A DNA stretch of 64,000 nt from a virus, in the IMG/VR virus record IMGVR_UViG_3300008259_000237, positions 5,138-69,137 of that record. The stretch is one strand, 5' to 3'. Positions 1-64,000 of this stretch are shown piece after piece. The translations under genes and the position numbers were made by a program. The notes beneath the pieces were generated by a model. It saw only the letters and a list, made by a program, of their open reading frames with translations, was not told where the DNA came from and made no database searches. Each line of letters begins with the position of its first letter. Positions within the stretch are counted from its first letter, which is position 1.

Positions 1-67
1 TTATCTATATGTGAAATCTTCTATAAGTCCACATACTTGGAATAGAATATCTCTTTCGACTTTTTAA

Positions 68-667
68 TTACCAAATTTTTGATTGTTTCATATAACCGAG
101 AACGCAGCAATATGCATCGGATTGGTCAAAATTTTCTTTCTTAAGAGTATTGTTTTTGGTGTATTGCCACTGAATTTGTGGTTCTTTTTTTGCCACTAAA
201 TCCCAAATAATTTGTTTTTTGTCAATATCTTTAGGTAGACCACCAAATAAAACAAACTTACCTTTATCATTCTTTTTAACTAATTCAGGAAACGCTTCTT
301 TCCTTGAGTTATATGTTGATATAAACTCAGGAACTAATCCTAACACATCGTATACTTCTTTACATATTAAAGTATTGTATCTCATTAATGTACTAATCGT
401 ATAAATGTTGTTTGAATTTAAAAGAGGTTCTTCGATAACTACTTTGGTAATTCCCAAATCTTTATATTGTTCTAACTTAGTTCTAAAAATTCCACTTTTT
501 AGAATGAGTTCTTTAATTTTATTTTCCTCTTTGGGTTTAGGTACAGGTGACACATGAGTTAACTCAAGTAATTCCTTTGACCTAATGTCAAAAAGAGCCC
601 ACCCAATTGTTCTGGTGGATACATCAAGTCCTAATACTTTTGGACTTTCTTTTAAAGATTTCTTCAT
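68..667 (-). CDS. RuvC-like Holliday junction resolvase
   Basis: RNase H-fold acidic motifs VLGLDVST, VVIEEP and DQSDAY. The start at 667 (MKKS) is preferred over 682, which overlaps the upstream gene. Confidence 0.75.
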   Translation of the reverse strand: MKKSLKESPKVLGLDVSTRTIGWALFDIRSKELLELTHVSPVPKPKEENKIKELILKSGIFRTKLEQYKDLGITKVVIEEPLLNSNNIYTISTLMRYNTLICKEVYDVLGLVPEFISTYNSRKEAFPELVKKNDKGKFVLFGGLPKDIDKKQIIWDLVAKKEPQIQWQYTKNNTLKKENFDQSDAYCCVLGYMKQSKIW

Positions 668-671
668 AAAA

Positions 672-2909
672 TTAAAAATCAAATTTTACCAAAAATTGCT
701 GAATACCCTGTCTTAAAACAGGAGATTGCATTTTTGATATAATCATAAGATTTTTCTCCGAGTCGTAAAGACCAATGTCCGTTATATATGATTTACCCCC
801 TTGCCAAGATGGATTTGACGATGTTAAAAATTCAGAGAAACTCAAATTAACTTTATATCTCATCTCGTAGATAGTTGCCTGAATGTCGGTTTCAATATTA
901 CCATAGAAATAATATTCATCACCAAAATTCAATGTTTCACCAGATTGATTTAATTGAACCATTGGTATATAATCGTTTAAGTTATAGTAGTCAGCGTTGG
1001 CGTATAAATCTTGTGTTATAACAAAAGTAGAACCCGTTAATCCACTCTGAGTTAAACATCCGTCAACTAAAGTATTAGCAATTTGTGGTGTAAAATCGAT
1101 TATTTTCCACTCATCAGGTAAAGGTCTTGAATCCCCTTCTACAAACTGACAAATAACTTGGAACTCATCTGCAAAGAACCCTGATGTAATTGCACATCCA
1201 CTACCACAACCAACACAACTTAAACAATTAAATTCAGGTCCAAATCTAACACTCACATTTTGAGCCGTTAAATTATTACAATCTAAATTAGGCCCTTGAA
1301 TTTTATAATAATAATTACAATGTAATGAATTTGTAAAATTAGAAGAGTTACTCAAACGATATGTAACATACAAATATTCATTATTGTTTTCTAAAATACC
1401 TGTTTGAGAATTATTATCATCCCCTGAAGTATTTGGAACGACCAAAGCAACTCTCGGGGCTGGTAAAGTCCAGTTTCTGTTAGCTTTATAGGTCATTGCC
1501 GCGATAATTTCTTCATCGTCAATAATGATTATTTTGTGGTCAGGGAATACTTTACCAATTCTACTTGGGTATCCGTCTTCAATAATCCAAGGTAAATGTA
1601 CCTTGAAATTTCTTCCTTGTCCCGTGGTATCAGCAACGGTATTATCGAAAGGTTCTAATGCAAACTTTTCACCATAGAACAAATCGATTGTTTGATTTGT
1701 GTAGTGAATAATCGCAATTGCTTTTTGGTCTTTAGGTTGAACTGTTACTGTATCTCCTAATGAGTTAACGTAGTAGACAGAACTACTATCAGTTTGGCCA
1801 CTGTCTGACATATATCCAAAATATTCTTTTGAACCTATATAACTTCTTGAATTAAAATATGAATAACCCTCATATAATGAAGGTATTAACCCTGCAGGGT
1901 CTTCTGACCAAGGAATGTTCATATTCCAAATTTTAGTGTCAAATTGGTCTAAACCACATATAGATTCAAAATTGATAACATCGTCATTCCAATGTGCTTG
2001 TGGGGTGTAACTATCATATATTTCTGTCATGTTTGGTGGATAGATGAGTAATCTAGCCCAACAAGAACTATTAAATACTGTGAAATCAGGTGCCGGTCTG
2101 TCAAGTACAATTTCAGTACCACAAACTTCAACAATTCTATATGTTAAAATGTGATAACAACTACTCATTGTCATCTCACAATTAGGTGCCGGTTCTGGCG
2201 GACATAATGGAACAGGTGTTGGTTCAGGACAAGGTGGATTTGATGGTGTTGGTGTTGGTGTTACTAAACAAGGAAACGGTTCCGGAATTTGAGGTGAAGA
2301 TGATGGAGATGGTGGAGGTGTAACTGATGGTGGATATTGTACAGGGTCACACTCACAATTTGCGAAACCTGCCCCGTCATAATATATTGTTACAATATCT
2401 CCGGCTTGTGGTAATCTTAAGGTATTTGTATTACATCCATTATATTGTATCGTAATTCTATCAGTACCATCTATTGTTGACATATTAGTTATGTAATTAG
2501 AATTCAATACATACTGACTATTAGTCAAGGCCTGCCAATTTGTTGGTATAGTGGTTGTATCGGCCGTAAAAAACCCTCTCATAACCGCGGTATTATATAC
2601 AGGACTTACTACAGAATCCATATATGGTATACCATATGTGTTACCTCCATTTCCATTAACAAAATATGGGTATTTAACATATTGTTTGTTAGATTGTGGA
2701 GCACCTGCTGCGTTTTGGTCATTAAAACCGGCCTCCAAAACATTAGTATCAAACTGATTATAAAAATCCGCCAATCCATTATATGAAACTTCACTATCAC
2801 CTATTTGGAAATAAGCGATATTAAACTGTCCTTGCGATAATTTTTTACGACCAATATCGGTTAGTTTTGTGTTAATTAACCCTGCCGTATTTTTTAATAT
2901 ATAACCCAT
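672..2909 (-). CDS. Baseplate or fibre-attachment structural protein, possibly with an internal deletion near 1582
   Basis: 745-aa ORF with N-terminal LTDIGRKKL..FQIGDSE and C-terminal ITDIGLYD..MIISKMQSPV, as in phage fibre-collar proteins. Has a Pro/Thr hinge and a TATTTATA motif upstream. Confidence 0.6.
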   Translation of the reverse strand: MGYILKNTAGLINTKLTDIGRKKLSQGQFNIAYFQIGDSEVSYNGLADFYNQFDTNVLEAGFNDQNAAGAPQSNKQYVKYPYFVNGNGGNTYGIPYMDSVVSPVYNTAVMRGFFTADTTTIPTNWQALTNSQYVLNSNYITNMSTIDGTDRITIQYNGCNTNTLRLPQAGDIVTIYYDGAGFANCECDPVQYPPSVTPPPSPSSSPQIPEPFPCLVTPTPTPSNPPCPEPTPVPLCPPEPAPNCEMTMSSCYHILTYRIVEVCGTEIVLDRPAPDFTVFNSSCWARLLIYPPNMTEIYDSYTPQAHWNDDVINFESICGLDQFDTKIWNMNIPWSEDPAGLIPSLYEGYSYFNSRSYIGSKEYFGYMSDSGQTDSSSVYYVNSLGDTVTVQPKDQKAIAIIHYTNQTIDLFYGEKFALEPFDNTVADTTGQGRNFKVHLPWIIEDGYPSRIGKVFPDHKIIIIDDEEIIAAMTYKANRNWTLPAPRVALVVPNTSGDDNNSQTGILENNNEYLYVTYRLSNSSNFTNSLHCNYYYKIQGPNLDCNNLTAQNVSVRFGPEFNCLSCVGCGSGCAITSGFFADEFQVICQFVEGDSRPLPDEWKIIDFTPQIANTLVDGCLTQSGLTGSTFVITQDLYANADYYNLNDYIPMVQLNQSGETLNFGDEYYFYGNIETDIQATIYEMRYKVNLSFSEFLTSSNPSWQGGKSYITDIGLYDSEKNLMIISKMQSPVLRQGIQQFLVKFDF

Positions 2910-2913
2910 TGTA

Positions 2914-2921
2914 TATAAATA
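2914..2921 (-). promoter_or_regulatory. Putative late promoter motif TATTTATA
   Basis: One of 17 TATTTAT copies I found shortly before start codons on the sense strand. Confidence 0.6.
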
Positions 2922-2935
2922 TAGAAAGTTTTTTT

Positions 2936-4318
2936 TTATACTGTACCATTAACAACTCCACAACTACTACATCCGCTTATTGTTAAATTAGTTATGACAA
3001 AACTATCAGTGGCCTCACCAACATAACATTTATCAATTAAATTCTTAGTTATTAAAGTTGTTGTTTCAAAAGATAATGTTGTTGCGGAAGTATAACTTAC
3101 CGATGTCCAAGTTTCTGTCTTACCTGTTATATAAATTGTTTTATCTTGACATCCCGCTAAGGTGTTTAATGTTGTTGAAGTTACCGTTGTTGTAGTATTA
3201 GCACTAAAGTTTCTTCCATTTCTCTTCATTAATGTGGAATTAGTCATGGTCGCCGCGGTAGTCGTTGTTGAACTTCTAAATGTATTTGTATGAACCAAGT
3301 CAAACGTAATTGTTACTCCGCTAGGTAATGCCGGTGATGTTTTAATTGTGCTTGTATATATTGTTGAATTATTTCTTTGTTTTGTCGATTGTGTTTGTAG
3401 TGATACTTGATATATTACCGGTGATGGTGGTTCTGATAAAACAACCGTACTAAATGTTGTTCTACCTGACACATCTTTTATTACTGTACTATAAGTACCA
3501 GGTGATAACTTTGTAAATAAAGGAATGGTTCTATAAGTCAGTCCCCCATCTATAGAGTATTGGAAAGGACCCGTTCCGCTAGTTGCTCTTAAAAGAATGT
3601 TTCCATTATATGAAGTTGAACTTCTAAGTGCGGGATTTTCGGTTGGTTCATTAGTTAATGGTCCTGTATTACCAAAACCAGTTCCCGCTTCGGCCGTGGC
3701 AATTGCATTTGGAGTACAGTTTCCTTGAGTAACTGTTATAAAACTATCAGGACTTGTTCCCGGAACATTCCAATTACTAATAGGAGGTATTTGTGTGTTA
3801 TAACTAACCATTGGGAACCATAATGGTTGTGCTGTAACTACTTGCCAATATCCAAGATTATTCCATGAGATAGTATAAAGACCATCTAACGATAACCAAC
3901 TTGGTCTTCCATTAATCATCCCATTATAAACCATTGTTTGTTGGGCTGAATAAACGGGAGATGTTGAGTCTTTAATTTGTCTAAAATTCAAACATAGATT
4001 AGGGTATCCGGGGCACTGTCCTACGTTTGACGTAATTGTTCCTGATGGTCCTTCAGCAAACTGCCATCCGTTAAGTGGTGGGTTGGGTACCTCGTATGTT
4101 ATTATTGCATATTCTCCGGGTGGGTTTTCTAAAGACCAGTAAGAAGGGTCTCCTAAATTCCAAATAATAGTATGTCCATCACCGTCAGTATATTCAGGTC
4201 TTCCATTAACAACATTAGAGGTTTGGTAGAAATAATATTGATATGTTAGAGGTATATAATCATCTGTAGTGATTGTTAAAAAAAATGGAGCGTCCGGTTC
4301 TTCTAATACCTCCAACAT
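2936..4318 (-). CDS. Fibre/adhesin-like protein, probably the C-terminal part of the 4260..5768 gene
   Basis: Thr/Ser-rich, two repeated NGRP..W modules and one SprB-like unit (GTGPFQYSIDG..LSPGTY). Overlaps the upstream ORF by 59 nt in another frame. Confidence 0.55.
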   Translation of the reverse strand: MLEVLEEPDAPFFLTITTDDYIPLTYQYYFYQTSNVVNGRPEYTDGDGHTIIWNLGDPSYWSLENPPGEYAIITYEVPNPPLNGWQFAEGPSGTITSNVGQCPGYPNLCLNFRQIKDSTSPVYSAQQTMVYNGMINGRPSWLSLDGLYTISWNNLGYWQVVTAQPLWFPMVSYNTQIPPISNWNVPGTSPDSFITVTQGNCTPNAIATAEAGTGFGNTGPLTNEPTENPALRSSTSYNGNILLRATSGTGPFQYSIDGGLTYRTIPLFTKLSPGTYSTVIKDVSGRTTFSTVVLSEPPSPVIYQVSLQTQSTKQRNNSTIYTSTIKTSPALPSGVTITFDLVHTNTFRSSTTTTAATMTNSTLMKRNGRNFSANTTTTVTSTTLNTLAGCQDKTIYITGKTETWTSVSYTSATTLSFETTTLITKNLIDKCYVGEATDSFVITNLTISGCSSCGVVNGTV

Positions 4319-5768
4319 CTAACCCATAAAGTTCAATGATATGAGACCCCGCTGTTAAATCTATAGGGTATATGTGCCAATATTTAAAAGTAATACCCTG
4401 GCTTGATGCCCCCATAGAACCTGATTGTGTATCAACAAAAGCAACTCCATCGACAACAAATCTAAAATTATTGTCAGCCCCTAAACCAACCCAATATGTT
4501 TTAGTTTCAGGCGCATTAACACATTTTGTGAAACCTAACCAAACATTCTCAAAAGCTGACCCGTCTATAGATGCATCAACCCAAACCGCACTTCTATTCA
4601 TTGGTCCTTGAGATGACGAATTATTACTAATCCAAACTAAAGGTGTAACTGATAGATAAGCGTTTGAACTTGTGTATGGTGGAATATCTCCTGGACTAGC
4701 ACCATTAAACTCAAAAGTACTATGAAATCTTGTACCTAAAATACTATAGGCCCCATTACTAACGTCCCTAAGAGTCACTAAATTAGTTGGTGGAGTTGCG
4801 TCAACGGTATATTGTACACATCCAGTTGGTGTTGGAGTTGGTGTTGGTGGTGGTGTTGGTGGTGGTGAAGGGGCTGTTAATACGCAAGTTGTATACGCGG
4901 TAAAATCTCTGTAATAATCAGTCACAATCGCCGAATAAGTACCAACTGATAGATTCGTTATAAATAAACCATTACTACCGTTACTCCAAAAAACATCATA
5001 TGGTGGAGTTCCTCCTGTAATAATAAGTGATAATTCACCATTCGCTTCCGTAGTTACTGTTGGGTCGTTTCCTACACAAGATACTCCAAGTGGGAATAAC
5101 ACAATTGGGTCACATTCGTTTCTTTTTAGGATATTATCTCCACATCTTGTATCCGAAGTAAAAAATATTGTAGGTGTCGGTTGTGGTTTTGCCGCACACC
5201 CTATGGTTGTTCCTGTACATATTTGACAAGTCGCATAACTATCATACGAATATGGTATGTTTTGATAAATCGATATTCCTTCAGGTACCCCATCTGAACT
5301 AACCACACTTGCACATGCTGAAATTGAGGATACTCCAATTAAGTAAACCTGTCCTAGTTGGAAAATACCAGGGTCGGTTAGGATACTAAAATAATCATCC
5401 TTTGGTTCTTTATTTTGGGGGCAACAGTATTTAAAATATGTAAATTCTTGTTCAACTGGACATGGGTGAACATCTAAACATCCTGAAGTGGTAGGATAAC
5501 TACCCGATAATAGATTTAAAGTAAGAGCCGTATATACAGGGTATGTTGGGGTTGTTGCTGACGATATAAATTTAAAACACCCTGATATTTCTGATGGGAC
5601 GCCTGTACAGTTTGTAATACAACCTGATACACTACTAAAATAAAAAGAATAATTTAAAAACCCATAAGATAATGATATATTACCTTCACGACCTGAAAAT
5701 CCAATATAATTAGAATTAATACAATCTGCCGAAAAATTATAATATATTGTAGATGAAGGTATTGCCAT
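4260..5768 (-). CDS. Cys-rich fibre/adhesin-like protein with an SprB-type repeat (N-terminal part)
   Basis: GGTPPYDVFWSNG..NLSVGTYSAIVTD unit, PTPTP hinge and a jelly-roll-like GADNNFRFVVDG segment. The last ~15 aa look out of frame. Confidence 0.6.
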   Translation of the reverse strand: MAIPSSTIYYNFSADCINSNYIGFSGREGNISLSYGFLNYSFYFSSVSGCITNCTGVPSEISGCFKFISSATTPTYPVYTALTLNLLSGSYPTTSGCLDVHPCPVEQEFTYFKYCCPQNKEPKDDYFSILTDPGIFQLGQVYLIGVSSISACASVVSSDGVPEGISIYQNIPYSYDSYATCQICTGTTIGCAAKPQPTPTIFFTSDTRCGDNILKRNECDPIVLFPLGVSCVGNDPTVTTEANGELSLIITGGTPPYDVFWSNGSNGLFITNLSVGTYSAIVTDYYRDFTAYTTCVLTAPSPPPTPPPTPTPTPTGCVQYTVDATPPTNLVTLRDVSNGAYSILGTRFHSTFEFNGASPGDIPPYTSSNAYLSVTPLVWISNNSSSQGPMNRSAVWVDASIDGSAFENVWLGFTKCVNAPETKTYWVGLGADNNFRFVVDGVAFVDTQSGSMGASSQGITFKYWHIYPIDLTAGSHIIELYGLDVGGIRRTGRSIFFNNHYR

Positions 5769-5797
5769 TTTTTATATAAATAATAGAATATTCATTT

Positions 5798-8700
5798 TTA
5801 TGGACATTGTGTTACTTGGAAGGTGAATCCCATTTTAGTCGCAGTTGAGCAAATTACTTTTATTATGTTTGGTCCAGCACTTGTTTTAGTAAACTGTAGT
5901 ATTAAATTAGGTTCAGAGCTTGGTGATGCGGGTGTTGGGTAATTATTAACCACACCTATCTGTCCTGGTGTTCCAGTACTTCTACTTATATCATAATTTG
6001 ATATTTCACTGAGAGTCCCTAAAGGTCCATACTTTATTGAGTTGGTTAACCAATTAATATTACTACCCGCTAAGGATGTTGCATTCCCGTTACCTTCACA
6101 ATAAAGATATTTATTTCTGTATACCGGTCTTGTTCCGAGTTCATCAATGTTGGAATTTGTGATTCCAGTTACATAAGTTATAGTCCCGTTATTTCCGTTC
6201 ATTTGCAAATTATTTCCATAAACAAATAATGAATCCGCAACTATAACATTATTCCATTCAATTTGATATCTTATTGGAAGTTGGAGACTTGTTGTTTGAT
6301 ATGTGAAAGTTACTTGGACTACCCCAATACCAGAACCAACATTAACATAGGTTTCAAATATACCGTCATTACTGGCATTACATATTTCAACTGAAACGGT
6401 ATTTCCACACTCAATTTCACATATTGAGAATAGTTCAGTAAAACAATTTGTTTGTTGTGCAATACTATCTATCGAACCTCCCGCACTGATTTCAGAACTA
6501 TAAGTAACACTATATGGGAAGGTGGTATCAACTTCATACACATTTGATGTGTCATCAACTAGATAAATAACGCCATTATCAACAAAAAGACCTGACGGTT
6601 CACCAGCTATATCAACAGGATTTATTTGAGACTCAATTAATTGTGAGTAATTGTTTGTTTCGTGAACACATATATAATAATCTTCAAACGGTGCCGAACT
6701 TTCATCAACTTGTAGACTAATCATTTGTGAGTAATCTTGGTTGAAAATTATACGCCCCACTGTATTTCTGTTTTCTGATAATACGACTTTATTAGATATT
6801 ACCGGAACATTTGTTGTTATATCAAGTTCTACAAAATAATTTAAATATCCACTTATACTTCCATTTGGGGCGATAAGTGCATTATTAAATCCTTGAGTAC
6901 TAGTGTTAACTGTAACTAATTTTGTATTACTTCTCACACCAATAGCCTCTCCCATTTCAAAACCAACATTTAAGGTTCTATTTAAAACGGAGGTAAAACC
7001 GTTAAGTGTTATATCATATTCCTGTATTGATGATGAATTAACACCAACTGAATAAACCCAAAGTTTACTACTTGTAAACGCAATACTTTGACTGTCATAT
7101 GTATATTCAGTAATAGTTAATAAACTACTTGTATCAGAACTAAATTCATAAGCGTAGGCTTCGTTTGGAGGTTGTATATAAATCATATCACAATCTTTGA
7201 TTACTGGTCCTGGTGTTGGTGGTATATTACAAACACATGATACATCATAACTTATTTTTAAAGCAACTGTAACTTGGCTGTTATCTAAAGATAGTGAAAG
7301 GTCTGAACAATTTGTTTGTATAGTAATTCTGTTTTCATCAGGTAGTATGATAACGTTACCTATTACGGAATATGATAATAAAGCGTCTTTGATTGCATCA
7401 AACCATTGATTATCTGTAGGGTAGTCACCTAAACTATTACTTGTGTAGAAAGCAGTTTCCACATTAACACCAGCTAAACTAACCTGACTATAAAAAATTG
7501 CTTCGTTTAATACGCAATTAGTTTCACCAGACACTAAATCATAATAACCTTCAGTATACATCTGAGGTATTTTCTTAGCAATTACAACTCCATTATATAG
7601 TAATGTAGATTCACAATAATCAAATACATCATAAGTCCCAAAACTATTGTACCCATAAATTGTGGTCGACCTTGTTAATTGACAACCATTTCCATCGGTT
7701 ATAAGTGCGGTGTATGTTCCGGCACTTAGATTAGTTAATGTTAAACCTGTTTGTCCGTTAACATTATTACTTATCCATGATACAGTATATGGTGGAGGTC
7801 CGTCAGTAATATATGTTTGGACTTGACCGTTATTAATATTAGAAGCGTCAGTTGGAACTAATGTAAAATCAATACTTGGTGTATCAGGAACAATTATGGT
7901 CTGTGTTTGTGTACAATTTGTAAAATCAGATACACTGACAAAATATGTTCCGGCAAACAAGTTATTGAATGTAACTGCGGTTTGTGAAGTATTTGAAATT
8001 GTTGGTTGTCCTTGGAACTGATAAGTGTAGGTTGATGTGCCTCCGGTAGACAGAACTATTTTCACAGAGCCGTTATTTGTATCACAAGTACTACCTGTTA
8101 TTTCAGTTGAAAAAGTAAATTTTTCAGTGTTGTTTATTGTATACGTATTTGTAAATGAGCACGATGTGTTCGATATTGTTAATGTATACGTACCTGCCGA
8201 TAATCCTTGGAACTGATTTGTAAATCCATTTATTGTTTGTTCTATTGAATTACCTGACGGATAAGTCAATGTATATGTGAATGGAGGGGTCCCTCCGTTC
8301 AAAGTAATTGGACTTAATGCTCCTGATGAATTATTACATGTTGAGTTAACTATCCCAACTGTTAATATTGAAAACCCATTTGGAGCGGTTAAAGAATACT
8401 GATATGTACTAGTACATAAACCAGCATCCGTAATTGTGATGTCATACACACCTGAAGAAAGTCCACTTAATACAAATTGTTGGTTAAAAGTTATTAAAGA
8501 TTCCCCATTACTAGCAACATAATTGTAAGGTGGAGTACCTCCTGAAATTAATATTGTAATTTGACCTTCATTACCGGAACAACTTGGTGATACAGGTATA
8601 TAATCAACGATTCCAACAGGTGGTACAGTATCGACTGTTGCTAATTTAGTTACTTGACATCCTGTAGAATCAGTAAGTGTTAATTGATATACACCCGCAG

Positions 8701-9397
8701 TAAGACCCGTTAAACTACTTATTCCTGGTATAGGGTTCCCTGCCGGACTAGGAGACCATTGATATACATATGGTGGGAATCCAGTAGCCCCTGTCACATA
8801 TATTTTACCTCCTGGTGCCGGGTCACAAGCGGTGTCATTAACAATATAAAAACCAAAATCTAATTCAGATGATGTTTTTATAATACAAGTTTCTGATTTA
8901 CCTGAACATCCTCCCCCATCATTAACTATCACATAATATGTACCAGCATTTAAATTTGAGAATATAAAAAAATCCTGTATAGAATTACCTGAGGTTATAT
9001 ACCCACTTGTATTTTCAAACAAAAAGTAATCAGTGTTTGAAAGATTATTGTCAGTTTGTGCGGTTATTACTCCGTTTGGTAGATTACAGGTAGTGTTTGA
9101 GTGTGCGTAAATTGATGAACACACTCCGTCAGATATTACCGCATTAACATAAGTTGTAGTTGGGCTGCCAGCACAACTGTCTTGAATTAAAAATGTATAT
9201 GTGTTTGGAGTTAAATTTGTTTGTGTAAATGAACTAACTCCAATAGGTAAGGGTGTTAACGCACCTGTAGTTGGGCTAATTAATTGGTAATAAAATGGTG
9301 GAGTTGAGCCCACGATATTAATTGTAAAAGCACCCGAACCTGTGTTTAAACAATCCCCCGTAACTGAAACTCTAGCTGATAAATTACATGTCGCCAT
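5798..9397 (-). CDS. SprB-repeat tail fibre / receptor-binding protein
   Basis: Seven tandem units of C..NG.I....GG.PPY.Y....L.AG.Y..T.TD..GC type, followed by a distinct beta-rich C-terminal half. Confidence 0.7.
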   Translation of the reverse strand: MATCNLSARVSVTGDCLNTGSGAFTINIVGSTPPFYYQLISPTTGALTPLPIGVSSFTQTNLTPNTYTFLIQDSCAGSPTTTYVNAVISDGVCSSIYAHSNTTCNLPNGVITAQTDNNLSNTDYFLFENTSGYITSGNSIQDFFIFSNLNAGTYYVIVNDGGGCSGKSETCIIKTSSELDFGFYIVNDTACDPAPGGKIYVTGATGFPPYVYQWSPSPAGNPIPGISSLTGLTAGVYQLTLTDSTGCQVTKLATVDTVPPVGIVDYIPVSPSCSGNEGQITILISGGTPPYNYVASNGESLITFNQQFVLSGLSSGVYDITITDAGLCTSTYQYSLTAPNGFSILTVGIVNSTCNNSSGALSPITLNGGTPPFTYTLTYPSGNSIEQTINGFTNQFQGLSAGTYTLTISNTSCSFTNTYTINNTEKFTFSTEITGSTCDTNNGSVKIVLSTGGTSTYTYQFQGQPTISNTSQTAVTFNNLFAGTYFVSVSDFTNCTQTQTIIVPDTPSIDFTLVPTDASNINNGQVQTYITDGPPPYTVSWISNNVNGQTGLTLTNLSAGTYTALITDGNGCQLTRSTTIYGYNSFGTYDVFDYCESTLLYNGVVIAKKIPQMYTEGYYDLVSGETNCVLNEAIFYSQVSLAGVNVETAFYTSNSLGDYPTDNQWFDAIKDALLSYSVIGNVIILPDENRITIQTNCSDLSLSLDNSQVTVALKISYDVSCVCNIPPTPGPVIKDCDMIYIQPPNEAYAYEFSSDTSSLLTITEYTYDSQSIAFTSSKLWVYSVGVNSSSIQEYDITLNGFTSVLNRTLNVGFEMGEAIGVRSNTKLVTVNTSTQGFNNALIAPNGSISGYLNYFVELDITTNVPVISNKVVLSENRNTVGRIIFNQDYSQMISLQVDESSAPFEDYYICVHETNNYSQLIESQINPVDIAGEPSGLFVDNGVIYLVDDTSNVYEVDTTFPYSVTYSSEISAGGSIDSIAQQTNCFTELFSICEIECGNTVSVEICNASNDGIFETYVNVGSGIGVVQVTFTYQTTSLQLPIRYQIEWNNVIVADSLFVYGNNLQMNGNNGTITYVTGITNSNIDELGTRPVYRNKYLYCEGNGNATSLAGSNINWLTNSIKYGPLGTLSEISNYDISRSTGTPGQIGVVNNYPTPASPSSEPNLILQFTKTSAGPNIIKVICSTATKMGFTFQVTQCP

Positions 9398-12390
9398 TAA
9401 CTACAAATTATATTAAAATTAATTCCAACCCCAATTTTAAGGACTAGTCCACCTCCCTGAATTGAGCATATATTATTATATATTACCACAGAATCATTTT
9501 GAAAATAATAACCATAACCATAATTAGATAAAGAGGTGAGTGCGGAATCTAATCCATTTAACCATTCTGTATTAGAAGGATAACTAAGTCCATTAAACGT
9601 ATACCCAACCCCATTATAAAATGGGTACTGTATAAGTTGTTGCCCATTTATTTTAATATCCACATACCATGTTGAGCTTATACTTGTGTCTAAACATTGG
9701 TTGAAATCCAAGTTATTATTATTTAAATATGTATTTACTATGTTACCTAAAATTGCGTCAAAACTTGTAACATTATTAGTGAAAGGATAAACACTACAAG
9801 TTGCGGTTTGAACTGGACAATCGTTTGAGTATAAGTTATCGGTTGCAACACAAGGTTTACATGGTATTGGTACTAGCTGGCATCCGGCTTGTCTTCTCCA
9901 AACAAATTTTTGTCTGTGAAATATTGAGTTTTCGTATCTAATACCAGTATTCCAAATGGTTGTTGCGGGTATCATTTGTTCAACTAATCTAATCCAATAG
10001 TCCCCCATACCCTGCACATAATCCATCATACTCTGATAATTAAAATTATTGCTATCGACTCCCGCAATTTCTTCTGATTGAAGATATCTCCAATATATTG
10101 ACTCTAAGGTTGGATATGAGCCAAAAAATTGTCTATTTCTTACATTAATAGTATTTTTCCAAAATGTTTGAGCAAATTCAAAAAATGTTTTTTGTCTTGG
10201 TTGTGGATTAATTTCAGTCCAATCGACTCCATCTCTGTCAGGATACATAGAGTACGGATGCGGGTTACATTTAGTTGGTTTTACCCAATTTAAACCCTGA
10301 TTAGGTATTGGGAAATTATACTGTTGGGACATGTACCATACGTCATAGGCCAACCCTTGTCCAGGGTTCATAAATAAATCAATATTTTTAACGTTTAAAA
10401 CAAGTTTTTCGTTTTCAACGTAATAACTTGCATTTAAATTACCATCTAAATTTTGTCTTAACCCTACCTCATTATCTGTCCAACTTTTATTATTATCAGG
10501 AATCGGAGTTAAATCAAACCCCAAATTCATATATGGGAATTTTCTAAATCTGTTTAAATATTCTTGACCGTAGGTATATGGTATTAAACTTGTTTGATAG
10601 TTTGGATTATTTCCAGTAAAAACACTTAGTGTCGTATTTGTTTTTGCCGGAGACCTATGTTGTGGTGTGGACTCAAACCACCCACTACCTAATTGAAAGA
10701 AATACGATTCGGTGTCTTCAGGTGCCGATGGATAACCATCATCGTCTACGGGGTATGCGGATTTACCAATATTTACATCATCAATTACATAAGTCGCAGT
10801 ATATCCTGTGTAAGGAACTCCAAATATTGTATATATATTTGTAGGGTCTAATACTGATGTACTCTGTATATATGTACCTCCTGATATGTTTGCAAACTTG
10901 GTTTCGAACTGACTTAATTTTATTTTTTGGTCAGCAACATAAACAAATTCGTTAAAATCAACTAAAGCATCCGGAGCACCTATTAATCTCATTAGTACTT
11001 CTATCGCTTTTCTTGTACCTTTAGACTTAAACAAAAACGCGGCGTTCAAACACAAATTTCTGTAGTATTGGTAATTTAGTTCCGCCGGTGTTTCTGGAGT
11101 TGCGACTCCAGTAAAATTAGATGATTCACTATTTTTTTGTCCAAAAACCGCATCCAAAAATCCTGACTCAGTTATTGGGGATATATCAGTATTAAATCCT
11201 AATGTTTTTGCTAAATTTTTCAGTAATTGTGAGGGTATGTCATTACCCACATTATAATTTACCGAATTCATGTAAGCTAATGCACTTATATATTTTTTTG
11301 TGTCGTCAAAACTTCTTCCATATATCTGTAAAGTTTTTTCAACCTTTTGCCCTATTGTGTCAAAATCTTTTATCGCACCAGTAATTAAAAATCTACTAAT
11401 TAAATTCGATACATATTCATCAAAAAACGCTGAGACCTCATCTATTTTTAATAAGTAATTTGTAAAAAGTTGTGTCCTAATATCCAAATTCCACCTACCG
11501 TCTTTAGACCAAGTAACATTTTGAGTCGTTAGTTGATAAGTACCGTCATTCTTTTCTTGCGGTACTTGGAATTTTGCAGTGTAGATAGGTGAGGTATCTC
11601 TACTTAAAAGAAACTTTTCAACCTCATCTAAATCTTCACTGAAAACCTTACTAACTTCTTGGTCATTAGGTCTAATTATTAAAGTTTCTCTAGTTTCATT
11701 AAGACCTGAAAATGGGTTTCCCTCAAAATAAATTTTCAAAGAACCTGAAGTTAAACTATCTGTGGGGATAATCCTTGTTATTGAATATCCTTGATTCTTA
11801 TAATATACAGAATATTTAGCGTATTCAACTGTCATGTTTCTCAATGGAGAAACTTTTATTTCTTTAAGTTGTAAATTTCTAGTTGAATTAACTGTAAAAT
11901 CAATTTCAAAAGGATTTCTTATTTTTGAAATGTTTATCTCAAAACTAGTTTGGTCTGATTCGGGATAGTAGGTTATGTTTATTGCGGTTGGAGTTTTAGA
12001 ATAATCTTTACCTAACTCATTTATTTCAATACCCGCCGGAAACTTACTAATAATTGATGTTATGGAAACGGACATCCTTTTAACCATCGACCCAAATTGT
12101 ACAAAATTTGTAACCTGTGATAAATCAAAATTTGGATATACTTTAAAATTGTTTTCAAAAATCGCTTTAGATTGGGATATACTACTTACCCCTAGTGAGT
12201 TCAAACTTATTGGGTCTGAAAAAGCACCGGTATTAAACTCTCTATTAACTTTCTCAACAACACCTGTTGTAAACTCAAAATTACCTTGCGTAAGTCCCCC
12301 ACCTGACGTGAGTTGGAATCCAACTAAGTTGTCAGAAAAACTTCCTTGTGCGGACGCTTGTGGTGGGCAGGTAAATTTTTTTATTGCCAT
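9397..12390 (-). CDS. Baseplate wedge protein (T4 gp7 / P2 gpI-like core)
   Basis: LLKNLAKTLGF ... FKSKGTRKAIEVLMRLIG resembles the KGT helical motif of gp7/gpI-type wedge proteins; baseplate gene context. Confidence 0.6.
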   Translation of the reverse strand: MAIKKFTCPPQASAQGSFSDNLVGFQLTSGGGLTQGNFEFTTGVVEKVNREFNTGAFSDPISLNSLGVSSISQSKAIFENNFKVYPNFDLSQVTNFVQFGSMVKRMSVSITSIISKFPAGIEINELGKDYSKTPTAINITYYPESDQTSFEINISKIRNPFEIDFTVNSTRNLQLKEIKVSPLRNMTVEYAKYSVYYKNQGYSITRIIPTDSLTSGSLKIYFEGNPFSGLNETRETLIIRPNDQEVSKVFSEDLDEVEKFLLSRDTSPIYTAKFQVPQEKNDGTYQLTTQNVTWSKDGRWNLDIRTQLFTNYLLKIDEVSAFFDEYVSNLISRFLITGAIKDFDTIGQKVEKTLQIYGRSFDDTKKYISALAYMNSVNYNVGNDIPSQLLKNLAKTLGFNTDISPITESGFLDAVFGQKNSESSNFTGVATPETPAELNYQYYRNLCLNAAFLFKSKGTRKAIEVLMRLIGAPDALVDFNEFVYVADQKIKLSQFETKFANISGGTYIQSTSVLDPTNIYTIFGVPYTGYTATYVIDDVNIGKSAYPVDDDGYPSAPEDTESYFFQLGSGWFESTPQHRSPAKTNTTLSVFTGNNPNYQTSLIPYTYGQEYLNRFRKFPYMNLGFDLTPIPDNNKSWTDNEVGLRQNLDGNLNASYYVENEKLVLNVKNIDLFMNPGQGLAYDVWYMSQQYNFPIPNQGLNWVKPTKCNPHPYSMYPDRDGVDWTEINPQPRQKTFFEFAQTFWKNTINVRNRQFFGSYPTLESIYWRYLQSEEIAGVDSNNFNYQSMMDYVQGMGDYWIRLVEQMIPATTIWNTGIRYENSIFHRQKFVWRRQAGCQLVPIPCKPCVATDNLYSNDCPVQTATCSVYPFTNNVTSFDAILGNIVNTYLNNNNLDFNQCLDTSISSTWYVDIKINGQQLIQYPFYNGVGYTFNGLSYPSNTEWLNGLDSALTSLSNYGYGYYFQNDSVVIYNNICSIQGGGLVLKIGVGINFNIICS

Positions 12391-13298
12391 TAAGAAGTTA
12401 TATTTGTAAAGCTTTTACTGAAGTCAATATTACTTCCTCTATTTTCACGAACCTCAAACAACAGTTCATTAAACTGATTTTTAATTTCGTAAAGATTGTA
12501 TTGTTTATAGATATTGTTATCTTCATCGTAAATTGTGTAGATACCGTCATCAATAGATTTGGTTTGATTTCCGTAAAGTGCGTACGCTAATGTTGAAAAG
12601 TCATGTTCAGCAATCTCAATATCTAAAGTGATTGGATTGAAGAATGTATTTGATATAATAATATTCTGGTTTGGTTGTCCGATATACGGTGTGGCGTTTG
12701 GTTTATTCGTTGGTGATGTTGATGGTGTTAAAGTACAGAAAATTAAATTTGTATTATTTTCGGTATACCTATATCTGACCGCCTTTTGTGATGTGTTTGT
12801 AAGATTTTGTATTACGGGTTCGCAATAGAATGAAGATGTTATTATTCTAAAAAAATTAGGTATTTTAGTTCCGTCAGGATTAAGATATTCGACTCTAAAT
12901 CCAACTAAACCTTGGTTAACAAATTTATTTCTATATTGTGATGGTACTGCGTTTAAATCAATGACCAAACCTCTTACTGTTGGTAAAGCGGATAAAACAC
13001 CACAATCAAGAATTGTTGTTCTTATCTGTGCAGGTCTTATAAAAATAGTATATATCCCTAAATTATTAAATGTGTCGGCAGGTAATTTTAGATTATATAA
13101 ACCACCCAAAACTTCAATACCTGCGTTACCGCCAGTACTGTCGTTACAAAAATATGGTTTCAAAACTGCGGTTGAGTCCAATTTGGTTAATAAAAAATTA
13201 TCGGTATCATCTCTCGATGGTGTATAGTTAAGAATAATCTCAACATCTTCTGGACTTACATCTGCCGGTCTTATAGTTCCATATGTTCCTGTTGCCAT
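12390..13298 (-). CDS. Hypothetical virion structural protein
   Basis: 302-aa ORF in the structural operon, with a TATTTATC motif upstream. Confidence 0.55.
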   Translation of the reverse strand: MATGTYGTIRPADVSPEDVEIILNYTPSRDDTDNFLLTKLDSTAVLKPYFCNDSTGGNAGIEVLGGLYNLKLPADTFNNLGIYTIFIRPAQIRTTILDCGVLSALPTVRGLVIDLNAVPSQYRNKFVNQGLVGFRVEYLNPDGTKIPNFFRIITSSFYCEPVIQNLTNTSQKAVRYRYTENNTNLIFCTLTPSTSPTNKPNATPYIGQPNQNIIISNTFFNPITLDIEIAEHDFSTLAYALYGNQTKSIDDGIYTIYDEDNNIYKQYNLYEIKNQFNELLFEVRENRGSNIDFSKSFTNITS

Positions 13299-13343
13299 AT
13301 TTTAAAATTTTAATCCTTATTGATAAATATAAAAGTGTCTATT

Positions 13344-14501
13344 TTATGTACTTCTTATGGTGAAATACTTGTACCCATAATTTTTCAAATCTCCAAATGT
13401 TGCAACTTCACCCAATCTCTCAATTTGTTCTAACGCAGTGTTTTTCCCTCGTTCTATAAAGACATTGGATTGAATCATACCTTCGTTAATGACATTCATT
13501 AAAACTTCGTTTTTAGTAATGGCTGAACAAGTATTATCTATAGAACATCCCGATGAATACACTTGAAATGTTGTAACTCCATTTGGATAATCTCGGTATT
13601 CAATGTCGTTTATAGTATATGCGGTATACCCTTCTATTGTTGATACTCCTTTGAAGACACCCACAGAGCCAGACGCTCCGCTTACTTTTTGGTCAATTCT
13701 GTATTTTACAGGTCCATAAAGTTCTACATCACTTAATGATGATTTTGTAAATCCTGATACGATAAAGGGAATTGTTGTAAAATCGCAACATGGTTGAGAT
13801 ACATCACACAACATTTCATCATAGTGATAAATGTAATCGTATGAAATTGGTGTTGCCGACCAATTACCACCTGCCGGTACGAAAAACGCCTCTCCATTTG
13901 GGTCTAATATTGTTGTTGTAGTTGCCGGAAGATATACATCTTTTTTTACTATGTTATAACCCCAAGGACTTAATCCTGACATAGATATGGTAAATTTACC
14001 ATCAAAAGAGTAAGTATGACTATATGGTGTTGGTGCGACAGAGTTCACCGTTTGTATCGGAGTTCCGTCTCCCCAATCTATAATATAATCTGAAAACTTT
14101 AAATATTTTTTAAATTCTTTATCAGATGTATTATAAAAATTAACCTGGTATGGGTTTGCGGTTGTTTGTTCAAAAAGAAAATTCATCATGGTATCCTGTT
14201 GTGTGACAAACCCATCAAAAACATTGTAATACCCTATATCAACAGTATTCTCAGTTAAGAAAATTGGTATTGTAATATCTAACAAGGACTGCCCATTGGG
14301 GCCGCCTGTTATAATCTCAGTCATTGATGAATACACATATGTAACCCCTGTTGTTAAACCTGTTAATGGTGGTGGTATTATGTCACAACATGGGTCTTGG
14401 GATTGGGGAACAGAATAATCTCCATCAATATAAGTTACCTCAAATAGTTTGTTTTTTATAACTTCAGGCGAAATTCTTATGGAATAAATTCTATTTTGCA
14501 T
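13344..14501 (-). CDS. PKD-domain structural protein
   Basis: IIDWGDGT...SHTYSFDGKFTISM matches the PKD signature. Confidence 0.6.
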   Translation of the reverse strand: MQNRIYSIRISPEVIKNKLFEVTYIDGDYSVPQSQDPCCDIIPPPLTGLTTGVTYVYSSMTEIITGGPNGQSLLDITIPIFLTENTVDIGYYNVFDGFVTQQDTMMNFLFEQTTANPYQVNFYNTSDKEFKKYLKFSDYIIDWGDGTPIQTVNSVAPTPYSHTYSFDGKFTISMSGLSPWGYNIVKKDVYLPATTTTILDPNGEAFFVPAGGNWSATPISYDYIYHYDEMLCDVSQPCCDFTTIPFIVSGFTKSSLSDVELYGPVKYRIDQKVSGASGSVGVFKGVSTIEGYTAYTINDIEYRDYPNGVTTFQVYSSGCSIDNTCSAITKNEVLMNVINEGMIQSNVFIERGKNTALEQIERLGEVATFGDLKNYGYKYFTIRST

Positions 14502-15283
14502 TATGATGGGTCAATATATTCATACCAGTTTATTTCACTTCCTAATCCAATTCTATTATCATTAGAATCAAAAATTTCGTATGTGTAATTTGTATAATCT
14601 AAAAAAACTTTATAATAAAAATATTTTGAAGCATCGAATGATGTGGGGTTAGGTAACGAAGTAGGATTAGCATTCATCATTCTAACAAACACTCCATTTT
14701 TTGCATCGAAGAATTTGGCACTCATATAAAAAGTATCAAGATTTAAGAACTTTTTATCTCTCATCCAATACCAAAAAAATCCTTCTCTATTTTTGACATA
14801 ATCTAAAATAAATTCAGGTCGTTCAACTAAAACTTGGGGTAAATACGGACTAATAGTCACCAAATCTTCTTCACCTGTTTGTATAGGTAATATAACCGTA
14901 AACTGAATTGACTGTGTAATCGTGTCATTTGTATTGTAAAAATCTAACTTAAAAAATGACCTTTCAAAACTATTACTTATGTAGTAATTTTCGTCTATGG
15001 TAAATCCAGCGGCTTCGTAATTATTTTCCCAGTTGGATGTTATATTGCTATAAAAATAAAATTTATAATTAATTCTAGTTTGTTCATCATTACCATATGG
15101 TTTATGAGCAAATCTTAAAATTTCAAAATCCTTTGCAATACCGATGGCTTCTTTTATTGCGGTTTCTTCCCATATTTCAATACTGTCTTCTTGTCCGGCA
15201 AAATCCCATTTTATTTCGAATGGTAAATCAACAGATTTAGTTCCAACAGGGAATTTAAAATAATATTTATTATTCACATCCAT
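14501..15283 (-). CDS. Hypothetical structural protein
   Basis: 260-aa aromatic-rich ORF overlapping both neighbours. Confidence 0.55.
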   Translation of the reverse strand: MDVNNKYYFKFPVGTKSVDLPFEIKWDFAGQEDSIEIWEETAIKEAIGIAKDFEILRFAHKPYGNDEQTRINYKFYFYSNITSNWENNYEAAGFTIDENYYISNSFERSFFKLDFYNTNDTITQSIQFTVILPIQTGEEDLVTISPYLPQVLVERPEFILDYVKNREGFFWYWMRDKKFLNLDTFYMSAKFFDAKNGVFVRMMNANPTSLPNPTSFDASKYFYYKVFLDYTNYTYEIFDSNDNRIGLGSEINWYEYIDPS

Positions 15284-17072
15284 CTATAGTCATAGTTTGT
15301 ACCGTAGCATTATTATTAGTGTACTCTTTATAATTACTTCCTTCGGGTATTATCCTAAAAATTATATTTTTAAACGGATGGTGTTTTCCATTCATGAAAG
15401 GCCAGTCAACTCCGTTTCCATCAGCATCAATATATCCGTATGGGTATTTATCTCTCCATATGAATACATCTCTATTTTCTGAATAGTAAGCCCAATCTGG
15501 AACTCCTGCAGTATTTCTTGCACTACCTTCCTCTAAATAATCTGAGAAAGTAGCAATATCGACAGCGAAATGTGGTTGATAAAAATATCCAAATGGATTA
15601 GTTGTAGTCCCTAATGAAATATTAAAAACACTTTCATTAAATCTTATTTTATGATAATAAGTTGATAGTTCAGTTTCAATTTGTTCGTAATCATTCCATT
15701 CACATAAATCACCATCTATCATTGTTCCTATTGTTGGTTGTTCGGTATATATGAAAGTTTTACCTCCATTTGTATATGTGTTAGTTGGTAACCCAGTGTC
15801 AGAATCTGTATTTGAATTTTCCCACCAGTTTTGTGGTTGGGTTCCCGTTAAAAGCTCAACTAGTTGCAAATTAAAATCCCAACCTTGTTTTAGAGATTTA
15901 GTCCAACCAAAATAACCTCTCCATATGAAAGTATAATAAAGTTTACTAATTGGTCTAGTTTGATTATCAACCAAATTAATCAAATCTATATCAGAATTTA
16001 GTGAAAAAGTGTAAGCCTGTCCTGATTCTTTTGTTGATGTTCTTGCAACTTGATTTGAAGTGTATGTCTCTCTTTCAAATCTAGAAATATTTTTAAATAC
16101 ATTTTGTTCGTAAGCCGCGTTAACAAGCACGGTTGAGTTAGGTTCGGTTAAGACCTTGTGTCTTCTTACATAATACTCTGATGTAGTTTCAGTTTGATTT
16201 GATTGTAATACTAATCTCTTAAATGTTGAAACGAGTCCATCTGATGCGCTCAAATATCCAGGATTTAATAAGTTTACCACATATTCATCGCTACCAACTG
16301 TTTTATTACCAAGAGAAAAAACCTGTAACACATCAGTACCATCAAAATTAAATGGTGATGTAAACTTAACAAATTCACCAACGGATAAATTGTGTTTAAT
16401 TGGACACCAAAGTTGTATAACTTTCATACCGTTAAATGTGGTTAATTTTGTAATAAATGGTATTCCATCAGAAACTCTCCAAGTTACAGAATAAGTCCCT
16501 AATCCAGGGACTTTAATTTGTGCGGATAAGTCTTGATTATAATCGTTTTCCGCAACATATGATATACAAACACTCCAGTTATATTTTGAGGCATCTTTTG
16601 GTTTAAAAATTAAATGATAAGGTGGTGTGGATGGGTCTATTGAAGCACTGTCTGAAGTTGTATAACCCGATAAATTATAATCCGTTCTTATAAAGTCAAA
16701 CTCGTTGTATTGGGGAAACCCGGCCCAATTAACACAATTCCCTAAACATTCTTGAGCTGCCGCATAGTCAGAGTTTGTATAGAATAAACTATTTTCAAAT
16801 GGTCTATAATTATTAGGACATCCAGACCCACAAACACCAGTATATGAATTACTAAATATTAATGAAATTTTTGAAACGGGTCTGAATAAAGTTGATGATT
16901 GTCTTTCATCGTCATAGACTTGTTGTAGATTAACATCCGCACTTCTATCAAATTCAATCCCGTTTTTTGATGATTGTATAAATGGGACTTTTAATCCTAT
17001 ATCAGTGTCCGGTGCCGACTGATATCTTAAAGAACCTAAAACTATTATTGTTTCATTATATATATTACTCAT
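15270..17072 (-). CDS. Hypothetical structural protein
   Basis: 600-aa ORF coupled (TGATG overlap) to the upstream 1789-aa gene. Confidence 0.55.
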   Translation of the reverse strand: MSNIYNETIIVLGSLRYQSAPDTDIGLKVPFIQSSKNGIEFDRSADVNLQQVYDDERQSSTLFRPVSKISLIFSNSYTGVCGSGCPNNYRPFENSLFYTNSDYAAAQECLGNCVNWAGFPQYNEFDFIRTDYNLSGYTTSDSASIDPSTPPYHLIFKPKDASKYNWSVCISYVAENDYNQDLSAQIKVPGLGTYSVTWRVSDGIPFITKLTTFNGMKVIQLWCPIKHNLSVGEFVKFTSPFNFDGTDVLQVFSLGNKTVGSDEYVVNLLNPGYLSASDGLVSTFKRLVLQSNQTETTSEYYVRRHKVLTEPNSTVLVNAAYEQNVFKNISRFERETYTSNQVARTSTKESGQAYTFSLNSDIDLINLVDNQTRPISKLYYTFIWRGYFGWTKSLKQGWDFNLQLVELLTGTQPQNWWENSNTDSDTGLPTNTYTNGGKTFIYTEQPTIGTMIDGDLCEWNDYEQIETELSTYYHKIRFNESVFNISLGTTTNPFGYFYQPHFAVDIATFSDYLEEGSARNTAGVPDWAYYSENRDVFIWRDKYPYGYIDADGNGVDWPFMNGKHHPFKNIIFRIIPEGSNYKEYTNNNATVQTMTIDGCE

Positions 17073-20000
17073 CAGAATGTGTTTGTATCTTTTTTAACCC
17101 ATTTAGTTAAGAATCTATCAAATGCCGAAGACCCTTTAATCAAACCAAAATAGAAGTAATATGGTGCGGTGTTATTAACGATTCTATCCGGAAGTGATGG
17201 CTTTGTTGGTCCTTCGGTGCCCATAGCACCTTGAGCGGCTTCATTAACATTACCTAACGTGTTATGTATAAAACCTTTGTAATAAGATTCATTATCCGTT
17301 TGACGCGGTATCATGGTTCTAGAACCAAATGGAGCACTAATATCATCTCTATATATACTTTGATAATTAATGTTGTTGAATTGTCCTGATATTATAGTTG
17401 TATACCATTCGTTTTTTTGGTCTCCGAATATACTATCATTTGCGGCCCCGCCTGTGTTTTGTTTTATTTGCCACAAATACATAGGTATTTTTTGTGAGAA
17501 TATTGGAAATTCGTCAAAAGTACATGGGAAGGATGGGTTACCTCCTGGAGTTACAATTGTTCTTTTAGGTGATAACCAATCTCTAATCTGATTGTTAGCA
17601 TTAAAGAATATTCCAAAAACACTACCGTCTTGGTCTCCTCTACCGAAGTATATATCACTAGGGTCGGTATATACCCCAGTATCAAATGGTACGACACCAA
17701 TTTGTGAATTTATCGCAATCATTTGAGCGTAATCACCATCAACTTTACTGTTATCCCTACTGAAAAATCTTCTGACCGCGTCTCTATTTGAACCTCCCTT
17801 AGCCGTATTTTTGATAATACTTCTAATACCTTGGGAAACTATTCTTTGTACTATAAATAGGTTTAATACTTCATCAACCTCTTGAAATGAAGTTGAATCC
17901 AATCTATTTACAACATAACCTAAAAAATCCTCACTATTGGATAATTCATCCATGTAATCATTCACAGGACCTAAATCCATTATAGTTGTTGGATTACCTA
18001 AAAGTCTTTGATTACCTTTAAAACCCATACCTTCTCTACCAATGAATCCCTGTACAGAGTTATAAGGTGCTGACCTATAATAAAAATTATTAGTTTTTAA
18101 ATCAAAATACACCAAGTGTTTACAAAAACACGAATATGCTTGATTTGGTCCTAAAATGTTTGGGTTGTTAGGGTCATTACCTGGACTCGTATACCTTGTT
18201 TGTGTTTGTATAGGGTAGAAAAATAAAGTTCCATTTACCCACTGATTTGTAAACATATGTCCCCAAACATTTCTACAAGCTGCAAATGAAATTCTTAGTC
18301 GTAATAACCATTCGTTCATTAGGTACTTATCAACTTTTCTAGATTTCCAAGGGTCAGTAATCAATGTATAACAACCATATTGCATGTAATTTTCACCATT
18401 ACAATCTTTACATTTTGTTTTTCTATCATCATTACAACAATTATTTGTGTAGCATTTGTCACCTGGTGGTTTTATCGTAACCGCACCTGTTAAACTATTA
18501 ACCTCATAACATTCTAAGGGTACAAAACCTTCACAAGAAAAACTACTAGCAATTGCACCTATAGAACCATAACCACCTATTTCTGTCTGATTATCTTGAT
18601 TATCACCGGCATTTATAGATGGTGAAGGGGGATTGTACGATGGTCCTTCTCCTTCGGGTCTTAGTATATTCAGATTAAAAAATGGATTACTAAATCCAAT
18701 CATTGAGTTTGTATTTCCGGCTAGCACCACTGGTGTGGTTCCTCCTAATGAACCATTTGGATTCGTATTATTAGGTATATCTGATGTTGGTAATCTGTCA
18801 GACCTCATAACTAATTGTCGACCGCTAGGTCCACTATTAATTTCTAAACCTGTGGTAATATTATATTTTTGACCAAAATATAAATGTTGCGGCATACCAT
18901 ACGGTATAGAGTTAGATACGGTACCGCAACTATCAATTAGTACTAAAGGAACCCCAACCCACGCATTTTCATCCCATGTAAAAGCATTAGTCGAGCTAGG
19001 TATATGTAAAATAGTTCCACCTTCAACAACTTCATTTCTAAAGTAACCCCTATTTCTACCGTTTGTGGTTGTATTTAATTCATTTTCATCCAAATTTACC
19101 GTAATAGGTGGTGTTGGGACATTGTCATAAAATGATAAATTAGGTCCTCCTGGTAATCCATTAGTAAACGAATACCATAGTTCTCTACAATAGTCATTAT
19201 CTCTGTTAATTGTAAGTACATCTAAATCCGTAGATGCGGGGAAGAATGTTGATGAATCCGTAAGTTCATAAGCATCAGATGGTGCCCCACCAGGATTAGT
19301 CGCATCTAATGAAGAATAATTAAAAGGTTTTTGACTATAAAACGATTGAAACTGCGTAGGGTCAGGTATGAAATTAAATGTGTCGTGATATAAATAATTG
19401 TTACTATAAGAATCTATATCAGAAGATGATGACAAATTATGTTTGGTTGTCCTTAATGTTGGTTGTATTGGTATATTTAAATAGGCCATAAATTCAACTG
19501 AACGAGAGGCATTAAAAGAAGGTCCGGAAGTACTTAGAGTGTCTCCAAATAAAGCCGAAAGGTCGTATCTTGATTTAACTCTGGTTGAGTGAGGGTCAAC
19601 TCCTCTAACACAAAAAACAACTCTATAATTATTGTAGTTACTAATCACACTTTGGGGATATTTTATAGTGGATGTTTGGTCATCTAAAAGTATACAACTA
19701 CCATCAGGTGTACTCATAGAACATAGAGTTGGGTCAAAAAATGATGCAGGTGTAAAATTACCATCATACTCATTAGTTACTATGTGCATACCTCCATTTA
19801 GGTATCTAGTTGCAAAACAATTTGGATTACTTGAGTTTGAGGATGCAATAAATGAGCCAACTGTTCCTGTATAAATTACTTGTAAGTATTCCTCGTCAAA
19901 ACCAAATCTTTGTGTTTTCCAATCATCATCTGAGACAAAAAATTCATATGTTGCACTTTTAGTTACCAATTCAACATCGCCACTTTGTGCGGCGTAGTTT

Positions 20001-22441
20001 GCATATGTAAAAGTTTTTTGGTATGTGTACCCAGTTCCGAATGGAGTCCATGTTGAATCAGTTATACCAGTTATACTTTTTCTCCCAAATGGATTTAATC
20101 CTGATATTGTAACACCTGTATAATAATTAAGATTGGGGTCTGTTGAGGTATTTGTCTTTGAAAATCTTAGTAAGTCCCCTAAACCTATCTCTCCTAAAGT
20201 TTCTCCAGTATCATCATTAAAAGGTGGTAAAGGGGGTAAAATCATAGCAAATACATTATCATAGTGATAAGCAGGACTTGTGGGGTCATTTACTTGAGTT
20301 TGATTAATTGATGAATCAATGTTAAAAAACACTTTGATTCTGTTGCACCCACCTCCAGGATTTTTGGGATTAACAACTCCTACTTCTTCATTAAAATATT
20401 TTGCCTTTGTATTAAATAAGTTTATTTTCTCTGAATATGGAATACTCATGGTGAAACTTCTTTTGTTTGTGGGTGATGAAGTTCCACCGCCATCAGTACA
20501 TGCAAAGTTTGATGGATTATTATAGGTCATTATATTTGATAATCTTGGGGTTGTTAGTGTGGCACCTGTTGTAAAATTAAATGACAAAGTTGTTGGTAAT
20601 GGTTGTGATACATTATATGGATTACCTAAAGAACCTCCTATAGGTTGTGGGGCCGGGTCCGCCGAACACTCACATAATTCACAGTCCGGATATACTAATG
20701 ATGGTAAAAATATTTTTTGGTCTTCACATCTTTCATTCCATTCACGACACCATTTATTTAAAATATCCTTAGAACATACAATATCTCTAATCTTACAAAC
20801 CATCCAAGCAACGACATGGGCAACAACTATTAATATTAGAAAAATAGGTTTGAAAATAAGTGCAGCTATTGAGAATAGTAAGTACAGTAGGTCAAACTGA
20901 AATATTGCATCATTAACCGGAAAAGGATTGTTTGTACTTTCACAAGTGTCTTCCAAAACATCCCTAACCGCAATGAATTTTTTATTTCCTGACTGAGCCC
21001 TATATTCAGAAATTAATTCCGCAATGGTATAAACTTTGTTATAATTAAATTCATAAAACCTATCTTCGCAATTTATAGCTTCTTGAATCATTTGGTTTTG
21101 TAATGGTCCCGCACCATAATCATTCCAATTTAAACTAAACGCATAAGAAGCCGCAACTTGTCTATAGGTATCTAAAGTTGTGACGCTAAGGTCAGGTTCT
21201 ACACAACCCTGTATTAAAGTTGCGGGGTTATCAATATAAGGGTCAAACTGATAGTTATCCCATCCCCATTCTTTAACGTTAGGTACTAAAAAGGTTGCTC
21301 TTTTAACCGCTTTACCATCTAAAGTATCCGGTTGTTCCCACTTTATTTTGAATCTATATTTTGCTTTTGTTGGGATTCCGATTTTAGGGTCGGACGAAAA
21401 TGTTCTTTCTCCAAATTCATTTGTGTAAACGAATTCTAAATTCATTGGTAAATCAATCAACCATGTTCCATTATCATCAATAACTTTTCCTCCTTCTTCT
21501 AAAAGATATTCTTCTAAAACAGGGTAACCTAAAGAATCAAGACCAATGGTTTGTCTAATTGCTAATATTTCACCAGGTCCTGCGGTTAATTGACATAAAT
21601 TACCTAATTTTCTATTTACCTTACATCTTCTTTTAACCGCTCTCTTATCTTGATTTGAGAATATTGACCCCATAAAAACAGCCGCAGGTTGTATTGTAAT
21701 TCCGGCCTCTTCAGTTAAATCAAAGTCAGTTCTTGTAATACCTAATGTGCAAACCTCAGGTTGACCCCAAAGTGGAAATACTTCGATAATTCTATTAAAT
21801 TGTAATAGTTGTGGTAATTCTCCCAAATTTGATGAACTTCTAAATTGAGTTCCTGATATCTGATTAGGTGTTGCTAAACCTATTCTAACCAAATCTTGCG
21901 GGGTCATTGAAAATTCACCGATATCTGACAAATCCACATCAACGTGTATTGTTTGAGTCCCTAGTGGAACTCCAAAAATCATAAAGTCCCCACTATCATT
22001 TGTCTTTACCGTGAATTTATAATATTTGTCATAAACCTCAATTAATGTTTGATTAATTAAAACGTCATTTCTTGTCGGGAAAGTTCCTGTGGGTGTGTGC
22101 CCTCCGTGTGATTTAGTGTACGGTAATAGATTATATCTATAACCCTCATCATTTGTGTCATTTAGAGTCTTATATGGATACAGTTCAGATATAATTGCGT
22201 TTTCTTCATCCTCTTGTGTTAAAGGAATAAAGATTGAAACTTTACAATTTGGCAACCCAGTTCCATTATTTGCGGTTATTCTACCTACAACAACTCCATA
22301 GTCCGAGCAAACTCTAGTATAAATGTCGCTCTGTAATATTTTTAGTGATAAAATCTCAAGATATTCAAAATCTTGTTCCAAGTTAACGTGGATTGCCTTA
22401 TCTTTACCTATCTCCGTTCTTATCCTATATGATTTGGGCAT
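17072..22441 (-). CDS. Large virion-associated protein with a carboxypeptidase-regulatory-like N-terminal beta-sandwich and an internal hydrophobic segment
   Basis: 1789 aa. GVVVGRITAN.G.GLPN.KVSIF ... KTNDSGDFMIFGVPLGTQTI pattern; hydrophobic LLYLLFSIAALIFKPIFLILIVVAHVVAW. Confidence 0.6.
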   Translation of the reverse strand: MPKSYRIRTEIGKDKAIHVNLEQDFEYLEILSLKILQSDIYTRVCSDYGVVVGRITANNGTGLPNCKVSIFIPLTQEDEENAIISELYPYKTLNDTNDEGYRYNLLPYTKSHGGHTPTGTFPTRNDVLINQTLIEVYDKYYKFTVKTNDSGDFMIFGVPLGTQTIHVDVDLSDIGEFSMTPQDLVRIGLATPNQISGTQFRSSSNLGELPQLLQFNRIIEVFPLWGQPEVCTLGITRTDFDLTEEAGITIQPAAVFMGSIFSNQDKRAVKRRCKVNRKLGNLCQLTAGPGEILAIRQTIGLDSLGYPVLEEYLLEEGGKVIDDNGTWLIDLPMNLEFVYTNEFGERTFSSDPKIGIPTKAKYRFKIKWEQPDTLDGKAVKRATFLVPNVKEWGWDNYQFDPYIDNPATLIQGCVEPDLSVTTLDTYRQVAASYAFSLNWNDYGAGPLQNQMIQEAINCEDRFYEFNYNKVYTIAELISEYRAQSGNKKFIAVRDVLEDTCESTNNPFPVNDAIFQFDLLYLLFSIAALIFKPIFLILIVVAHVVAWMVCKIRDIVCSKDILNKWCREWNERCEDQKIFLPSLVYPDCELCECSADPAPQPIGGSLGNPYNVSQPLPTTLSFNFTTGATLTTPRLSNIMTYNNPSNFACTDGGGTSSPTNKRSFTMSIPYSEKINLFNTKAKYFNEEVGVVNPKNPGGGCNRIKVFFNIDSSINQTQVNDPTSPAYHYDNVFAMILPPLPPFNDDTGETLGEIGLGDLLRFSKTNTSTDPNLNYYTGVTISGLNPFGRKSITGITDSTWTPFGTGYTYQKTFTYANYAAQSGDVELVTKSATYEFFVSDDDWKTQRFGFDEEYLQVIYTGTVGSFIASSNSSNPNCFATRYLNGGMHIVTNEYDGNFTPASFFDPTLCSMSTPDGSCILLDDQTSTIKYPQSVISNYNNYRVVFCVRGVDPHSTRVKSRYDLSALFGDTLSTSGPSFNASRSVEFMAYLNIPIQPTLRTTKHNLSSSSDIDSYSNNYLYHDTFNFIPDPTQFQSFYSQKPFNYSSLDATNPGGAPSDAYELTDSSTFFPASTDLDVLTINRDNDYCRELWYSFTNGLPGGPNLSFYDNVPTPPITVNLDENELNTTTNGRNRGYFRNEVVEGGTILHIPSSTNAFTWDENAWVGVPLVLIDSCGTVSNSIPYGMPQHLYFGQKYNITTGLEINSGPSGRQLVMRSDRLPTSDIPNNTNPNGSLGGTTPVVLAGNTNSMIGFSNPFFNLNILRPEGEGPSYNPPSPSINAGDNQDNQTEIGGYGSIGAIASSFSCEGFVPLECYEVNSLTGAVTIKPPGDKCYTNNCCNDDRKTKCKDCNGENYMQYGCYTLITDPWKSRKVDKYLMNEWLLRLRISFAACRNVWGHMFTNQWVNGTLFFYPIQTQTRYTSPGNDPNNPNILGPNQAYSCFCKHLVYFDLKTNNFYYRSAPYNSVQGFIGREGMGFKGNQRLLGNPTTIMDLGPVNDYMDELSNSEDFLGYVVNRLDSTSFQEVDEVLNLFIVQRIVSQGIRSIIKNTAKGGSNRDAVRRFFSRDNSKVDGDYAQMIAINSQIGVVPFDTGVYTDPSDIYFGRGDQDGSVFGIFFNANNQIRDWLSPKRTIVTPGGNPSFPCTFDEFPIFSQKIPMYLWQIKQNTGGAANDSIFGDQKNEWYTTIISGQFNNINYQSIYRDDISAPFGSRTMIPRQTDNESYYKGFIHNTLGNVNEAAQGAMGTEGPTKPSLPDRIVNNTAPYYFYFGLIKGSSAFDRFLTKWVKKDTNTF

Positions 22442-22514
22442 TACAACTTATTTTTTGATAAATAGTTTATTGTCTATTTTCAAAAAATAGTTGATTAACT
22501 AATAAAATAAATTA

Positions 22515-24170
22515 TCAGGAGAAGTTAACCGATTTAAAGTTTTTAACTCTAACGGTTATGTCTTTACCAGGGAATCTAACTTGGTATGTTTGATTTGGTT
22601 CCGCAAATAAAGTATCGTCAATTAAGGCAATTTGTCTTGTGGCAGGGTCTTCATATCTTTGTGAAGTCTGTGAAGAAGAATATTGACCACCAACTTGATT
22701 ATATATTAAAATATTTGCTAATGTTATAACACCATTTTCATTCTGAATTTGTCTTCTTAATTCTGAAATATACACATTTTCACCCATTTGTCTATTTGCG
22801 GGACTAAAGAATTCGGTAACAATATTAATAACCTGACTGATTAGAACACCTTGATTTTGACTACTATCTAAAACAACCTCAACATCAACTTTCAAATCAA
22901 TTACATTAGCCGACATAACTGAAATATAATCATTCATCATTCTATAATTTGATAAGTAATTTGCGACATTATTCTTTAATGTGTTTGATAACACCTCAGT
23001 CAAATTACCTGTCTCATCGTATGCCAACATTTGAATCTTAATCTTGTTGTTTTCCTCAGTTATTGCAACTTTTGCCGGTGCTCCAAACTGTGAAGGCATG
23101 GTTCTAATTAATGAATCATAATCATTAACCGTAACCGCCCTGTTTTGAGCGGCAAAATTAAATGCCACTAAATTTCTTACCTCTTCTGTTGTGGGAATAT
23201 TCGCCCCTCCAATTGCCGCAGTTACGTTAGTACATCTCAAGGAATTAATAACACTTGTATTTACGGTTTGTGAAGGGCCATTTACATAAAAAGATATTGT
23301 TCCAATTTGGGTGATAACATTTACACCAACATTACTACTTAAACCACCACCAATTCTATACTGAACAAACAGGGTGGTATTTGATTTTAGTGATGAAGGC
23401 GTATCTGATGTTTTTGTTGGGTCTTCCACAAAAACTCTATCTTGCGCCAGTGCTTGAACTTCATACCATCTATTATCTAATCCTATAAATTCTTGTGCGG
23501 ATGGTACATTAGCATATTCAGTCCCATCTTTTAATAAAACACTTGTAACACCTAATACATTTTTTTCAGGTAAGAAAAGTTCAAAGAATGGTTTAACATC
23601 GTTTGGTGTTATTGATTTTTTAAAAACTTTTGTGATACCATTAACCACAGTTTCTCTTTTAACAATAGTATAATTTATTAGAATATTACTTGAGTCAAAA
23701 TTAGGTATTACTAATCTGTTCGGATATCCGTCTCCATTAACTGCCGATGAAAAATCAATATCATATACTGTTTCAAATACTTGTCCCGCACCGTTTACTT
23801 GTGACCCTCTTCTTAAAATACCACAATATCTTAAATCTTCTTTGTCACCAAATGCCGGAACAGTTATTGAGAAATCAACTAATGCAACTGAAGGTCTTTG
23901 ACCTGGAACTTTAAGTCCATAAGTTCTTGCAATATTATATATCGAAGACCTTTGTTGCGCATATTGTAATACGGTTTCCTGTATACTTCTGTCAATATTA
24001 AAGTGTAGGTTGTCGGTTACGGCAGCATTTAAATCAAGTAAAACTGAAAATATCGCAGCATCATTAACATTATCTATTAAATCGGGATAATAAGTCCTTG
24101 TAAAATTAATTAATTCGGTTCTTAATCCTTCAAAATCACGAGTGGTATACGATATTTTTTTGTTTGCCAT
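22515..24170 (-). CDS. Baseplate wedge protein (T4 gp6 / baseplate J-like), probable in-frame deletion near 23396
   Basis: YTTRDFEGLR, YAQQRSSIYNIARTYG, QYRIGGG and AQNRAVTVNDY motifs of the gp6/J family. Confidence 0.85.
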   Translation of the reverse strand: MANKKISYTTRDFEGLRTELINFTRTYYPDLIDNVNDAAIFSVLLDLNAAVTDNLHFNIDRSIQETVLQYAQQRSSIYNIARTYGLKVPGQRPSVALVDFSITVPAFGDKEDLRYCGILRRGSQVNGAGQVFETVYDIDFSSAVNGDGYPNRLVIPNFDSSNILINYTIVKRETVVNGITKVFKKSITPNDVKPFFELFLPEKNVLGVTSVLLKDGTEYANVPSAQEFIGLDNRWYEVQALAQDRVFVEDPTKTSDTPSSLKSNTTLFVQYRIGGGLSSNVGVNVITQIGTISFYVNGPSQTVNTSVINSLRCTNVTAAIGGANIPTTEEVRNLVAFNFAAQNRAVTVNDYDSLIRTMPSQFGAPAKVAITEENNKIKIQMLAYDETGNLTEVLSNTLKNNVANYLSNYRMMNDYISVMSANVIDLKVDVEVVLDSSQNQGVLISQVINIVTEFFSPANRQMGENVYISELRRQIQNENGVITLANILIYNQVGGQYSSSQTSQRYEDPATRQIALIDDTLFAEPNQTYQVRFPGKDITVRVKNFKSVNFS

Positions 24171-24176
24171 ATATTA

Positions 24177-24635
24177 TTAAATATTAATAATAACAAAATC
24201 ACTTGAATTAAATACACTATCTGTTATAACATAATCAATTCTTACAGTTGCGGTATGTTCTTTGGTTCCTATTCCGGGAACTCTATAAACTCTTTCGTCG
24301 TTATCATTTACATAACTTCCTTTACCCTCTTCACCGTCTGAAGCCGCTTTAACAGATATTTTAGTTATAGTTAAATTTGGTAGATATTCACCTACAGATT
24401 CTCTAATCTCGGCCTCAATTTCAGAAAATGTTGGACCGTCTAATGGTTCAAAAATAAATTCGTAAAGTCGGGTACCAAAATCAGGTAAAAAATATCTTGA
24501 ACCTTTTCTAGTTAATAAAAGATGTATTAAGTCCGTTCTGATTTCTTCATCAGCGGTTTCAGAAAGAGATAAATATTTACCAGTTCTTGAGTCAAGAAAT
24601 GGAAAATTTATACCATATGTTTTTCCTTGCGCCAT
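24177..24635 (-). CDS. Baseplate wedge / sheath initiator (T4 gp25-like)
   Basis: LLLTRKGSRYFLPDFGTRLYEFIFEP gp25/GPW signature; lies next to the gp6-like gene. Confidence 0.9.
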   Translation of the reverse strand: MAQGKTYGINFPFLDSRTGKYLSLSETADEEIRTDLIHLLLTRKGSRYFLPDFGTRLYEFIFEPLDGPTFSEIEAEIRESVGEYLPNLTITKISVKAASDGEEGKGSYVNDNDERVYRVPGIGTKEHTATVRIDYVITDSVFNSSDFVIINI

Positions 24636-24647
24636 TTATGATAAATA

Positions 24648-25271
24648 CTACTCAATAGATTTTATATTATAATAATAACAATCTCCATCTTCGGCAACCC
24701 ATCTATCTGACAAAGTTTCAACCGAAGGTAAATCAGTATCAACTTTTATTTCTTTTGGTTCTATTGGGAATTTGTTTGTGACCCAATTTGAATCCTTCCA
24801 ATAAATTCTATTGTTTGGTTGGCATAATAAGTACCCGTCATCTGCAATTAAAATATGACCACACTTATAATCCGATGGTTCATCAGAATATGGGTTTCTA
24901 TACCAATCAACTGTCATTAAATAAGTTGCCCAAATTTTTAACCCATCTCTTAAAACAACCTGACATCTTTTTTCATATAAATAATCATAAGTTGTTACAG
25001 TTACGTTTTCAGAAAAACAATCCCATAATTGTTTAAAATGGAAAGGTATGTCATTAGTTGGTTCTTTCATGAATATTTCAGAAATTGGAACTCTTGACCT
25101 CATCATTCCATAATCTGTCATTACATGGAATGTTAATATTTTTCCGGCAACTGATTGAACAGCAAAAGCATAAGCCTTGTGGAATTTATTATTGTCGTTA
25201 GGATTTTTTGTAAAATGTGATACCCTAACTAAACATTTAAATAATTCAATGTTTTCATTATATACTGCCAT
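24648..25271 (-). CDS. Conserved phage hypothetical protein
   Basis: 207 aa with QLWDCFS and K..H.L..DDG...QPNNR motifs I recall from uncharacterised aquatic phage proteins. Confidence 0.6.
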   Translation of the reverse strand: MAVYNENIELFKCLVRVSHFTKNPNDNNKFHKAYAFAVQSVAGKILTFHVMTDYGMMRSRVPISEIFMKEPTNDIPFHFKQLWDCFSENVTVTTYDYLYEKRCQVVLRDGLKIWATYLMTVDWYRNPYSDEPSDYKCGHILIADDGYLLCQPNNRIYWKDSNWVTNKFPIEPKEIKVDTDLPSVETLSDRWVAEDGDCYYYNIKSIE

Positions 25272-25290
25272 GTAAATAAATATCTTAAAT

Positions 25291-25315
25291 AAAAAATCCC
25301 GATTACTCGGGATTT
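25291..25315 (-). terminator. Intrinsic terminator after nrdA
   Basis: Stem AAATCCCGA / TCGGGATTT with a 4-nt loop and a U-tract on the minus strand. Confidence 0.75.
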
Positions 25316-25318
25316 ATT

Positions 25319-27751
25319 TTATGATGAACATCCAAAACAATCAAATTGGCTATTCTCAGGTTTTGGTGGTAAATTTAAATGTGAATAATCAACCTTTGGT
25401 GGTTCAGGTGTTACATTTGGTTTTGAAACTTTTGAGATGTCAACCGCCAAATGTTTTGCCCCTGTTGAAATCGCCTTTGTTCTAACATAGTAACAAAGTG
25501 TTTTCAATCCTTTTTCCCATCCATAAAAGTGTGATGAATTAATTTTTGATAGGGTTGGATTTGACATATAAATGTTCATTGATTGTGATTGGTCAATGAA
25601 AGGTGCTCTGTCCGCCGCCATCTCAATTAAAGACTTCTGTGAGATTTCCCAAATTGTTTTGTACTTTTGAATTAAGTGTTCAATTCTTTTAACCTTTGAA
25701 TTGTATTTTCTATCTTCTTGGTCAAGATAATTGTTGAAGTTAATCCCTTGGATTGAACCTTCGTTAAGAATGATTTCATTTTTTAGGTCTTCGCACCAAA
25801 TACCTAACCTCTCAAAGTCATTAATCAAATACTTGTTAACAATCATAATCTCTCCACCAACAACTCTTCTATTAAAAATAGCCGAGTGAGCTGGTTCTGT
25901 CATTTCATATGACCCTGTAATCTTAGCAGAAGATGCCACAGGCATTTGAGCAGTGAATAAAGAATTACAAACACCATAATCTTTAACTTCTTCTTTAAGT
26001 GATGTCCAATTCCATCTTCCTGATAATTCATCTTCTTTTAGACCCCACATATCAAATTGAAATATCCCTTCCGACATCGGTGAACCGTTAAAGAAATCAT
26101 ATGGTTTATATTCTTCTGACTTACATAAACGACAACTTTCAGTAATTGCCGCAAAATAAATTGTTTCAAAAATATCTTTGTTAAGTTTTTTCGCTTCGTC
26201 AGATGTGAAAATGTAATCCATCAAATAGAATACATCTGCAAGTCCTTGAGTTCCAATTGCAATTGCTCTTTGTTCACGGCCACCCTTGTTTCCCTTTTCA
26301 GTTGAGTAGTTGTTAATATCTACAACTTTATTAAGGGCTCTTACGACTTTACGAGTTTCTTCATACAACAACTGGTGGTCAAACTTTCCATCTATAACAA
26401 AGTTCTTCAATACCATTGATGAAAGTGTACAAATCGCAGTTGTCTTTTCATCTGTATATTGGTAAATCTCGTTACAAAGATTTGATTGTTTGATTACACC
26501 AATGTTTTGATGATTTGTCTTTTTGTTCGCATTGTCTTTTGAGCAAAGATATGGAACACCAGTTTCAATTTGAGATTCGATAACTTTTGTCCAAACTTCT
26601 TGTGCTTTAACTTTTTTACCAAGTCCTAATTCAACCGCTTTGTTGTAGTTTTCTTCATACTCTTCTCCATAACATTCCTGAAGAGCTTTGATTCCTGCTT
26701 TTTTGATGTCGTTTGGGCAGAACAAATACCAGTCATCATTATTTTTAACTGCGTTCATAAAGTTATCAGGAATCCAAAGTGCTGTGAACAAATCACGAGC
26801 TCTTAATTCTTCAGCCCCTGTATTCTTTTTAATATCCAATAGGTCAAAAATATCTTTGTGCCAAGGTTCCAAGTAAATTGCCGCAGAACCAGGACGACGA
26901 CCTTGTTGATTAAAGAATCTAAGTGATTCATTAACAATTTTTAAGTATTTTAAAAGTCCGCCAGCAAATCCTCCTGATGAAGAAATACGACTTTCTTTAC
27001 TACGAATATTAGACATAGAAAGACCAATACCTGCAGCGTCTGATGAATAGGTTGAGATATCCCTCATGGTATTTAAAAGTCCGTCTCTCGAATCTGCGTC
27101 GTTATAATGAAGAACACAAGATGCAAGTTGTGGAACTTTCGTACCCGCATTAATCATAATTGGTGTTGCCGGTGAAATGAGTTGACTTGAAAGTGACTTA
27201 TAGTACTCAACCGCTTGTTCAAATGATTTGGTAACCCAAATTGCGACACGCATGTACATATGTTGTGGTCTTTCAACAACTTTACCACTTGGTAGTTTCA
27301 AAAGATACATTTCTTGTAGTGACCTCCAAGCAAAATAGTCAAAGTTATAATCATTGTCATGATTGATGACATCATCAATATTTGACGGACCATAACTCTC
27401 AATCATTTCCATCAATTTATCATTCACAATACCGTCAACATGTAACATGTGCATTGTGTTTGAAAAACTTGGGTCGGTCTCTTTGTGATAAGATGAAATC
27501 GCCACAGATGAAGCAAGACGAGAATAATCGTGATGACTGCCGGTATATGCCGCGGCTATTTCATAGATTAACTTATCTAACTCTTTTGTGGTTATAACAC
27601 CCTCAGTTGGTACTGATGTTATTACTTTGATGAAAATCTCATCAGAGTTTACACTCATACCTTTTGCGGACCTTTTTATTCGGTTATAAATTTTTTGTGG
27701 ATTAAATGATACATTATCTCCACCTCTCTTTTTAATAGTAAGTGACATCAT
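25319..27751 (-). CDS. nrdA: Ribonucleotide reductase class Ia alpha subunit with N-terminal ATP-cone
   Basis: SPATP, QLASC, SNLCNEI, AICTL, MPVAS, KTLCYYVRT and C-terminal CFGC. Confidence 0.97.
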   Translation of the reverse strand: MMSLTIKKRGGDNVSFNPQKIYNRIKRSAKGMSVNSDEIFIKVITSVPTEGVITTKELDKLIYEIAAAYTGSHHDYSRLASSVAISSYHKETDPSFSNTMHMLHVDGIVNDKLMEMIESYGPSNIDDVINHDNDYNFDYFAWRSLQEMYLLKLPSGKVVERPQHMYMRVAIWVTKSFEQAVEYYKSLSSQLISPATPIMINAGTKVPQLASCVLHYNDADSRDGLLNTMRDISTYSSDAAGIGLSMSNIRSKESRISSSGGFAGGLLKYLKIVNESLRFFNQQGRRPGSAAIYLEPWHKDIFDLLDIKKNTGAEELRARDLFTALWIPDNFMNAVKNNDDWYLFCPNDIKKAGIKALQECYGEEYEENYNKAVELGLGKKVKAQEVWTKVIESQIETGVPYLCSKDNANKKTNHQNIGVIKQSNLCNEIYQYTDEKTTAICTLSSMVLKNFVIDGKFDHQLLYEETRKVVRALNKVVDINNYSTEKGNKGGREQRAIAIGTQGLADVFYLMDYIFTSDEAKKLNKDIFETIYFAAITESCRLCKSEEYKPYDFFNGSPMSEGIFQFDMWGLKEDELSGRWNWTSLKEEVKDYGVCNSLFTAQMPVASSAKITGSYEMTEPAHSAIFNRRVVGGEIMIVNKYLINDFERLGIWCEDLKNEIILNEGSIQGINFNNYLDQEDRKYNSKVKRIEHLIQKYKTIWEISQKSLIEMAADRAPFIDQSQSMNIYMSNPTLSKINSSHFYGWEKGLKTLCYYVRTKAISTGAKHLAVDISKVSKPNVTPEPPKVDYSHLNLPPKPENSQFDCFGCSS

Positions 27752-27770
27752 GGTTTGAAAAAATAATCAA

Positions 27771-28721
27771 TTAAAAGTCATCCGTAAAGGACAATGTTTC
27801 ATTAAGTTTTGCTTTTTGGTATTCTACAGTTCTTGATTCAAAGAAGTTACCTTTTGTTTCAACGGCAATCTGTTCCATGAATTTAAATGGTTGTTCAACA
27901 TTAAATTGTTTCTTACATCCCATTTTAACTAGTAGTCCATCAACCACAAATTCAAGATATTGTTTCATAAGATTTGAATTCATTCCAATAAGTGAAACAG
28001 GAAGTGATTCTGTGATAAACTCTTTTTCAATTTCAAGAGCAGACAATAGAATCTCTCTGATTCGTTTCTCACTTGGTTTGTTTTCACAATGATTATTCAA
28101 AAGGTGAATTGCAAAATCACAGTGAAGATTCTCATCTTTAAAGATAAGTGAATTCGCATTACACAAACCTTGCATAAGTCCTCTTGACTTCAACCAAAAG
28201 ATTGAACAGAATGAACCTGAGAAGAAGATTCCTTCAACCGCGGCAAACGCCACCAATCTTTCTTGGAAAGATGCGTTCTCAATCCAATCCAACGCCCATT
28301 TGGCTTTCTTTTGTACCGCAGGTAATCTGTCAATCGCGTGGAAACATTCATCCTTTTCTTTTGGATTTGACACATAAGTATCAATCAAAAGTGAATACAT
28401 TAAACTGTGAATGTTTTCCATAGCTAATTGGAATCCATAGAAAAATTTGGCTTCAGGATATTGGACTTCTCGGTAAAAATTCTCTGCCAAATTTTCATTA
28501 ACAATACCATCCGATGCCGCAAAGAATGATAGAACATTCTTAACGAAGTATTGTTCATTCTCTGAAAGGTTTTCCCAATCACGAATATCACCTGATAAGT
28601 CAACCTCTTCTGCCGTCCAAAAAGCAGCTTGATGCATCTTATAATATTCCCATATATCGTTGTGTTCAATAGGAAATATCACAAACCTATTTGGGTTTTC
28701 TACTAAAATTTTTTCACTCAT
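27771..28721 (-). CDS. nrdB: Ribonucleotide reductase class Ia beta subunit
   Basis: [44 protein letters not shown] and NFFESR. Confidence 0.97.
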
Positions 28722-28726
28722 ATTAA

Positions 28727-30109
28727 TTAATTATTTTGTTGTTCTCTTTGTTTTCTTTTCTCCAGCAAATCTTTAATTCGCTGTCTGTTGTTTTCTTCTT
28801 TCTGTTCCTCAAGTCCCAAGAATGTCACAGAACTTTCAGTATCTATTTCAAGCATTCCATTGTCAAACTTACAATTTTCAAATACAACTCCATCGTCTCC
28901 AATTCTTGATTTGGTTATTGCGATTGTTGCGAGTTTCATCTCTTTCTGTTGTAAAGTTTTTGCAACTGATATAATAACGTGTCCTACTTGAGCTTTCTTG
29001 ATTGAACCTCCCATTTGGTCTGTTGTTACAACTTCCGATGAAATTGAACTTCTGTTACCTTGTGTTGCCGTCCATCCAACTAAGTTTAACTCGTGACACA
29101 TGGCTTCAAATCCTCTCATAACCGAACCTTCAGATTTCCATTCATCTCCCAAATTCTTATCGGGAACGATACAGTCAATGTAATCCAAAACAACCATATC
29201 TAATTTAATCCCATCAGCAATCATTTTACGAATCTGATTTTTAATTTGTAGAATTGTTAATGTATCTGAAGGTAGTTTCTTAAGAATCAATCTATTCTCC
29301 ATATTACTTTGTACCTCTCTAACCTTATCCATTACCTCATCTTTCTTGTTTGATAACTCATCAGGGTGAACTTTTGTCCAAAGTGTAATATGTTTTCTTT
29401 GAATAATTTTTGGGTTATCCTCGAAAAATATTTGAAGTACATTGTATCCTAAATTGAACGAGTGATTTGCAATCTTTGTTAGGAATGTTGATTTACCAAC
29501 TCCCGTAGGTGCTAAAATAACCCCTAACTCTCCTTTTGCCAAACCTCCCTTAAGTAATCTGTCAATACCGGGTATACCCATAGGTATCGGATGACGATAA
29601 TCTTCATTCAACACATCATCAAGGTTAGAAAAGACATCGGACATCCCATCTTCTCTTTCTCCAACTTGAAGGGCTTCTCTAACCAATTCTTCAAGTTTAT
29701 CATAACTTTCAAATTCACCACCATCAATAACTTTCTGAGCTTTGGTAATCGCCTTTTGAAGTTCTTGTTGTTTACAGAATTTGAGAGCCTTTTCCTGAAC
29801 AAATTGAGAACCTTCAATCTGAACATCTTTGACTTTTACAATTGTGTCAATGATGATTTTTGAAGCCAGTTCTTGTTGGATTTCAGATTTTGCAATCTGT
29901 TCCAAAGTGTCAAAAGTAGGAACATGCTCATACTTTGAATGATACTCCTTAATCATTTGAATGATTAATTTGAAGTACTTGTTTTCAAAATACTGTTGTT
30001 CTATGACATCAATAATAGACCTTCCGAAATCCTTATCTACAATAATTTGGTTGAGTAATTGTATCTGAAATGAAGAGCCTAAATAATCAAAATTTTTGTT
30101 CGACGCCAT
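28727..30109 (-). CDS. DnaB-family replicative helicase (T4 gp41-like)
   Basis: Walker A APTGVGKS, Walker [16 protein letters not shown] and KSR arginine finger. Confidence 0.93.
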
Positions 30110-30130
30110 AGTTTAAAAGTTTCTTATAAG

Positions 30131-30592
30131 TTATAAATAGGATGGTTTCAAGGAAATTCCAGCATATTCATAAGTTAAATTTTTAGCTGAAAAAATGTCA
30201 GTAAGAGTCGAAAGCAAAGTTTTTATGTGAGGACGGATATCTACGGTGTATCTTATTTTAGGCGGGAAAACCTTAGCATCCATCTGATGATGACAAATTG
30301 TCATATCACCATGTTTGATAAACATGCTGAAGTGTTCTGGGCCATCAGTGTAAGATGTGTTTAACACCTCGGGGTTGCTTTGGATTTCATAAGAATTCTC
30401 AAGCATGTAGTCAATTGTTTTCATCTTAAGTTGATGTAGCATCTTATCCTTAAACTCGGTTAGATACTCATGCAAATCAATTGAATACTTCGCATGTGGA
30501 TTAAAATCCCTAACATTAAAAAATCTTTGGACGATGATGTTGTCATTTACCATCATCAAGAACTCCAACTTTGTTGAATCTTGCTCTTTCAT
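30131..30592 (-). CDS. Hypothetical protein
   Basis: 153-aa ORF inside the replication operon. Confidence 0.7.
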   Translation of the reverse strand: MKEQDSTKLEFLMMVNDNIIVQRFFNVRDFNPHAKYSIDLHEYLTEFKDKMLHQLKMKTIDYMLENSYEIQSNPEVLNTSYTDGPEHFSMFIKHGDMTICHHQMDAKVFPPKIRYTVDIRPHIKTLLSTLTDIFSAKNLTYEYAGISLKPSYL

Positions 30593-30597
30593 AAATT

Positions 30598-31430
30598 TTA
30601 CTTTTTGGTTTTAAATTGTTTTTTTTCTTTTCTTGTTAATTTCATAAATGGTTTTACGAAGTTTTAATCTCAAAAAATTCATTTCCATAGATACCTGATT
30701 TGGTTTTACCTGTTAGTAAGTTTTGTAATACTTTGTTGTCTTTGTCTTCTTTTAAAAGAAGTTCTGCCTTTTCTAAAATATCGGTAAAGGTAACCGGTTT
30801 TTCAAGTATTTCAGGAAATAATTTTACCAAAGTTTTTTCACCCAAATAATAAATCCCATCAATATTATCTGACTTATCACCAGATATTATCTTATAGGTT
30901 TTAACATTATAGTGGGGAATCTCAGCTTCATACAATCTGATGTAGTCACCTTTTTTGTATGTGAATTTTGTATTAGGTGAGTATATTGAGACGTTATCTG
31001 ATATTAACTGAGTCAGGTCTCTATCCGCCGAGAAAATGGTTATAATCTCATCATTTGCAATTTGACAATAGTAAGCAATTAAATCATCAGCCTCATTTCC
31101 GTTAATATCAACTTGACGAATAAACATTTCTTCAAGGTATTGTTTAATCCTTGATTTTTGTTCGTAAAGTGATTCTTCTTTAAAATCTTGGGGAAGCGGT
31201 CTACGATTTTCTTTGTATTGGGGATAAATTAATTTACGAGCGGATGAACTACCTTCCCCATCCCAAAACACAACGACCTTATCAAAATTTTCTTCTTCAA
31301 TAAAGCGTCGGGTGGTATTCAGAAAATGCCAAATACCCCCGACATGCCTTCCTTCGTGAAAGAAATCTCTTACTCCGTGAAATCCAATTTTAAGTAAATT
31401 GTTACCGTCAATTAATAATGTTTTGGTCAC
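30598..31430 (-). CDS. 5'-3' exonuclease / flap endonuclease (T4 RNase H or PolI N-domain-like), frameshifted near 30664
   Basis: LLIDGNN, VVFWDG, YKENR, EADD, SADRDL and GDKSDNIDGI. The ORF stops at 30654, but an out-of-frame tail NFVKPFMKLTRKEKKQFKTKK* runs to 30598. Confidence 0.88.
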
Positions 31431-31441
31431 AAGTAAGTTTA

Positions 31442-32309
31442 TTATTGTTCAACTTCTTCTTTCAAATCAAAATCCAAATCTACAACACCAAGAACATCTT
31501 TCCAATATTCAGCATGTTCTTTTTTGTATGACTCAATAGATGCCTTTTCTTCTGCGGGTTCTTTACCCGCCATAAATCCATGTGGTGTAACTATAATTTT
31601 ACCATCTTCATAACCAAGTCCGTTGATGTGATTTTTCAACACAGAAACTTTGGTTCTTGTGGCAAATTTAACAGTTCTCTTGTCTTTTGTTGCCGTAATC
31701 TTTGTAGTGCCAGCACCTTTTTGATTACCAAACAAAAATACCAAAGATGAGTTTAACCAAAATACCAATCTTGTCAGCAAGTACTGAAGCGTTATGTTGC
31801 TTTCCACCCTTACCTTCAAATGTCATCTTACATGGGACTGAACCAACAGAATCCCAAAGGAATAACAAACTGTAATCTAATTCACCTTTTTCTTGAGCAT
31901 CTAATAATGAATTGATGTATTCTGTAATCTGTTCAATATAATCAAAATTATTATTGAATAGATAGAACCCATCCCAATCAATCTCACCTGTTGTCTCATC
32001 AACGACTTCTTCGCACTGAAATCCCATAATACGAGCATGGTCAAATGACCACTTTTGCTCGGTAATGATGAATACAGGTAGAATTCCTTTCTTCTGAGCG
32101 TCAACTGCCGCCTTAACAAGAGCGGTTGTTTTACCTGTATCAGAATGACCCAAGAACATATTGATATGTCCTATTGCGGGTCCTGGAAGTCCAACCGCAT
32201 CCAAAAATTCAGTTCCCAAATCAAAATACCTTTGTGGTTTGTATTTTGCTGAGGTTGAGAATTTGGATTTGATTGATTCAAGTCCAATTTCTTTTTTCTT
32301 AATTGCCAT
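31442..32309 (-). CDS. RecA/UvsX-like recombinase, split into two frames near 31761
   Basis: Walker A GHSDTGKT and Walker B FLWDSV in ORF 31725..32309. The C-terminal WLNSSLVFLF..TKVSVLKNH part is in ORF 31442..31819. Confidence 0.88.
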
Positions 32310-32523
32310 TGTTATTAATTTTTACCATCAATTGTAATGTCTCCAACTTGTCTTTTGCGTTTGCAAGTTTTTCAACAAATTTATCCATTTCTTCAATATG
32401 TTGTGGATGTTCTCCAATTCCAACAGGATTAGAAAGATAAATTAAAATTTCGGCCTCAGCCTCTGCAATGTCGGCTTCATACTTCTTGATGAGAGCCGAA
32501 TAAAGTTTTTCTGCTATTGTCAT
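32299..32523 (-). CDS. Small helical-hairpin hypothetical protein
   Basis: 74 aa with an NPVGIGEHP motif recalled from aquatic phages; overlaps the recA start. Confidence 0.7.
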   Translation of the reverse strand: MTIAEKLYSALIKKYEADIAEAEAEILIYLSNPVGIGEHPQHIEEMDKFVEKLANAKDKLETLQLMVKINNNGN

Positions 32524-32545
32524 GTTTTTAATAAATTTTAAAATT

Positions 32546-32583
32546 AAAAAGCATGGACACCATTTTTAAGATAGTGTCCATGC
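32546..32583 (-). terminator. Hairpin, probable terminator after the SSB gene
   Basis: 10-bp stem GCATGGACAC / GTGTCCATGC, 13-nt loop, followed by U5 on the minus strand. Confidence 0.65.
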
Positions 32584-32590
32584 GTATAAA

Positions 32591-33436
32591 TTAGAATGGC
32601 ATTTCGTCATCGGGGTCTGACTCAGCCTGAGGGTCAGTGTAAGAACTTCCACCCATAGACATTGTTGTTTCTTCTGAATTACCGTAAACATATTTACCAG
32701 CATCAGAGTCCCAACGAGGAGTTTCACCACGAGCAATTGCTTCCAAGTATTCAACAGGTTTCTTAGAATACACATCCGACCAACTAAGCTCATCTTTTAC
32801 CCACGAATCTGCGGTTTCCTTATCTTCATGAACGGGAGTTGGGTCATCATACATGATTGTTTGAATCACGGTGTAAGTTGCTCCTTTTGGAGTTTTCGCC
32901 TTAGTCATTTCAAGAATGATGTCACGACCTTTTTCAGGGTCTGTGATATCACCCTTAGCTCTCCAAATTGGGATGATTTTGTCAAGAATACCTTCATTCT
33001 TGTAGTTGTGTTTAAAACGCCAGAACTTAACTCCGTCCTGTTCGTTATCTCGGTCAATAACTTTTACAATATAGAACTTACGAGGTTTGTATTGTTTTGC
33101 AAGCTCCTTATCCGCCTCTTTTCCTGTGGACATAAGTTCTTCATAAACTTCAGTGAGTGGTGAACGCTCATTGTCGTTCTTACCTGGGTCGTAGATTTTA
33201 TTCCACTTACCATCAACTTGAACTTCGTGATACCATACTTCTTTGAACGGTGAACTTCCGTCTTTTGTTGGGAGAATTCGTAGTCGCTTTTGACCTTGTT
33301 TTTCGCTGTCTTTGAGAATTGCCGCGAAATATTTTTTCATTCTTTCATCTTGAGACATTTTTGAGGTGTTAGATGAACCACCTTGTTTTGACTGCTCATA
33401 CTGAGCTAAAACCGAATCTAAAGTGTTTGTCGCCAT
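32591..33436 (-). CDS. Single-stranded DNA-binding protein (T4 gp32-like)
   Basis: RLRILP, FYIVKVIDR, DITDPEKGRDI and acidic tail DPDDEMPF. Confidence 0.85.
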   Translation of the reverse strand: MATNTLDSVLAQYEQSKQGGSSNTSKMSQDERMKKYFAAILKDSEKQGQKRLRILPTKDGSSPFKEVWYHEVQVDGKWNKIYDPGKNDNERSPLTEVYEELMSTGKEADKELAKQYKPRKFYIVKVIDRDNEQDGVKFWRFKHNYKNEGILDKIIPIWRAKGDITDPEKGRDIILEMTKAKTPKGATYTVIQTIMYDDPTPVHEDKETADSWVKDELSWSDVYSKKPVEYLEAIARGETPRWDSDAGKYVYGNSEETTMSMGGSSYTDPQAESDPDDEMPF

Positions 33437-33464
33437 TTTATATAAAAATTTAAAAGTTTACTAA

Positions 33465-33493
33465 ATTATAAGTGTCAGCCGTGGTGTTGTCAA
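33465..33493 (-). promoter_or_regulatory. Consensus sigma70-type promoter for the replication operon
   Basis: Minus strand TTGACA-17 nt-TATAAT, 28 nt upstream of the SSB start. Confidence 0.85.
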
Positions 33494-33496
33494 ATT

Positions 33497-33520
33497 AAAA
33501 AGGGACCGAAGTCCCTTTTT
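33497..33520. terminator. Intrinsic terminator (symmetric A/U tracts, UUCG loop on the minus strand)
   Basis: AAAAAGGGAC CGAA GTCCCTTTTT directly after the 33521 stop codon. Confidence 0.85.
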
Positions 33521-34198
33521 TTAATACTTGACTTCTTTAAACGAAGACGGTTCTCCGTCTTCTTCAAAATCTCTAAAACTCTTTTTAATCTCCATAGGTG
33601 AGAATTCCTCAACATCATCCTGAGTTAAAACATATTCATTTTTACCTGACTTTTCAAGGTCTTCTTGTTTATCTTCAAAAAATTGTGAAAGTTTCTGATT
33701 ATAAGGTCCCGAATCCAAACTTCTAAGTTCTAATTTTTCCTCAGGAGTTTTAGGTCTATATTTCTCAACCTTCGCCTCCAAGTCATTTAACTTAGAAACA
33801 ATTTGGTCCATATTGGCAAGTTTACCTTCTAATTCATCAAGATGTTTGAATAAATTATCAAAATATTCTTCTTGTTTTTTTTCAATCTTTTCTTGTGATT
33901 TTACTAAATCGGTAACCTCAATATCCTTTTTGTTTTCCTTATCCCCACCAACTTTTTCAACGTCAGGGTCATTTGCCGTGTCTACAGGTTGTGCCGGAGT
34001 CGCCTCTGCTGTTGGGTCTGTTCCAGGTGCGGGTGGTAATGTTGGTCCACCTGGTGGAGGTGGTGGAGGTGGTGCTCCACCTGCTGCAGGGTCTCCTGGT
34101 GGAGGTGGTGGTGGAGGAGGAGCGTCTTGCTCGTTGATATATCTGTTTATTTGACTATATCTTGCAATTTCATTTAAGATTTTTGTATCTATTCTCAT
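33521..34198 (-). CDS. Pro-rich / coiled-coil protein, possible internal head or scaffold-like protein
   Basis: ILNE..INEQ leader, two poly-Pro tracts and a heptad coiled coil. Start 34198 preferred over 34210. Confidence 0.6.
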   Translation of the reverse strand: MRIDTKILNEIARYSQINRYINEQDAPPPPPPPPGDPAAGGAPPPPPPPGGPTLPPAPGTDPTAEATPAQPVDTANDPDVEKVGGDKENKKDIEVTDLVKSQEKIEKKQEEYFDNLFKHLDELEGKLANMDQIVSKLNDLEAKVEKYRPKTPEEKLELRSLDSGPYNQKLSQFFEDKQEDLEKSGKNEYVLTQDDVEEFSPMEIKKSFRDFEEDGEPSSFKEVKY

Positions 34199-34202
34199 TT
34201 TT

Positions 34203-34427
34203 TTAACCATTTAAAAGTTGTTTAACCCCAGTTGTTGTTTCAACTTGAATTTTTTTATTCTGTTTCATTGTGTTGTCAACGCGTTCAATTAAACCGTCTT
34301 TCATTCTTAGGGTGTAACATTCACCAGTATCTAAGTCACAAACTTCTTTATATCCGTTACCGGTTTCTTTTTCTGTGATACGAGTATTTTTTCCTAAATA
34401 CCTATCTAAAGCATCTTTGGTTGTCAT
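34203..34427 (-). CDS. Hypothetical protein
   Basis: 74 aa with VCDLDTGEC; TATTTATA motif upstream. Confidence 0.65.
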   Translation of the reverse strand: MTTKDALDRYLGKNTRITEKETGNGYKEVCDLDTGECYTLRMKDGLIERVDNTMKQNKKIQVETTTGVKQLLNG

Positions 34428-34467
34428 AGTGTTTTTATTTATAAATATCTTACTAAATTAAAAATTA

Positions 34468-37400
34468 TTAGTTTGTTGAGTTAAATAAACTTATTGCCGA
34501 CTTAACTTCATTTTGCAAACTACTTAACTGTGATGGGTCGTAATTAGAATAGATAGCATCCCTACCAGAAGTGTTAGCCGCAAAATTTTCAATCCAAAAT
34601 TTAGTGTATTCAACTTCAGTAGGATTATTAGGCATGGTAACAATTCTTCCTTTCCATCTTTCAACTAAAAATGTCAACGAAGTTTTTAAACTATCAAAAG
34701 AAGCATAAGGTACATTATCACCAGAACAGAAATAAGTTTTATTTATGTAATTATCTCCCCAATATTCATTCAAATCTAAACCTATAAAATTATAATTATT
34801 CGCCTTAAATCCTGAAGGTTGTGCCGCGGAAGCGATATAAGTTGAGACAAATACCATAATTTTAAGATTATTTTTATCAACATCTCCGAGAGATATGTCA
34901 TCAACCAATTCTTTTATTTTATTCTTAACTTCATTAGCGGTTGCGGTTCTACTAACCGCCTGTTCTTTTGTAAAGTTCGCATAACTTGTATTTGCAGAGC
35001 ACGATTGATTGGCCGAGGCACTACTTGACGGGTTGGTTGTGACAAAATTATTTAATTGTTGTGATATTGTTTTAGCGTTGTCTGCGGTCTTCTGAGCTTT
35101 GTCTTGAGCCTCTTTCTGTCTCTTACTTTCCTCAACAATACTGTTTAATAAATTTGTTTTCAACAAAGTTAAAAACTGTTCTACTTTTGGTAAAGATGCT
35201 GTTGGTTGTCTAATACCCTCCACTATTGTTTCAAAATTACCAGGATTTATTGAGTGTGTTACTTTTAGAATCATATATGGTCCATGAAACATTGGTACAT
35301 ATCTTAGATTGAAGTACATAGTTGGTTGCATCATTGCATTACCCATCATACTAATTGTACACGAATAACTTCTATTTTTGTAAAGATTATATAAAGATGT
35401 ATTTTGGGTACCGACCGCTCGGTTGCCTGCCTGATTTGCCATCTGTTCAATAACTTCTAAAGATTCTGCAGTACTTTGACTATTTCCTTGGCTAACATTA
35501 AATCCATGAAATATTGATTGATTTTGTGGCCCTATGTCAACAGTAAAACCAACAACTTTATTTGATTTGTCCCAATCTTTCTTATCTATTTGATTTTCTG
35601 CTAGCGGGTTATTTGAAGACCTTGTTATTTCAAATGAATCATCTCTAAACATGTAATCAACATTATCCTTTACGTCAACATGCATACTTGGTTGATTGGT
35701 ATAAAAACAAACCATCTTAGTTGACGACTCCCTGTAATCTACTTCTAAAAATGTTCCAAACAAATTATTTGCAAATATTGAAGTGTTGTCTAACTTGGGT
35801 TTTGCATTCTTTTGAGCTTCTTGGACATTATAAAAATTCATGTACCCCGGTATACTCATAACCACGAAGTTATTTTCTTCCAAAATAGCATTTACAAAAG
35901 TTTGCATGTCCATTATGGGTTCAACAGTTTTTAATCTACTTTTAAGTTTGTATATATCACATAAAACAAAGTCGCCCACATTTCTACTCGCTCTATCTAA
36001 TAGTAAGACATCTTCAAATAAAGTTTTTTGTTTAAAATCATTACCTGCAATCCATTTATCATTAATTGCTTTAAAAGTTCCCCACAAATCCACTTTAGGT
36101 TGGGGTCCTTCTAAAACAGATTGTTTAATGGTCTCAGGGACTATTGTGAAATTAGCATAAGAATTTCTCAATTTAATAAACACAGAATCCAAAATTTTAT
36201 TCTGAAATTCTTCAATTTTTCTATTATAGATATCGACAGAATTAGATAAGGCGTTTGATGACCATTTACCCTCAGGGTTTGGTGACTCTGTGTATTCTGG
36301 AATCGGGGCAATTTCTTTATTCACAATAAATTGTGGGTCATCAGGATTTTCAGAAAAAAATCCAAAGTAATCAACAATTCTTTCCTTTATAAGTTTGTTG
36401 TTTACATCAGAAATACTTGATGATATAGGTAGACCAGTAATAATCTCTTGGTCATTCTCGTCCCTTAATTGAGCAACTCTTCTAGGTCCCTGCTTAAATA
36501 CTAAAACTCTATAACCATTTTTTAAGTATGCTATTTCCAAAACATTTTTTGGTAATGTTGGTGTAGAAGGTAAAGATGGTGGTGTTGGGTCTTTTTGGTA
36601 TTGTGTTAGTTTTTGGGTTGCGTAAATCTTAATCATCGGATAAAGATTTTTAATGTTGTTCTCATTAAATGCAACATTTAAATCAATAAAGAAATCCGTA
36701 ATATAAGAACCTGAATTGGAATATTCTAAACTTGAGAGTTCAGAAAACCCAACATACGTTTCAAGAGCTTTCCAAGCGTCAGGATAGTTTGATTTGGAAT
36801 TTGCTAATGACACTAAATTATTACTAGCCGGTAATGCGTTAGGAGTTGTTTCTTTATAACCTTCCCAAGTAAATGGGTCCACAATTTGTACCGGTGCAAA
36901 ACTGTTAAATAATCTTTTATTATAGTTTGAGGGATTGCCAAATTTAAAAGCAACATCAAAGTTCATGAACTTTTCAATAGTATTTGCAATGTTAACTGTT
37001 TGACTATCTTTGATTTGGGAAATTATTTGGTCTCCAGTGTCTCCTGTTGTTTTAGGGACCTTCATCAAATTTGTAAATAAAATTTGGAAATTCTTAAAAC
37101 TTGCATTTAATTCGGCATCCGCATTTGTTGTTTGAGTAACATTTGTTGTTGCAGTAGTTGCTGTAGATTGATTTAGAACTGATGGGTCGGCGGTTGATGT
37201 AGTATCAGTTGCGGCCATTTGAGCATAATACTCGGTCATTGCTAAAGGTTTAATTAAACCAGTGTCTACATAATCGTACTTACATTTAGAAAAGTTTAAA
37301 AATTCTTCTTCAAGTTGGTCTAATATTTCTTTTTCAAAAACTGAAAAAATTTCAGATATTTTTGTATAGTTAACACTACCATTTAATGTAAAATTATCTT

Positions 37401-40400
37401 GTTCTTCTTTATCGAAGAAAATTGTTTTAAGGTATTCTGATGGTGATGGTTTTGTTAGTTTTGATAAATCAAAATACCCGAAATGTGGTGAAGCCCAAAA
37501 CATTCTTACCGACCCGTTGTACATTGAGGCATTATTATTAACCTCAACTTTAATTTGACCATTTTCAAAACATTCATTTTGAACTTGATTATAATTAGAG
37601 CCTTGTGACGGGAAAACATATTGGTTTCTTCCCGTATTATCATCAACTAACACAGACCAATTAATAATTCGTAAATCTCTTTGTGGATTACTTGGGTCAA
37701 ACCCTTCGGGGAAATCTAAAATAGAATCTGACGAATATTCTATTTTAATACCTTTGGCCAATGCGTCTTGTATTGATTGAGTACTATATGGTGTGTTAAA
37801 GAAGTTGGTTACGGTAAAAGAACTTCCTGATAAATTTTGACTTGTGCTAACCAAGTAGGTTCCGGTTCCGCCCGGTGTCCCTCCAGGTTCTTGACTTAAT
37901 ATTGTCGTTGTTCCTAAACCTTGTACATTTAAGACATAACCCGCAGTCAAACTATTGAAATTTACTGATGATACGGTCATTACGTTTCCTTGAAAACTAC
38001 AAACCCCTTTAATATCAACATCTGTATTTATTATTTCAAATCCTTGGAAGAATACATTAAATTTATTTATTAGTCCGGGGTAAAATCCTGTGTTAATTAC
38101 CGTAGATGTTTCAGTACCAAATATTGTATCTTTTTGTAGTACTATATCAAATGGGGCCCCCTCTAAAATTAACCCGTATATCTTTGTAGGGTCATTTCCT
38201 TGTGGGTCGTAATTTTTTACAGCATCAAAATTAGTCCAAGATATATCTAAAATATCAATTCCATCCTCAATAAATTTTTTATATCGATACCATATTGACC
38301 CTATCTTTAAAATCCAAGGATATGGGACTTTATGAATTGCCCCAAATTTTTTCATTGTTGCAAAAATGTAATCCAAAGGTTTACTAAACACACCTTCATC
38401 ATTACTTGTCTCAAACGTTTGATATTTTTCTCTTAAAGTCGCTAATGGTAAACTATTAATAAATAAATAAGCGGGTACGGTATATGGATTTAAATCGTTG
38501 TTTCTAAACTTTTCAACACCTTCAACTATTGAATTAATAAAGAATGGTGTGTTAAACATTGAAGTGGTTTGGGCACTACTAACTAATCCATTGTACGATG
38601 AGTAATTAACATTTCCTTCGGTGACTAATTGTTTTTTGGGAGTTCTACCTTCGTAAAATGATTTTATAGTATCGGTATCAACTTGTGGTACAACAGTTTT
38701 TTTATACACAAAGTTTGTTACCGGTCTAACTGAGTCAGGTTTTGTAAATCCTAAAAAGTTTGTAATAATTTTTTTAGAATCGTTAAATGATATAACATTA
38801 CTAGTTTCAAAAGCACCCTTAATACCTCCCGAAGAATTTCCATTAGCCAAACCTTGTTGGCAAAAAGTTGGATTTGTGAATGGGTATATGTCAGTAAAAT
38901 CTACAATATTTGATACTGTTTTTGCAGAAATAAATTCTGTAACATTTTTTTCACTTTCTAATGATAATAATGGCGTACTTATAGGTGTTAGTAAAGTTGC
39001 AACATCCATAAACTCAAATTCCGCATTATTTTGTAAATTTTTAATATAACTTGAATTAAAAATACCTCTTAGATAATTCTGCCAACTCTGTCCTGTTCCT
39101 TCATTTGAAAAGTGTCTTAATGTGTTTAAATAATTTGCAGAGTTAAACCCATAGTTTTTAATTTTTTCAATTAAAAACGGATTTGTCGAGCCCAACGCCT
39201 CTAACACATTTCTAGCTTCCGCATCCGCAATTGCATCAACAACCTTATCGGTTTCACCTAAGGATTCATTGGCTCTTGACAATTTTGAATAATTTGAAGT
39301 AAAAAATACTCTTTCGTAAATTTCAAAGAAAAATTTAATTTCTTCTTTATTGTAAAAGACACCATTATTAATGGGGTATTCTATCGCATTAAAACTAATT
39401 CTTTTTACATCAGATAATTGATTGAAATTTGTTACCTGATTTTGAGGGGGTTGGGTTCTTTCAACATATCCTTTTATAAACTCCTCTTCGAATTCTATTT
39501 CAGGCCAAGCCTCATAATCAAATCCCTGTGTTTGAGTAATAACATCAGAATCACCAGGGTATTTTATTTCAAACATTTCCTTTCCTCCCTCTCCCGTTGT
39601 CGCAACTAGAAATTGAGGCCATGGATACACCGGGGTTTCCGCGTCTAAACCTGAATTTAAATTATCAGGATTTGCTTCTGCAGTTTGTTTGTTGAATATT
39701 GCGGCTTTTCTTACAGGATTATTTCTTTGATTCCAAGCTTCTCTATGAGTATCGTCCATCAATCTAATAAACGCCTCTCCATTTGCAAAAATAACCGCCA
39801 ATACATTTCTTATTGTTGGTGAAAATCCTATTCCGTTATCAGAACTCTGTAACAGTTTTTGTAGAGCGTCTGTTAATTCTTGTTCTATCTGTAATCTGAT
39901 TGCTTTAAGTTTCTTCTCCATTTCCGCAATCTCACCTAAAAATGTTGGATTTAAAAAATTTGAAACTTTATTTAAAATTTCCTTCTCGTTGTTTTCAAAC
40001 GCAAAATACTTATAAACTTGTTTTATCTCCCCATTAGAAAGTGTTACATCTGCCGAGTTTAGAACCGCCCTTGCTCTTAAATCTTGTTCCAACGCAATGT
40101 ATTCCGCAGAACTAGTGTCCGTATATGCGGATGTACCTCCGCTAATTAATCTTATAGTTTCTGTAAAATCAATTTCATCTACACTTGTAAATGTTCTTAA
40201 AAAAGTTGTATCTAAAGTTATATTAAATGGGATTGATGCTGGTTTTGTTTTACCATCGATTGTGTAATTTCCATTAGTTCCGACAGTTTCATTGTTCTTT
40301 AGAATTCCATTATATTTTTGGATTATTCCATCTAATTTAGATGTTGCGTCGGCTTGAGCTTGTTTGTCAAATTCAGGTTTGAACGTATATACCTTTGTTT

Positions 40401-41523
40401 TAAAAACATTTTTTAAAACAAATGGACGTGTTTTATCCATATATGTGTTAAACCATGAAAGTGCCTGTGTATAATAAACTTCTTGGGTGTAGTCGTTTAT
40501 CGTTTTTTGATACGAGTCCAGTTGAGTTAATGGGTCTAAGTTTTGTTTTGTAAAACTATCCAAAATGTTTTTAATAAAATTTTCAATTCTGTCTCTCATT
40601 TGGACAACCGTTATCTCTGGAAAATCATCAGGTATTAAACCTTTTGATTTATATTCTGAATAAACTTCTTTAATTTTTTCATAACCTCCTTCAACAAATC
40701 CAGGATTTACGGGTACAGTAGGTGTTTCCCCTCCTTGAATTGCCTTCGCGCTTATACTCGATTTAAACATGTGTGGTGTTGCCAATAACATTCCCATAGA
40801 TATTTCCGCCAACATACTATATTTGTATGTATAAAAAATTAAGGATATATTGAAATTACCATTAGTAGAATCATATCTACTATTAAAGTTTTGTAACATT
40901 AATTCGAGTCGTAATGCTTTACCATAATAACCTTTTATGGTTAGATAGAATTTGGGGTACGGTAAATTGAAAAACGCAGCGTATGGCGAATTATTTCCCG
41001 CTTCAAACATCGCTCTACCTTTTATGTCGACAAGTTCTACTCGAATTACAGGTAAAAAAGAAGTATCAAATGTCATACTGATACTAACGATACCTAAAAG
41101 ACCTGTATCTGTGGTCCCTGGCTTACCTCCTGACATTGTTGATTGTCTAATATAAAAGTCATCACTTCTATTAGGATTTTGTATTCTAGTTTGACTAGAT
41201 TGGTTAATACCTTCACCCTTTAAAGAATCTTTCCCTGTGATTTCATCGGTGTAAGTATTATCCAAATAAGGTTTGTTACCAGGTTTCAAAAAGTTAATAG
41301 AAGCAATGGGTAATGTTTGAACCGCATCATTTAAATTAACCCCGACCGCCAACTTTGTTCTAGGTAACATTTTCGCTTCCAAGTTGGCGTACATCACCAA
41401 ATCTTCTTGATTAACATATCTTTCTTTAATATTACCCTGTTCATCAACAACTTTATTTGGGTCTATGATTGTAATATTATTAAAATCAAATTCTGTTAAA
41501 ATATTTTCGGATTTACCTACCAT
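34468..41523 (-). CDS. Very large baseplate hub-like protein
   Basis: 2351 aa. Near the C-terminus, CTISMMGNAMMQP..GPYMILKVTHSI..FETIVEG resembles the gp27/GPD hub motif; follows the gp53-like gene. Confidence 0.6.
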   Translation of the reverse strand: MVGKSENILTEFDFNNITIIDPNKVVDEQGNIKERYVNQEDLVMYANLEAKMLPRTKLAVGVNLNDAVQTLPIASINFLKPGNKPYLDNTYTDEITGKDSLKGEGINQSSQTRIQNPNRSDDFYIRQSTMSGGKPGTTDTGLLGIVSISMTFDTSFLPVIRVELVDIKGRAMFEAGNNSPYAAFFNLPYPKFYLTIKGYYGKALRLELMLQNFNSRYDSTNGNFNISLIFYTYKYSMLAEISMGMLLATPHMFKSSISAKAIQGGETPTVPVNPGFVEGGYEKIKEVYSEYKSKGLIPDDFPEITVVQMRDRIENFIKNILDSFTKQNLDPLTQLDSYQKTINDYTQEVYYTQALSWFNTYMDKTRPFVLKNVFKTKVYTFKPEFDKQAQADATSKLDGIIQKYNGILKNNETVGTNGNYTIDGKTKPASIPFNITLDTTFLRTFTSVDEIDFTETIRLISGGTSAYTDTSSAEYIALEQDLRARAVLNSADVTLSNGEIKQVYKYFAFENNEKEILNKVSNFLNPTFLGEIAEMEKKLKAIRLQIEQELTDALQKLLQSSDNGIGFSPTIRNVLAVIFANGEAFIRLMDDTHREAWNQRNNPVRKAAIFNKQTAEANPDNLNSGLDAETPVYPWPQFLVATTGEGGKEMFEIKYPGDSDVITQTQGFDYEAWPEIEFEEEFIKGYVERTQPPQNQVTNFNQLSDVKRISFNAIEYPINNGVFYNKEEIKFFFEIYERVFFTSNYSKLSRANESLGETDKVVDAIADAEARNVLEALGSTNPFLIEKIKNYGFNSANYLNTLRHFSNEGTGQSWQNYLRGIFNSSYIKNLQNNAEFEFMDVATLLTPISTPLLSLESEKNVTEFISAKTVSNIVDFTDIYPFTNPTFCQQGLANGNSSGGIKGAFETSNVISFNDSKKIITNFLGFTKPDSVRPVTNFVYKKTVVPQVDTDTIKSFYEGRTPKKQLVTEGNVNYSSYNGLVSSAQTTSMFNTPFFINSIVEGVEKFRNNDLNPYTVPAYLFINSLPLATLREKYQTFETSNDEGVFSKPLDYIFATMKKFGAIHKVPYPWILKIGSIWYRYKKFIEDGIDILDISWTNFDAVKNYDPQGNDPTKIYGLILEGAPFDIVLQKDTIFGTETSTVINTGFYPGLINKFNVFFQGFEIINTDVDIKGVCSFQGNVMTVSSVNFNSLTAGYVLNVQGLGTTTILSQEPGGTPGGTGTYLVSTSQNLSGSSFTVTNFFNTPYSTQSIQDALAKGIKIEYSSDSILDFPEGFDPSNPQRDLRIINWSVLVDDNTGRNQYVFPSQGSNYNQVQNECFENGQIKVEVNNNASMYNGSVRMFWASPHFGYFDLSKLTKPSPSEYLKTIFFDKEEQDNFTLNGSVNYTKISEIFSVFEKEILDQLEEEFLNFSKCKYDYVDTGLIKPLAMTEYYAQMAATDTTSTADPSVLNQSTATTATTNVTQTTNADAELNASFKNFQILFTNLMKVPKTTGDTGDQIISQIKDSQTVNIANTIEKFMNFDVAFKFGNPSNYNKRLFNSFAPVQIVDPFTWEGYKETTPNALPASNNLVSLANSKSNYPDAWKALETYVGFSELSSLEYSNSGSYITDFFIDLNVAFNENNIKNLYPMIKIYATQKLTQYQKDPTPPSLPSTPTLPKNVLEIAYLKNGYRVLVFKQGPRRVAQLRDENDQEIITGLPISSSISDVNNKLIKERIVDYFGFFSENPDDPQFIVNKEIAPIPEYTESPNPEGKWSSNALSNSVDIYNRKIEEFQNKILDSVFIKLRNSYANFTIVPETIKQSVLEGPQPKVDLWGTFKAINDKWIAGNDFKQKTLFEDVLLLDRASRNVGDFVLCDIYKLKSRLKTVEPIMDMQTFVNAILEENNFVVMSIPGYMNFYNVQEAQKNAKPKLDNTSIFANNLFGTFLEVDYRESSTKMVCFYTNQPSMHVDVKDNVDYMFRDDSFEITRSSNNPLAENQIDKKDWDKSNKVVGFTVDIGPQNQSIFHGFNVSQGNSQSTAESLEVIEQMANQAGNRAVGTQNTSLYNLYKNRSYSCTISMMGNAMMQPTMYFNLRYVPMFHGPYMILKVTHSINPGNFETIVEGIRQPTASLPKVEQFLTLLKTNLLNSIVEESKRQKEAQDKAQKTADNAKTISQQLNNFVTTNPSSSASANQSCSANTSYANFTKEQAVSRTATANEVKNKIKELVDDISLGDVDKNNLKIMVFVSTYIASAAQPSGFKANNYNFIGLDLNEYWGDNYINKTYFCSGDNVPYASFDSLKTSLTFLVERWKGRIVTMPNNPTEVEYTKFWIENFAANTSGRDAIYSNYDPSQLSSLQNEVKSAISLFNSTN

Positions 41524-41839
41524 AATAGAAGAAGTGGTTGTTCAGAGCGTTATTATAATCTTGTAAAGATGCTACTAAAGGAAATGGAATTGTCAATATT
41601 GAGCCGTCATTTATATTCCATTCTTGTCCCCCGTAAATCGGATTAGCCATCATTATTAACCAACCAAAATATGGTGTTCCATAATATTGTTGTGAAATTT
41701 TATCTAATCTTGATTGTCCAACCTTGTAAATAAATCTTTTATCTGTTGATTTACTTCGTAGATTAACATATGGTACAACTGTTTGTTGTCCATTAACTAC
41801 AAAATTATTATATCTATTATAATATTGTCTACTTGGCAT
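41513..41839 (-). CDS. LysM-like baseplate protein (T4 gp53 / P2 gpX-like)
   Basis: RLDKISQQYYG...WLIMMANP...G.ILTIP. Confidence 0.8.
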   Translation of the reverse strand: MPSRQYYNRYNNFVVNGQQTVVPYVNLRSKSTDKRFIYKVGQSRLDKISQQYYGTPYFGWLIMMANPIYGGQEWNINDGSILTIPFPLVASLQDYNNALNNHFFYYGR

Positions 41840-41840
41840 T

Positions 41841-44800
41841 TTACTTGAATTTGAATGGGTTTAAGTATAAATCTTTTATCAGTTCTCCATTAGCCGCCTC
41901 AGAAGAATTTGGTGTTGTGTCATAAACAAACTTTCTTAATTTACCTTTTACATACATAATTTCATCCAAACCATCGACATATAATTTATAGTCTTTGTCT
42001 TTCTTGAAGTCCGATATATATTTTTCGTCATCTTTTTGTTGTTTTTTGTACCTATCGGCCGCGTCTTCAACTATTCTTCTAACTCTTCTAACCAGTTGAT
42101 TATCACTATCTAAAGTTTTTAATAATTCATTTAAGAATTCATCTCTTTTAGCATTATCATTCAGAGTTCTTGACATTATTATATAAAAATATTTATCATA
42201 TTCTCCTTCTAAATTTGTATCTACCCCTGTTGATAGGAAATTACCATCCTCATATTGGTCGGTAAATACATTATATTCTTCCGAACAAAGTGTATTAAAA
42301 TTCTCACTTCTAGTTATGAAACGTTCAAAATCATCCTTAAGTTCCGCCAATGTGTCCTCGGGTGTTGTCTCACTAGCTGCAGAAATTTCTGACGTGCCAG
42401 ATGTGTTATAAACTCTAGGAACATTACCTGATAATAACTTACCATCTAAAGATTGTGAAACTAAACTAACTTTTCTTACCGTTTGGAAAAAATCTTGTTC
42501 GAAAACAGTAATTTCTTGTATTATTGTAGATAAATTTGTTGAGAATGTGTTTTGGTTATTTTTTAAGTAGTTTTTTAAATTATCTTTTAGGACATCAACA
42601 ATAATTCCTGAATAGGTATATTCCATTAAAAATGTTTTAATGATTGGATTGTCGTCGTCGGTCACCGCTTGAATATTTTTTTCAAAAATTTCAGTAACTA
42701 ATCCTTCATATTTAGATGGGTTTCCATATAGATATACTTTATTTTCTTCCGAACCATTTTTAACATATAATTGTTCTGCGGCTTCGACATTAATTTCTTT
42801 AGCATGATTCACCAACATTAAAACACCGTAATTATTTTGTTTAACAACACTCTCTAACTGATTTATTATTGTTGTAAAATAACCTTTAGCACCATCATAT
42901 AATTTATCCATAATATCTTTATACCCAATTTCACCAGTTTGTCCACTAACAACAGGTATTGTCGTAATAACGGTTCCGATTGTGGTTCCACCATCATTAG
43001 GTTGTTGATTTTGAACTTGGTTTGGTGTGGCGGATTCTTCACCAGTTAACGTATCATTAACTAAAGTTTTATCTAACGCGGATGTGTCTTCTGTAGGAAC
43101 CGCTCTTTCATCATACATTTCAGTATTTGCATAATAATTAAACGATAACGCATTTTGTAGTTGTTCTACAGGTTTTGCCAATCCCATTCCACCAATGATA
43201 TTAAAACTTAAGCTAATGGTCGCAATCATTGGTTGTACTCCAATTCCTTCGGGATTTAAATCAAATACTAAAGGTTCATAACCTATTTGTAATCCTGTTG
43301 GAATTATTTTAGTATGGAAAAAGTCCCCTATTCTTAAAATTAAAACGGGGGGAGCTCCAAACGAAGTGTTTCTCGCATTATCATATATTGGTGTTCCGTC
43401 AGGTCCTATTGTTGGTATTGTTTCACCAGGTCTCATACATTGATTCAAAAAAGTGAGTCTAGAATTTAAACCTTCAGGTGTCATAGAGTGAAACGCGGGA
43501 CTAAAATATTTTATTTTTTCTTTTATTGTCCCATATACAAATGGATTACTTTCTTTTATCACTTCGAAATAATCACACTCTGTTAATAATTTTCTCAAAA
43601 TTTGTTTTCCAATCCCTTCTTTTAATTTTTTTACAACACTAACCGTTGGTTCAGGTCGTGGGGGATATACTGTTACCGTAGTTCCTGATGGTGTAAGAAC
43701 TGTATTTTGTTTTACTTCTTTTAAAACTTTTTCAGGTTCTCCCTCTACAGTTATCTTACCTGGTATTGCATTGATATTTGAAATTCTAACTCTTCTACAA
43801 GCCATTGCACTTACAGAATAGATTTGAGAATTATCAGTAACATTATTATTTTTATCCCTAACATCTGCAGTACAATTAACAGATTCTTGAGTTTGAACCC
43901 CTGAGTCAGTGGTTGATTCTGTTGTGGTTCCAGTTGTAACCTCATTAGATTTTTGAGGTATTGATATTTCTTCACCAGCAGCGTTGGTTGAATTAAACTT
44001 AAATTTACCATTCTCTATAAACGGTTTTAATGAAGTGGTGTTAAAGAAATTTTTAATACAATCAATCCTTCTAGCCGACAACGACTTATTATAATCAACA
44101 GAAGCTGTGGCAGACGCGGACCCAACTAAATCTATAGAAATTTCGGAACCGTTTTCTAATAGAGCTTTAGCATCAGGAATAAATTGATTTTTTATAAATT
44201 CAAAATTATTTTTTATAATCTCGTTAAAAAATTCATCTGTCTTGGAATTAAAGTTGTCGGAATTAAAAGTTACTGAAGCTTTCTGTAGATATGTTGACTG
44301 TTGTCCAATATATGTATTATAGGTCGATTCATAATTTTCCGAAGTGGTGGTAACACTTTTATTTTGAGGTCCTGGTATATCATTATCAAAGTAAAATGCA
44401 AATCCTAAATATTTTGTATTGAATGTTGCGGCGGCCGGGTCTTCTATTTCTTTTGTAGTTGGTTGGTCCATATAAACATTCTCATTTGTCGTGACCGGAA
44501 CATCAATAGGAATTTCTCTTTTTACCCCTTGTAATTCTTCAGGTGTTAATCTTGGGTTGTTAATAATCTCTTGATATGTATATAAATCTTTGGTAGGGAT
44601 TGTATTAAATTTTTTAGCCAGTTCATATATGTCATACTTAACACAACCCGCAAAGAATGAATCGATAATTGAATTTATTTTTTCTTTATTTTGTCCTTTT
44701 AATTGTTTTTCAACAATTATATTTAGAATTGATGGGTTATCTACTACAATCTTCCATGATAATTGCCCCGTTCTACTTGAATCTTTATATGTATAGATTT

Positions 44801-46865
44801 GTTCGGGTCTACCTAAAAATGTTTGTCCATTAAAGTTCGCAGAACTACTTTCTGAAAATTTAATGTCGTAAGGAGGAAACCACATTACCCTACCTCCATT
44901 TGGTCCTTTCTCACAGTCGGGTAATTCATCATATGTAAATCCAGGTCTAGATGATGTTCTCCAAGCTAAGTTTTCTATAGAAAACATATATTTTTTGGCA
45001 ACTATAGTACCCTGAGCATTTTTCTGTAAATTTGTAGACCCTATTCTTTCTTCTGAAGACCCTCGTAATGGTGCTATATTCAAATTATATGTACTATCTA
45101 ATACCGAATTAGTGAATCTTCTACCACTTGTTGTAATACCATCTCTCTTTTGTAAATCCGCGTAAGTTAAGTAAGGGGTATCTTTTGCAAAAACTCTACA
45201 ATATTCACGACCTACTTCACCTCCAGTTGTATTATCAGAATACGATAAAACTTGAGAGCCCTTAGTCATCTCTTTGTATCCGTCATTAAAAACTTTACTA
45301 ACCTGGTTTATTGCGTTACCTACATGTTTTAATTTTTGTATTCCTTGTAAATTATCCGCCGATTGTATTAATCTTTGAGTATTATCTAATATTGAGTTCT
45401 TTTTAAACTCTAAGTTTGTAGATTCGGCCTTTGAATAATCTGCGTTTATAACATTAAATTCTTCGTCTTTACTACCTACTCCTCCACCTACAGTTGGATG
45501 ATATCCCGCAGCCCCCTTGAATTTAGGGCTAGTCCAAACAAAATTTCCTGTAATATTATCTGTATCGGCAAAGGATTTTGCCTTCAACCCAAAATTTATA
45601 TTATCCTCATTACCCTCAAATAAAATGGCCAATTCAGAAGGGCCATATACAGGTGCATTAACTTGTCTTCCGTAGGCATCAACAGGTACTTGATTTGGGG
45701 GTGAGGTAATTTGTCCCGGCTCCGCATTTCTACTACCAACATAATAACCACTTTCCGCTTCACCACCTGGTGTTAAAGCGTTAACAACACCTTGTACTAA
45801 TCCCTGAGCAATACCTAATAACCCACCCAAAGTTTGTCTGTACGCGGGTTGATATCTATTATAATCTATATTATTAAACAACGCCGACCTTTGAGCGTTT
45901 CCTGTGTTTGCTAAAAATATTTCTGATGGATTTCTAGTTATATTAAGTACAGGTCCTAAAAATCCACCTGTTAGTTGATTAGTAACATTTAAAGCGTTTG
46001 ATACTTGTGCGGATTGTGAATTAGGTGGATTTTCATCAAAATAATCACCTGGTATTGGTGATACTGGCCAATACGCACTTGCCAATCTTGTAGCCAAATC
46101 AACCGCTCTAAGTACAGGGTTTTCAGGAACTGTAATTCTCCAATTTTGATAAACAAGTGGTTGTTGTCCTGTAATTAACAAACTTGCATTAAATGGGTCT
46201 TGTAGTGACTGAAGATTAACTTGTCCAACCGTGTTTTGAAATATTTCTGCGGATATTCTAGCTTGAAAAGCGTCTCTTAAAGATTCCGCAGCTAACCTAA
46301 CCATATAAGAATCCTGTGACAAAGGTCCGTCACTTCCTGTTGGATTTGTTGAGATTAAAATCTCATATGGTGAATATATTGATGGTATAAAACTTGGGGG
46401 TTCCCAATAAGGAAGAAAAATTTTATTTATATTTTCATAATCATCAACTGAGTATAATAAAACATATCCATCTTCAGGTCTATATGTGTTTACTTGATTA
46501 GGTGAAAATATAGATACATTAAGATAAAAATTAGAATCTTCGACTACGGGACTATTGGTTAAAGGCCAATAAGGTCCTTGATTAGGGTCTACAGGAACCA
46601 ATGGTCCGTTAAATGTTATTTCCAAATTATATCCACCATCAGGACCAAATTCGTTAAGAGGATATAATTTATTTGCAAAAGGATTTTCTGCAATTAATTC
46701 ATCAGGTGAGTCAATTGTTGAGTAACTTGATAAAACGGTTTCATAAGTCAGATTTGTTACCGGAGGTGAGTAAACACCAGGAACATTATATGGTGCTAAA
46801 TTTTTAGCCAATAATTTATTCCTAAATGTTTCAGTAGATGCAAATGTTAATGTACTTTCTGACAT
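41841..46865 (-). CDS. Tail tube initiator-like protein with an inserted OmpA-like domain
   Basis: FLGRPEQIYTY..SSRT and APPVLILRIGD (tube-initiator-like) flank FYFDND..GSAS....YNKSLSARR..RRVRI (OmpA_C-like). Confidence 0.65.
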   Translation of the reverse strand: MSESTLTFASTETFRNKLLAKNLAPYNVPGVYSPPVTNLTYETVLSSYSTIDSPDELIAENPFANKLYPLNEFGPDGGYNLEITFNGPLVPVDPNQGPYWPLTNSPVVEDSNFYLNVSIFSPNQVNTYRPEDGYVLLYSVDDYENINKIFLPYWEPPSFIPSIYSPYEILISTNPTGSDGPLSQDSYMVRLAAESLRDAFQARISAEIFQNTVGQVNLQSLQDPFNASLLITGQQPLVYQNWRITVPENPVLRAVDLATRLASAYWPVSPIPGDYFDENPPNSQSAQVSNALNVTNQLTGGFLGPVLNITRNPSEIFLANTGNAQRSALFNNIDYNRYQPAYRQTLGGLLGIAQGLVQGVVNALTPGGEAESGYYVGSRNAEPGQITSPPNQVPVDAYGRQVNAPVYGPSELAILFEGNEDNINFGLKAKSFADTDNITGNFVWTSPKFKGAAGYHPTVGGGVGSKDEEFNVINADYSKAESTNLEFKKNSILDNTQRLIQSADNLQGIQKLKHVGNAINQVSKVFNDGYKEMTKGSQVLSYSDNTTGGEVGREYCRVFAKDTPYLTYADLQKRDGITTSGRRFTNSVLDSTYNLNIAPLRGSSEERIGSTNLQKNAQGTIVAKKYMFSIENLAWRTSSRPGFTYDELPDCEKGPNGGRVMWFPPYDIKFSESSSANFNGQTFLGRPEQIYTYKDSSRTGQLSWKIVVDNPSILNIIVEKQLKGQNKEKINSIIDSFFAGCVKYDIYELAKKFNTIPTKDLYTYQEIINNPRLTPEELQGVKREIPIDVPVTTNENVYMDQPTTKEIEDPAAATFNTKYLGFAFYFDNDIPGPQNKSVTTTSENYESTYNTYIGQQSTYLQKASVTFNSDNFNSKTDEFFNEIIKNNFEFIKNQFIPDAKALLENGSEISIDLVGSASATASVDYNKSLSARRIDCIKNFFNTTSLKPFIENGKFKFNSTNAAGEEISIPQKSNEVTTGTTTESTTDSGVQTQESVNCTADVRDKNNNVTDNSQIYSVSAMACRRVRISNINAIPGKITVEGEPEKVLKEVKQNTVLTPSGTTVTVYPPRPEPTVSVVKKLKEGIGKQILRKLLTECDYFEVIKESNPFVYGTIKEKIKYFSPAFHSMTPEGLNSRLTFLNQCMRPGETIPTIGPDGTPIYDNARNTSFGAPPVLILRIGDFFHTKIIPTGLQIGYEPLVFDLNPEGIGVQPMIATISLSFNIIGGMGLAKPVEQLQNALSFNYYANTEMYDERAVPTEDTSALDKTLVNDTLTGEESATPNQVQNQQPNDGGTTIGTVITTIPVVSGQTGEIGYKDIMDKLYDGAKGYFTTIINQLESVVKQNNYGVLMLVNHAKEINVEAAEQLYVKNGSEENKVYLYGNPSKYEGLVTEIFEKNIQAVTDDDNPIIKTFLMEYTYSGIIVDVLKDNLKNYLKNNQNTFSTNLSTIIQEITVFEQDFFQTVRKVSLVSQSLDGKLLSGNVPRVYNTSGTSEISAASETTPEDTLAELKDDFERFITRSENFNTLCSEEYNVFTDQYEDGNFLSTGVDTNLEGEYDKYFYIIMSRTLNDNAKRDEFLNELLKTLDSDNQLVRRVRRIVEDAADRYKKQQKDDEKYISDFKKDKDYKLYVDGLDEIMYVKGKLRKFVYDTTPNSSEAANGELIKDLYLNPFKFK

Positions 46866-46895
46866 TTAATGATTTTTAAATAAATAGATTATTAT

Positions 46896-48740
46896 CTATT
46901 TTTTTTCACCACTATTACTTTGACCGTAGTTAGTTTGTATCTCCTGTATTGCTTTAACTAAAGCCATCCTAAAATTAGGGTCTTCAAGGGCTTTTTGTAA
47001 TTGAGCGGTATCTACGTTTGATGGAGCGTCTAATGTCATTCTAATGTCTATTTTTCCATCATGCGACACCGTTTGAGTATTGCTCATAGTTGATGGTTGA
47101 TTAGTCCCTCCAACAGTATTTAATGTGTTATTAACCTCATTGGTCATCAACGATTGTGTTGTGGGTGGTTTTGTGTTTCCGGTTTCTTTATTAAATCCTT
47201 CATGTTCCTTAACAGTATCAACTGTTGCTCCAACCGCAGCGTTCACAACTTTTATAATTTCATTATTTGAGTTTTGTAATAATTGTGCGGTAGACATTGC
47301 TGATTCCATAGAAGTTTTAAACCCTCCTTGAAAGAATTCTGTCATTCCTTTCCCCGCATCTCCTAATGCGGTAAAAATATCCATAGCACTTCCTTCCCCT
47401 GTTAGAGCTTTAGTTAAAGAACCTAACACACCTGTCATTCCCTGTTCATATTGTGTTCTAATACCTTTAATATCAAACCCTTTAGCTAAGTCAGTTATCG
47501 TAGAGTAAGTTAGTTTCGCGGCTTCCAATTGGTCTTCCCCCATCTTACTTCCCGCAACCGCATATCCTGACCTATTCGCTAAAGCTTCCAAATTTTTATC
47601 AATATTTGTCTGAACATCAAGTTGAGCCTTAGCCATTTCTTCAACTGTTTTTGGCTGGCTTTCTTTCATGAACTCTTGGAATGCCTTTTGGTCTCCTTGG
47701 AACTTATCCATGAGTTTATTAACCTCAACCTCTTGTCCCTTATACTGAACTACGTACTCTCCAGTTTCACTCATTTCCGCCATATTGGCGATAAACTGTC
47801 TATCCTCTTCTTTGATTCCATCAGGAAACTTAATTTTCTGTAGTTTGTCATCAACTTCCTTAGCCCCAATGGCCATTTTAGCAAACTCACTATAGTTCAT
47901 ACCCATCGCCTTTGCGATTTCGGTCATCCTTCCTTTAGCCCCTGGCATGATTTCGAACTTACCTTTTTCATTAAGTTCAACAAACCCTTTACCTACTTCA
48001 GACATTTGTCTTTGTAGTTCGGCCGGGTCATTCCTCGACAAATCCATTAATTTTAATGGGTCAAGTAATTGTGATTGAGCAACTCCTAATCTTTGCAAAG
48101 CGGATGCTGCTTCGATAGCTCCTTCAGGATTGAATACCATATCCGCAAATTTAAAGGTGCTTTCCATACTCATGTTTATCATTTTAGCGTGACCCGCCAT
48201 CTTGGCTAAACCCTCAATCCCTCCATCAAAATGATATTCATTTAATTTACCCATATTTGTTACAACCATACTAGAAACGGCCTGAGCATTAACACCCATT
48301 TCTCTTGCGGAATTTACCACTTTTTCCATTTCTTTACCTGATTGATAGGTAGATATACCAACTTCTTTCATTGCAGGTAAAACCTTACTGATATCTTGAC
48401 CTGTAACTTGTTGCATTGCAAATATTTTTTCATACGCACTTGAGGCCAGTATCATATTCCTACCTAAAACTTCCCCAACGTCTTTTTGGATATCTACAAT
48501 GTCCGAAAATTTACCTCCTAATAGGGTTACTTCTGTGACCGCAGCGGTCATCGCCCCTTTTAATTCAACTATATTGTCTCTACCTAAACCAAAACTTTTG
48601 GTAATTTTCATGGTCTCGATGTCAACTTCGACCAATTTCTTTTTGACGGATTCTACGTCAAAGTTAGTAGCAATCGAGCTAGCAATTTCTTTACCTAAAT
48701 CAACAAAGACATCTCTAATTTCGGTTAACCCACTTGACAT
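46896..48740 (-). CDS. Putative tape measure protein
   Basis: Ala/Gly/Met-rich helical 614-aa ORF, located after the tube and chaperone genes. Confidence 0.65.
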   Translation of the reverse strand: MSSGLTEIRDVFVDLGKEIASSIATNFDVESVKKKLVEVDIETMKITKSFGLGRDNIVELKGAMTAAVTEVTLLGGKFSDIVDIQKDVGEVLGRNMILASSAYEKIFAMQQVTGQDISKVLPAMKEVGISTYQSGKEMEKVVNSAREMGVNAQAVSSMVVTNMGKLNEYHFDGGIEGLAKMAGHAKMINMSMESTFKFADMVFNPEGAIEAASALQRLGVAQSQLLDPLKLMDLSRNDPAELQRQMSEVGKGFVELNEKGKFEIMPGAKGRMTEIAKAMGMNYSEFAKMAIGAKEVDDKLQKIKFPDGIKEEDRQFIANMAEMSETGEYVVQYKGQEVEVNKLMDKFQGDQKAFQEFMKESQPKTVEEMAKAQLDVQTNIDKNLEALANRSGYAVAGSKMGEDQLEAAKLTYSTITDLAKGFDIKGIRTQYEQGMTGVLGSLTKALTGEGSAMDIFTALGDAGKGMTEFFQGGFKTSMESAMSTAQLLQNSNNEIIKVVNAAVGATVDTVKEHEGFNKETGNTKPPTTQSLMTNEVNNTLNTVGGTNQPSTMSNTQTVSHDGKIDIRMTLDAPSNVDTAQLQKALEDPNFRMALVKAIQEIQTNYGQSNSGEKK

Positions 48741-48769
48741 AATCTATTTTAAAATAAATAGAGAGAACA

Positions 48770-48931
48770 TTAGTTTTTATTTGGTGTATTGATTTCAATA
48801 ATCCTACCAACCAAATATTTTCTAACATAAGTGGGCATAAAAAGATACTCAGAGTATTGTGTCCTCAATACTCTTGACATCAATAGATATTCATCAATTA
48901 AGTATTGACGATAACTAGAAGAAAGGGCGAA
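48770..48931 (-). CDS. Tail chaperone extension ORF (T / E'-like or T4 gp51-like); not in the ORF track
   Basis: Open frame FALSSSYRQYLIDEYLLMSRVLRTQYSEYLFMPTYVRKYLVGRIIEINTPNKN* overlapping the upstream gene end; in-frame ATG at 48880. Confidence 0.7.
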   Translation of the reverse strand, partial: FALSSSYRQYLIDEYLLMSRVLRTQYSEYLFMPTYVRKYLVGRIIEINTPNKN

Positions 48932-49673
48932 AAAAGTCGGCCCCAAAAGTAACGTCTACTGTTACAATTTCTCCTGATGGGGCTTTTACTGTTTTTTTAA
49001 GGTCAAGACCTGGTTGATTATCTCTTAGAAAATTTCTAATATGTTTGGAATCGGATATTGGCATTTGGTCCACAAATTTAGCAATATTCCCTTTATCCCT
49101 ACTGCCGTTAAGTTCAACAACTTGTTTTGTCAATCTCCAAGTTATCTTGGGGGCGACTCTACCTGCCGGGTATTCGTTAGCCATTCTATCAATCTCAACA
49201 ATTTCAGAATAAGATAAAGGTTTTAATTTAACTTCAACCTGACTTTTAGGTAATTTAGTAACAAACAAGCCTTCCTCATTTGGTTTGTGTTCGGTTTGTT
49301 TGATATTTAACTCATCCAAACTAATTGAAGCTTCAAACATTTTACTTGTTTTTGGGTCCTCAACATTAATAAGGTATTCACTACCAAATGATGTATTTCT
49401 TAAAAAAATCATAATCGCCTCAACATCACCTTCAAGTAATTCTTCAGGTCTTAAGTCATGCTCATATAATTTATTTCTTAGTAATGTCAGTACCAAATTA
49501 TCTTGGACATTCATTGCCGCGTTAATAATTATATTTTCGTCGTTAGCCGTAAGATAACCTACTTTTACTGACTTCTTTTTAGATTTATAGAAAATACCAG
49601 CCGATGGTAATGATACAACATCGTGTGGTAATGAAAAATTTTCTGTTGCAGCTTGTAATAATTGAGCGTCCAT
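48915..49673 (-). CDS. Tail assembly chaperone (T4 gp26-like)
   Basis: VSLPS.G.FY, LTANDE, GDVEAIMIFLRNTSFG and terminal FFRPFF; lies between tube and tape measure. Confidence 0.75.
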   Translation of the reverse strand: MDAQLLQAATENFSLPHDVVSLPSAGIFYKSKKKSVKVGYLTANDENIIINAAMNVQDNLVLTLLRNKLYEHDLRPEELLEGDVEAIMIFLRNTSFGSEYLINVEDPKTSKMFEASISLDELNIKQTEHKPNEEGLFVTKLPKSQVEVKLKPLSYSEIVEIDRMANEYPAGRVAPKITWRLTKQVVELNGSRDKGNIAKFVDQMPISDSKHIRNFLRDNQPGLDLKKTVKAPSGEIVTVDVTFGADFFRPFF

Positions 49674-49716
49674 ACTTTTTTATTTTAAAAATAAGTTAGA
49701 TTAAAAATAAATAAAG

Positions 49717-49833
49717 TTATTTATTTTGTTTATCGACAGGTTTAGTATACTTTTCTTTGTGTCTATTTAAAAACTCTTCTTCAGTTTCAAATATTTTACC
49801 ACAAGTGTTACATGTATATCCAGTTGTTTCCAT
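49717..49833 (-). CDS. 38-aa zinc-finger-like microprotein; not in the ORF track
   Basis: METTGYTCNTCGKIFETEEEFLNRHKEKYTKPVDKQNK*. Confidence 0.5.
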   Translation of the reverse strand: METTGYTCNTCGKIFETEEEFLNRHKEKYTKPVDKQNK

Positions 49834-49865
49834 AAAAAAAATCCCGTATACTGATATATACGGGA
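49834..49865 (-). terminator. Intrinsic terminator after the tail tube gene
   Basis: Stem TCCCGTATA / TATACGGGA with a 6-nt loop, then U8 on the minus strand. Confidence 0.75.
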
Positions 49866-49889
49866 CATTTTAAAATATGTAAATAATTT

Positions 49890-50378
49890 TTAGTATACCA
49901 AAATACAACGGTCCATACGGAGTGTTGCCGAGATACTAGCCAATGCGTCTGAGTTATACGCTAAAGTATCAAAGTTAACATCAGATAAGAATGTTCCCTC
50001 AAGTATCCATTTCTCCACAACAACTCCTGTTGGGTCTAATAATTCAAGGTCAACATTTTTCTTATAACCCGCGGCGTAACCCATACGACCTGTAACTGAT
50101 TCGGCACATAGACGAACCCACTCCATAAGAGCTTGTGACGCTGAAGGTCCAATAGGGTCACGGAATTTAACGTTAATTGTGCTCCAAGTAAATCTACCAG
50201 CAACATAAGTTTCCGTATTTAAAAATGGAATCGCAACAGGGTTAATTGTTATGTGTGGACGAGCCGCGCTTTCAACGAACCACTCGTTTATCCCTAATGT
50301 AGTATCAAAACGCAAAATAAATCTATTCTGCCTTTTGGGTTCGTAGGGTATCGGCATTTTCATTAGTAAATCAGCCAT
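49890..50378 (-). CDS. Tail tube protein (T4 gp19-like)
   Basis: EPKRQNRF, YVAGRFTW, YKKNVDLELLDPTG.VVEKW.LEG. Confidence 0.9.
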   Translation of the reverse strand: MADLLMKMPIPYEPKRQNRFILRFDTTLGINEWFVESAARPHITINPVAIPFLNTETYVAGRFTWSTINVKFRDPIGPSASQALMEWVRLCAESVTGRMGYAAGYKKNVDLELLDPTGVVVEKWILEGTFLSDVNFDTLAYNSDALASISATLRMDRCILVY

Positions 50379-50418
50379 TGTCTATAATTTTTTTAAATTT
50401 TTATTTCGTTTTATATTT

Positions 50419-50426
50419 TATAAATA
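50419..50426 (-). promoter_or_regulatory. Putative late promoter motif TATTTATA upstream of the tail tube gene
   Basis: Same recurring motif. Confidence 0.6.
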
Positions 50427-50480
50427 TACCGTTTTAATTTTTTTCTCTTTACTTTGGTTTTTTTTCAGATAAATTCCAGA

Positions 50481-51299
50481 TTAGTAAGGTTTTTTAATTC
50501 CTCCATGCGTAGAAATAGTTTTAATTATATTTTCTGGGTCTTTTTCAAAATGACCTTTAACTTTTTCTAAATTTCTTAAATCATCATCTGAGAATCCAAT
50601 TGTTGGTGTAAATCTGTTTGAAACTTTATTTTTTAAGAAAGCCTTTTTATTAATCATCTTTGAAATTCTTTTAACATAGTCCACAAATCCCTTTAAAGCT
50701 TTTATTTTACCTTCTTCAGGACTTTGAGCGGAACCTTGTCCATAAGTCACGGGATAAAATCGACACATATTAAGATACTCAATAATCATATCTCTTTTTG
50801 AAGAACTTCCAATTCCCTCCAAATCTCTAAACTTTTCTAAATTTTTAACTAATTCATTTGAATCAATTCCGTTATGATTTGAAATAATCATATTGTAACA
50901 CGCTTCTTTTAACACATTTGGAGAATGTCCTCTAGCAGTTACTATTGAAAATATTGAACCGTTATTAATTGCCTCCACAAAATCACTCCACGCAGGACCT
51001 GGTTTGGCCAACATTGAATCTACAATAAATTGTTTGTCTCCTTTTGTACTGAAAAATCTGAAAGGGTCTTTTGCAAAACCTACTATTTCATGTCCCTCAT
51101 ATTCAAATGGTTTCTTACCTATATATTCTCTATATTCGGCGAAATCTTCAGTTGACATCCCAACCTCATCTCCGTCACTATCTTCTAATATTATTTTTGT
51201 TGGCATAATAGCGATGTTATCATCCCAGTCAAATGCATAATATTTCATATCAGGAGTTCCCTCGTCTGTTATACCTTCGTTTACAAAATTTATTCTCAT
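50481..51299 (-). CDS. HAD-superfamily phosphatase-like protein
   Basis: Motif I FDWDDN, motif II IVTARG, motif III K (EEGK) and motif IV FSDDD. Confidence 0.7.
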   Translation of the reverse strand: MRINFVNEGITDEGTPDMKYYAFDWDDNIAIMPTKIILEDSDGDEVGMSTEDFAEYREYIGKKPFEYEGHEIVGFAKDPFRFFSTKGDKQFIVDSMLAKPGPAWSDFVEAINNGSIFSIVTARGHSPNVLKEACYNMIISNHNGIDSNELVKNLEKFRDLEGIGSSSKRDMIIEYLNMCRFYPVTYGQGSAQSPEEGKIKALKGFVDYVKRISKMINKKAFLKNKVSNRFTPTIGFSDDDLRNLEKVKGHFEKDPENIIKTISTHGGIKKPY

Positions 51300-51309
51300 A
51301 TTAATAAAT

Positions 51310-51337
51310 AAAAAACAAGCCGGTTTTTACACCGGCT
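51310..51337 (-). terminator. Intrinsic terminator after the sheath gene
   Basis: Minus strand AGCCGGT GTAAAA ACCGGCT TGTTTTTT. Confidence 0.75.
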
Positions 51338-54300
51338 AAATCTTACCTGTCATTTGGTTTCTATCTAAGTCCGCAGTGTCTGAAGAAACAGTTACACGGA
51401 AATCGTATAAACCTCTGTCTCTTCTGATTGCGTCTAAGATTGGGTTAACCGCATCCAAGAAGTCCTGTCTAACCTTTTGGTCGTTTTGTTCAAACAACAA
51501 TCTAACAGAAACTGCGGAAATCAACTTACGAGCTTGTAATAACAATCTTCTTACGTTGATTCTGTCAAGAGCCGACTCTCTAACTTGAAGAGTTTTATTA
51601 CCCCAAATTACCGTTCCTACATCAGAGAAGGTTGCAATTGGGTTAATTCTACCTTTATATAGAGTGTCTCTATCTTCTTGTGTGAGTTTCTTACGAGCTT
51701 TAATCGCGTTCACTATACCACGAGTGTAACCTGCCGCCGCGAACCAAGGGAATGCGATGTTATCGGTTAACGCCAAGTTTCTTGTAACTTCAGCAGTTGG
51801 TGGTAGGTAAATTTGAGTGTTGTTAACACTATCACGAGTTAACACCCAAGGGTAATAAGTACAAGTGTAGTTAGAGTCAATACCTGTTGTCTCAAGATTA
51901 TCCACCGCTTCTTGTGGGTAAATTAAATCTTCTGAGTTACCTGGTGCTGATACAAACATATTGTAGTCAGGTGTTGTACAGATATATAAAGAATCCGCTC
52001 TGTCGTACTCAATCATTTCGATTGCTGATTCAACAAGATTAGAATTATTCACATAATCAATACCTGGAGTTACAAATACGTTGATATTAGTGGCTTCAGG
52101 GTTTTCAAAAGATTTTTGACCAAGTAAGTAAGCGTAATAGTCGGTATTTGCCCAATCAACTGAATTTTTGTTAATTGTAATTTTCTTAAACGCTCCCCAA
52201 CCTGTTGCATTTGGATAAGTAATTGATTCACAAGCTCCTTTTAAGTAACCTGATTTACCAATAACAAATCTGTCAGAGTTTGTTCTATATTCTCTATAGA
52301 TATCCCATCCGTCAAATCCTCCTTGAACCGCCACAGTAAATTTACGAGCGAATAATCTGTAGTAAGGATTTGTCTCATCATCAGGGTCTGTTATAAATGA
52401 ACCAGAACCAACAAAGAACGCCGACTCACCACTTGTTGCAAATCCATTTGATATTGTAATACCTGTTGCATTTTTATCCATGTGGAAACCTTTAGTTCTG
52501 TAACCCCACTCATCACCTGTGTCATCTAGACAAATGTTATTAGGAATTCTTTTACCTTTGTAAGCGAAGAAATCAACATCATAACCTACAGTATCTGACA
52601 CACCAAGATAAGTTCTACGAACATTATCACCCGCGCTTGTGATGCTGTCATCATTTCCGGCCGCAGTACCAAAAGGTGGGTTGTAAACCACTTCACCTGG
52701 TAGGTCGTATTTTGTTTTATAGATAGGAAATGGAGGTACCACTCCTGCGTATTCTCTCATGTTGAATCCTAAGAATCCACAAGGAAGAGCGTCTACAGGT
52801 GCGTCTTCATTCATCTCTATCATTATGTATTTTGAGTTCAATTGATATTCACCATCTGAGGTACCTATTTTAACCGCAATGAAATTATTTTCATTTGGGT
52901 TCATACTACAGTTAGTAAACTTCTCAAGAACTACAGGTGCGTTATCTGAATCAAAATAATCTCTAACCAATATATCAAAAGTTTGATTAGCAAATGACAT
53001 GTTAGCCAAAGAAATTTTAACAGTAATATTAGCATCATCACCATCAGGAACCGTGTGGAATCTGAATAGGTTATAAACTTTAGTACCTCTTAATTCGGAA
53101 ACAATCCAAGGAGAAATTGCCGACTGATATCTCTCTAAATAAAAAGCGATTGAAGTTGGGTCCGCCGCTTGTCTTGCATCAGGTAATGCGGTTAAAGAAG
53201 TACTCAAACCTTTGATATAACCTTTTCTCCAAGCGTAAGTAAGAAGATTTTGATATCTTTCCTCCACAAACAACGGAACAGTTTGTCTAGGTTTTCCAAA
53301 ATTAGTAGAACCAAACACTTTTCCAATATATTGAGAATCAGAATTAGTAAATGATGTTTGGAAGAATAAATTAGTTCCGTCATTATTTGTTACATTTAAT
53401 CCGAATGTTGAGAAAGGATTTTTTGTAACTCCTGAATACTGTCCAGTTGTTACCATTGACACGTCATTCATTCCGGTTACTTCATATACCGCTCCAGTGT
53501 CGTTACCATAAGTTGCAACACCTCTTGAACGTAATGTAGCAATAACCATGTCATCGTAACTTAAATAAGGTGTTCCTGAGTATACAAAAATTTGTCCCGA
53601 CAATGTACCTTGATAACATCTAGTTATAGTTCCTGTATTTTGAGTTCCTGCGCTTGTAAAATTACAAGGATTACATGGGTCATTAACAACTGCAGTAACT
53701 GTCCATTGTTCAGTAACCGTTCCGTCATTTGAAACTACCTCAAAAATAACAGTTCCCGCACTGAAATTAACAGGTGTTGCTCCGTCATAAATTGTACCTA
53801 CTCCGTTAACACTCACATTTGATGCGTCTACACAAGTTGTAAAACTAGGAATAAATTCGCCTAAAGGACTTGGTACACATACTGAAATTGTATTTGTGTT
53901 ATAATTTATAATACCATTGTTACCGTCTAAACTAAAAGTATAGAAAGTTGCACAATTATCAGCGGTTGATGTCAGTTCAAATGAACTGATGTACGAATAA
54001 AAAGAGTATCCTGAATATCCACCAACTTCGTGGGAGTTATTGTCAAATAATCCATAGTACCAAGGGTCATTATTTGGGTCTGTATAGTCATAACCTGTAG
54101 AAGATACGCTATCAACACCAAAAACATTAGTCGCTGCGGTATATGTTGGGGATAACGCACTGTATGTTTCCCCTGAAATTACACCGTAGTAATATATTGT
54201 GTTTGCGGTGGTTGAACCTGTACCTCCGGCTAATATTGAATTAAATATTTGGGTATCAATGTTTGATTGAACTGTTGTTACACTACCGTTAAACAACTCC

Positions 54301-54836
54301 ATAGGGATTGTTAATTTATTCGATAAAACTGCAGGTATCTGTGCGGTATTAGTAAATTGGATAGTGTTGATATTATCAGAACAACCTATGAAATCAATAT
54401 CAAAATCAATCACCTCATAATCGACACATTCAATCACACAGTCGACTGTTGTGGCTGAATTACAATAAAATCCAACTGTGGCTCCGTCAACATTTGCTTT
54501 CGTAGTGATTGACCAAGATGGTCCAGCGTCATATCCTGATAAACCAAGAACTCTTGTTACAAATAATTGATTTGATTGTTGTAAGTAGGATTTTGCAATA
54601 TACGCCGCCTCATACTTTGGGATTTGAGTGTTAATAAATTTTTCAGGTGAGGTCCCACCGAAATAAGTTTCAAATTCGTCAAAGTTTTTGATGAATATTG
54701 GCTCGAAGGCCGGACCTCTTAAGGTCTCACCTACAATACCAAGAGTTGTTACACCAACACTTTGAGCAACAAAACTTAAGTCAACCTCTGAGGTATAAAC
54801 CCCAGGAGAAACGAATACTTTTGAGTTGCTAGCCAT
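51336..54836 (-). CDS. Tail sheath protein (T4 gp18-like), truncated at the C-terminus
   Basis: SPGVYTSEVD, YYPWV, PWFAAAG..RG, LYKGRINPI, WGNKT, RINVRRL and LFEQND; ends abruptly at MTGKI*. Confidence 0.93.
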   Translation of the reverse strand: MASNSKVFVSPGVYTSEVDLSFVAQSVGVTTLGIVGETLRGPAFEPIFIKNFDEFETYFGGTSPEKFINTQIPKYEAAYIAKSYLQQSNQLFVTRVLGLSGYDAGPSWSITTKANVDGATVGFYCNSATTVDCVIECVDYEVIDFDIDFIGCSDNINTIQFTNTAQIPAVLSNKLTIPMELFNGSVTTVQSNIDTQIFNSILAGGTGSTTANTIYYYGVISGETYSALSPTYTAATNVFGVDSVSSTGYDYTDPNNDPWYYGLFDNNSHEVGGYSGYSFYSYISSFELTSTADNCATFYTFSLDGNNGIINYNTNTISVCVPSPLGEFIPSFTTCVDASNVSVNGVGTIYDGATPVNFSAGTVIFEVVSNDGTVTEQWTVTAVVNDPCNPCNFTSAGTQNTGTITRCYQGTLSGQIFVYSGTPYLSYDDMVIATLRSRGVATYGNDTGAVYEVTGMNDVSMVTTGQYSGVTKNPFSTFGLNVTNNDGTNLFFQTSFTNSDSQYIGKVFGSTNFGKPRQTVPLFVEERYQNLLTYAWRKGYIKGLSTSLTALPDARQAADPTSIAFYLERYQSAISPWIVSELRGTKVYNLFRFHTVPDGDDANITVKISLANMSFANQTFDILVRDYFDSDNAPVVLEKFTNCSMNPNENNFIAVKIGTSDGEYQLNSKYIMIEMNEDAPVDALPCGFLGFNMREYAGVVPPFPIYKTKYDLPGEVVYNPPFGTAAGNDDSITSAGDNVRRTYLGVSDTVGYDVDFFAYKGKRIPNNICLDDTGDEWGYRTKGFHMDKNATGITISNGFATSGESAFFVGSGSFITDPDDETNPYYRLFARKFTVAVQGGFDGWDIYREYRTNSDRFVIGKSGYLKGACESITYPNATGWGAFKKITINKNSVDWANTDYYAYLLGQKSFENPEATNINVFVTPGIDYVNNSNLVESAIEMIEYDRADSLYICTTPDYNMFVSAPGNSEDLIYPQEAVDNLETTGIDSNYTCTYYPWVLTRDSVNNTQIYLPPTAEVTRNLALTDNIAFPWFAAAGYTRGIVNAIKARKKLTQEDRDTLYKGRINPIATFSDVGTVIWGNKTLQVRESALDRINVRRLLLQARKLISAVSVRLLFEQNDQKVRQDFLDAVNPILDAIRRDRGLYDFRVTVSSDTADLDRNQMTGKI

Positions 54837-54871
54837 TAGTTTTAATTTTTTTCTTTATTTTTATTTTTATT

Positions 54872-54879
54872 GATAAATA
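54872..54879 (-). promoter_or_regulatory. Putative late promoter motif TATTTATC upstream of the sheath gene
   Basis: Same recurring motif. Confidence 0.6.
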
Positions 54880-54958
54880 TTCACGAAAAAACCAAAATAC
54901 TTGACTTACTAATAAGTATTTATAATTCAGGCAGACAATTTTCTGCCTTTTTTATCTT

Positions 54959-55123
54959 ATGTTGCAGAATGGTCGAGAAATAAAGAATTTGAAAATTTCC
55001 AAAGAAGTTCACGATGTCCTAAAGAAATATTGTGACAAACAAGGTATAAAGATGTACCGTTTCTTAGAGAAGTTAATTTTGGAAAAGTGTAAGGAAAAAA
55101 AAGATATATACGGAGAAGATTAA
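54959..55123 (+). CDS. Ribbon-helix-helix DNA-binding protein (54 aa); not in the ORF track
   Basis: MLQNGREIKNLKISKEVHDVLKKYCDKQGIKMYRFLEKLILEKCKEKKDIYGED*: alternating beta strand, then helix-G-helix. Confidence 0.7.
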   Translation: MLQNGREIKNLKISKEVHDVLKKYCDKQGIKMYRFLEKLILEKCKEKKDIYGED

Positions 55124-56154
55124 ATGACTATGGACATGAATGTTATCGATGATTCATCATTGTTATCATTCTTTGTTACAACTAAAGTTAGATTGTCCCC
55201 CGTGTTGATTTGTATTTTATTCGGGTCGTTTCCAAAAAAGGAACCGTTAATATACACCTCAAATGTCGATATGTTTTTTGACTTTTCAAAAATCAAATCT
55301 GTTGTGTAATCATATTTTTGATTAAGAGTATCGTTACCCACAATGAACACAGCATTTACTTTTGGTTCTTTTTGTAGTTCGTTTTTAACTTGTCTCTTAG
55401 TTACTTTCTCGTCTACTTCTAAAACCTGTAACAATCTATTTACTGCTGGAGATACCTCAAACTCATCCTCATCAATTAAAAATCCTAACATAGTGAATCC
55501 GTAACTTTGAACATAGTATTTTCTTTTCTCAACATCCATTACAGATTCATCAGAGACATCATTCATAATGATTGGAATATAGTGTCCTTTGATATTGGCA
55601 TATGCCTGTCTTGATGCAAATTTTTCTATAATAATTTTATTAAATCTATTGAGCTCTCTCATTCTATTACAGATAATTTTAACAGAATAAGTTATGTCAA
55701 CAGGAACTGGTTGTGGGATTCTATACATATCGAACCCATGTCTTTGTCCATCCCATGTTGGAACTTGAGCATAAAAATATAATCTCCTATTTGGTATGTT
55801 ATATAAAACCGCAGGGTTTGTTCCGAACTTTACTTCGGGAGTTCTAACAACTGTAATAAATGGGGGTTCTGCGTTTTTATCAATGTTTTGAAAGTTCCAT
55901 GTCTCTGTAAATTGAGCCCAATTTTGAGTGGTTATAAGAATATCAACCATCGGAACTTTTTTACCGTCAACCACAAGTTCTAAGTCGGTTTTAACAAAAT
56001 CTAAAAATCCTTTATCCAAATCGGCATGAAGCAACGACTTGGGCAAGAAAGTACCATCCTTATTAATTTTTTCCAATAACTCTCTTCGTCTTGGTAGTAG
56101 AGTTTTGGATTCCGTTAATGGAATGTATTTTTTTATCTTTTTTGGTAACGCCAT
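55120..56154 (-). CDS. Tail terminator / completion-like protein
   Basis: PQPVPVDITYSVKI....RELN motif similar to gp15-type terminators; lies between the head-closure and sheath genes. Confidence 0.6.
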   Translation of the reverse strand: MALPKKIKKYIPLTESKTLLPRRRELLEKINKDGTFLPKSLLHADLDKGFLDFVKTDLELVVDGKKVPMVDILITTQNWAQFTETWNFQNIDKNAEPPFITVVRTPEVKFGTNPAVLYNIPNRRLYFYAQVPTWDGQRHGFDMYRIPQPVPVDITYSVKIICNRMRELNRFNKIIIEKFASRQAYANIKGHYIPIIMNDVSDESVMDVEKRKYYVQSYGFTMLGFLIDEDEFEVSPAVNRLLQVLEVDEKVTKRQVKNELQKEPKVNAVFIVGNDTLNQKYDYTTDLIFEKSKNISTFEVYINGSFFGNDPNKIQINTGDNLTLVVTKNDNNDESSITFMSIVI

Positions 56155-56315
56155 TATTTTTCGTTATCGTGACCGCATTTATGACAGATGTATTTATCAA
56201 ACTCTTCTGAATCGTTAGTATTCCATGACCAATCACAATTGGCACAAACCACCTCCTCGGACTCCATAGATTCCAAAATTCTTTTAATTTGTTCTTCAGT
56301 TAATTTTATTTTCAT
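56154..56315 (-). CDS. 53-aa zinc-ribbon microprotein; not in the ORF track
   Basis: MKIKLTEEQIKRILESMESEEVVCANCDWSWNTNDSEEFDKYICHKCGHDNEK*; overlaps both neighbours. Confidence 0.75.
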   Translation of the reverse strand: MKIKLTEEQIKRILESMESEEVVCANCDWSWNTNDSEEFDKYICHKCGHDNEK

Positions 56316-56827
56316 AATCCTCTAAATTCGTTATCTGTAACATATGATGCCATAATTGTTCGGTAAAAAGGTTTATACCCCGCATATGTATGTTTATTAT
56401 CTGACACTACACGACCATCATTATTTACTGAGTAGTATCTAACCCTATTCTCTGTTTCATAATAACCTATATAATCACCATTATTAATTTCAATTTCCAA
56501 CTCATCAAGATGTTTTTGATATACCGATATTCTAATATTTCCAGGTTCTAATTGCCCAATTTTAGAATTACCTAAATTTTTGTTTTCAGGTGCCATCACC
56601 TGAACAAACGCCTTGAACTCAACTGGAGGTAAAAATTTAATCCCGTCACTTAAGGTTTCCCCATAAACATCATCGGTTTTGGTTTGAATTCTGTTAACTC
56701 TATATAGAACAAGAGTGAAGTTCATATCACCATGTAACCATTCTTCCCCCATAGAGATATCTAAATCGTAATCCTCTACCCCAAAAAATTTACCTATCCT
56801 TGATATTGGAACTCTTGGTTGTGTCAT
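56312..56827 (-). CDS. Head closure / neck protein (T4 gp14-like)
   Basis: DDVYGE..F.PPVE and GDYIGY pattern; located upstream of the terminator and sheath genes. Confidence 0.6.
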   Translation of the reverse strand: MTQPRVPISRIGKFFGVEDYDLDISMGEEWLHGDMNFTLVLYRVNRIQTKTDDVYGETLSDGIKFLPPVEFKAFVQVMAPENKNLGNSKIGQLEPGNIRISVYQKHLDELEIEINNGDYIGYYETENRVRYYSVNNDGRVVSDNKHTYAGYKPFYRTIMASYVTDNEFRGL

Positions 56828-56866
56828 ATTGATAAATATCTTTTTTTTTATTATTTTTTTGATATT

Positions 56867-58624
56867 GTGGTTACTAACCTAATAGAACAGCGAGCTTTAG
56901 AGATACTTGATAATTATTCGGGGGCAAATAACTATATCCTAAAATTAAAAAGTTCTAAAGAAAGTAATAAAAAATTTTATCCGACAAGAGCTCAGTCAGA
57001 GTATATAACCACTTACAATGAAGTGGTTCCTAAAGTTGCAAAAAAATGGGTTGAACTCGACCCGTATTTTGCTAAAAAAATTGCTGATGAAAAATTATAT
57101 ACTCAAATACCTGAAGAAGTGTGGGTTGAAAAATTACTAGTAGAGAAAGAAAAATCATATCACATATGGGGTAAAGTTTTTTCTGGTGAAACTCTACATG
57201 AATTTTGGTTACCTAAAGGAGCGATTATTAAGTCACACAAAATTGAAAAGGTTGAGATTGATTACTCAAAGTATTCTCACCGACCTCCGTTAGAACACCA
57301 AAAAGAAGCGATAGAAAAATTATCAGGTAGTAAAAGATTTATTCTTGCCGATGACATGGGTCTTGGAAAAACAACATCCACAATTATTGCCGCTTTAGAA
57401 ACGGGAGCTAAAAAGATTTTAATCATTTGTCCTGCGACCTTAAAAGTTAACTGGATGAGAGAAATCCAAAACTACACTGACAGGAGTGTCTTTATTGCCG
57501 AAGGAAAACAATACTCGACGGAACACGATTTTGTTATTGTTAATTATGACATTCTTAAAAACTTTCACGATTTAAAAGACAAAGAAAATTCATTAATTAA
57601 ACAATCTAACTTTGATTTGATAATTTTGGACGAAGCCCATTATGTTCAAAACGCTCAAGCTCAGAGAACTAAATTGGTTAATCACATATGTAAAAAGGTT
57701 GATAGATTGTGGTTGTTGACAGGTACACCAATGACATCAAGACCTATGAATTACTTCAATCTGTTATCTCTAATTGAAAGTCCTGTTGCTCAGAATTGGA
57801 TGGCATTTGCTATTCGTTATTGTCAAGGATATCAATTTAAAGCGGGGAATAGAAAAGTTTGGAATGTCACAGGAGCATCAAATTTAGAAGAACTTAGAGA
57901 TAGAACTTCAAGACAAGTTTTAAGGAGATTGAAAACTGATGTGTTAGATTTACCTGAAAAAATTATAACCCCTGTTTATATGAGATTGAGGTCTAAGTTG
58001 TATGAAGGTTTAATGGGTGATTATTATAATTGGTATGACAACAAGAAAGAAGAATCAAATTCATTGACAGTTCAGTTTAGTAAGTTGATGAAGGTTAGAC
58101 AGGTAATTGCTGAAGAAAAAATTGCAAACACAATTGAGATTGCCGAAAATATTATCAGTCAGGATAAAAAGGTTATTATTTTCACAAACTTTACAGAAAC
58201 TCTACAAAAGATTCACGAACATTTTGGAAAACAATCTGTTTATTTGGATGGTAGTTGCACAAAACCGCAAAGACAATATGCAGTTGACCAATTCCAAGAA
58301 AACGATAAGATAAAAGTTTTTGTTGGTAATATTAAAGCCGCAGGTGTTGGTATTACTTTGACCGCAGCTGAGGCGGTTATTATAAATGACCTATCATTTG
58401 TTCCTGGTGACTTGTCTCAAGCTGAGGACAGAGCGTACAGATACGGACAAAAAAATTCTGTATCAGTTTACTACCCAATTTTTGAAAATACGATTGAGGG
58501 AATTATCTACGACATGGTTAATAACAAAAAGAAAAACATCGAAACCGTTATGGGAGATAATCTTAATTCAGGAGATGTTGTGGAAGAAATTATGAATAAG
58601 ATTAATTCACTGAGACAATTCTAA
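56867..58624 (+). CDS. SNF2-family (SMARCAL1/HARP-like) helicase/translocase
   Basis: LADDMGLGKT, LDEAH, LTGTP, RRLK..V, AGVGITLT and QAEDRAYRYGQ. GTG 56867 is preferred over ATG 56819, which overlaps the divergent gene. Confidence 0.92.
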   Translation: MVTNLIEQRALEILDNYSGANNYILKLKSSKESNKKFYPTRAQSEYITTYNEVVPKVAKKWVELDPYFAKKIADEKLYTQIPEEVWVEKLLVEKEKSYHIWGKVFSGETLHEFWLPKGAIIKSHKIEKVEIDYSKYSHRPPLEHQKEAIEKLSGSKRFILADDMGLGKTTSTIIAALETGAKKILIICPATLKVNWMREIQNYTDRSVFIAEGKQYSTEHDFVIVNYDILKNFHDLKDKENSLIKQSNFDLIILDEAHYVQNAQAQRTKLVNHICKKVDRLWLLTGTPMTSRPMNYFNLLSLIESPVAQNWMAFAIRYCQGYQFKAGNRKVWNVTGASNLEELRDRTSRQVLRRLKTDVLDLPEKIITPVYMRLRSKLYEGLMGDYYNWYDNKKEESNSLTVQFSKLMKVRQVIAEEKIANTIEIAENIISQDKKVIIFTNFTETLQKIHEHFGKQSVYLDGSCTKPQRQYAVDQFQENDKIKVFVGNIKAAGVGITLTAAEAVIINDLSFVPGDLSQAEDRAYRYGQKNSVSVYYPIFENTIEGIIYDMVNNKKKNIETVMGDNLNSGDVVEEIMNKINSLRQF

Positions 58625-58633
58625 TTTTCAGCT

Positions 58634-58641
58634 TATTTATA
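58634..58641 (+). promoter_or_regulatory. Putative late promoter motif TATTTATA upstream of SOD
   Basis: Motif orientation flips with gene strand. Confidence 0.6.
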
Positions 58642-58658
58642 TAGATAAATAAGGTTTA

Positions 58659-59780
58659 ATGAAAAGATTAGAAAATAGAGCCAATTTTTTAACTAAAAAA
58701 ATACAAGAACAAGACAGTCGTCAAAGTCAAACTTTAATTTTGACTGAGATGAAAAAAATAGGTATCGAAAAATTACCCTACTCTTATTCAGCTTTAAAAA
58801 AATTCATAGATTCAAAAACTATGGATGTTCATTACAACAAACACTACAAAGGTTATGTTGAGAAGTTAAACAAAGCTTTAAAGAAAAAAGATTATGGTGA
58901 TTTAGAGTTAGAACAAATCGTTAAGTCAATTAATCGTTTTGATACCACAATTAGAAATAACGCCGGTGGTGCTTTTAATCACGCATTATTTTGGAAAATG
59001 TTATCTCCTAAAAAACAAAACCCATCAGGTGAACTATTAGAAAAAATCAAAAAAGATTTTGGTAGTTATGAAAAGTTTAAAAAAGAATTTGAACAAGTAT
59101 CGAAAGATAGATTTGGCTCTGGTTGGGCTTGGTTAATTTTAACAAAAACAAACAAACTTAAAATAATATCAACCCCAAACCAAGATAACCCACTTATGTT
59201 ATCTAACAAAGAAGGTGGATATCCTATACTAGGATTAGATTTATGGGAACATGCTTATTATCTGAAATATCAAAACAAAAGAGATGAGTACATTCAAAAC
59301 TTTTGGGATGTGGTTAATTGGAAATTTGTGAATGACCTTTTTGAGATGAAATCTAAAACAAAACTCAAAGAGAATTTAATTTTGAAAAATGTCTTAAAGG
59401 AAACCAATTTTGACGATACTAAGGAATCGATAAGATTCATATTTAACATGAACCCTAAAGTAAAATCGATTTTCAAAGAATCTATTAATTCTATATTTGA
59501 AAATGTTATAACTGAAAATTATAGTCGTAAGTCATTTATTAATAAGTTACAAACAAACCCATTGGCGTTTTCAGTATTACTTGAACATACAAATAACTTA
59601 CTTGAAAAAGAAAACAAAGAAAAGATAGAAATAATTGGGGTTCCAATTACAAAACAAATAAACGAAACAATAAGATTCGTTTTATTTTTAGAGAATAACA
59701 AGTCGAGATTTTTTAACACCAACTCAAGTGTGTTTAAAAAATTGTTGTCAATTATAGAATCATATAATCAAAAGATATAA
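58659..59780 (+). CDS. Fe/Mn superoxide dismutase with N- and C-terminal extensions
   Basis: LPYSYSAL, HYNKHYKGY, NNAGGAFNHALFW, FGSGWAWL and DLWEHAYY; metal ligands are intact. Confidence 0.93.
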   Translation: MKRLENRANFLTKKIQEQDSRQSQTLILTEMKKIGIEKLPYSYSALKKFIDSKTMDVHYNKHYKGYVEKLNKALKKKDYGDLELEQIVKSINRFDTTIRNNAGGAFNHALFWKMLSPKKQNPSGELLEKIKKDFGSYEKFKKEFEQVSKDRFGSGWAWLILTKTNKLKIISTPNQDNPLMLSNKEGGYPILGLDLWEHAYYLKYQNKRDEYIQNFWDVVNWKFVNDLFEMKSKTKLKENLILKNVLKETNFDDTKESIRFIFNMNPKVKSIFKESINSIFENVITENYSRKSFINKLQTNPLAFSVLLEHTNNLLEKENKEKIEIIGVPITKQINETIRFVLFLENNKSRFFNTNSSVFKKLLSIIESYNQKI

Positions 59781-59788
59781 TGATTTGA

Positions 59789-59796
59789 TATTTATA
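59789..59796 (+). promoter_or_regulatory. Putative late promoter motif TATTTATA upstream of the neck gene
   Basis: Motif orientation flips with gene strand. Confidence 0.6.
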
Positions 59797-59810
59797 TATA
59801 AAACACTATC

Positions 59811-60932
59811 ATGGCAGTAATTGCAGAACCAGAAAGAAGTGAGTTATATACAAGATTGAGACACTTATTGGGGGCTCCTTTGCGTAGCGTTGAATTGGAA
59901 GACGAACAATTAGATTCGTTATTACAATTATCTATTGATGATTATTCACAATACATTCAGGATTGGTTGATTGAAAGTCAGTGGACTTCTCTATATAATC
60001 TTAACCTTGATGAACAATCTCTCAGTAAAGCGTTCATAACTAAAAGTATGAACTATGAAGAGAGATATACTTACGCTTATTCCAAAATAGTTGGACTGCA
60101 AACAGGTGGGGATTGGGTTCTTAAAAAGGACTATATTCAACTATCGCCTGGTCAACAAATATATGAAATTCCCGCAGGTCGTGAACTTAATGAATTATTG
60201 TGGTTTACTCCGGCAGAATTAAACAATCTTTTATTTGACCCTTGGACTTTTGGAGCACTAGGAGGTGCCGGATTAGGAGGCCCTGCAGGATATTCTCAAA
60301 TGGGGTATTCTGGTTCATATTTTATGATGCCGGCATTTGATATGTTGTTAAGGATGCAAGAAATCAACATCCAAAGAAGAATTATTGCGGGAGATTTAAC
60401 ATATAGAGTTACGGCATTACCAGGTGGTAAAAAGGCGGTTCACTTAATGCAAACACCTGGTGGTAAATTTGACTTTGGTAATTCAACATTGATGAGAGGT
60501 AAAGTATGGTATTGGTATTACGATGTTGACGGTCCTGATAGAGATAAGTGTTTAAAGGATAATCCTGATATCATTAAATTACCATCTGATGTCCCATTTA
60601 ACAAAATTAATTGGGTCGATTTAAATAATCCCGCTCAGGTTTGGGTTCGTCGTTGGTTCTTCGCTTACGCCAAAGAAACTCTATCACGAGTTCGTGGTAA
60701 GTTTAGTGGTAATATCAAAACACCGGATTCTGAATTAACTATGGACTATCAATCCTTAGCCACTGAGGCAAAAGATGAAAAAACAAAATTGATTGAGGAA
60801 TTAACCGGGGCTGAAGGTCGTTTAACAAGATTGAAACCTGAAAAGGTATTAGAGCGTGAAGCATTAATTGCTGAAAATCTTAATAAGATTAAGAAACTTA
60901 CAGCAATGCCAAGACAAATTTATGTTATCTAA
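59811..60932 (+). CDS. Neck / head-tail adaptor (T4 gp13-like)
   Basis: LGAPLRSVELEDEQLD and WVRRW..A.AKE.L..VRGKF motifs. Confidence 0.8.
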   Translation: MAVIAEPERSELYTRLRHLLGAPLRSVELEDEQLDSLLQLSIDDYSQYIQDWLIESQWTSLYNLNLDEQSLSKAFITKSMNYEERYTYAYSKIVGLQTGGDWVLKKDYIQLSPGQQIYEIPAGRELNELLWFTPAELNNLLFDPWTFGALGGAGLGGPAGYSQMGYSGSYFMMPAFDMLLRMQEINIQRRIIAGDLTYRVTALPGGKKAVHLMQTPGGKFDFGNSTLMRGKVWYWYYDVDGPDRDKCLKDNPDIIKLPSDVPFNKINWVDLNNPAQVWVRRWFFAYAKETLSRVRGKFSGNIKTPDSELTMDYQSLATEAKDEKTKLIEELTGAEGRLTRLKPEKVLEREALIAENLNKIKKLTAMPRQIYVI

Positions 60933-60934
60933 TT

Positions 60935-61282
60935 ATGCAAAAAGCGAATATTATTAGAAAGATTGTTGGTGAGAAAACCTCCTACATCGAAAAAAAAGAT
61001 AAAGAGTTAATTGTTAAAACACTCACCGAATCGTCATACACCACAAATGGTGAAAATATTATTTTGGTAAAAGGTGTTGAAAATTGTGAACTAACTCTAA
61101 ATCTATCAACCACAACTCACATCATAATAAAATCATTAACCAATACTTTGTTAAAAACAAATCAAGGTTTAATTGATGAGTATTATGAAGAAATCGTAAT
61201 GAAGAAAGGTGCCTGTGTTGAATTAATCAGCATCGGTGACAACTGGTATATCCTCTCTTCCGATGGACTCAAAATTGATTAA
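60935..61282 (+). CDS. Hypothetical beta-rich protein
   Basis: 115-aa ORF directly after the neck gene; its 3' end overlaps the polymerase 3' end by 60 nt. Confidence 0.6.
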   Translation: MQKANIIRKIVGEKTSYIEKKDKELIVKTLTESSYTTNGENIILVKGVENCELTLNLSTTTHIIIKSLTNTLLKTNQGLIDEYYEEIVMKKGACVELISIGDNWYILSSDGLKID

Positions 61283-64000
61283 TTTATCTTTCCAACCCTC
61301 ATCGGCCAACTCATACATGTAGTCAGGATGTAATCCTCGTTTTTCCCAATATCTCATTTCAGGTTCAGATATTGTCAAAACCTCCTCCAATGTATCTTGG
61401 TCTCCCTTTTCAAATGGTAAACCATTAATCAATTCTGATTGGTCTTTGGTAAAGAACATTCTATCCTCAGGATTATCAACAATCAAACCGTCACGAACTT
61501 CCTGTTTGAATACCACAAGTAGTGGCTCAATTCGTTTGTTAAATGTTGCAATTGCTCTCGGTACATTGTAGTCACCAGTCATTTCAGGATTGTTTTCCAA
61601 ATCTGATGGCTCAATTCTATAACAGTTTAGTTGTATGATTGAATTAATACTATCATTTAATGGTTTACCAAATTCTTTTAAATGTTGTTCTTTTGTCTCC
61701 TCTGACCAACCCTTTTTTGGTTTGTTAACTTTCTGAACATCTCCGTGTGAAGCCTTAATACCGTTGTTAACATAGTAAATTACATCACCAAGATTGACTG
61801 CCACATTATCACGAATTGCAAGTTCCATATGCGCCATTCTCGACATTTCATTACCCGCCTTTGTTTTTTCCTTTGAGCGTTTTCTATAATCATCAATTGA
61901 TAATTTAACCTTCGCTCTTTGGGCTATTTTCATAAGTGGTATTTGTTTGTCGTAGATTTTTTGAACATACTCATAGTACCACTCAATAAACTCCTGACCC
62001 TTACCCTCAAGTAATTGTTTAACTCCTTTATCCAAAAAGTCCTCAATATAAAGTGGGAGTTTCTTTGACTTAATTGTGTTACCCGTGAGTTTAATCTTAC
62101 CCTTGGCATCCATAACCGCATAATTCTTACGAGCGAGATTAATACAAGATGGCCAAGTTCCGTCAGTATCTAATGCCATTTCACCTCTCATGAATGTGTC
62201 GTTAAACTCGGCAACATCCGCGTCATCTCCACGATATTCTTTACCCTCCTTAACTTTCCAGTTTAAACCCTTACCAATGTAAACTCTGTCTTCTACACCA
62301 TCAGGTTTTGAAAAGTTTACACCATCCGTGTCCATTACAAGTGGGGTATAACCTTTCTTCATAAAGAACTTAATCATCATACGAAGATACTGTCTGCCTG
62401 TACAAGTGATTTGTTCTCCCATATACATATCACCCCACGCGAATACTTGCGGAGCAGATAGAGCACCGAACATTGAGTTGATGAAAATCTTAATTGGTAA
62501 CTGTTTACGGTCATATTTTAGAGATGTCTTTTTATCTTTATCATACCACTCTGCCGCCAAGTTCTTGTACATAATACGAGAATTACGGAAGTAAGATAAC
62601 ATACCCTTCATTGCCCCTGTAATATCACAATCAGGAAACACATCGTGAACAAGTTGGATTGAGGGATAAAGTGACGAGTAGTCAAGTTTCAATACTTTTG
62701 TGGAATATCCAACCTTTAAGAGTCGTGACAATCCACCAACAAAATCTGTCTTCGATTGTTTCTTTGGAATTGCAAGTTTGTGTTTATAACTCCACGCAAG
62801 CATCAACATTTTCCAAAGTGTCGCAGTACCCATAGTAGATACCCTCTCATAAGTCGTTGGTACAAGAGACGCAAGTAGGAATGTACCCTGATTAAATTCT
62901 TCATCAACAAGTAAAGTTTCCTCCAAGTCATCGTCGAGATATCTCTCTACAATATCATCGCCTGTTGTCTTAATGTATGTACCAGGAAATCTTGTATCTA
63001 AATCATTAAATTCAGGATTGTTGGCTTTTTTGTATTTTCCGTTTTTTATGTTTAACCAATATTCTTCCTTTTTGGCATACATCGGGCCAATCTCGGTGTG
63101 GTCAATATAAACTCGGTCTTCGGATTCTGCGTCAATATATTGGGTGATATACTTCAAACCCGCTGATTTAATACTTGAATTAATAGCTTGGGCTCTACGG
63201 ACCGAGTGAATAATGTCAATTACATTATACCCCCACATACCAACCTGATTGTATCTTTCAACTTCGTTGGCAAGTTTAAGTAAGTTCTCACTTTCCTTAA
63301 TTGTATGTTTTGGGTTAAGTGTTTTACAAATTCGTTTAATATCAAGATTAAGAGCCTTACATCTCTCAAATATCCAATACCAGTCGAAGTTCGCAGAATT
63401 GTAACCGCCCAAAATACTTGGCTTTAATTCATCTATGATGTTGAAGAATTCTACGAGTCCTCGTCTCTCCTCGTCTTCATTAGAACACTCAATTACTTTT
63501 TGGTATCCTTTGTTTGTCTTGATACCTATCATGAAGATACGACCGTCTTTTGGTTCTAGTGCGGTCGTTTCTAAGTCGAATACAAACCTAGTGATGTCAT
63601 TGTATTCGTCATATCCTTTAAATAATCGTTTTTCCCTTGATATAAGATATTGTTCGGTTGGAGGTAAAATCATAATTAGGTCTTTTGTTCTTTCTCCCCA
63701 AGGGTCAACTCCACCATCACGGAAGAATTGAATTAAAGAACGATATCCCTTTAAGGATTTAACCATATACTTTAGTCCTTCCTCCATTCGTTCGTTGTCT
63801 CCTGTCTCAAGTTTATCAATCATAATTCCATACTTAGACATCGCTTCTTTCTGTAAAGCCTTTGATGATTGATAAAAATTTAAACCTCTCAGGTCTCCTA
63901 CCCACGCAAATGCAACAAATGTGTCTTTTTTGATTTCCTTACCTTTACCAGGTACTTCTTTGATTTTGTATATAGAATCTGAAACATAATCAAATTCTAT
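61223..64000 (-). CDS. DNA polymerase family B (5' end outside the window)
   Basis: Exonuclease motifs FDLET, GYNSANFD and YLDDD; polymerase motifs DYSSLYPS, K...NSMFG, MDTDG and KNY. The frame stays open from 63841 to the window edge. Confidence 0.96.
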   Translation of the reverse strand: MEFDYVSDSIYKIKEVPGKGKEIKKDTFVAFAWVGDLRGLNFYQSSKALQKEAMSKYGIMIDKLETGDNERMEEGLKYMVKSLKGYRSLIQFFRDGGVDPWGERTKDLIMILPPTEQYLISREKRLFKGYDEYNDITRFVFDLETTALEPKDGRIFMIGIKTNKGYQKVIECSNEDEERRGLVEFFNIIDELKPSILGGYNSANFDWYWIFERCKALNLDIKRICKTLNPKHTIKESENLLKLANEVERYNQVGMWGYNVIDIIHSVRRAQAINSSIKSAGLKYITQYIDAESEDRVYIDHTEIGPMYAKKEEYWLNIKNGKYKKANNPEFNDLDTRFPGTYIKTTGDDIVERYLDDDLEETLLVDEEFNQGTFLLASLVPTTYERVSTMGTATLWKMLMLAWSYKHKLAIPKKQSKTDFVGGLSRLLKVGYSTKVLKLDYSSLYPSIQLVHDVFPDCDITGAMKGMLSYFRNSRIMYKNLAAEWYDKDKKTSLKYDRKQLPIKIFINSMFGALSAPQVFAWGDMYMGEQITCTGRQYLRMMIKFFMKKGYTPLVMDTDGVNFSKPDGVEDRVYIGKGLNWKVKEGKEYRGDDADVAEFNDTFMRGEMALDTDGTWPSCINLARKNYAVMDAKGKIKLTGNTIKSKKLPLYIEDFLDKGVKQLLEGKGQEFIEWYYEYVQKIYDKQIPLMKIAQRAKVKLSIDDYRKRSKEKTKAGNEMSRMAHMELAIRDNVAVNLGDVIYYVNNGIKASHGDVQKVNKPKKGWSEETKEQHLKEFGKPLNDSINSIIQLNCYRIEPSDLENNPEMTGDYNVPRAIATFNKRIEPLLVVFKQEVRDGLIVDNPEDRMFFTKDQSELINGLPFEKGDQDTLEEVLTISEPEMRYWEKRGLHPDYMYELADEGWKDKLINFESIGREDIPVVTDAD

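What the first reader, a model, noticed from the sequence alone, without database searches (positions are those of the whole stretch)
1575..51345. Several otherwise intact genes each lack a short segment at a sharp junction
Seen: frame breaks or abrupt ends in RecA (~31761), the exonuclease (~30664), the sheath (~51338) and a fibre gene (~4305). Inferred from family motifs: in-frame gaps in the gp6-like gene (~23396) and the 745-aa gene (~1582). The flanks show no other decay, so this is not ordinary pseudogenisation, and I did not spot the missing pieces elsewhere in the window. The junctions share no clear consensus beyond 1-2 nt A/T ambiguity. A phage with these lesions should be crippled. 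The simplest explanation is scaffold gaps whose Ns were removed. If the junctions are real, the options are a defective genome or genes completed by segments supplied from elsewhere (DNA insertion or trans-splicing), which would be a new system.
Basis: partly seen in the sequence, partly recalled or inferred. Interest (0 to 1): 0.8.

Follow-up and report, generated by a model that had tools for sequence, protein, structure and literature searches.

The report
Assembly holes in lake phage genes
Six short pieces (98-224 bases) are missing from genes of this lake-phage sequence, but near-identical phage sequences from other samples carry five of them in place (more distant relatives carry the sixth), so the breaks are almost certainly gaps left by genome assembly, not biology.

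Summary
The record (69 kb linear IMG/VR piece, 21% complete) is part of a large T4-like freshwater myophage. It lacks 165, 224, 183, 175, 143 and 98 b at 1581, 4304, 23396, 30664, 31761 and 51337. The same phage population has the pieces in place. Contigs about 99.9% identical carry 165 b net (X1/X2) and 224 b (X1/X2, X3) at the first two junctions. L001 (97%) is intact at exonuclease and RecA, and L160 (99.6%) at the sheath. gp6 is shown only from relatives at 75-84%. None of 399 loci holds a junction-spanning 24-mer, and every scorable homologue keeps the segment. Where measurable, junctions have 0-1 nt overlap and no in-register repeats, so neither a de Bruijn misjoin nor slippage fits. All gaps are shorter than a usual read-pair insert. 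Best reading: scaffold gaps closed without their Ns. The source reads were not seen, so that step is inferred. The scan's earlier notes showed no similar case. Not a real feature; interest 0.04.

The parts
1581..1582 (-). Junction 1: 165 b (55 codons, in frame) missing from the 745-aa gene 672-2909 (about 800 aa in relatives)
4304..4305 (-). Junction 2: 224 b missing from a fibre-like gene, which is split into ORFs 4260-5768 and 2936-4318 (one 1018-aa frame with 224 b added)
   Evidence: (X1, X2, X3); one ORF in relatives L081, L082, L086
23396..23397 (-). Junction 3: 183 b (61 codons, in frame) missing from the baseplate wedge (gp6-like / Baseplate_J) gene 22515-24170
   Evidence: intact only in relatives at 75-84% DNA identity, not checked in the same population
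30664..30665 (-). Junction 4: 175 b missing from the 3' part of the 5'-3' exonuclease gene (30654-31430), frameshift
   Evidence: L001, 97% identical, intact
31761..31762 (-). Junction 5: 143 b missing from the RecA/UvsX-like gene, which is split into ORFs 31725-32309 and 31442-31819 (336 aa when intact)
   Evidence: L001
51337..51338 (-). Junction 6: 98 b missing: last 27 codons and stop of the tail sheath gene, the intergenic bases and the start of the 5' arm of its terminator hairpin
   Evidence: L160, 99.5-99.7% identical, intact; 1193 aa
68..63841 (.). Host sequence: structural and replication genes of a large T4-like myophage (sheath, tube, baseplate, RNR, DnaB, exonuclease, RecA, gp32, PolB), otherwise intact

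Best explanation
The six junctions are assembly artefacts. Shown: the record lacks six 98-224 b segments that near-identical members of the same phage population carry in place (five junctions; the sixth, gp6, only from 75-84% relatives). Inferred: the assembler broke the contig at these points, which are mostly stretches conserved among co-occurring relatives or close to Pro/Thr repeats. Read pairs then bridged the short gaps, and the placeholder Ns were dropped before the record was deposited, so the contig ends were butted together. The real phage has intact genes. About 0.93 for 'artefact of some kind', of which about 0.75 is this scaffold route.
For: Same-population contigs are intact. 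X1/X2 record 1/7 (3944 b, depth 37, 2 differences in 2723 b) runs across junctions 1 and 2 with 168 (net 165) and 224 extra letters, and X3 shows the 224 as well. L001 (97%) has the 175 and 143 b pieces; L160 (99.5-99.7%) has the 98 b piece. Homologues keep the segment: 79 of 79 (745-aa), 141 of 142 (gp6, 1 locus ends), 165 of 171 (exonuclease, 6 end), 158 of 163 (RecA, 5 end), 78 of 80 (sheath, 2 end), and none lacks it (counts include the reference locus and repeated contigs). Junction-spanning 24-mers with up to 2 mismatches: 0 of 399 loci at all six, while flank 24-mers hit 15/41 (exonuclease), 111/10 (RecA) and 1/44 (sheath) loci. An exact 29-mer across the sheath junction: 0 hits in IMG/VR. 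Overlap at the junctions is 0, 1 and 1 nt for RecA, exonuclease and sheath and 0 at 4304, far below the k-1 overlap a de Bruijn misjoin needs (established knowledge). No direct repeat has spacing equal to a gap. All gaps are under 250 b, the range that read pairs bridge; Chen et al. 2020 (PMC7111523, passages) describe Ns inserted in gaps spanned by paired reads, incomplete genes that result, and strain mixtures that break de Bruijn assemblies. The missing pieces lie in conserved parts of their proteins (percentiles 0.93, 0.50, 0.97, 0.84, 0.90; rough p about 0.004). Left of junction 1 the window differs from X1/X2 at 6-7 of 179 b against 2 of 2723 b on the right, as if two strains meet there.
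Against: The source reads and the original scaffold were not seen, and the record has no Ns, so N-removal itself is inferred. None of the other 399 loci shows such a hole in eight conserved genes or a run of three or more Ns, so no positive control for this artefact was found in the same collections. Shared 21-mers are enriched in the missing pieces of RecA (0.87 vs 0.39), sheath (0.75 vs 0.16; biased by the C-terminal query) and gp6 (0.35 vs 0.15), but not of the exonuclease (0.29 vs 0.32) or the 745-aa gene (0.11 vs 0.10). The 24-mer control is weak for the 745-aa, fibre and gp6 junctions (0-1 flank hits). Logan contigs drop rare variants; 27 joints and 448 pieces were not shown; the raw-read run X21 had only 12 reads on the stretch and none at a junction. 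X1 and X2 look like one data set, so only two independent runs were laid, on two of the six junctions.
Confidence: 0.93

Rival explanations
1. A different artefact route (counted within the 0.93 above): holes made by read filtering or depth normalisation, by a reference-guided consensus that dropped uncovered positions, or by joining contig ends during curation without fill.
For: It gives the same blunt geometry, and removal of k-mers shared with abundant relatives would also favour conserved stretches. The record has no Ns.
Against: The gap sizes cluster under 250 b, which suits read-pair bridging better than arbitrary uncovered stretches. Nothing here can tell the routes apart.
Confidence: 0.18
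2. A real defective genome: one phage lineage picked up six small deletions and is copied and packaged with the help of a co-infecting intact relative.
For: The record has no Ns. Such holes are absent from the other 399 loci, so they are not a routine feature of these collections. Intact near-identical phages exist that could act as helpers.
Against: It needs six independent deletions in core genes (sheath, baseplate, RecA, exonuclease) with no other decay, no microhomology or repeat, and only 988 b saved from a genome of about 330 kb. It would also have to dominate its sample. The joined form appears in no other sequence examined.
Confidence: 0.05
3. Programmed completion: the missing segments are stored elsewhere and supplied by DNA insertion or trans-splicing.
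For: Only about 21% of the genome is held, so storage elsewhere cannot be excluded from this record alone.
Against: The population already has the segments in place. The segment ends share no motif, and three junctions break codons in different phases. The sheath piece includes intergenic DNA and part of a terminator arm. No copy lies in the 69 kb held.
Confidence: 0.01

Closest known systems
Scaffolding gaps and local assembly errors in metagenome assemblies (Chen et al. 2020, PMC7111523; passages read)
   Same: Short unsequenced stretches inside genes, bridged by read pairs, that give incomplete or broken proteins in public databases. Strain mixtures are a known cause of breaks.
   Different: The passages read describe gaps marked by Ns. 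Here no N remains, so the N-stripping step is inferred.
Immutovirus immuto (Flavobacterium phage vB_FspM_immuto_2-6A, NC_055915)
   Same: The only isolate hit for the intact RecA (45% identity, residues 18-317 in one piece, which covers the missing part). Same gene order: ssb, recA, exonuclease, DnaB, nrdB, nrdA.
   Different: 160 kb genome with a family A polymerase, whereas this record is estimated at about 330 kb and has a family B polymerase. It is a distant relative and has no deletions.
Large freshwater Bacteroidetes phages carrying bS21 (Chen et al. 2022, PMC9723584; abstract and passages read)
   Same: Freshwater phages of 293-331 kb predicted to infect Bacteroidetes. Relatives of this record lie on contigs of 317-328 kb, and weak SprB/T9SS-tail Pfam hits below cut-off point the same way. 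Those authors had to fill scaffolding gaps in all 49 of their sequences.
   Different: Membership was not tested: no bS21 or terminase comparison was made.
Defective interfering or helper-dependent phage genomes (recalled)
   Same: Essential genes broken, intact relatives present.
   Different: These usually lose large blocks through repeats or microhomology (recalled). Here there are six blunt losses totalling 988 b, seen in one record only.

Membership tests
Scaffold-gap artefact | Segment present in independent assemblies of the same population | tested here: met
   five of six junctions at 97-99.9% identity; gp6 only at 75-84%
Scaffold-gap artefact | Gap shorter than a read-pair insert, blunt, no k-1 overlap | tested here: met
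   98-224 b; overlap 0-1 nt at the four junctions where it could be measured; the library's insert size is unknown
Scaffold-gap artefact | No source read spans the junction; N-runs in the original scaffold | not testable with these tools
   source reads and scaffold file not available; the record holds no N
Scaffold-gap artefact | Breaks fall where co-occurring relatives share k-mers or at repeats | tested here: inconclusive
   protein conservation high at 4 of 5; 21-mer sharing enriched at 3 of 5
de Bruijn misjoin or repeat collapse | Repeat of about 20 b or more at both ends of the lost segment | tested here: not met
   (three junctions with near-identical intact loci)
Slippage or recombination deletion | Microhomology or direct repeat at the breakpoints | tested here: not met
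   0, 1, 1 nt and 0 nt
Defective (helper-dependent) phage genome | The deleted form exists as DNA molecules | tested here: inconclusive
   not found in X1/X2/X3 contigs, 399 loci or an IMG/VR pattern scan; contigs drop rare variants and the source reads were not seen
Split or trans-spliced genes, programmed rearrangement | Missing piece encoded elsewhere, with shared junction signals | tested here: not met
   not in the 69 kb held (21% of the genome); no shared end motif; in place in the population
Natural short alleles of the family | Homologues lack the same segment | tested here: not met
   no scorable homologue lacks it in five genes

The most novel reading that the evidence does not exclude
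The junctions are real DNA: a helper-dependent variant of a roughly 330-kb freshwater phage has lost six short, conserved pieces of core genes by blunt, repeat-free deletion, is complemented in trans by co-infecting intact relatives, and rose to dominate one sample.
Probability: 0.04. Interest if true: 0.7.

Novelty: not a real feature. Interest (0 to 1): 0.04.

Why it matters
As biology it matters very little: the real phage almost certainly has intact genes. As a caution it is useful. A public viral record without any N can still hide closed scaffold gaps that look like clean deletions, frameshifts or split genes, and these would mislead annotation and scans for recoding or split genes. The signature is several blunt losses of 100-250 b in otherwise undamaged genes of one record. 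If source reads did span the junctions, this would be an unusual defective large phage and worth a second look.

Tried and rejected
Missing pieces elsewhere in the record: blastn, tblastx, tblastn and an own-genome search gave only chance-level hits (best E 0.028). Fibre-gene relatives by protein pattern in IMG/VR: none confirmed. An exact 21-mer beside junction 2 in IMG/VR: 0 hits, so the letters of the 224-b piece were not obtained. An exact 23-mer beside the RecA junction in metagenome contigs: 0 hits; the protein scan there gave relatives of at most 86% amino-acid identity. Raw-read run X21: 12 reads, no junction coverage, no evidence either way. A positive control for N-run gaps: the Ns in L018 are single ambiguous bases with no loss, and the NN in L114 could not be judged. 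Candidate extra holes rejected: 20767 (natural variation); 57370 (L160 continuous, the extra 1104 b belongs to L176/L215); about 660 and 50465 (intergenic length differences in distant relatives). The PDB search placed only the N-terminal P-loop part of RecA, so the assignment of the lost RecA piece to the strand and L2 loop after Walker B is recalled, not shown. An 18-mer at the candidate seventh junction gave 14 IMG/VR matches with no similarity beyond 21 b. One literature search with four terms returned nothing. Two look-ups of the scan's earlier notes gave no similar case. Supplements of the two papers were not opened.
Full report
What the sequence is. The window is bases 5138-69137 of a single 69,137-b record, G000, with no N. 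It is a linear IMG/VR virus record that CheckV rates 21% complete, which implies a genome of about 330 kb. Profile scans show a T4-like myophage: sheath, tube, baseplate wedge and hub, class Ia ribonucleotide reductase, DnaB, 5'-3' exonuclease, UvsX/RecA, gp32, SNF2 helicase and family B polymerase. Relatives lie on contigs of up to 317-328 kb. Twenty listed runs from 12 studies, labelled freshwater, lake water or fungus metagenome, hold 76-96% of the sampled words of 28000-36000. The only isolate hit is Flavobacterium phage immuto (RecA 45%, same replication gene order). A Bacteroidetes host is therefore an inference.

Checking the observation. I fetched 399 related loci and aligned them to the window. 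At 1581/1582 the gap is 165 b (28 of 40 loci with a junction there; the others give 157-189). At about 23396 it is 183 b (20 of 21), at 30664 175 b (20 of 22), at 31761 143 b (75 of 75) and at 51337 98 b (L160). The fibre gene is too variable for relatives to size it, though relatives have one ORF where the window has two. Laying runs on 1400-21300 sized it at 224 b, which restores one 1018-aa frame by arithmetic; 143 b likewise restores the 336-aa RecA. The total lost is 988 b. A search of 38 window ORFs for further holes found only a candidate near 20767, which X1/X2 contigs cross without a gap. The flanks are undamaged: RecA 1-183 is 182 of 183 identical to L001.

The same phage has the pieces. 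In X1 and X2 one 3944-b contig at depth 37 runs over junctions 1 and 2, with 168 letters in place of 3 (net 165) and with 224 extra letters, and differs from the window at only 2 of 2723 bases between them. X3 also shows the 224 letters, and its contig that starts at 1582 carries 63 unmatched letters before it. The raw-read run X21 gave 12 reads and no junction coverage. L001, 97% identical over 6.4 kb, has the exonuclease and RecA pieces. L160, 99.5-99.7% identical over 7.3 kb, has the sheath end, its stop codon and the full terminator hairpin. For gp6 the best intact relatives are 75-84% identical, so that junction was not tested in the same population. With intact proteins as queries, the segment is present in 79 of 79, 141 of 142, 165 of 171, 158 of 163 and 78 of 80 scorable loci (745-aa, gp6, exonuclease, RecA, sheath). 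The remainder end too early, and none lacks it. These counts include the reference locus and repeated contigs, and loci without a well-aligned left flank were dropped; for the 745-aa and gp6 genes that filter also dropped the window itself, whose gaps show. No locus holds a junction-spanning 24-mer with up to 2 mismatches (0 of 399 for each junction). The flank control is strong for exonuclease, RecA and sheath and weak (0-1 hits) for the other three. An exact sheath-junction 29-mer has no hit in IMG/VR, though the record itself may be left out of that scan.

Anatomy of the junctions. Overlap between the two ends is 0 nt (RecA), 1 nt (exonuclease), 1 nt (sheath) and 0 nt (fibre). No direct repeat has a spacing equal to a gap, and the segment ends share no motif. 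This rules out a de Bruijn misjoin, which needs a long overlap, and gives no support to slippage or recombination (established knowledge). The lost pieces are ordinary coding sequence, and in the sheath case also intergenic DNA. They tend to be conserved: percentiles 0.93, 0.50, 0.97, 0.84 and 0.90 among same-length windows of their proteins, rough p about 0.004 (a post hoc test on correlated windows). At DNA level, 21-mers shared with other loci are enriched in three of five pieces and not in two. Left of junction 1 the window differs from X1/X2 at 6-7 of 179 b, a hint that two strains meet at that point. The pieces are not elsewhere in the 69 kb held.

How it most likely arose. Shown: segments missing from one record, present in its population, blunt ends, all under 250 b. 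Inferred: the assembly broke where related phages share sequence or where repeats lie, read pairs bridged the short gaps, and the placeholder Ns were removed before deposition. Chen et al. 2020 (PMC7111523; search listing and passages only) state that scaffolders insert Ns in gaps spanned by paired reads, that uncorrected gaps put incomplete genes into databases, and that coexisting strains break de Bruijn assemblies. Chen et al. 2022 (PMC9723584; abstract and passages) had to fill scaffolding gaps in all 49 sequences of large freshwater Bacteroidetes phages. Neither set of passages describes N-stripping, and I did not open supplements. Against this reading: the source reads were not seen, no other fetched locus shows such holes or an N-run of three or more bases, and Logan contigs drop rare variants. 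A real defective genome (0.05) would need six blunt hits in core genes with no other decay and almost no length saved. Programmed completion (0.01) is not needed, since the population has the pieces in place.

Verdict. Not a real feature. Interest 0.04. The most novel reading not excluded is a real helper-dependent multiply deleted phage (probability 0.04, interest 0.7 if true). Two look-ups of the scan's earlier notes gave no similar case and did not affect this reading.

Noticed in passing
G000:C1 about 1055-1062 (upstream of the window): Probable seventh junction of the same kind: a + strand Thr/Pro-rich ORF (173-1075) ends abruptly, and a start-less ORF (1047-1517) with similar Cys-rich repeats continues in another frame. 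Not sized; a pattern scan found no relative.
   Followed up: partly
window 1400-1581: The stretch left of junction 1 differs from X1/X2 contigs at 6-7 of 179 b, against 2 of 2723 b on the right: the record may be a strain mosaic at that join.
   Followed up: no
window 57370 (SNF2 helicase 56819-58624); L176 and L215: Two relatives carry 1104 extra bases at this point, possibly an intein or homing element (inferred). The window and L160 lack it.
   Followed up: no
window 58659-59780: Phage-encoded Fe/Mn superoxide dismutase (Pfam Sod_Fe_N and Sod_Fe_C) with a C-terminal extension of about 145 aa.
   Followed up: no
window 24648-25271: Gene matching PHROG 3704 ('ferredoxin') between nrdA and the gp25-like gene; matched in only 16 of the fetched loci.
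   Followed up: no
window 2936-9397: Cys- and Thr/Pro-rich fibre-like proteins with weak SprB-repeat and T9SS C-terminal hits below Pfam cut-off. The domain at residues 319-498 of ORF 4260-5768 sits in other genes in relatives (L082, L153, L154), which points to domain shuffling. Earlier scan notes on related phages proposed a virion glycosyltransferase beside such proteins; not tested here.
   Followed up: no
window 51336-54836; L160 2784-6365: The tail sheath is unusually long (1193 aa when intact), with about 900 residues before the part matched by Pfam sheath domains.
   Followed up: no
window about 20767 (ORF 17072-22441): 26 of 79 relatives have 20-25 more residues here; same-population contigs match the window, so this is natural length variation.
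   Followed up: yes
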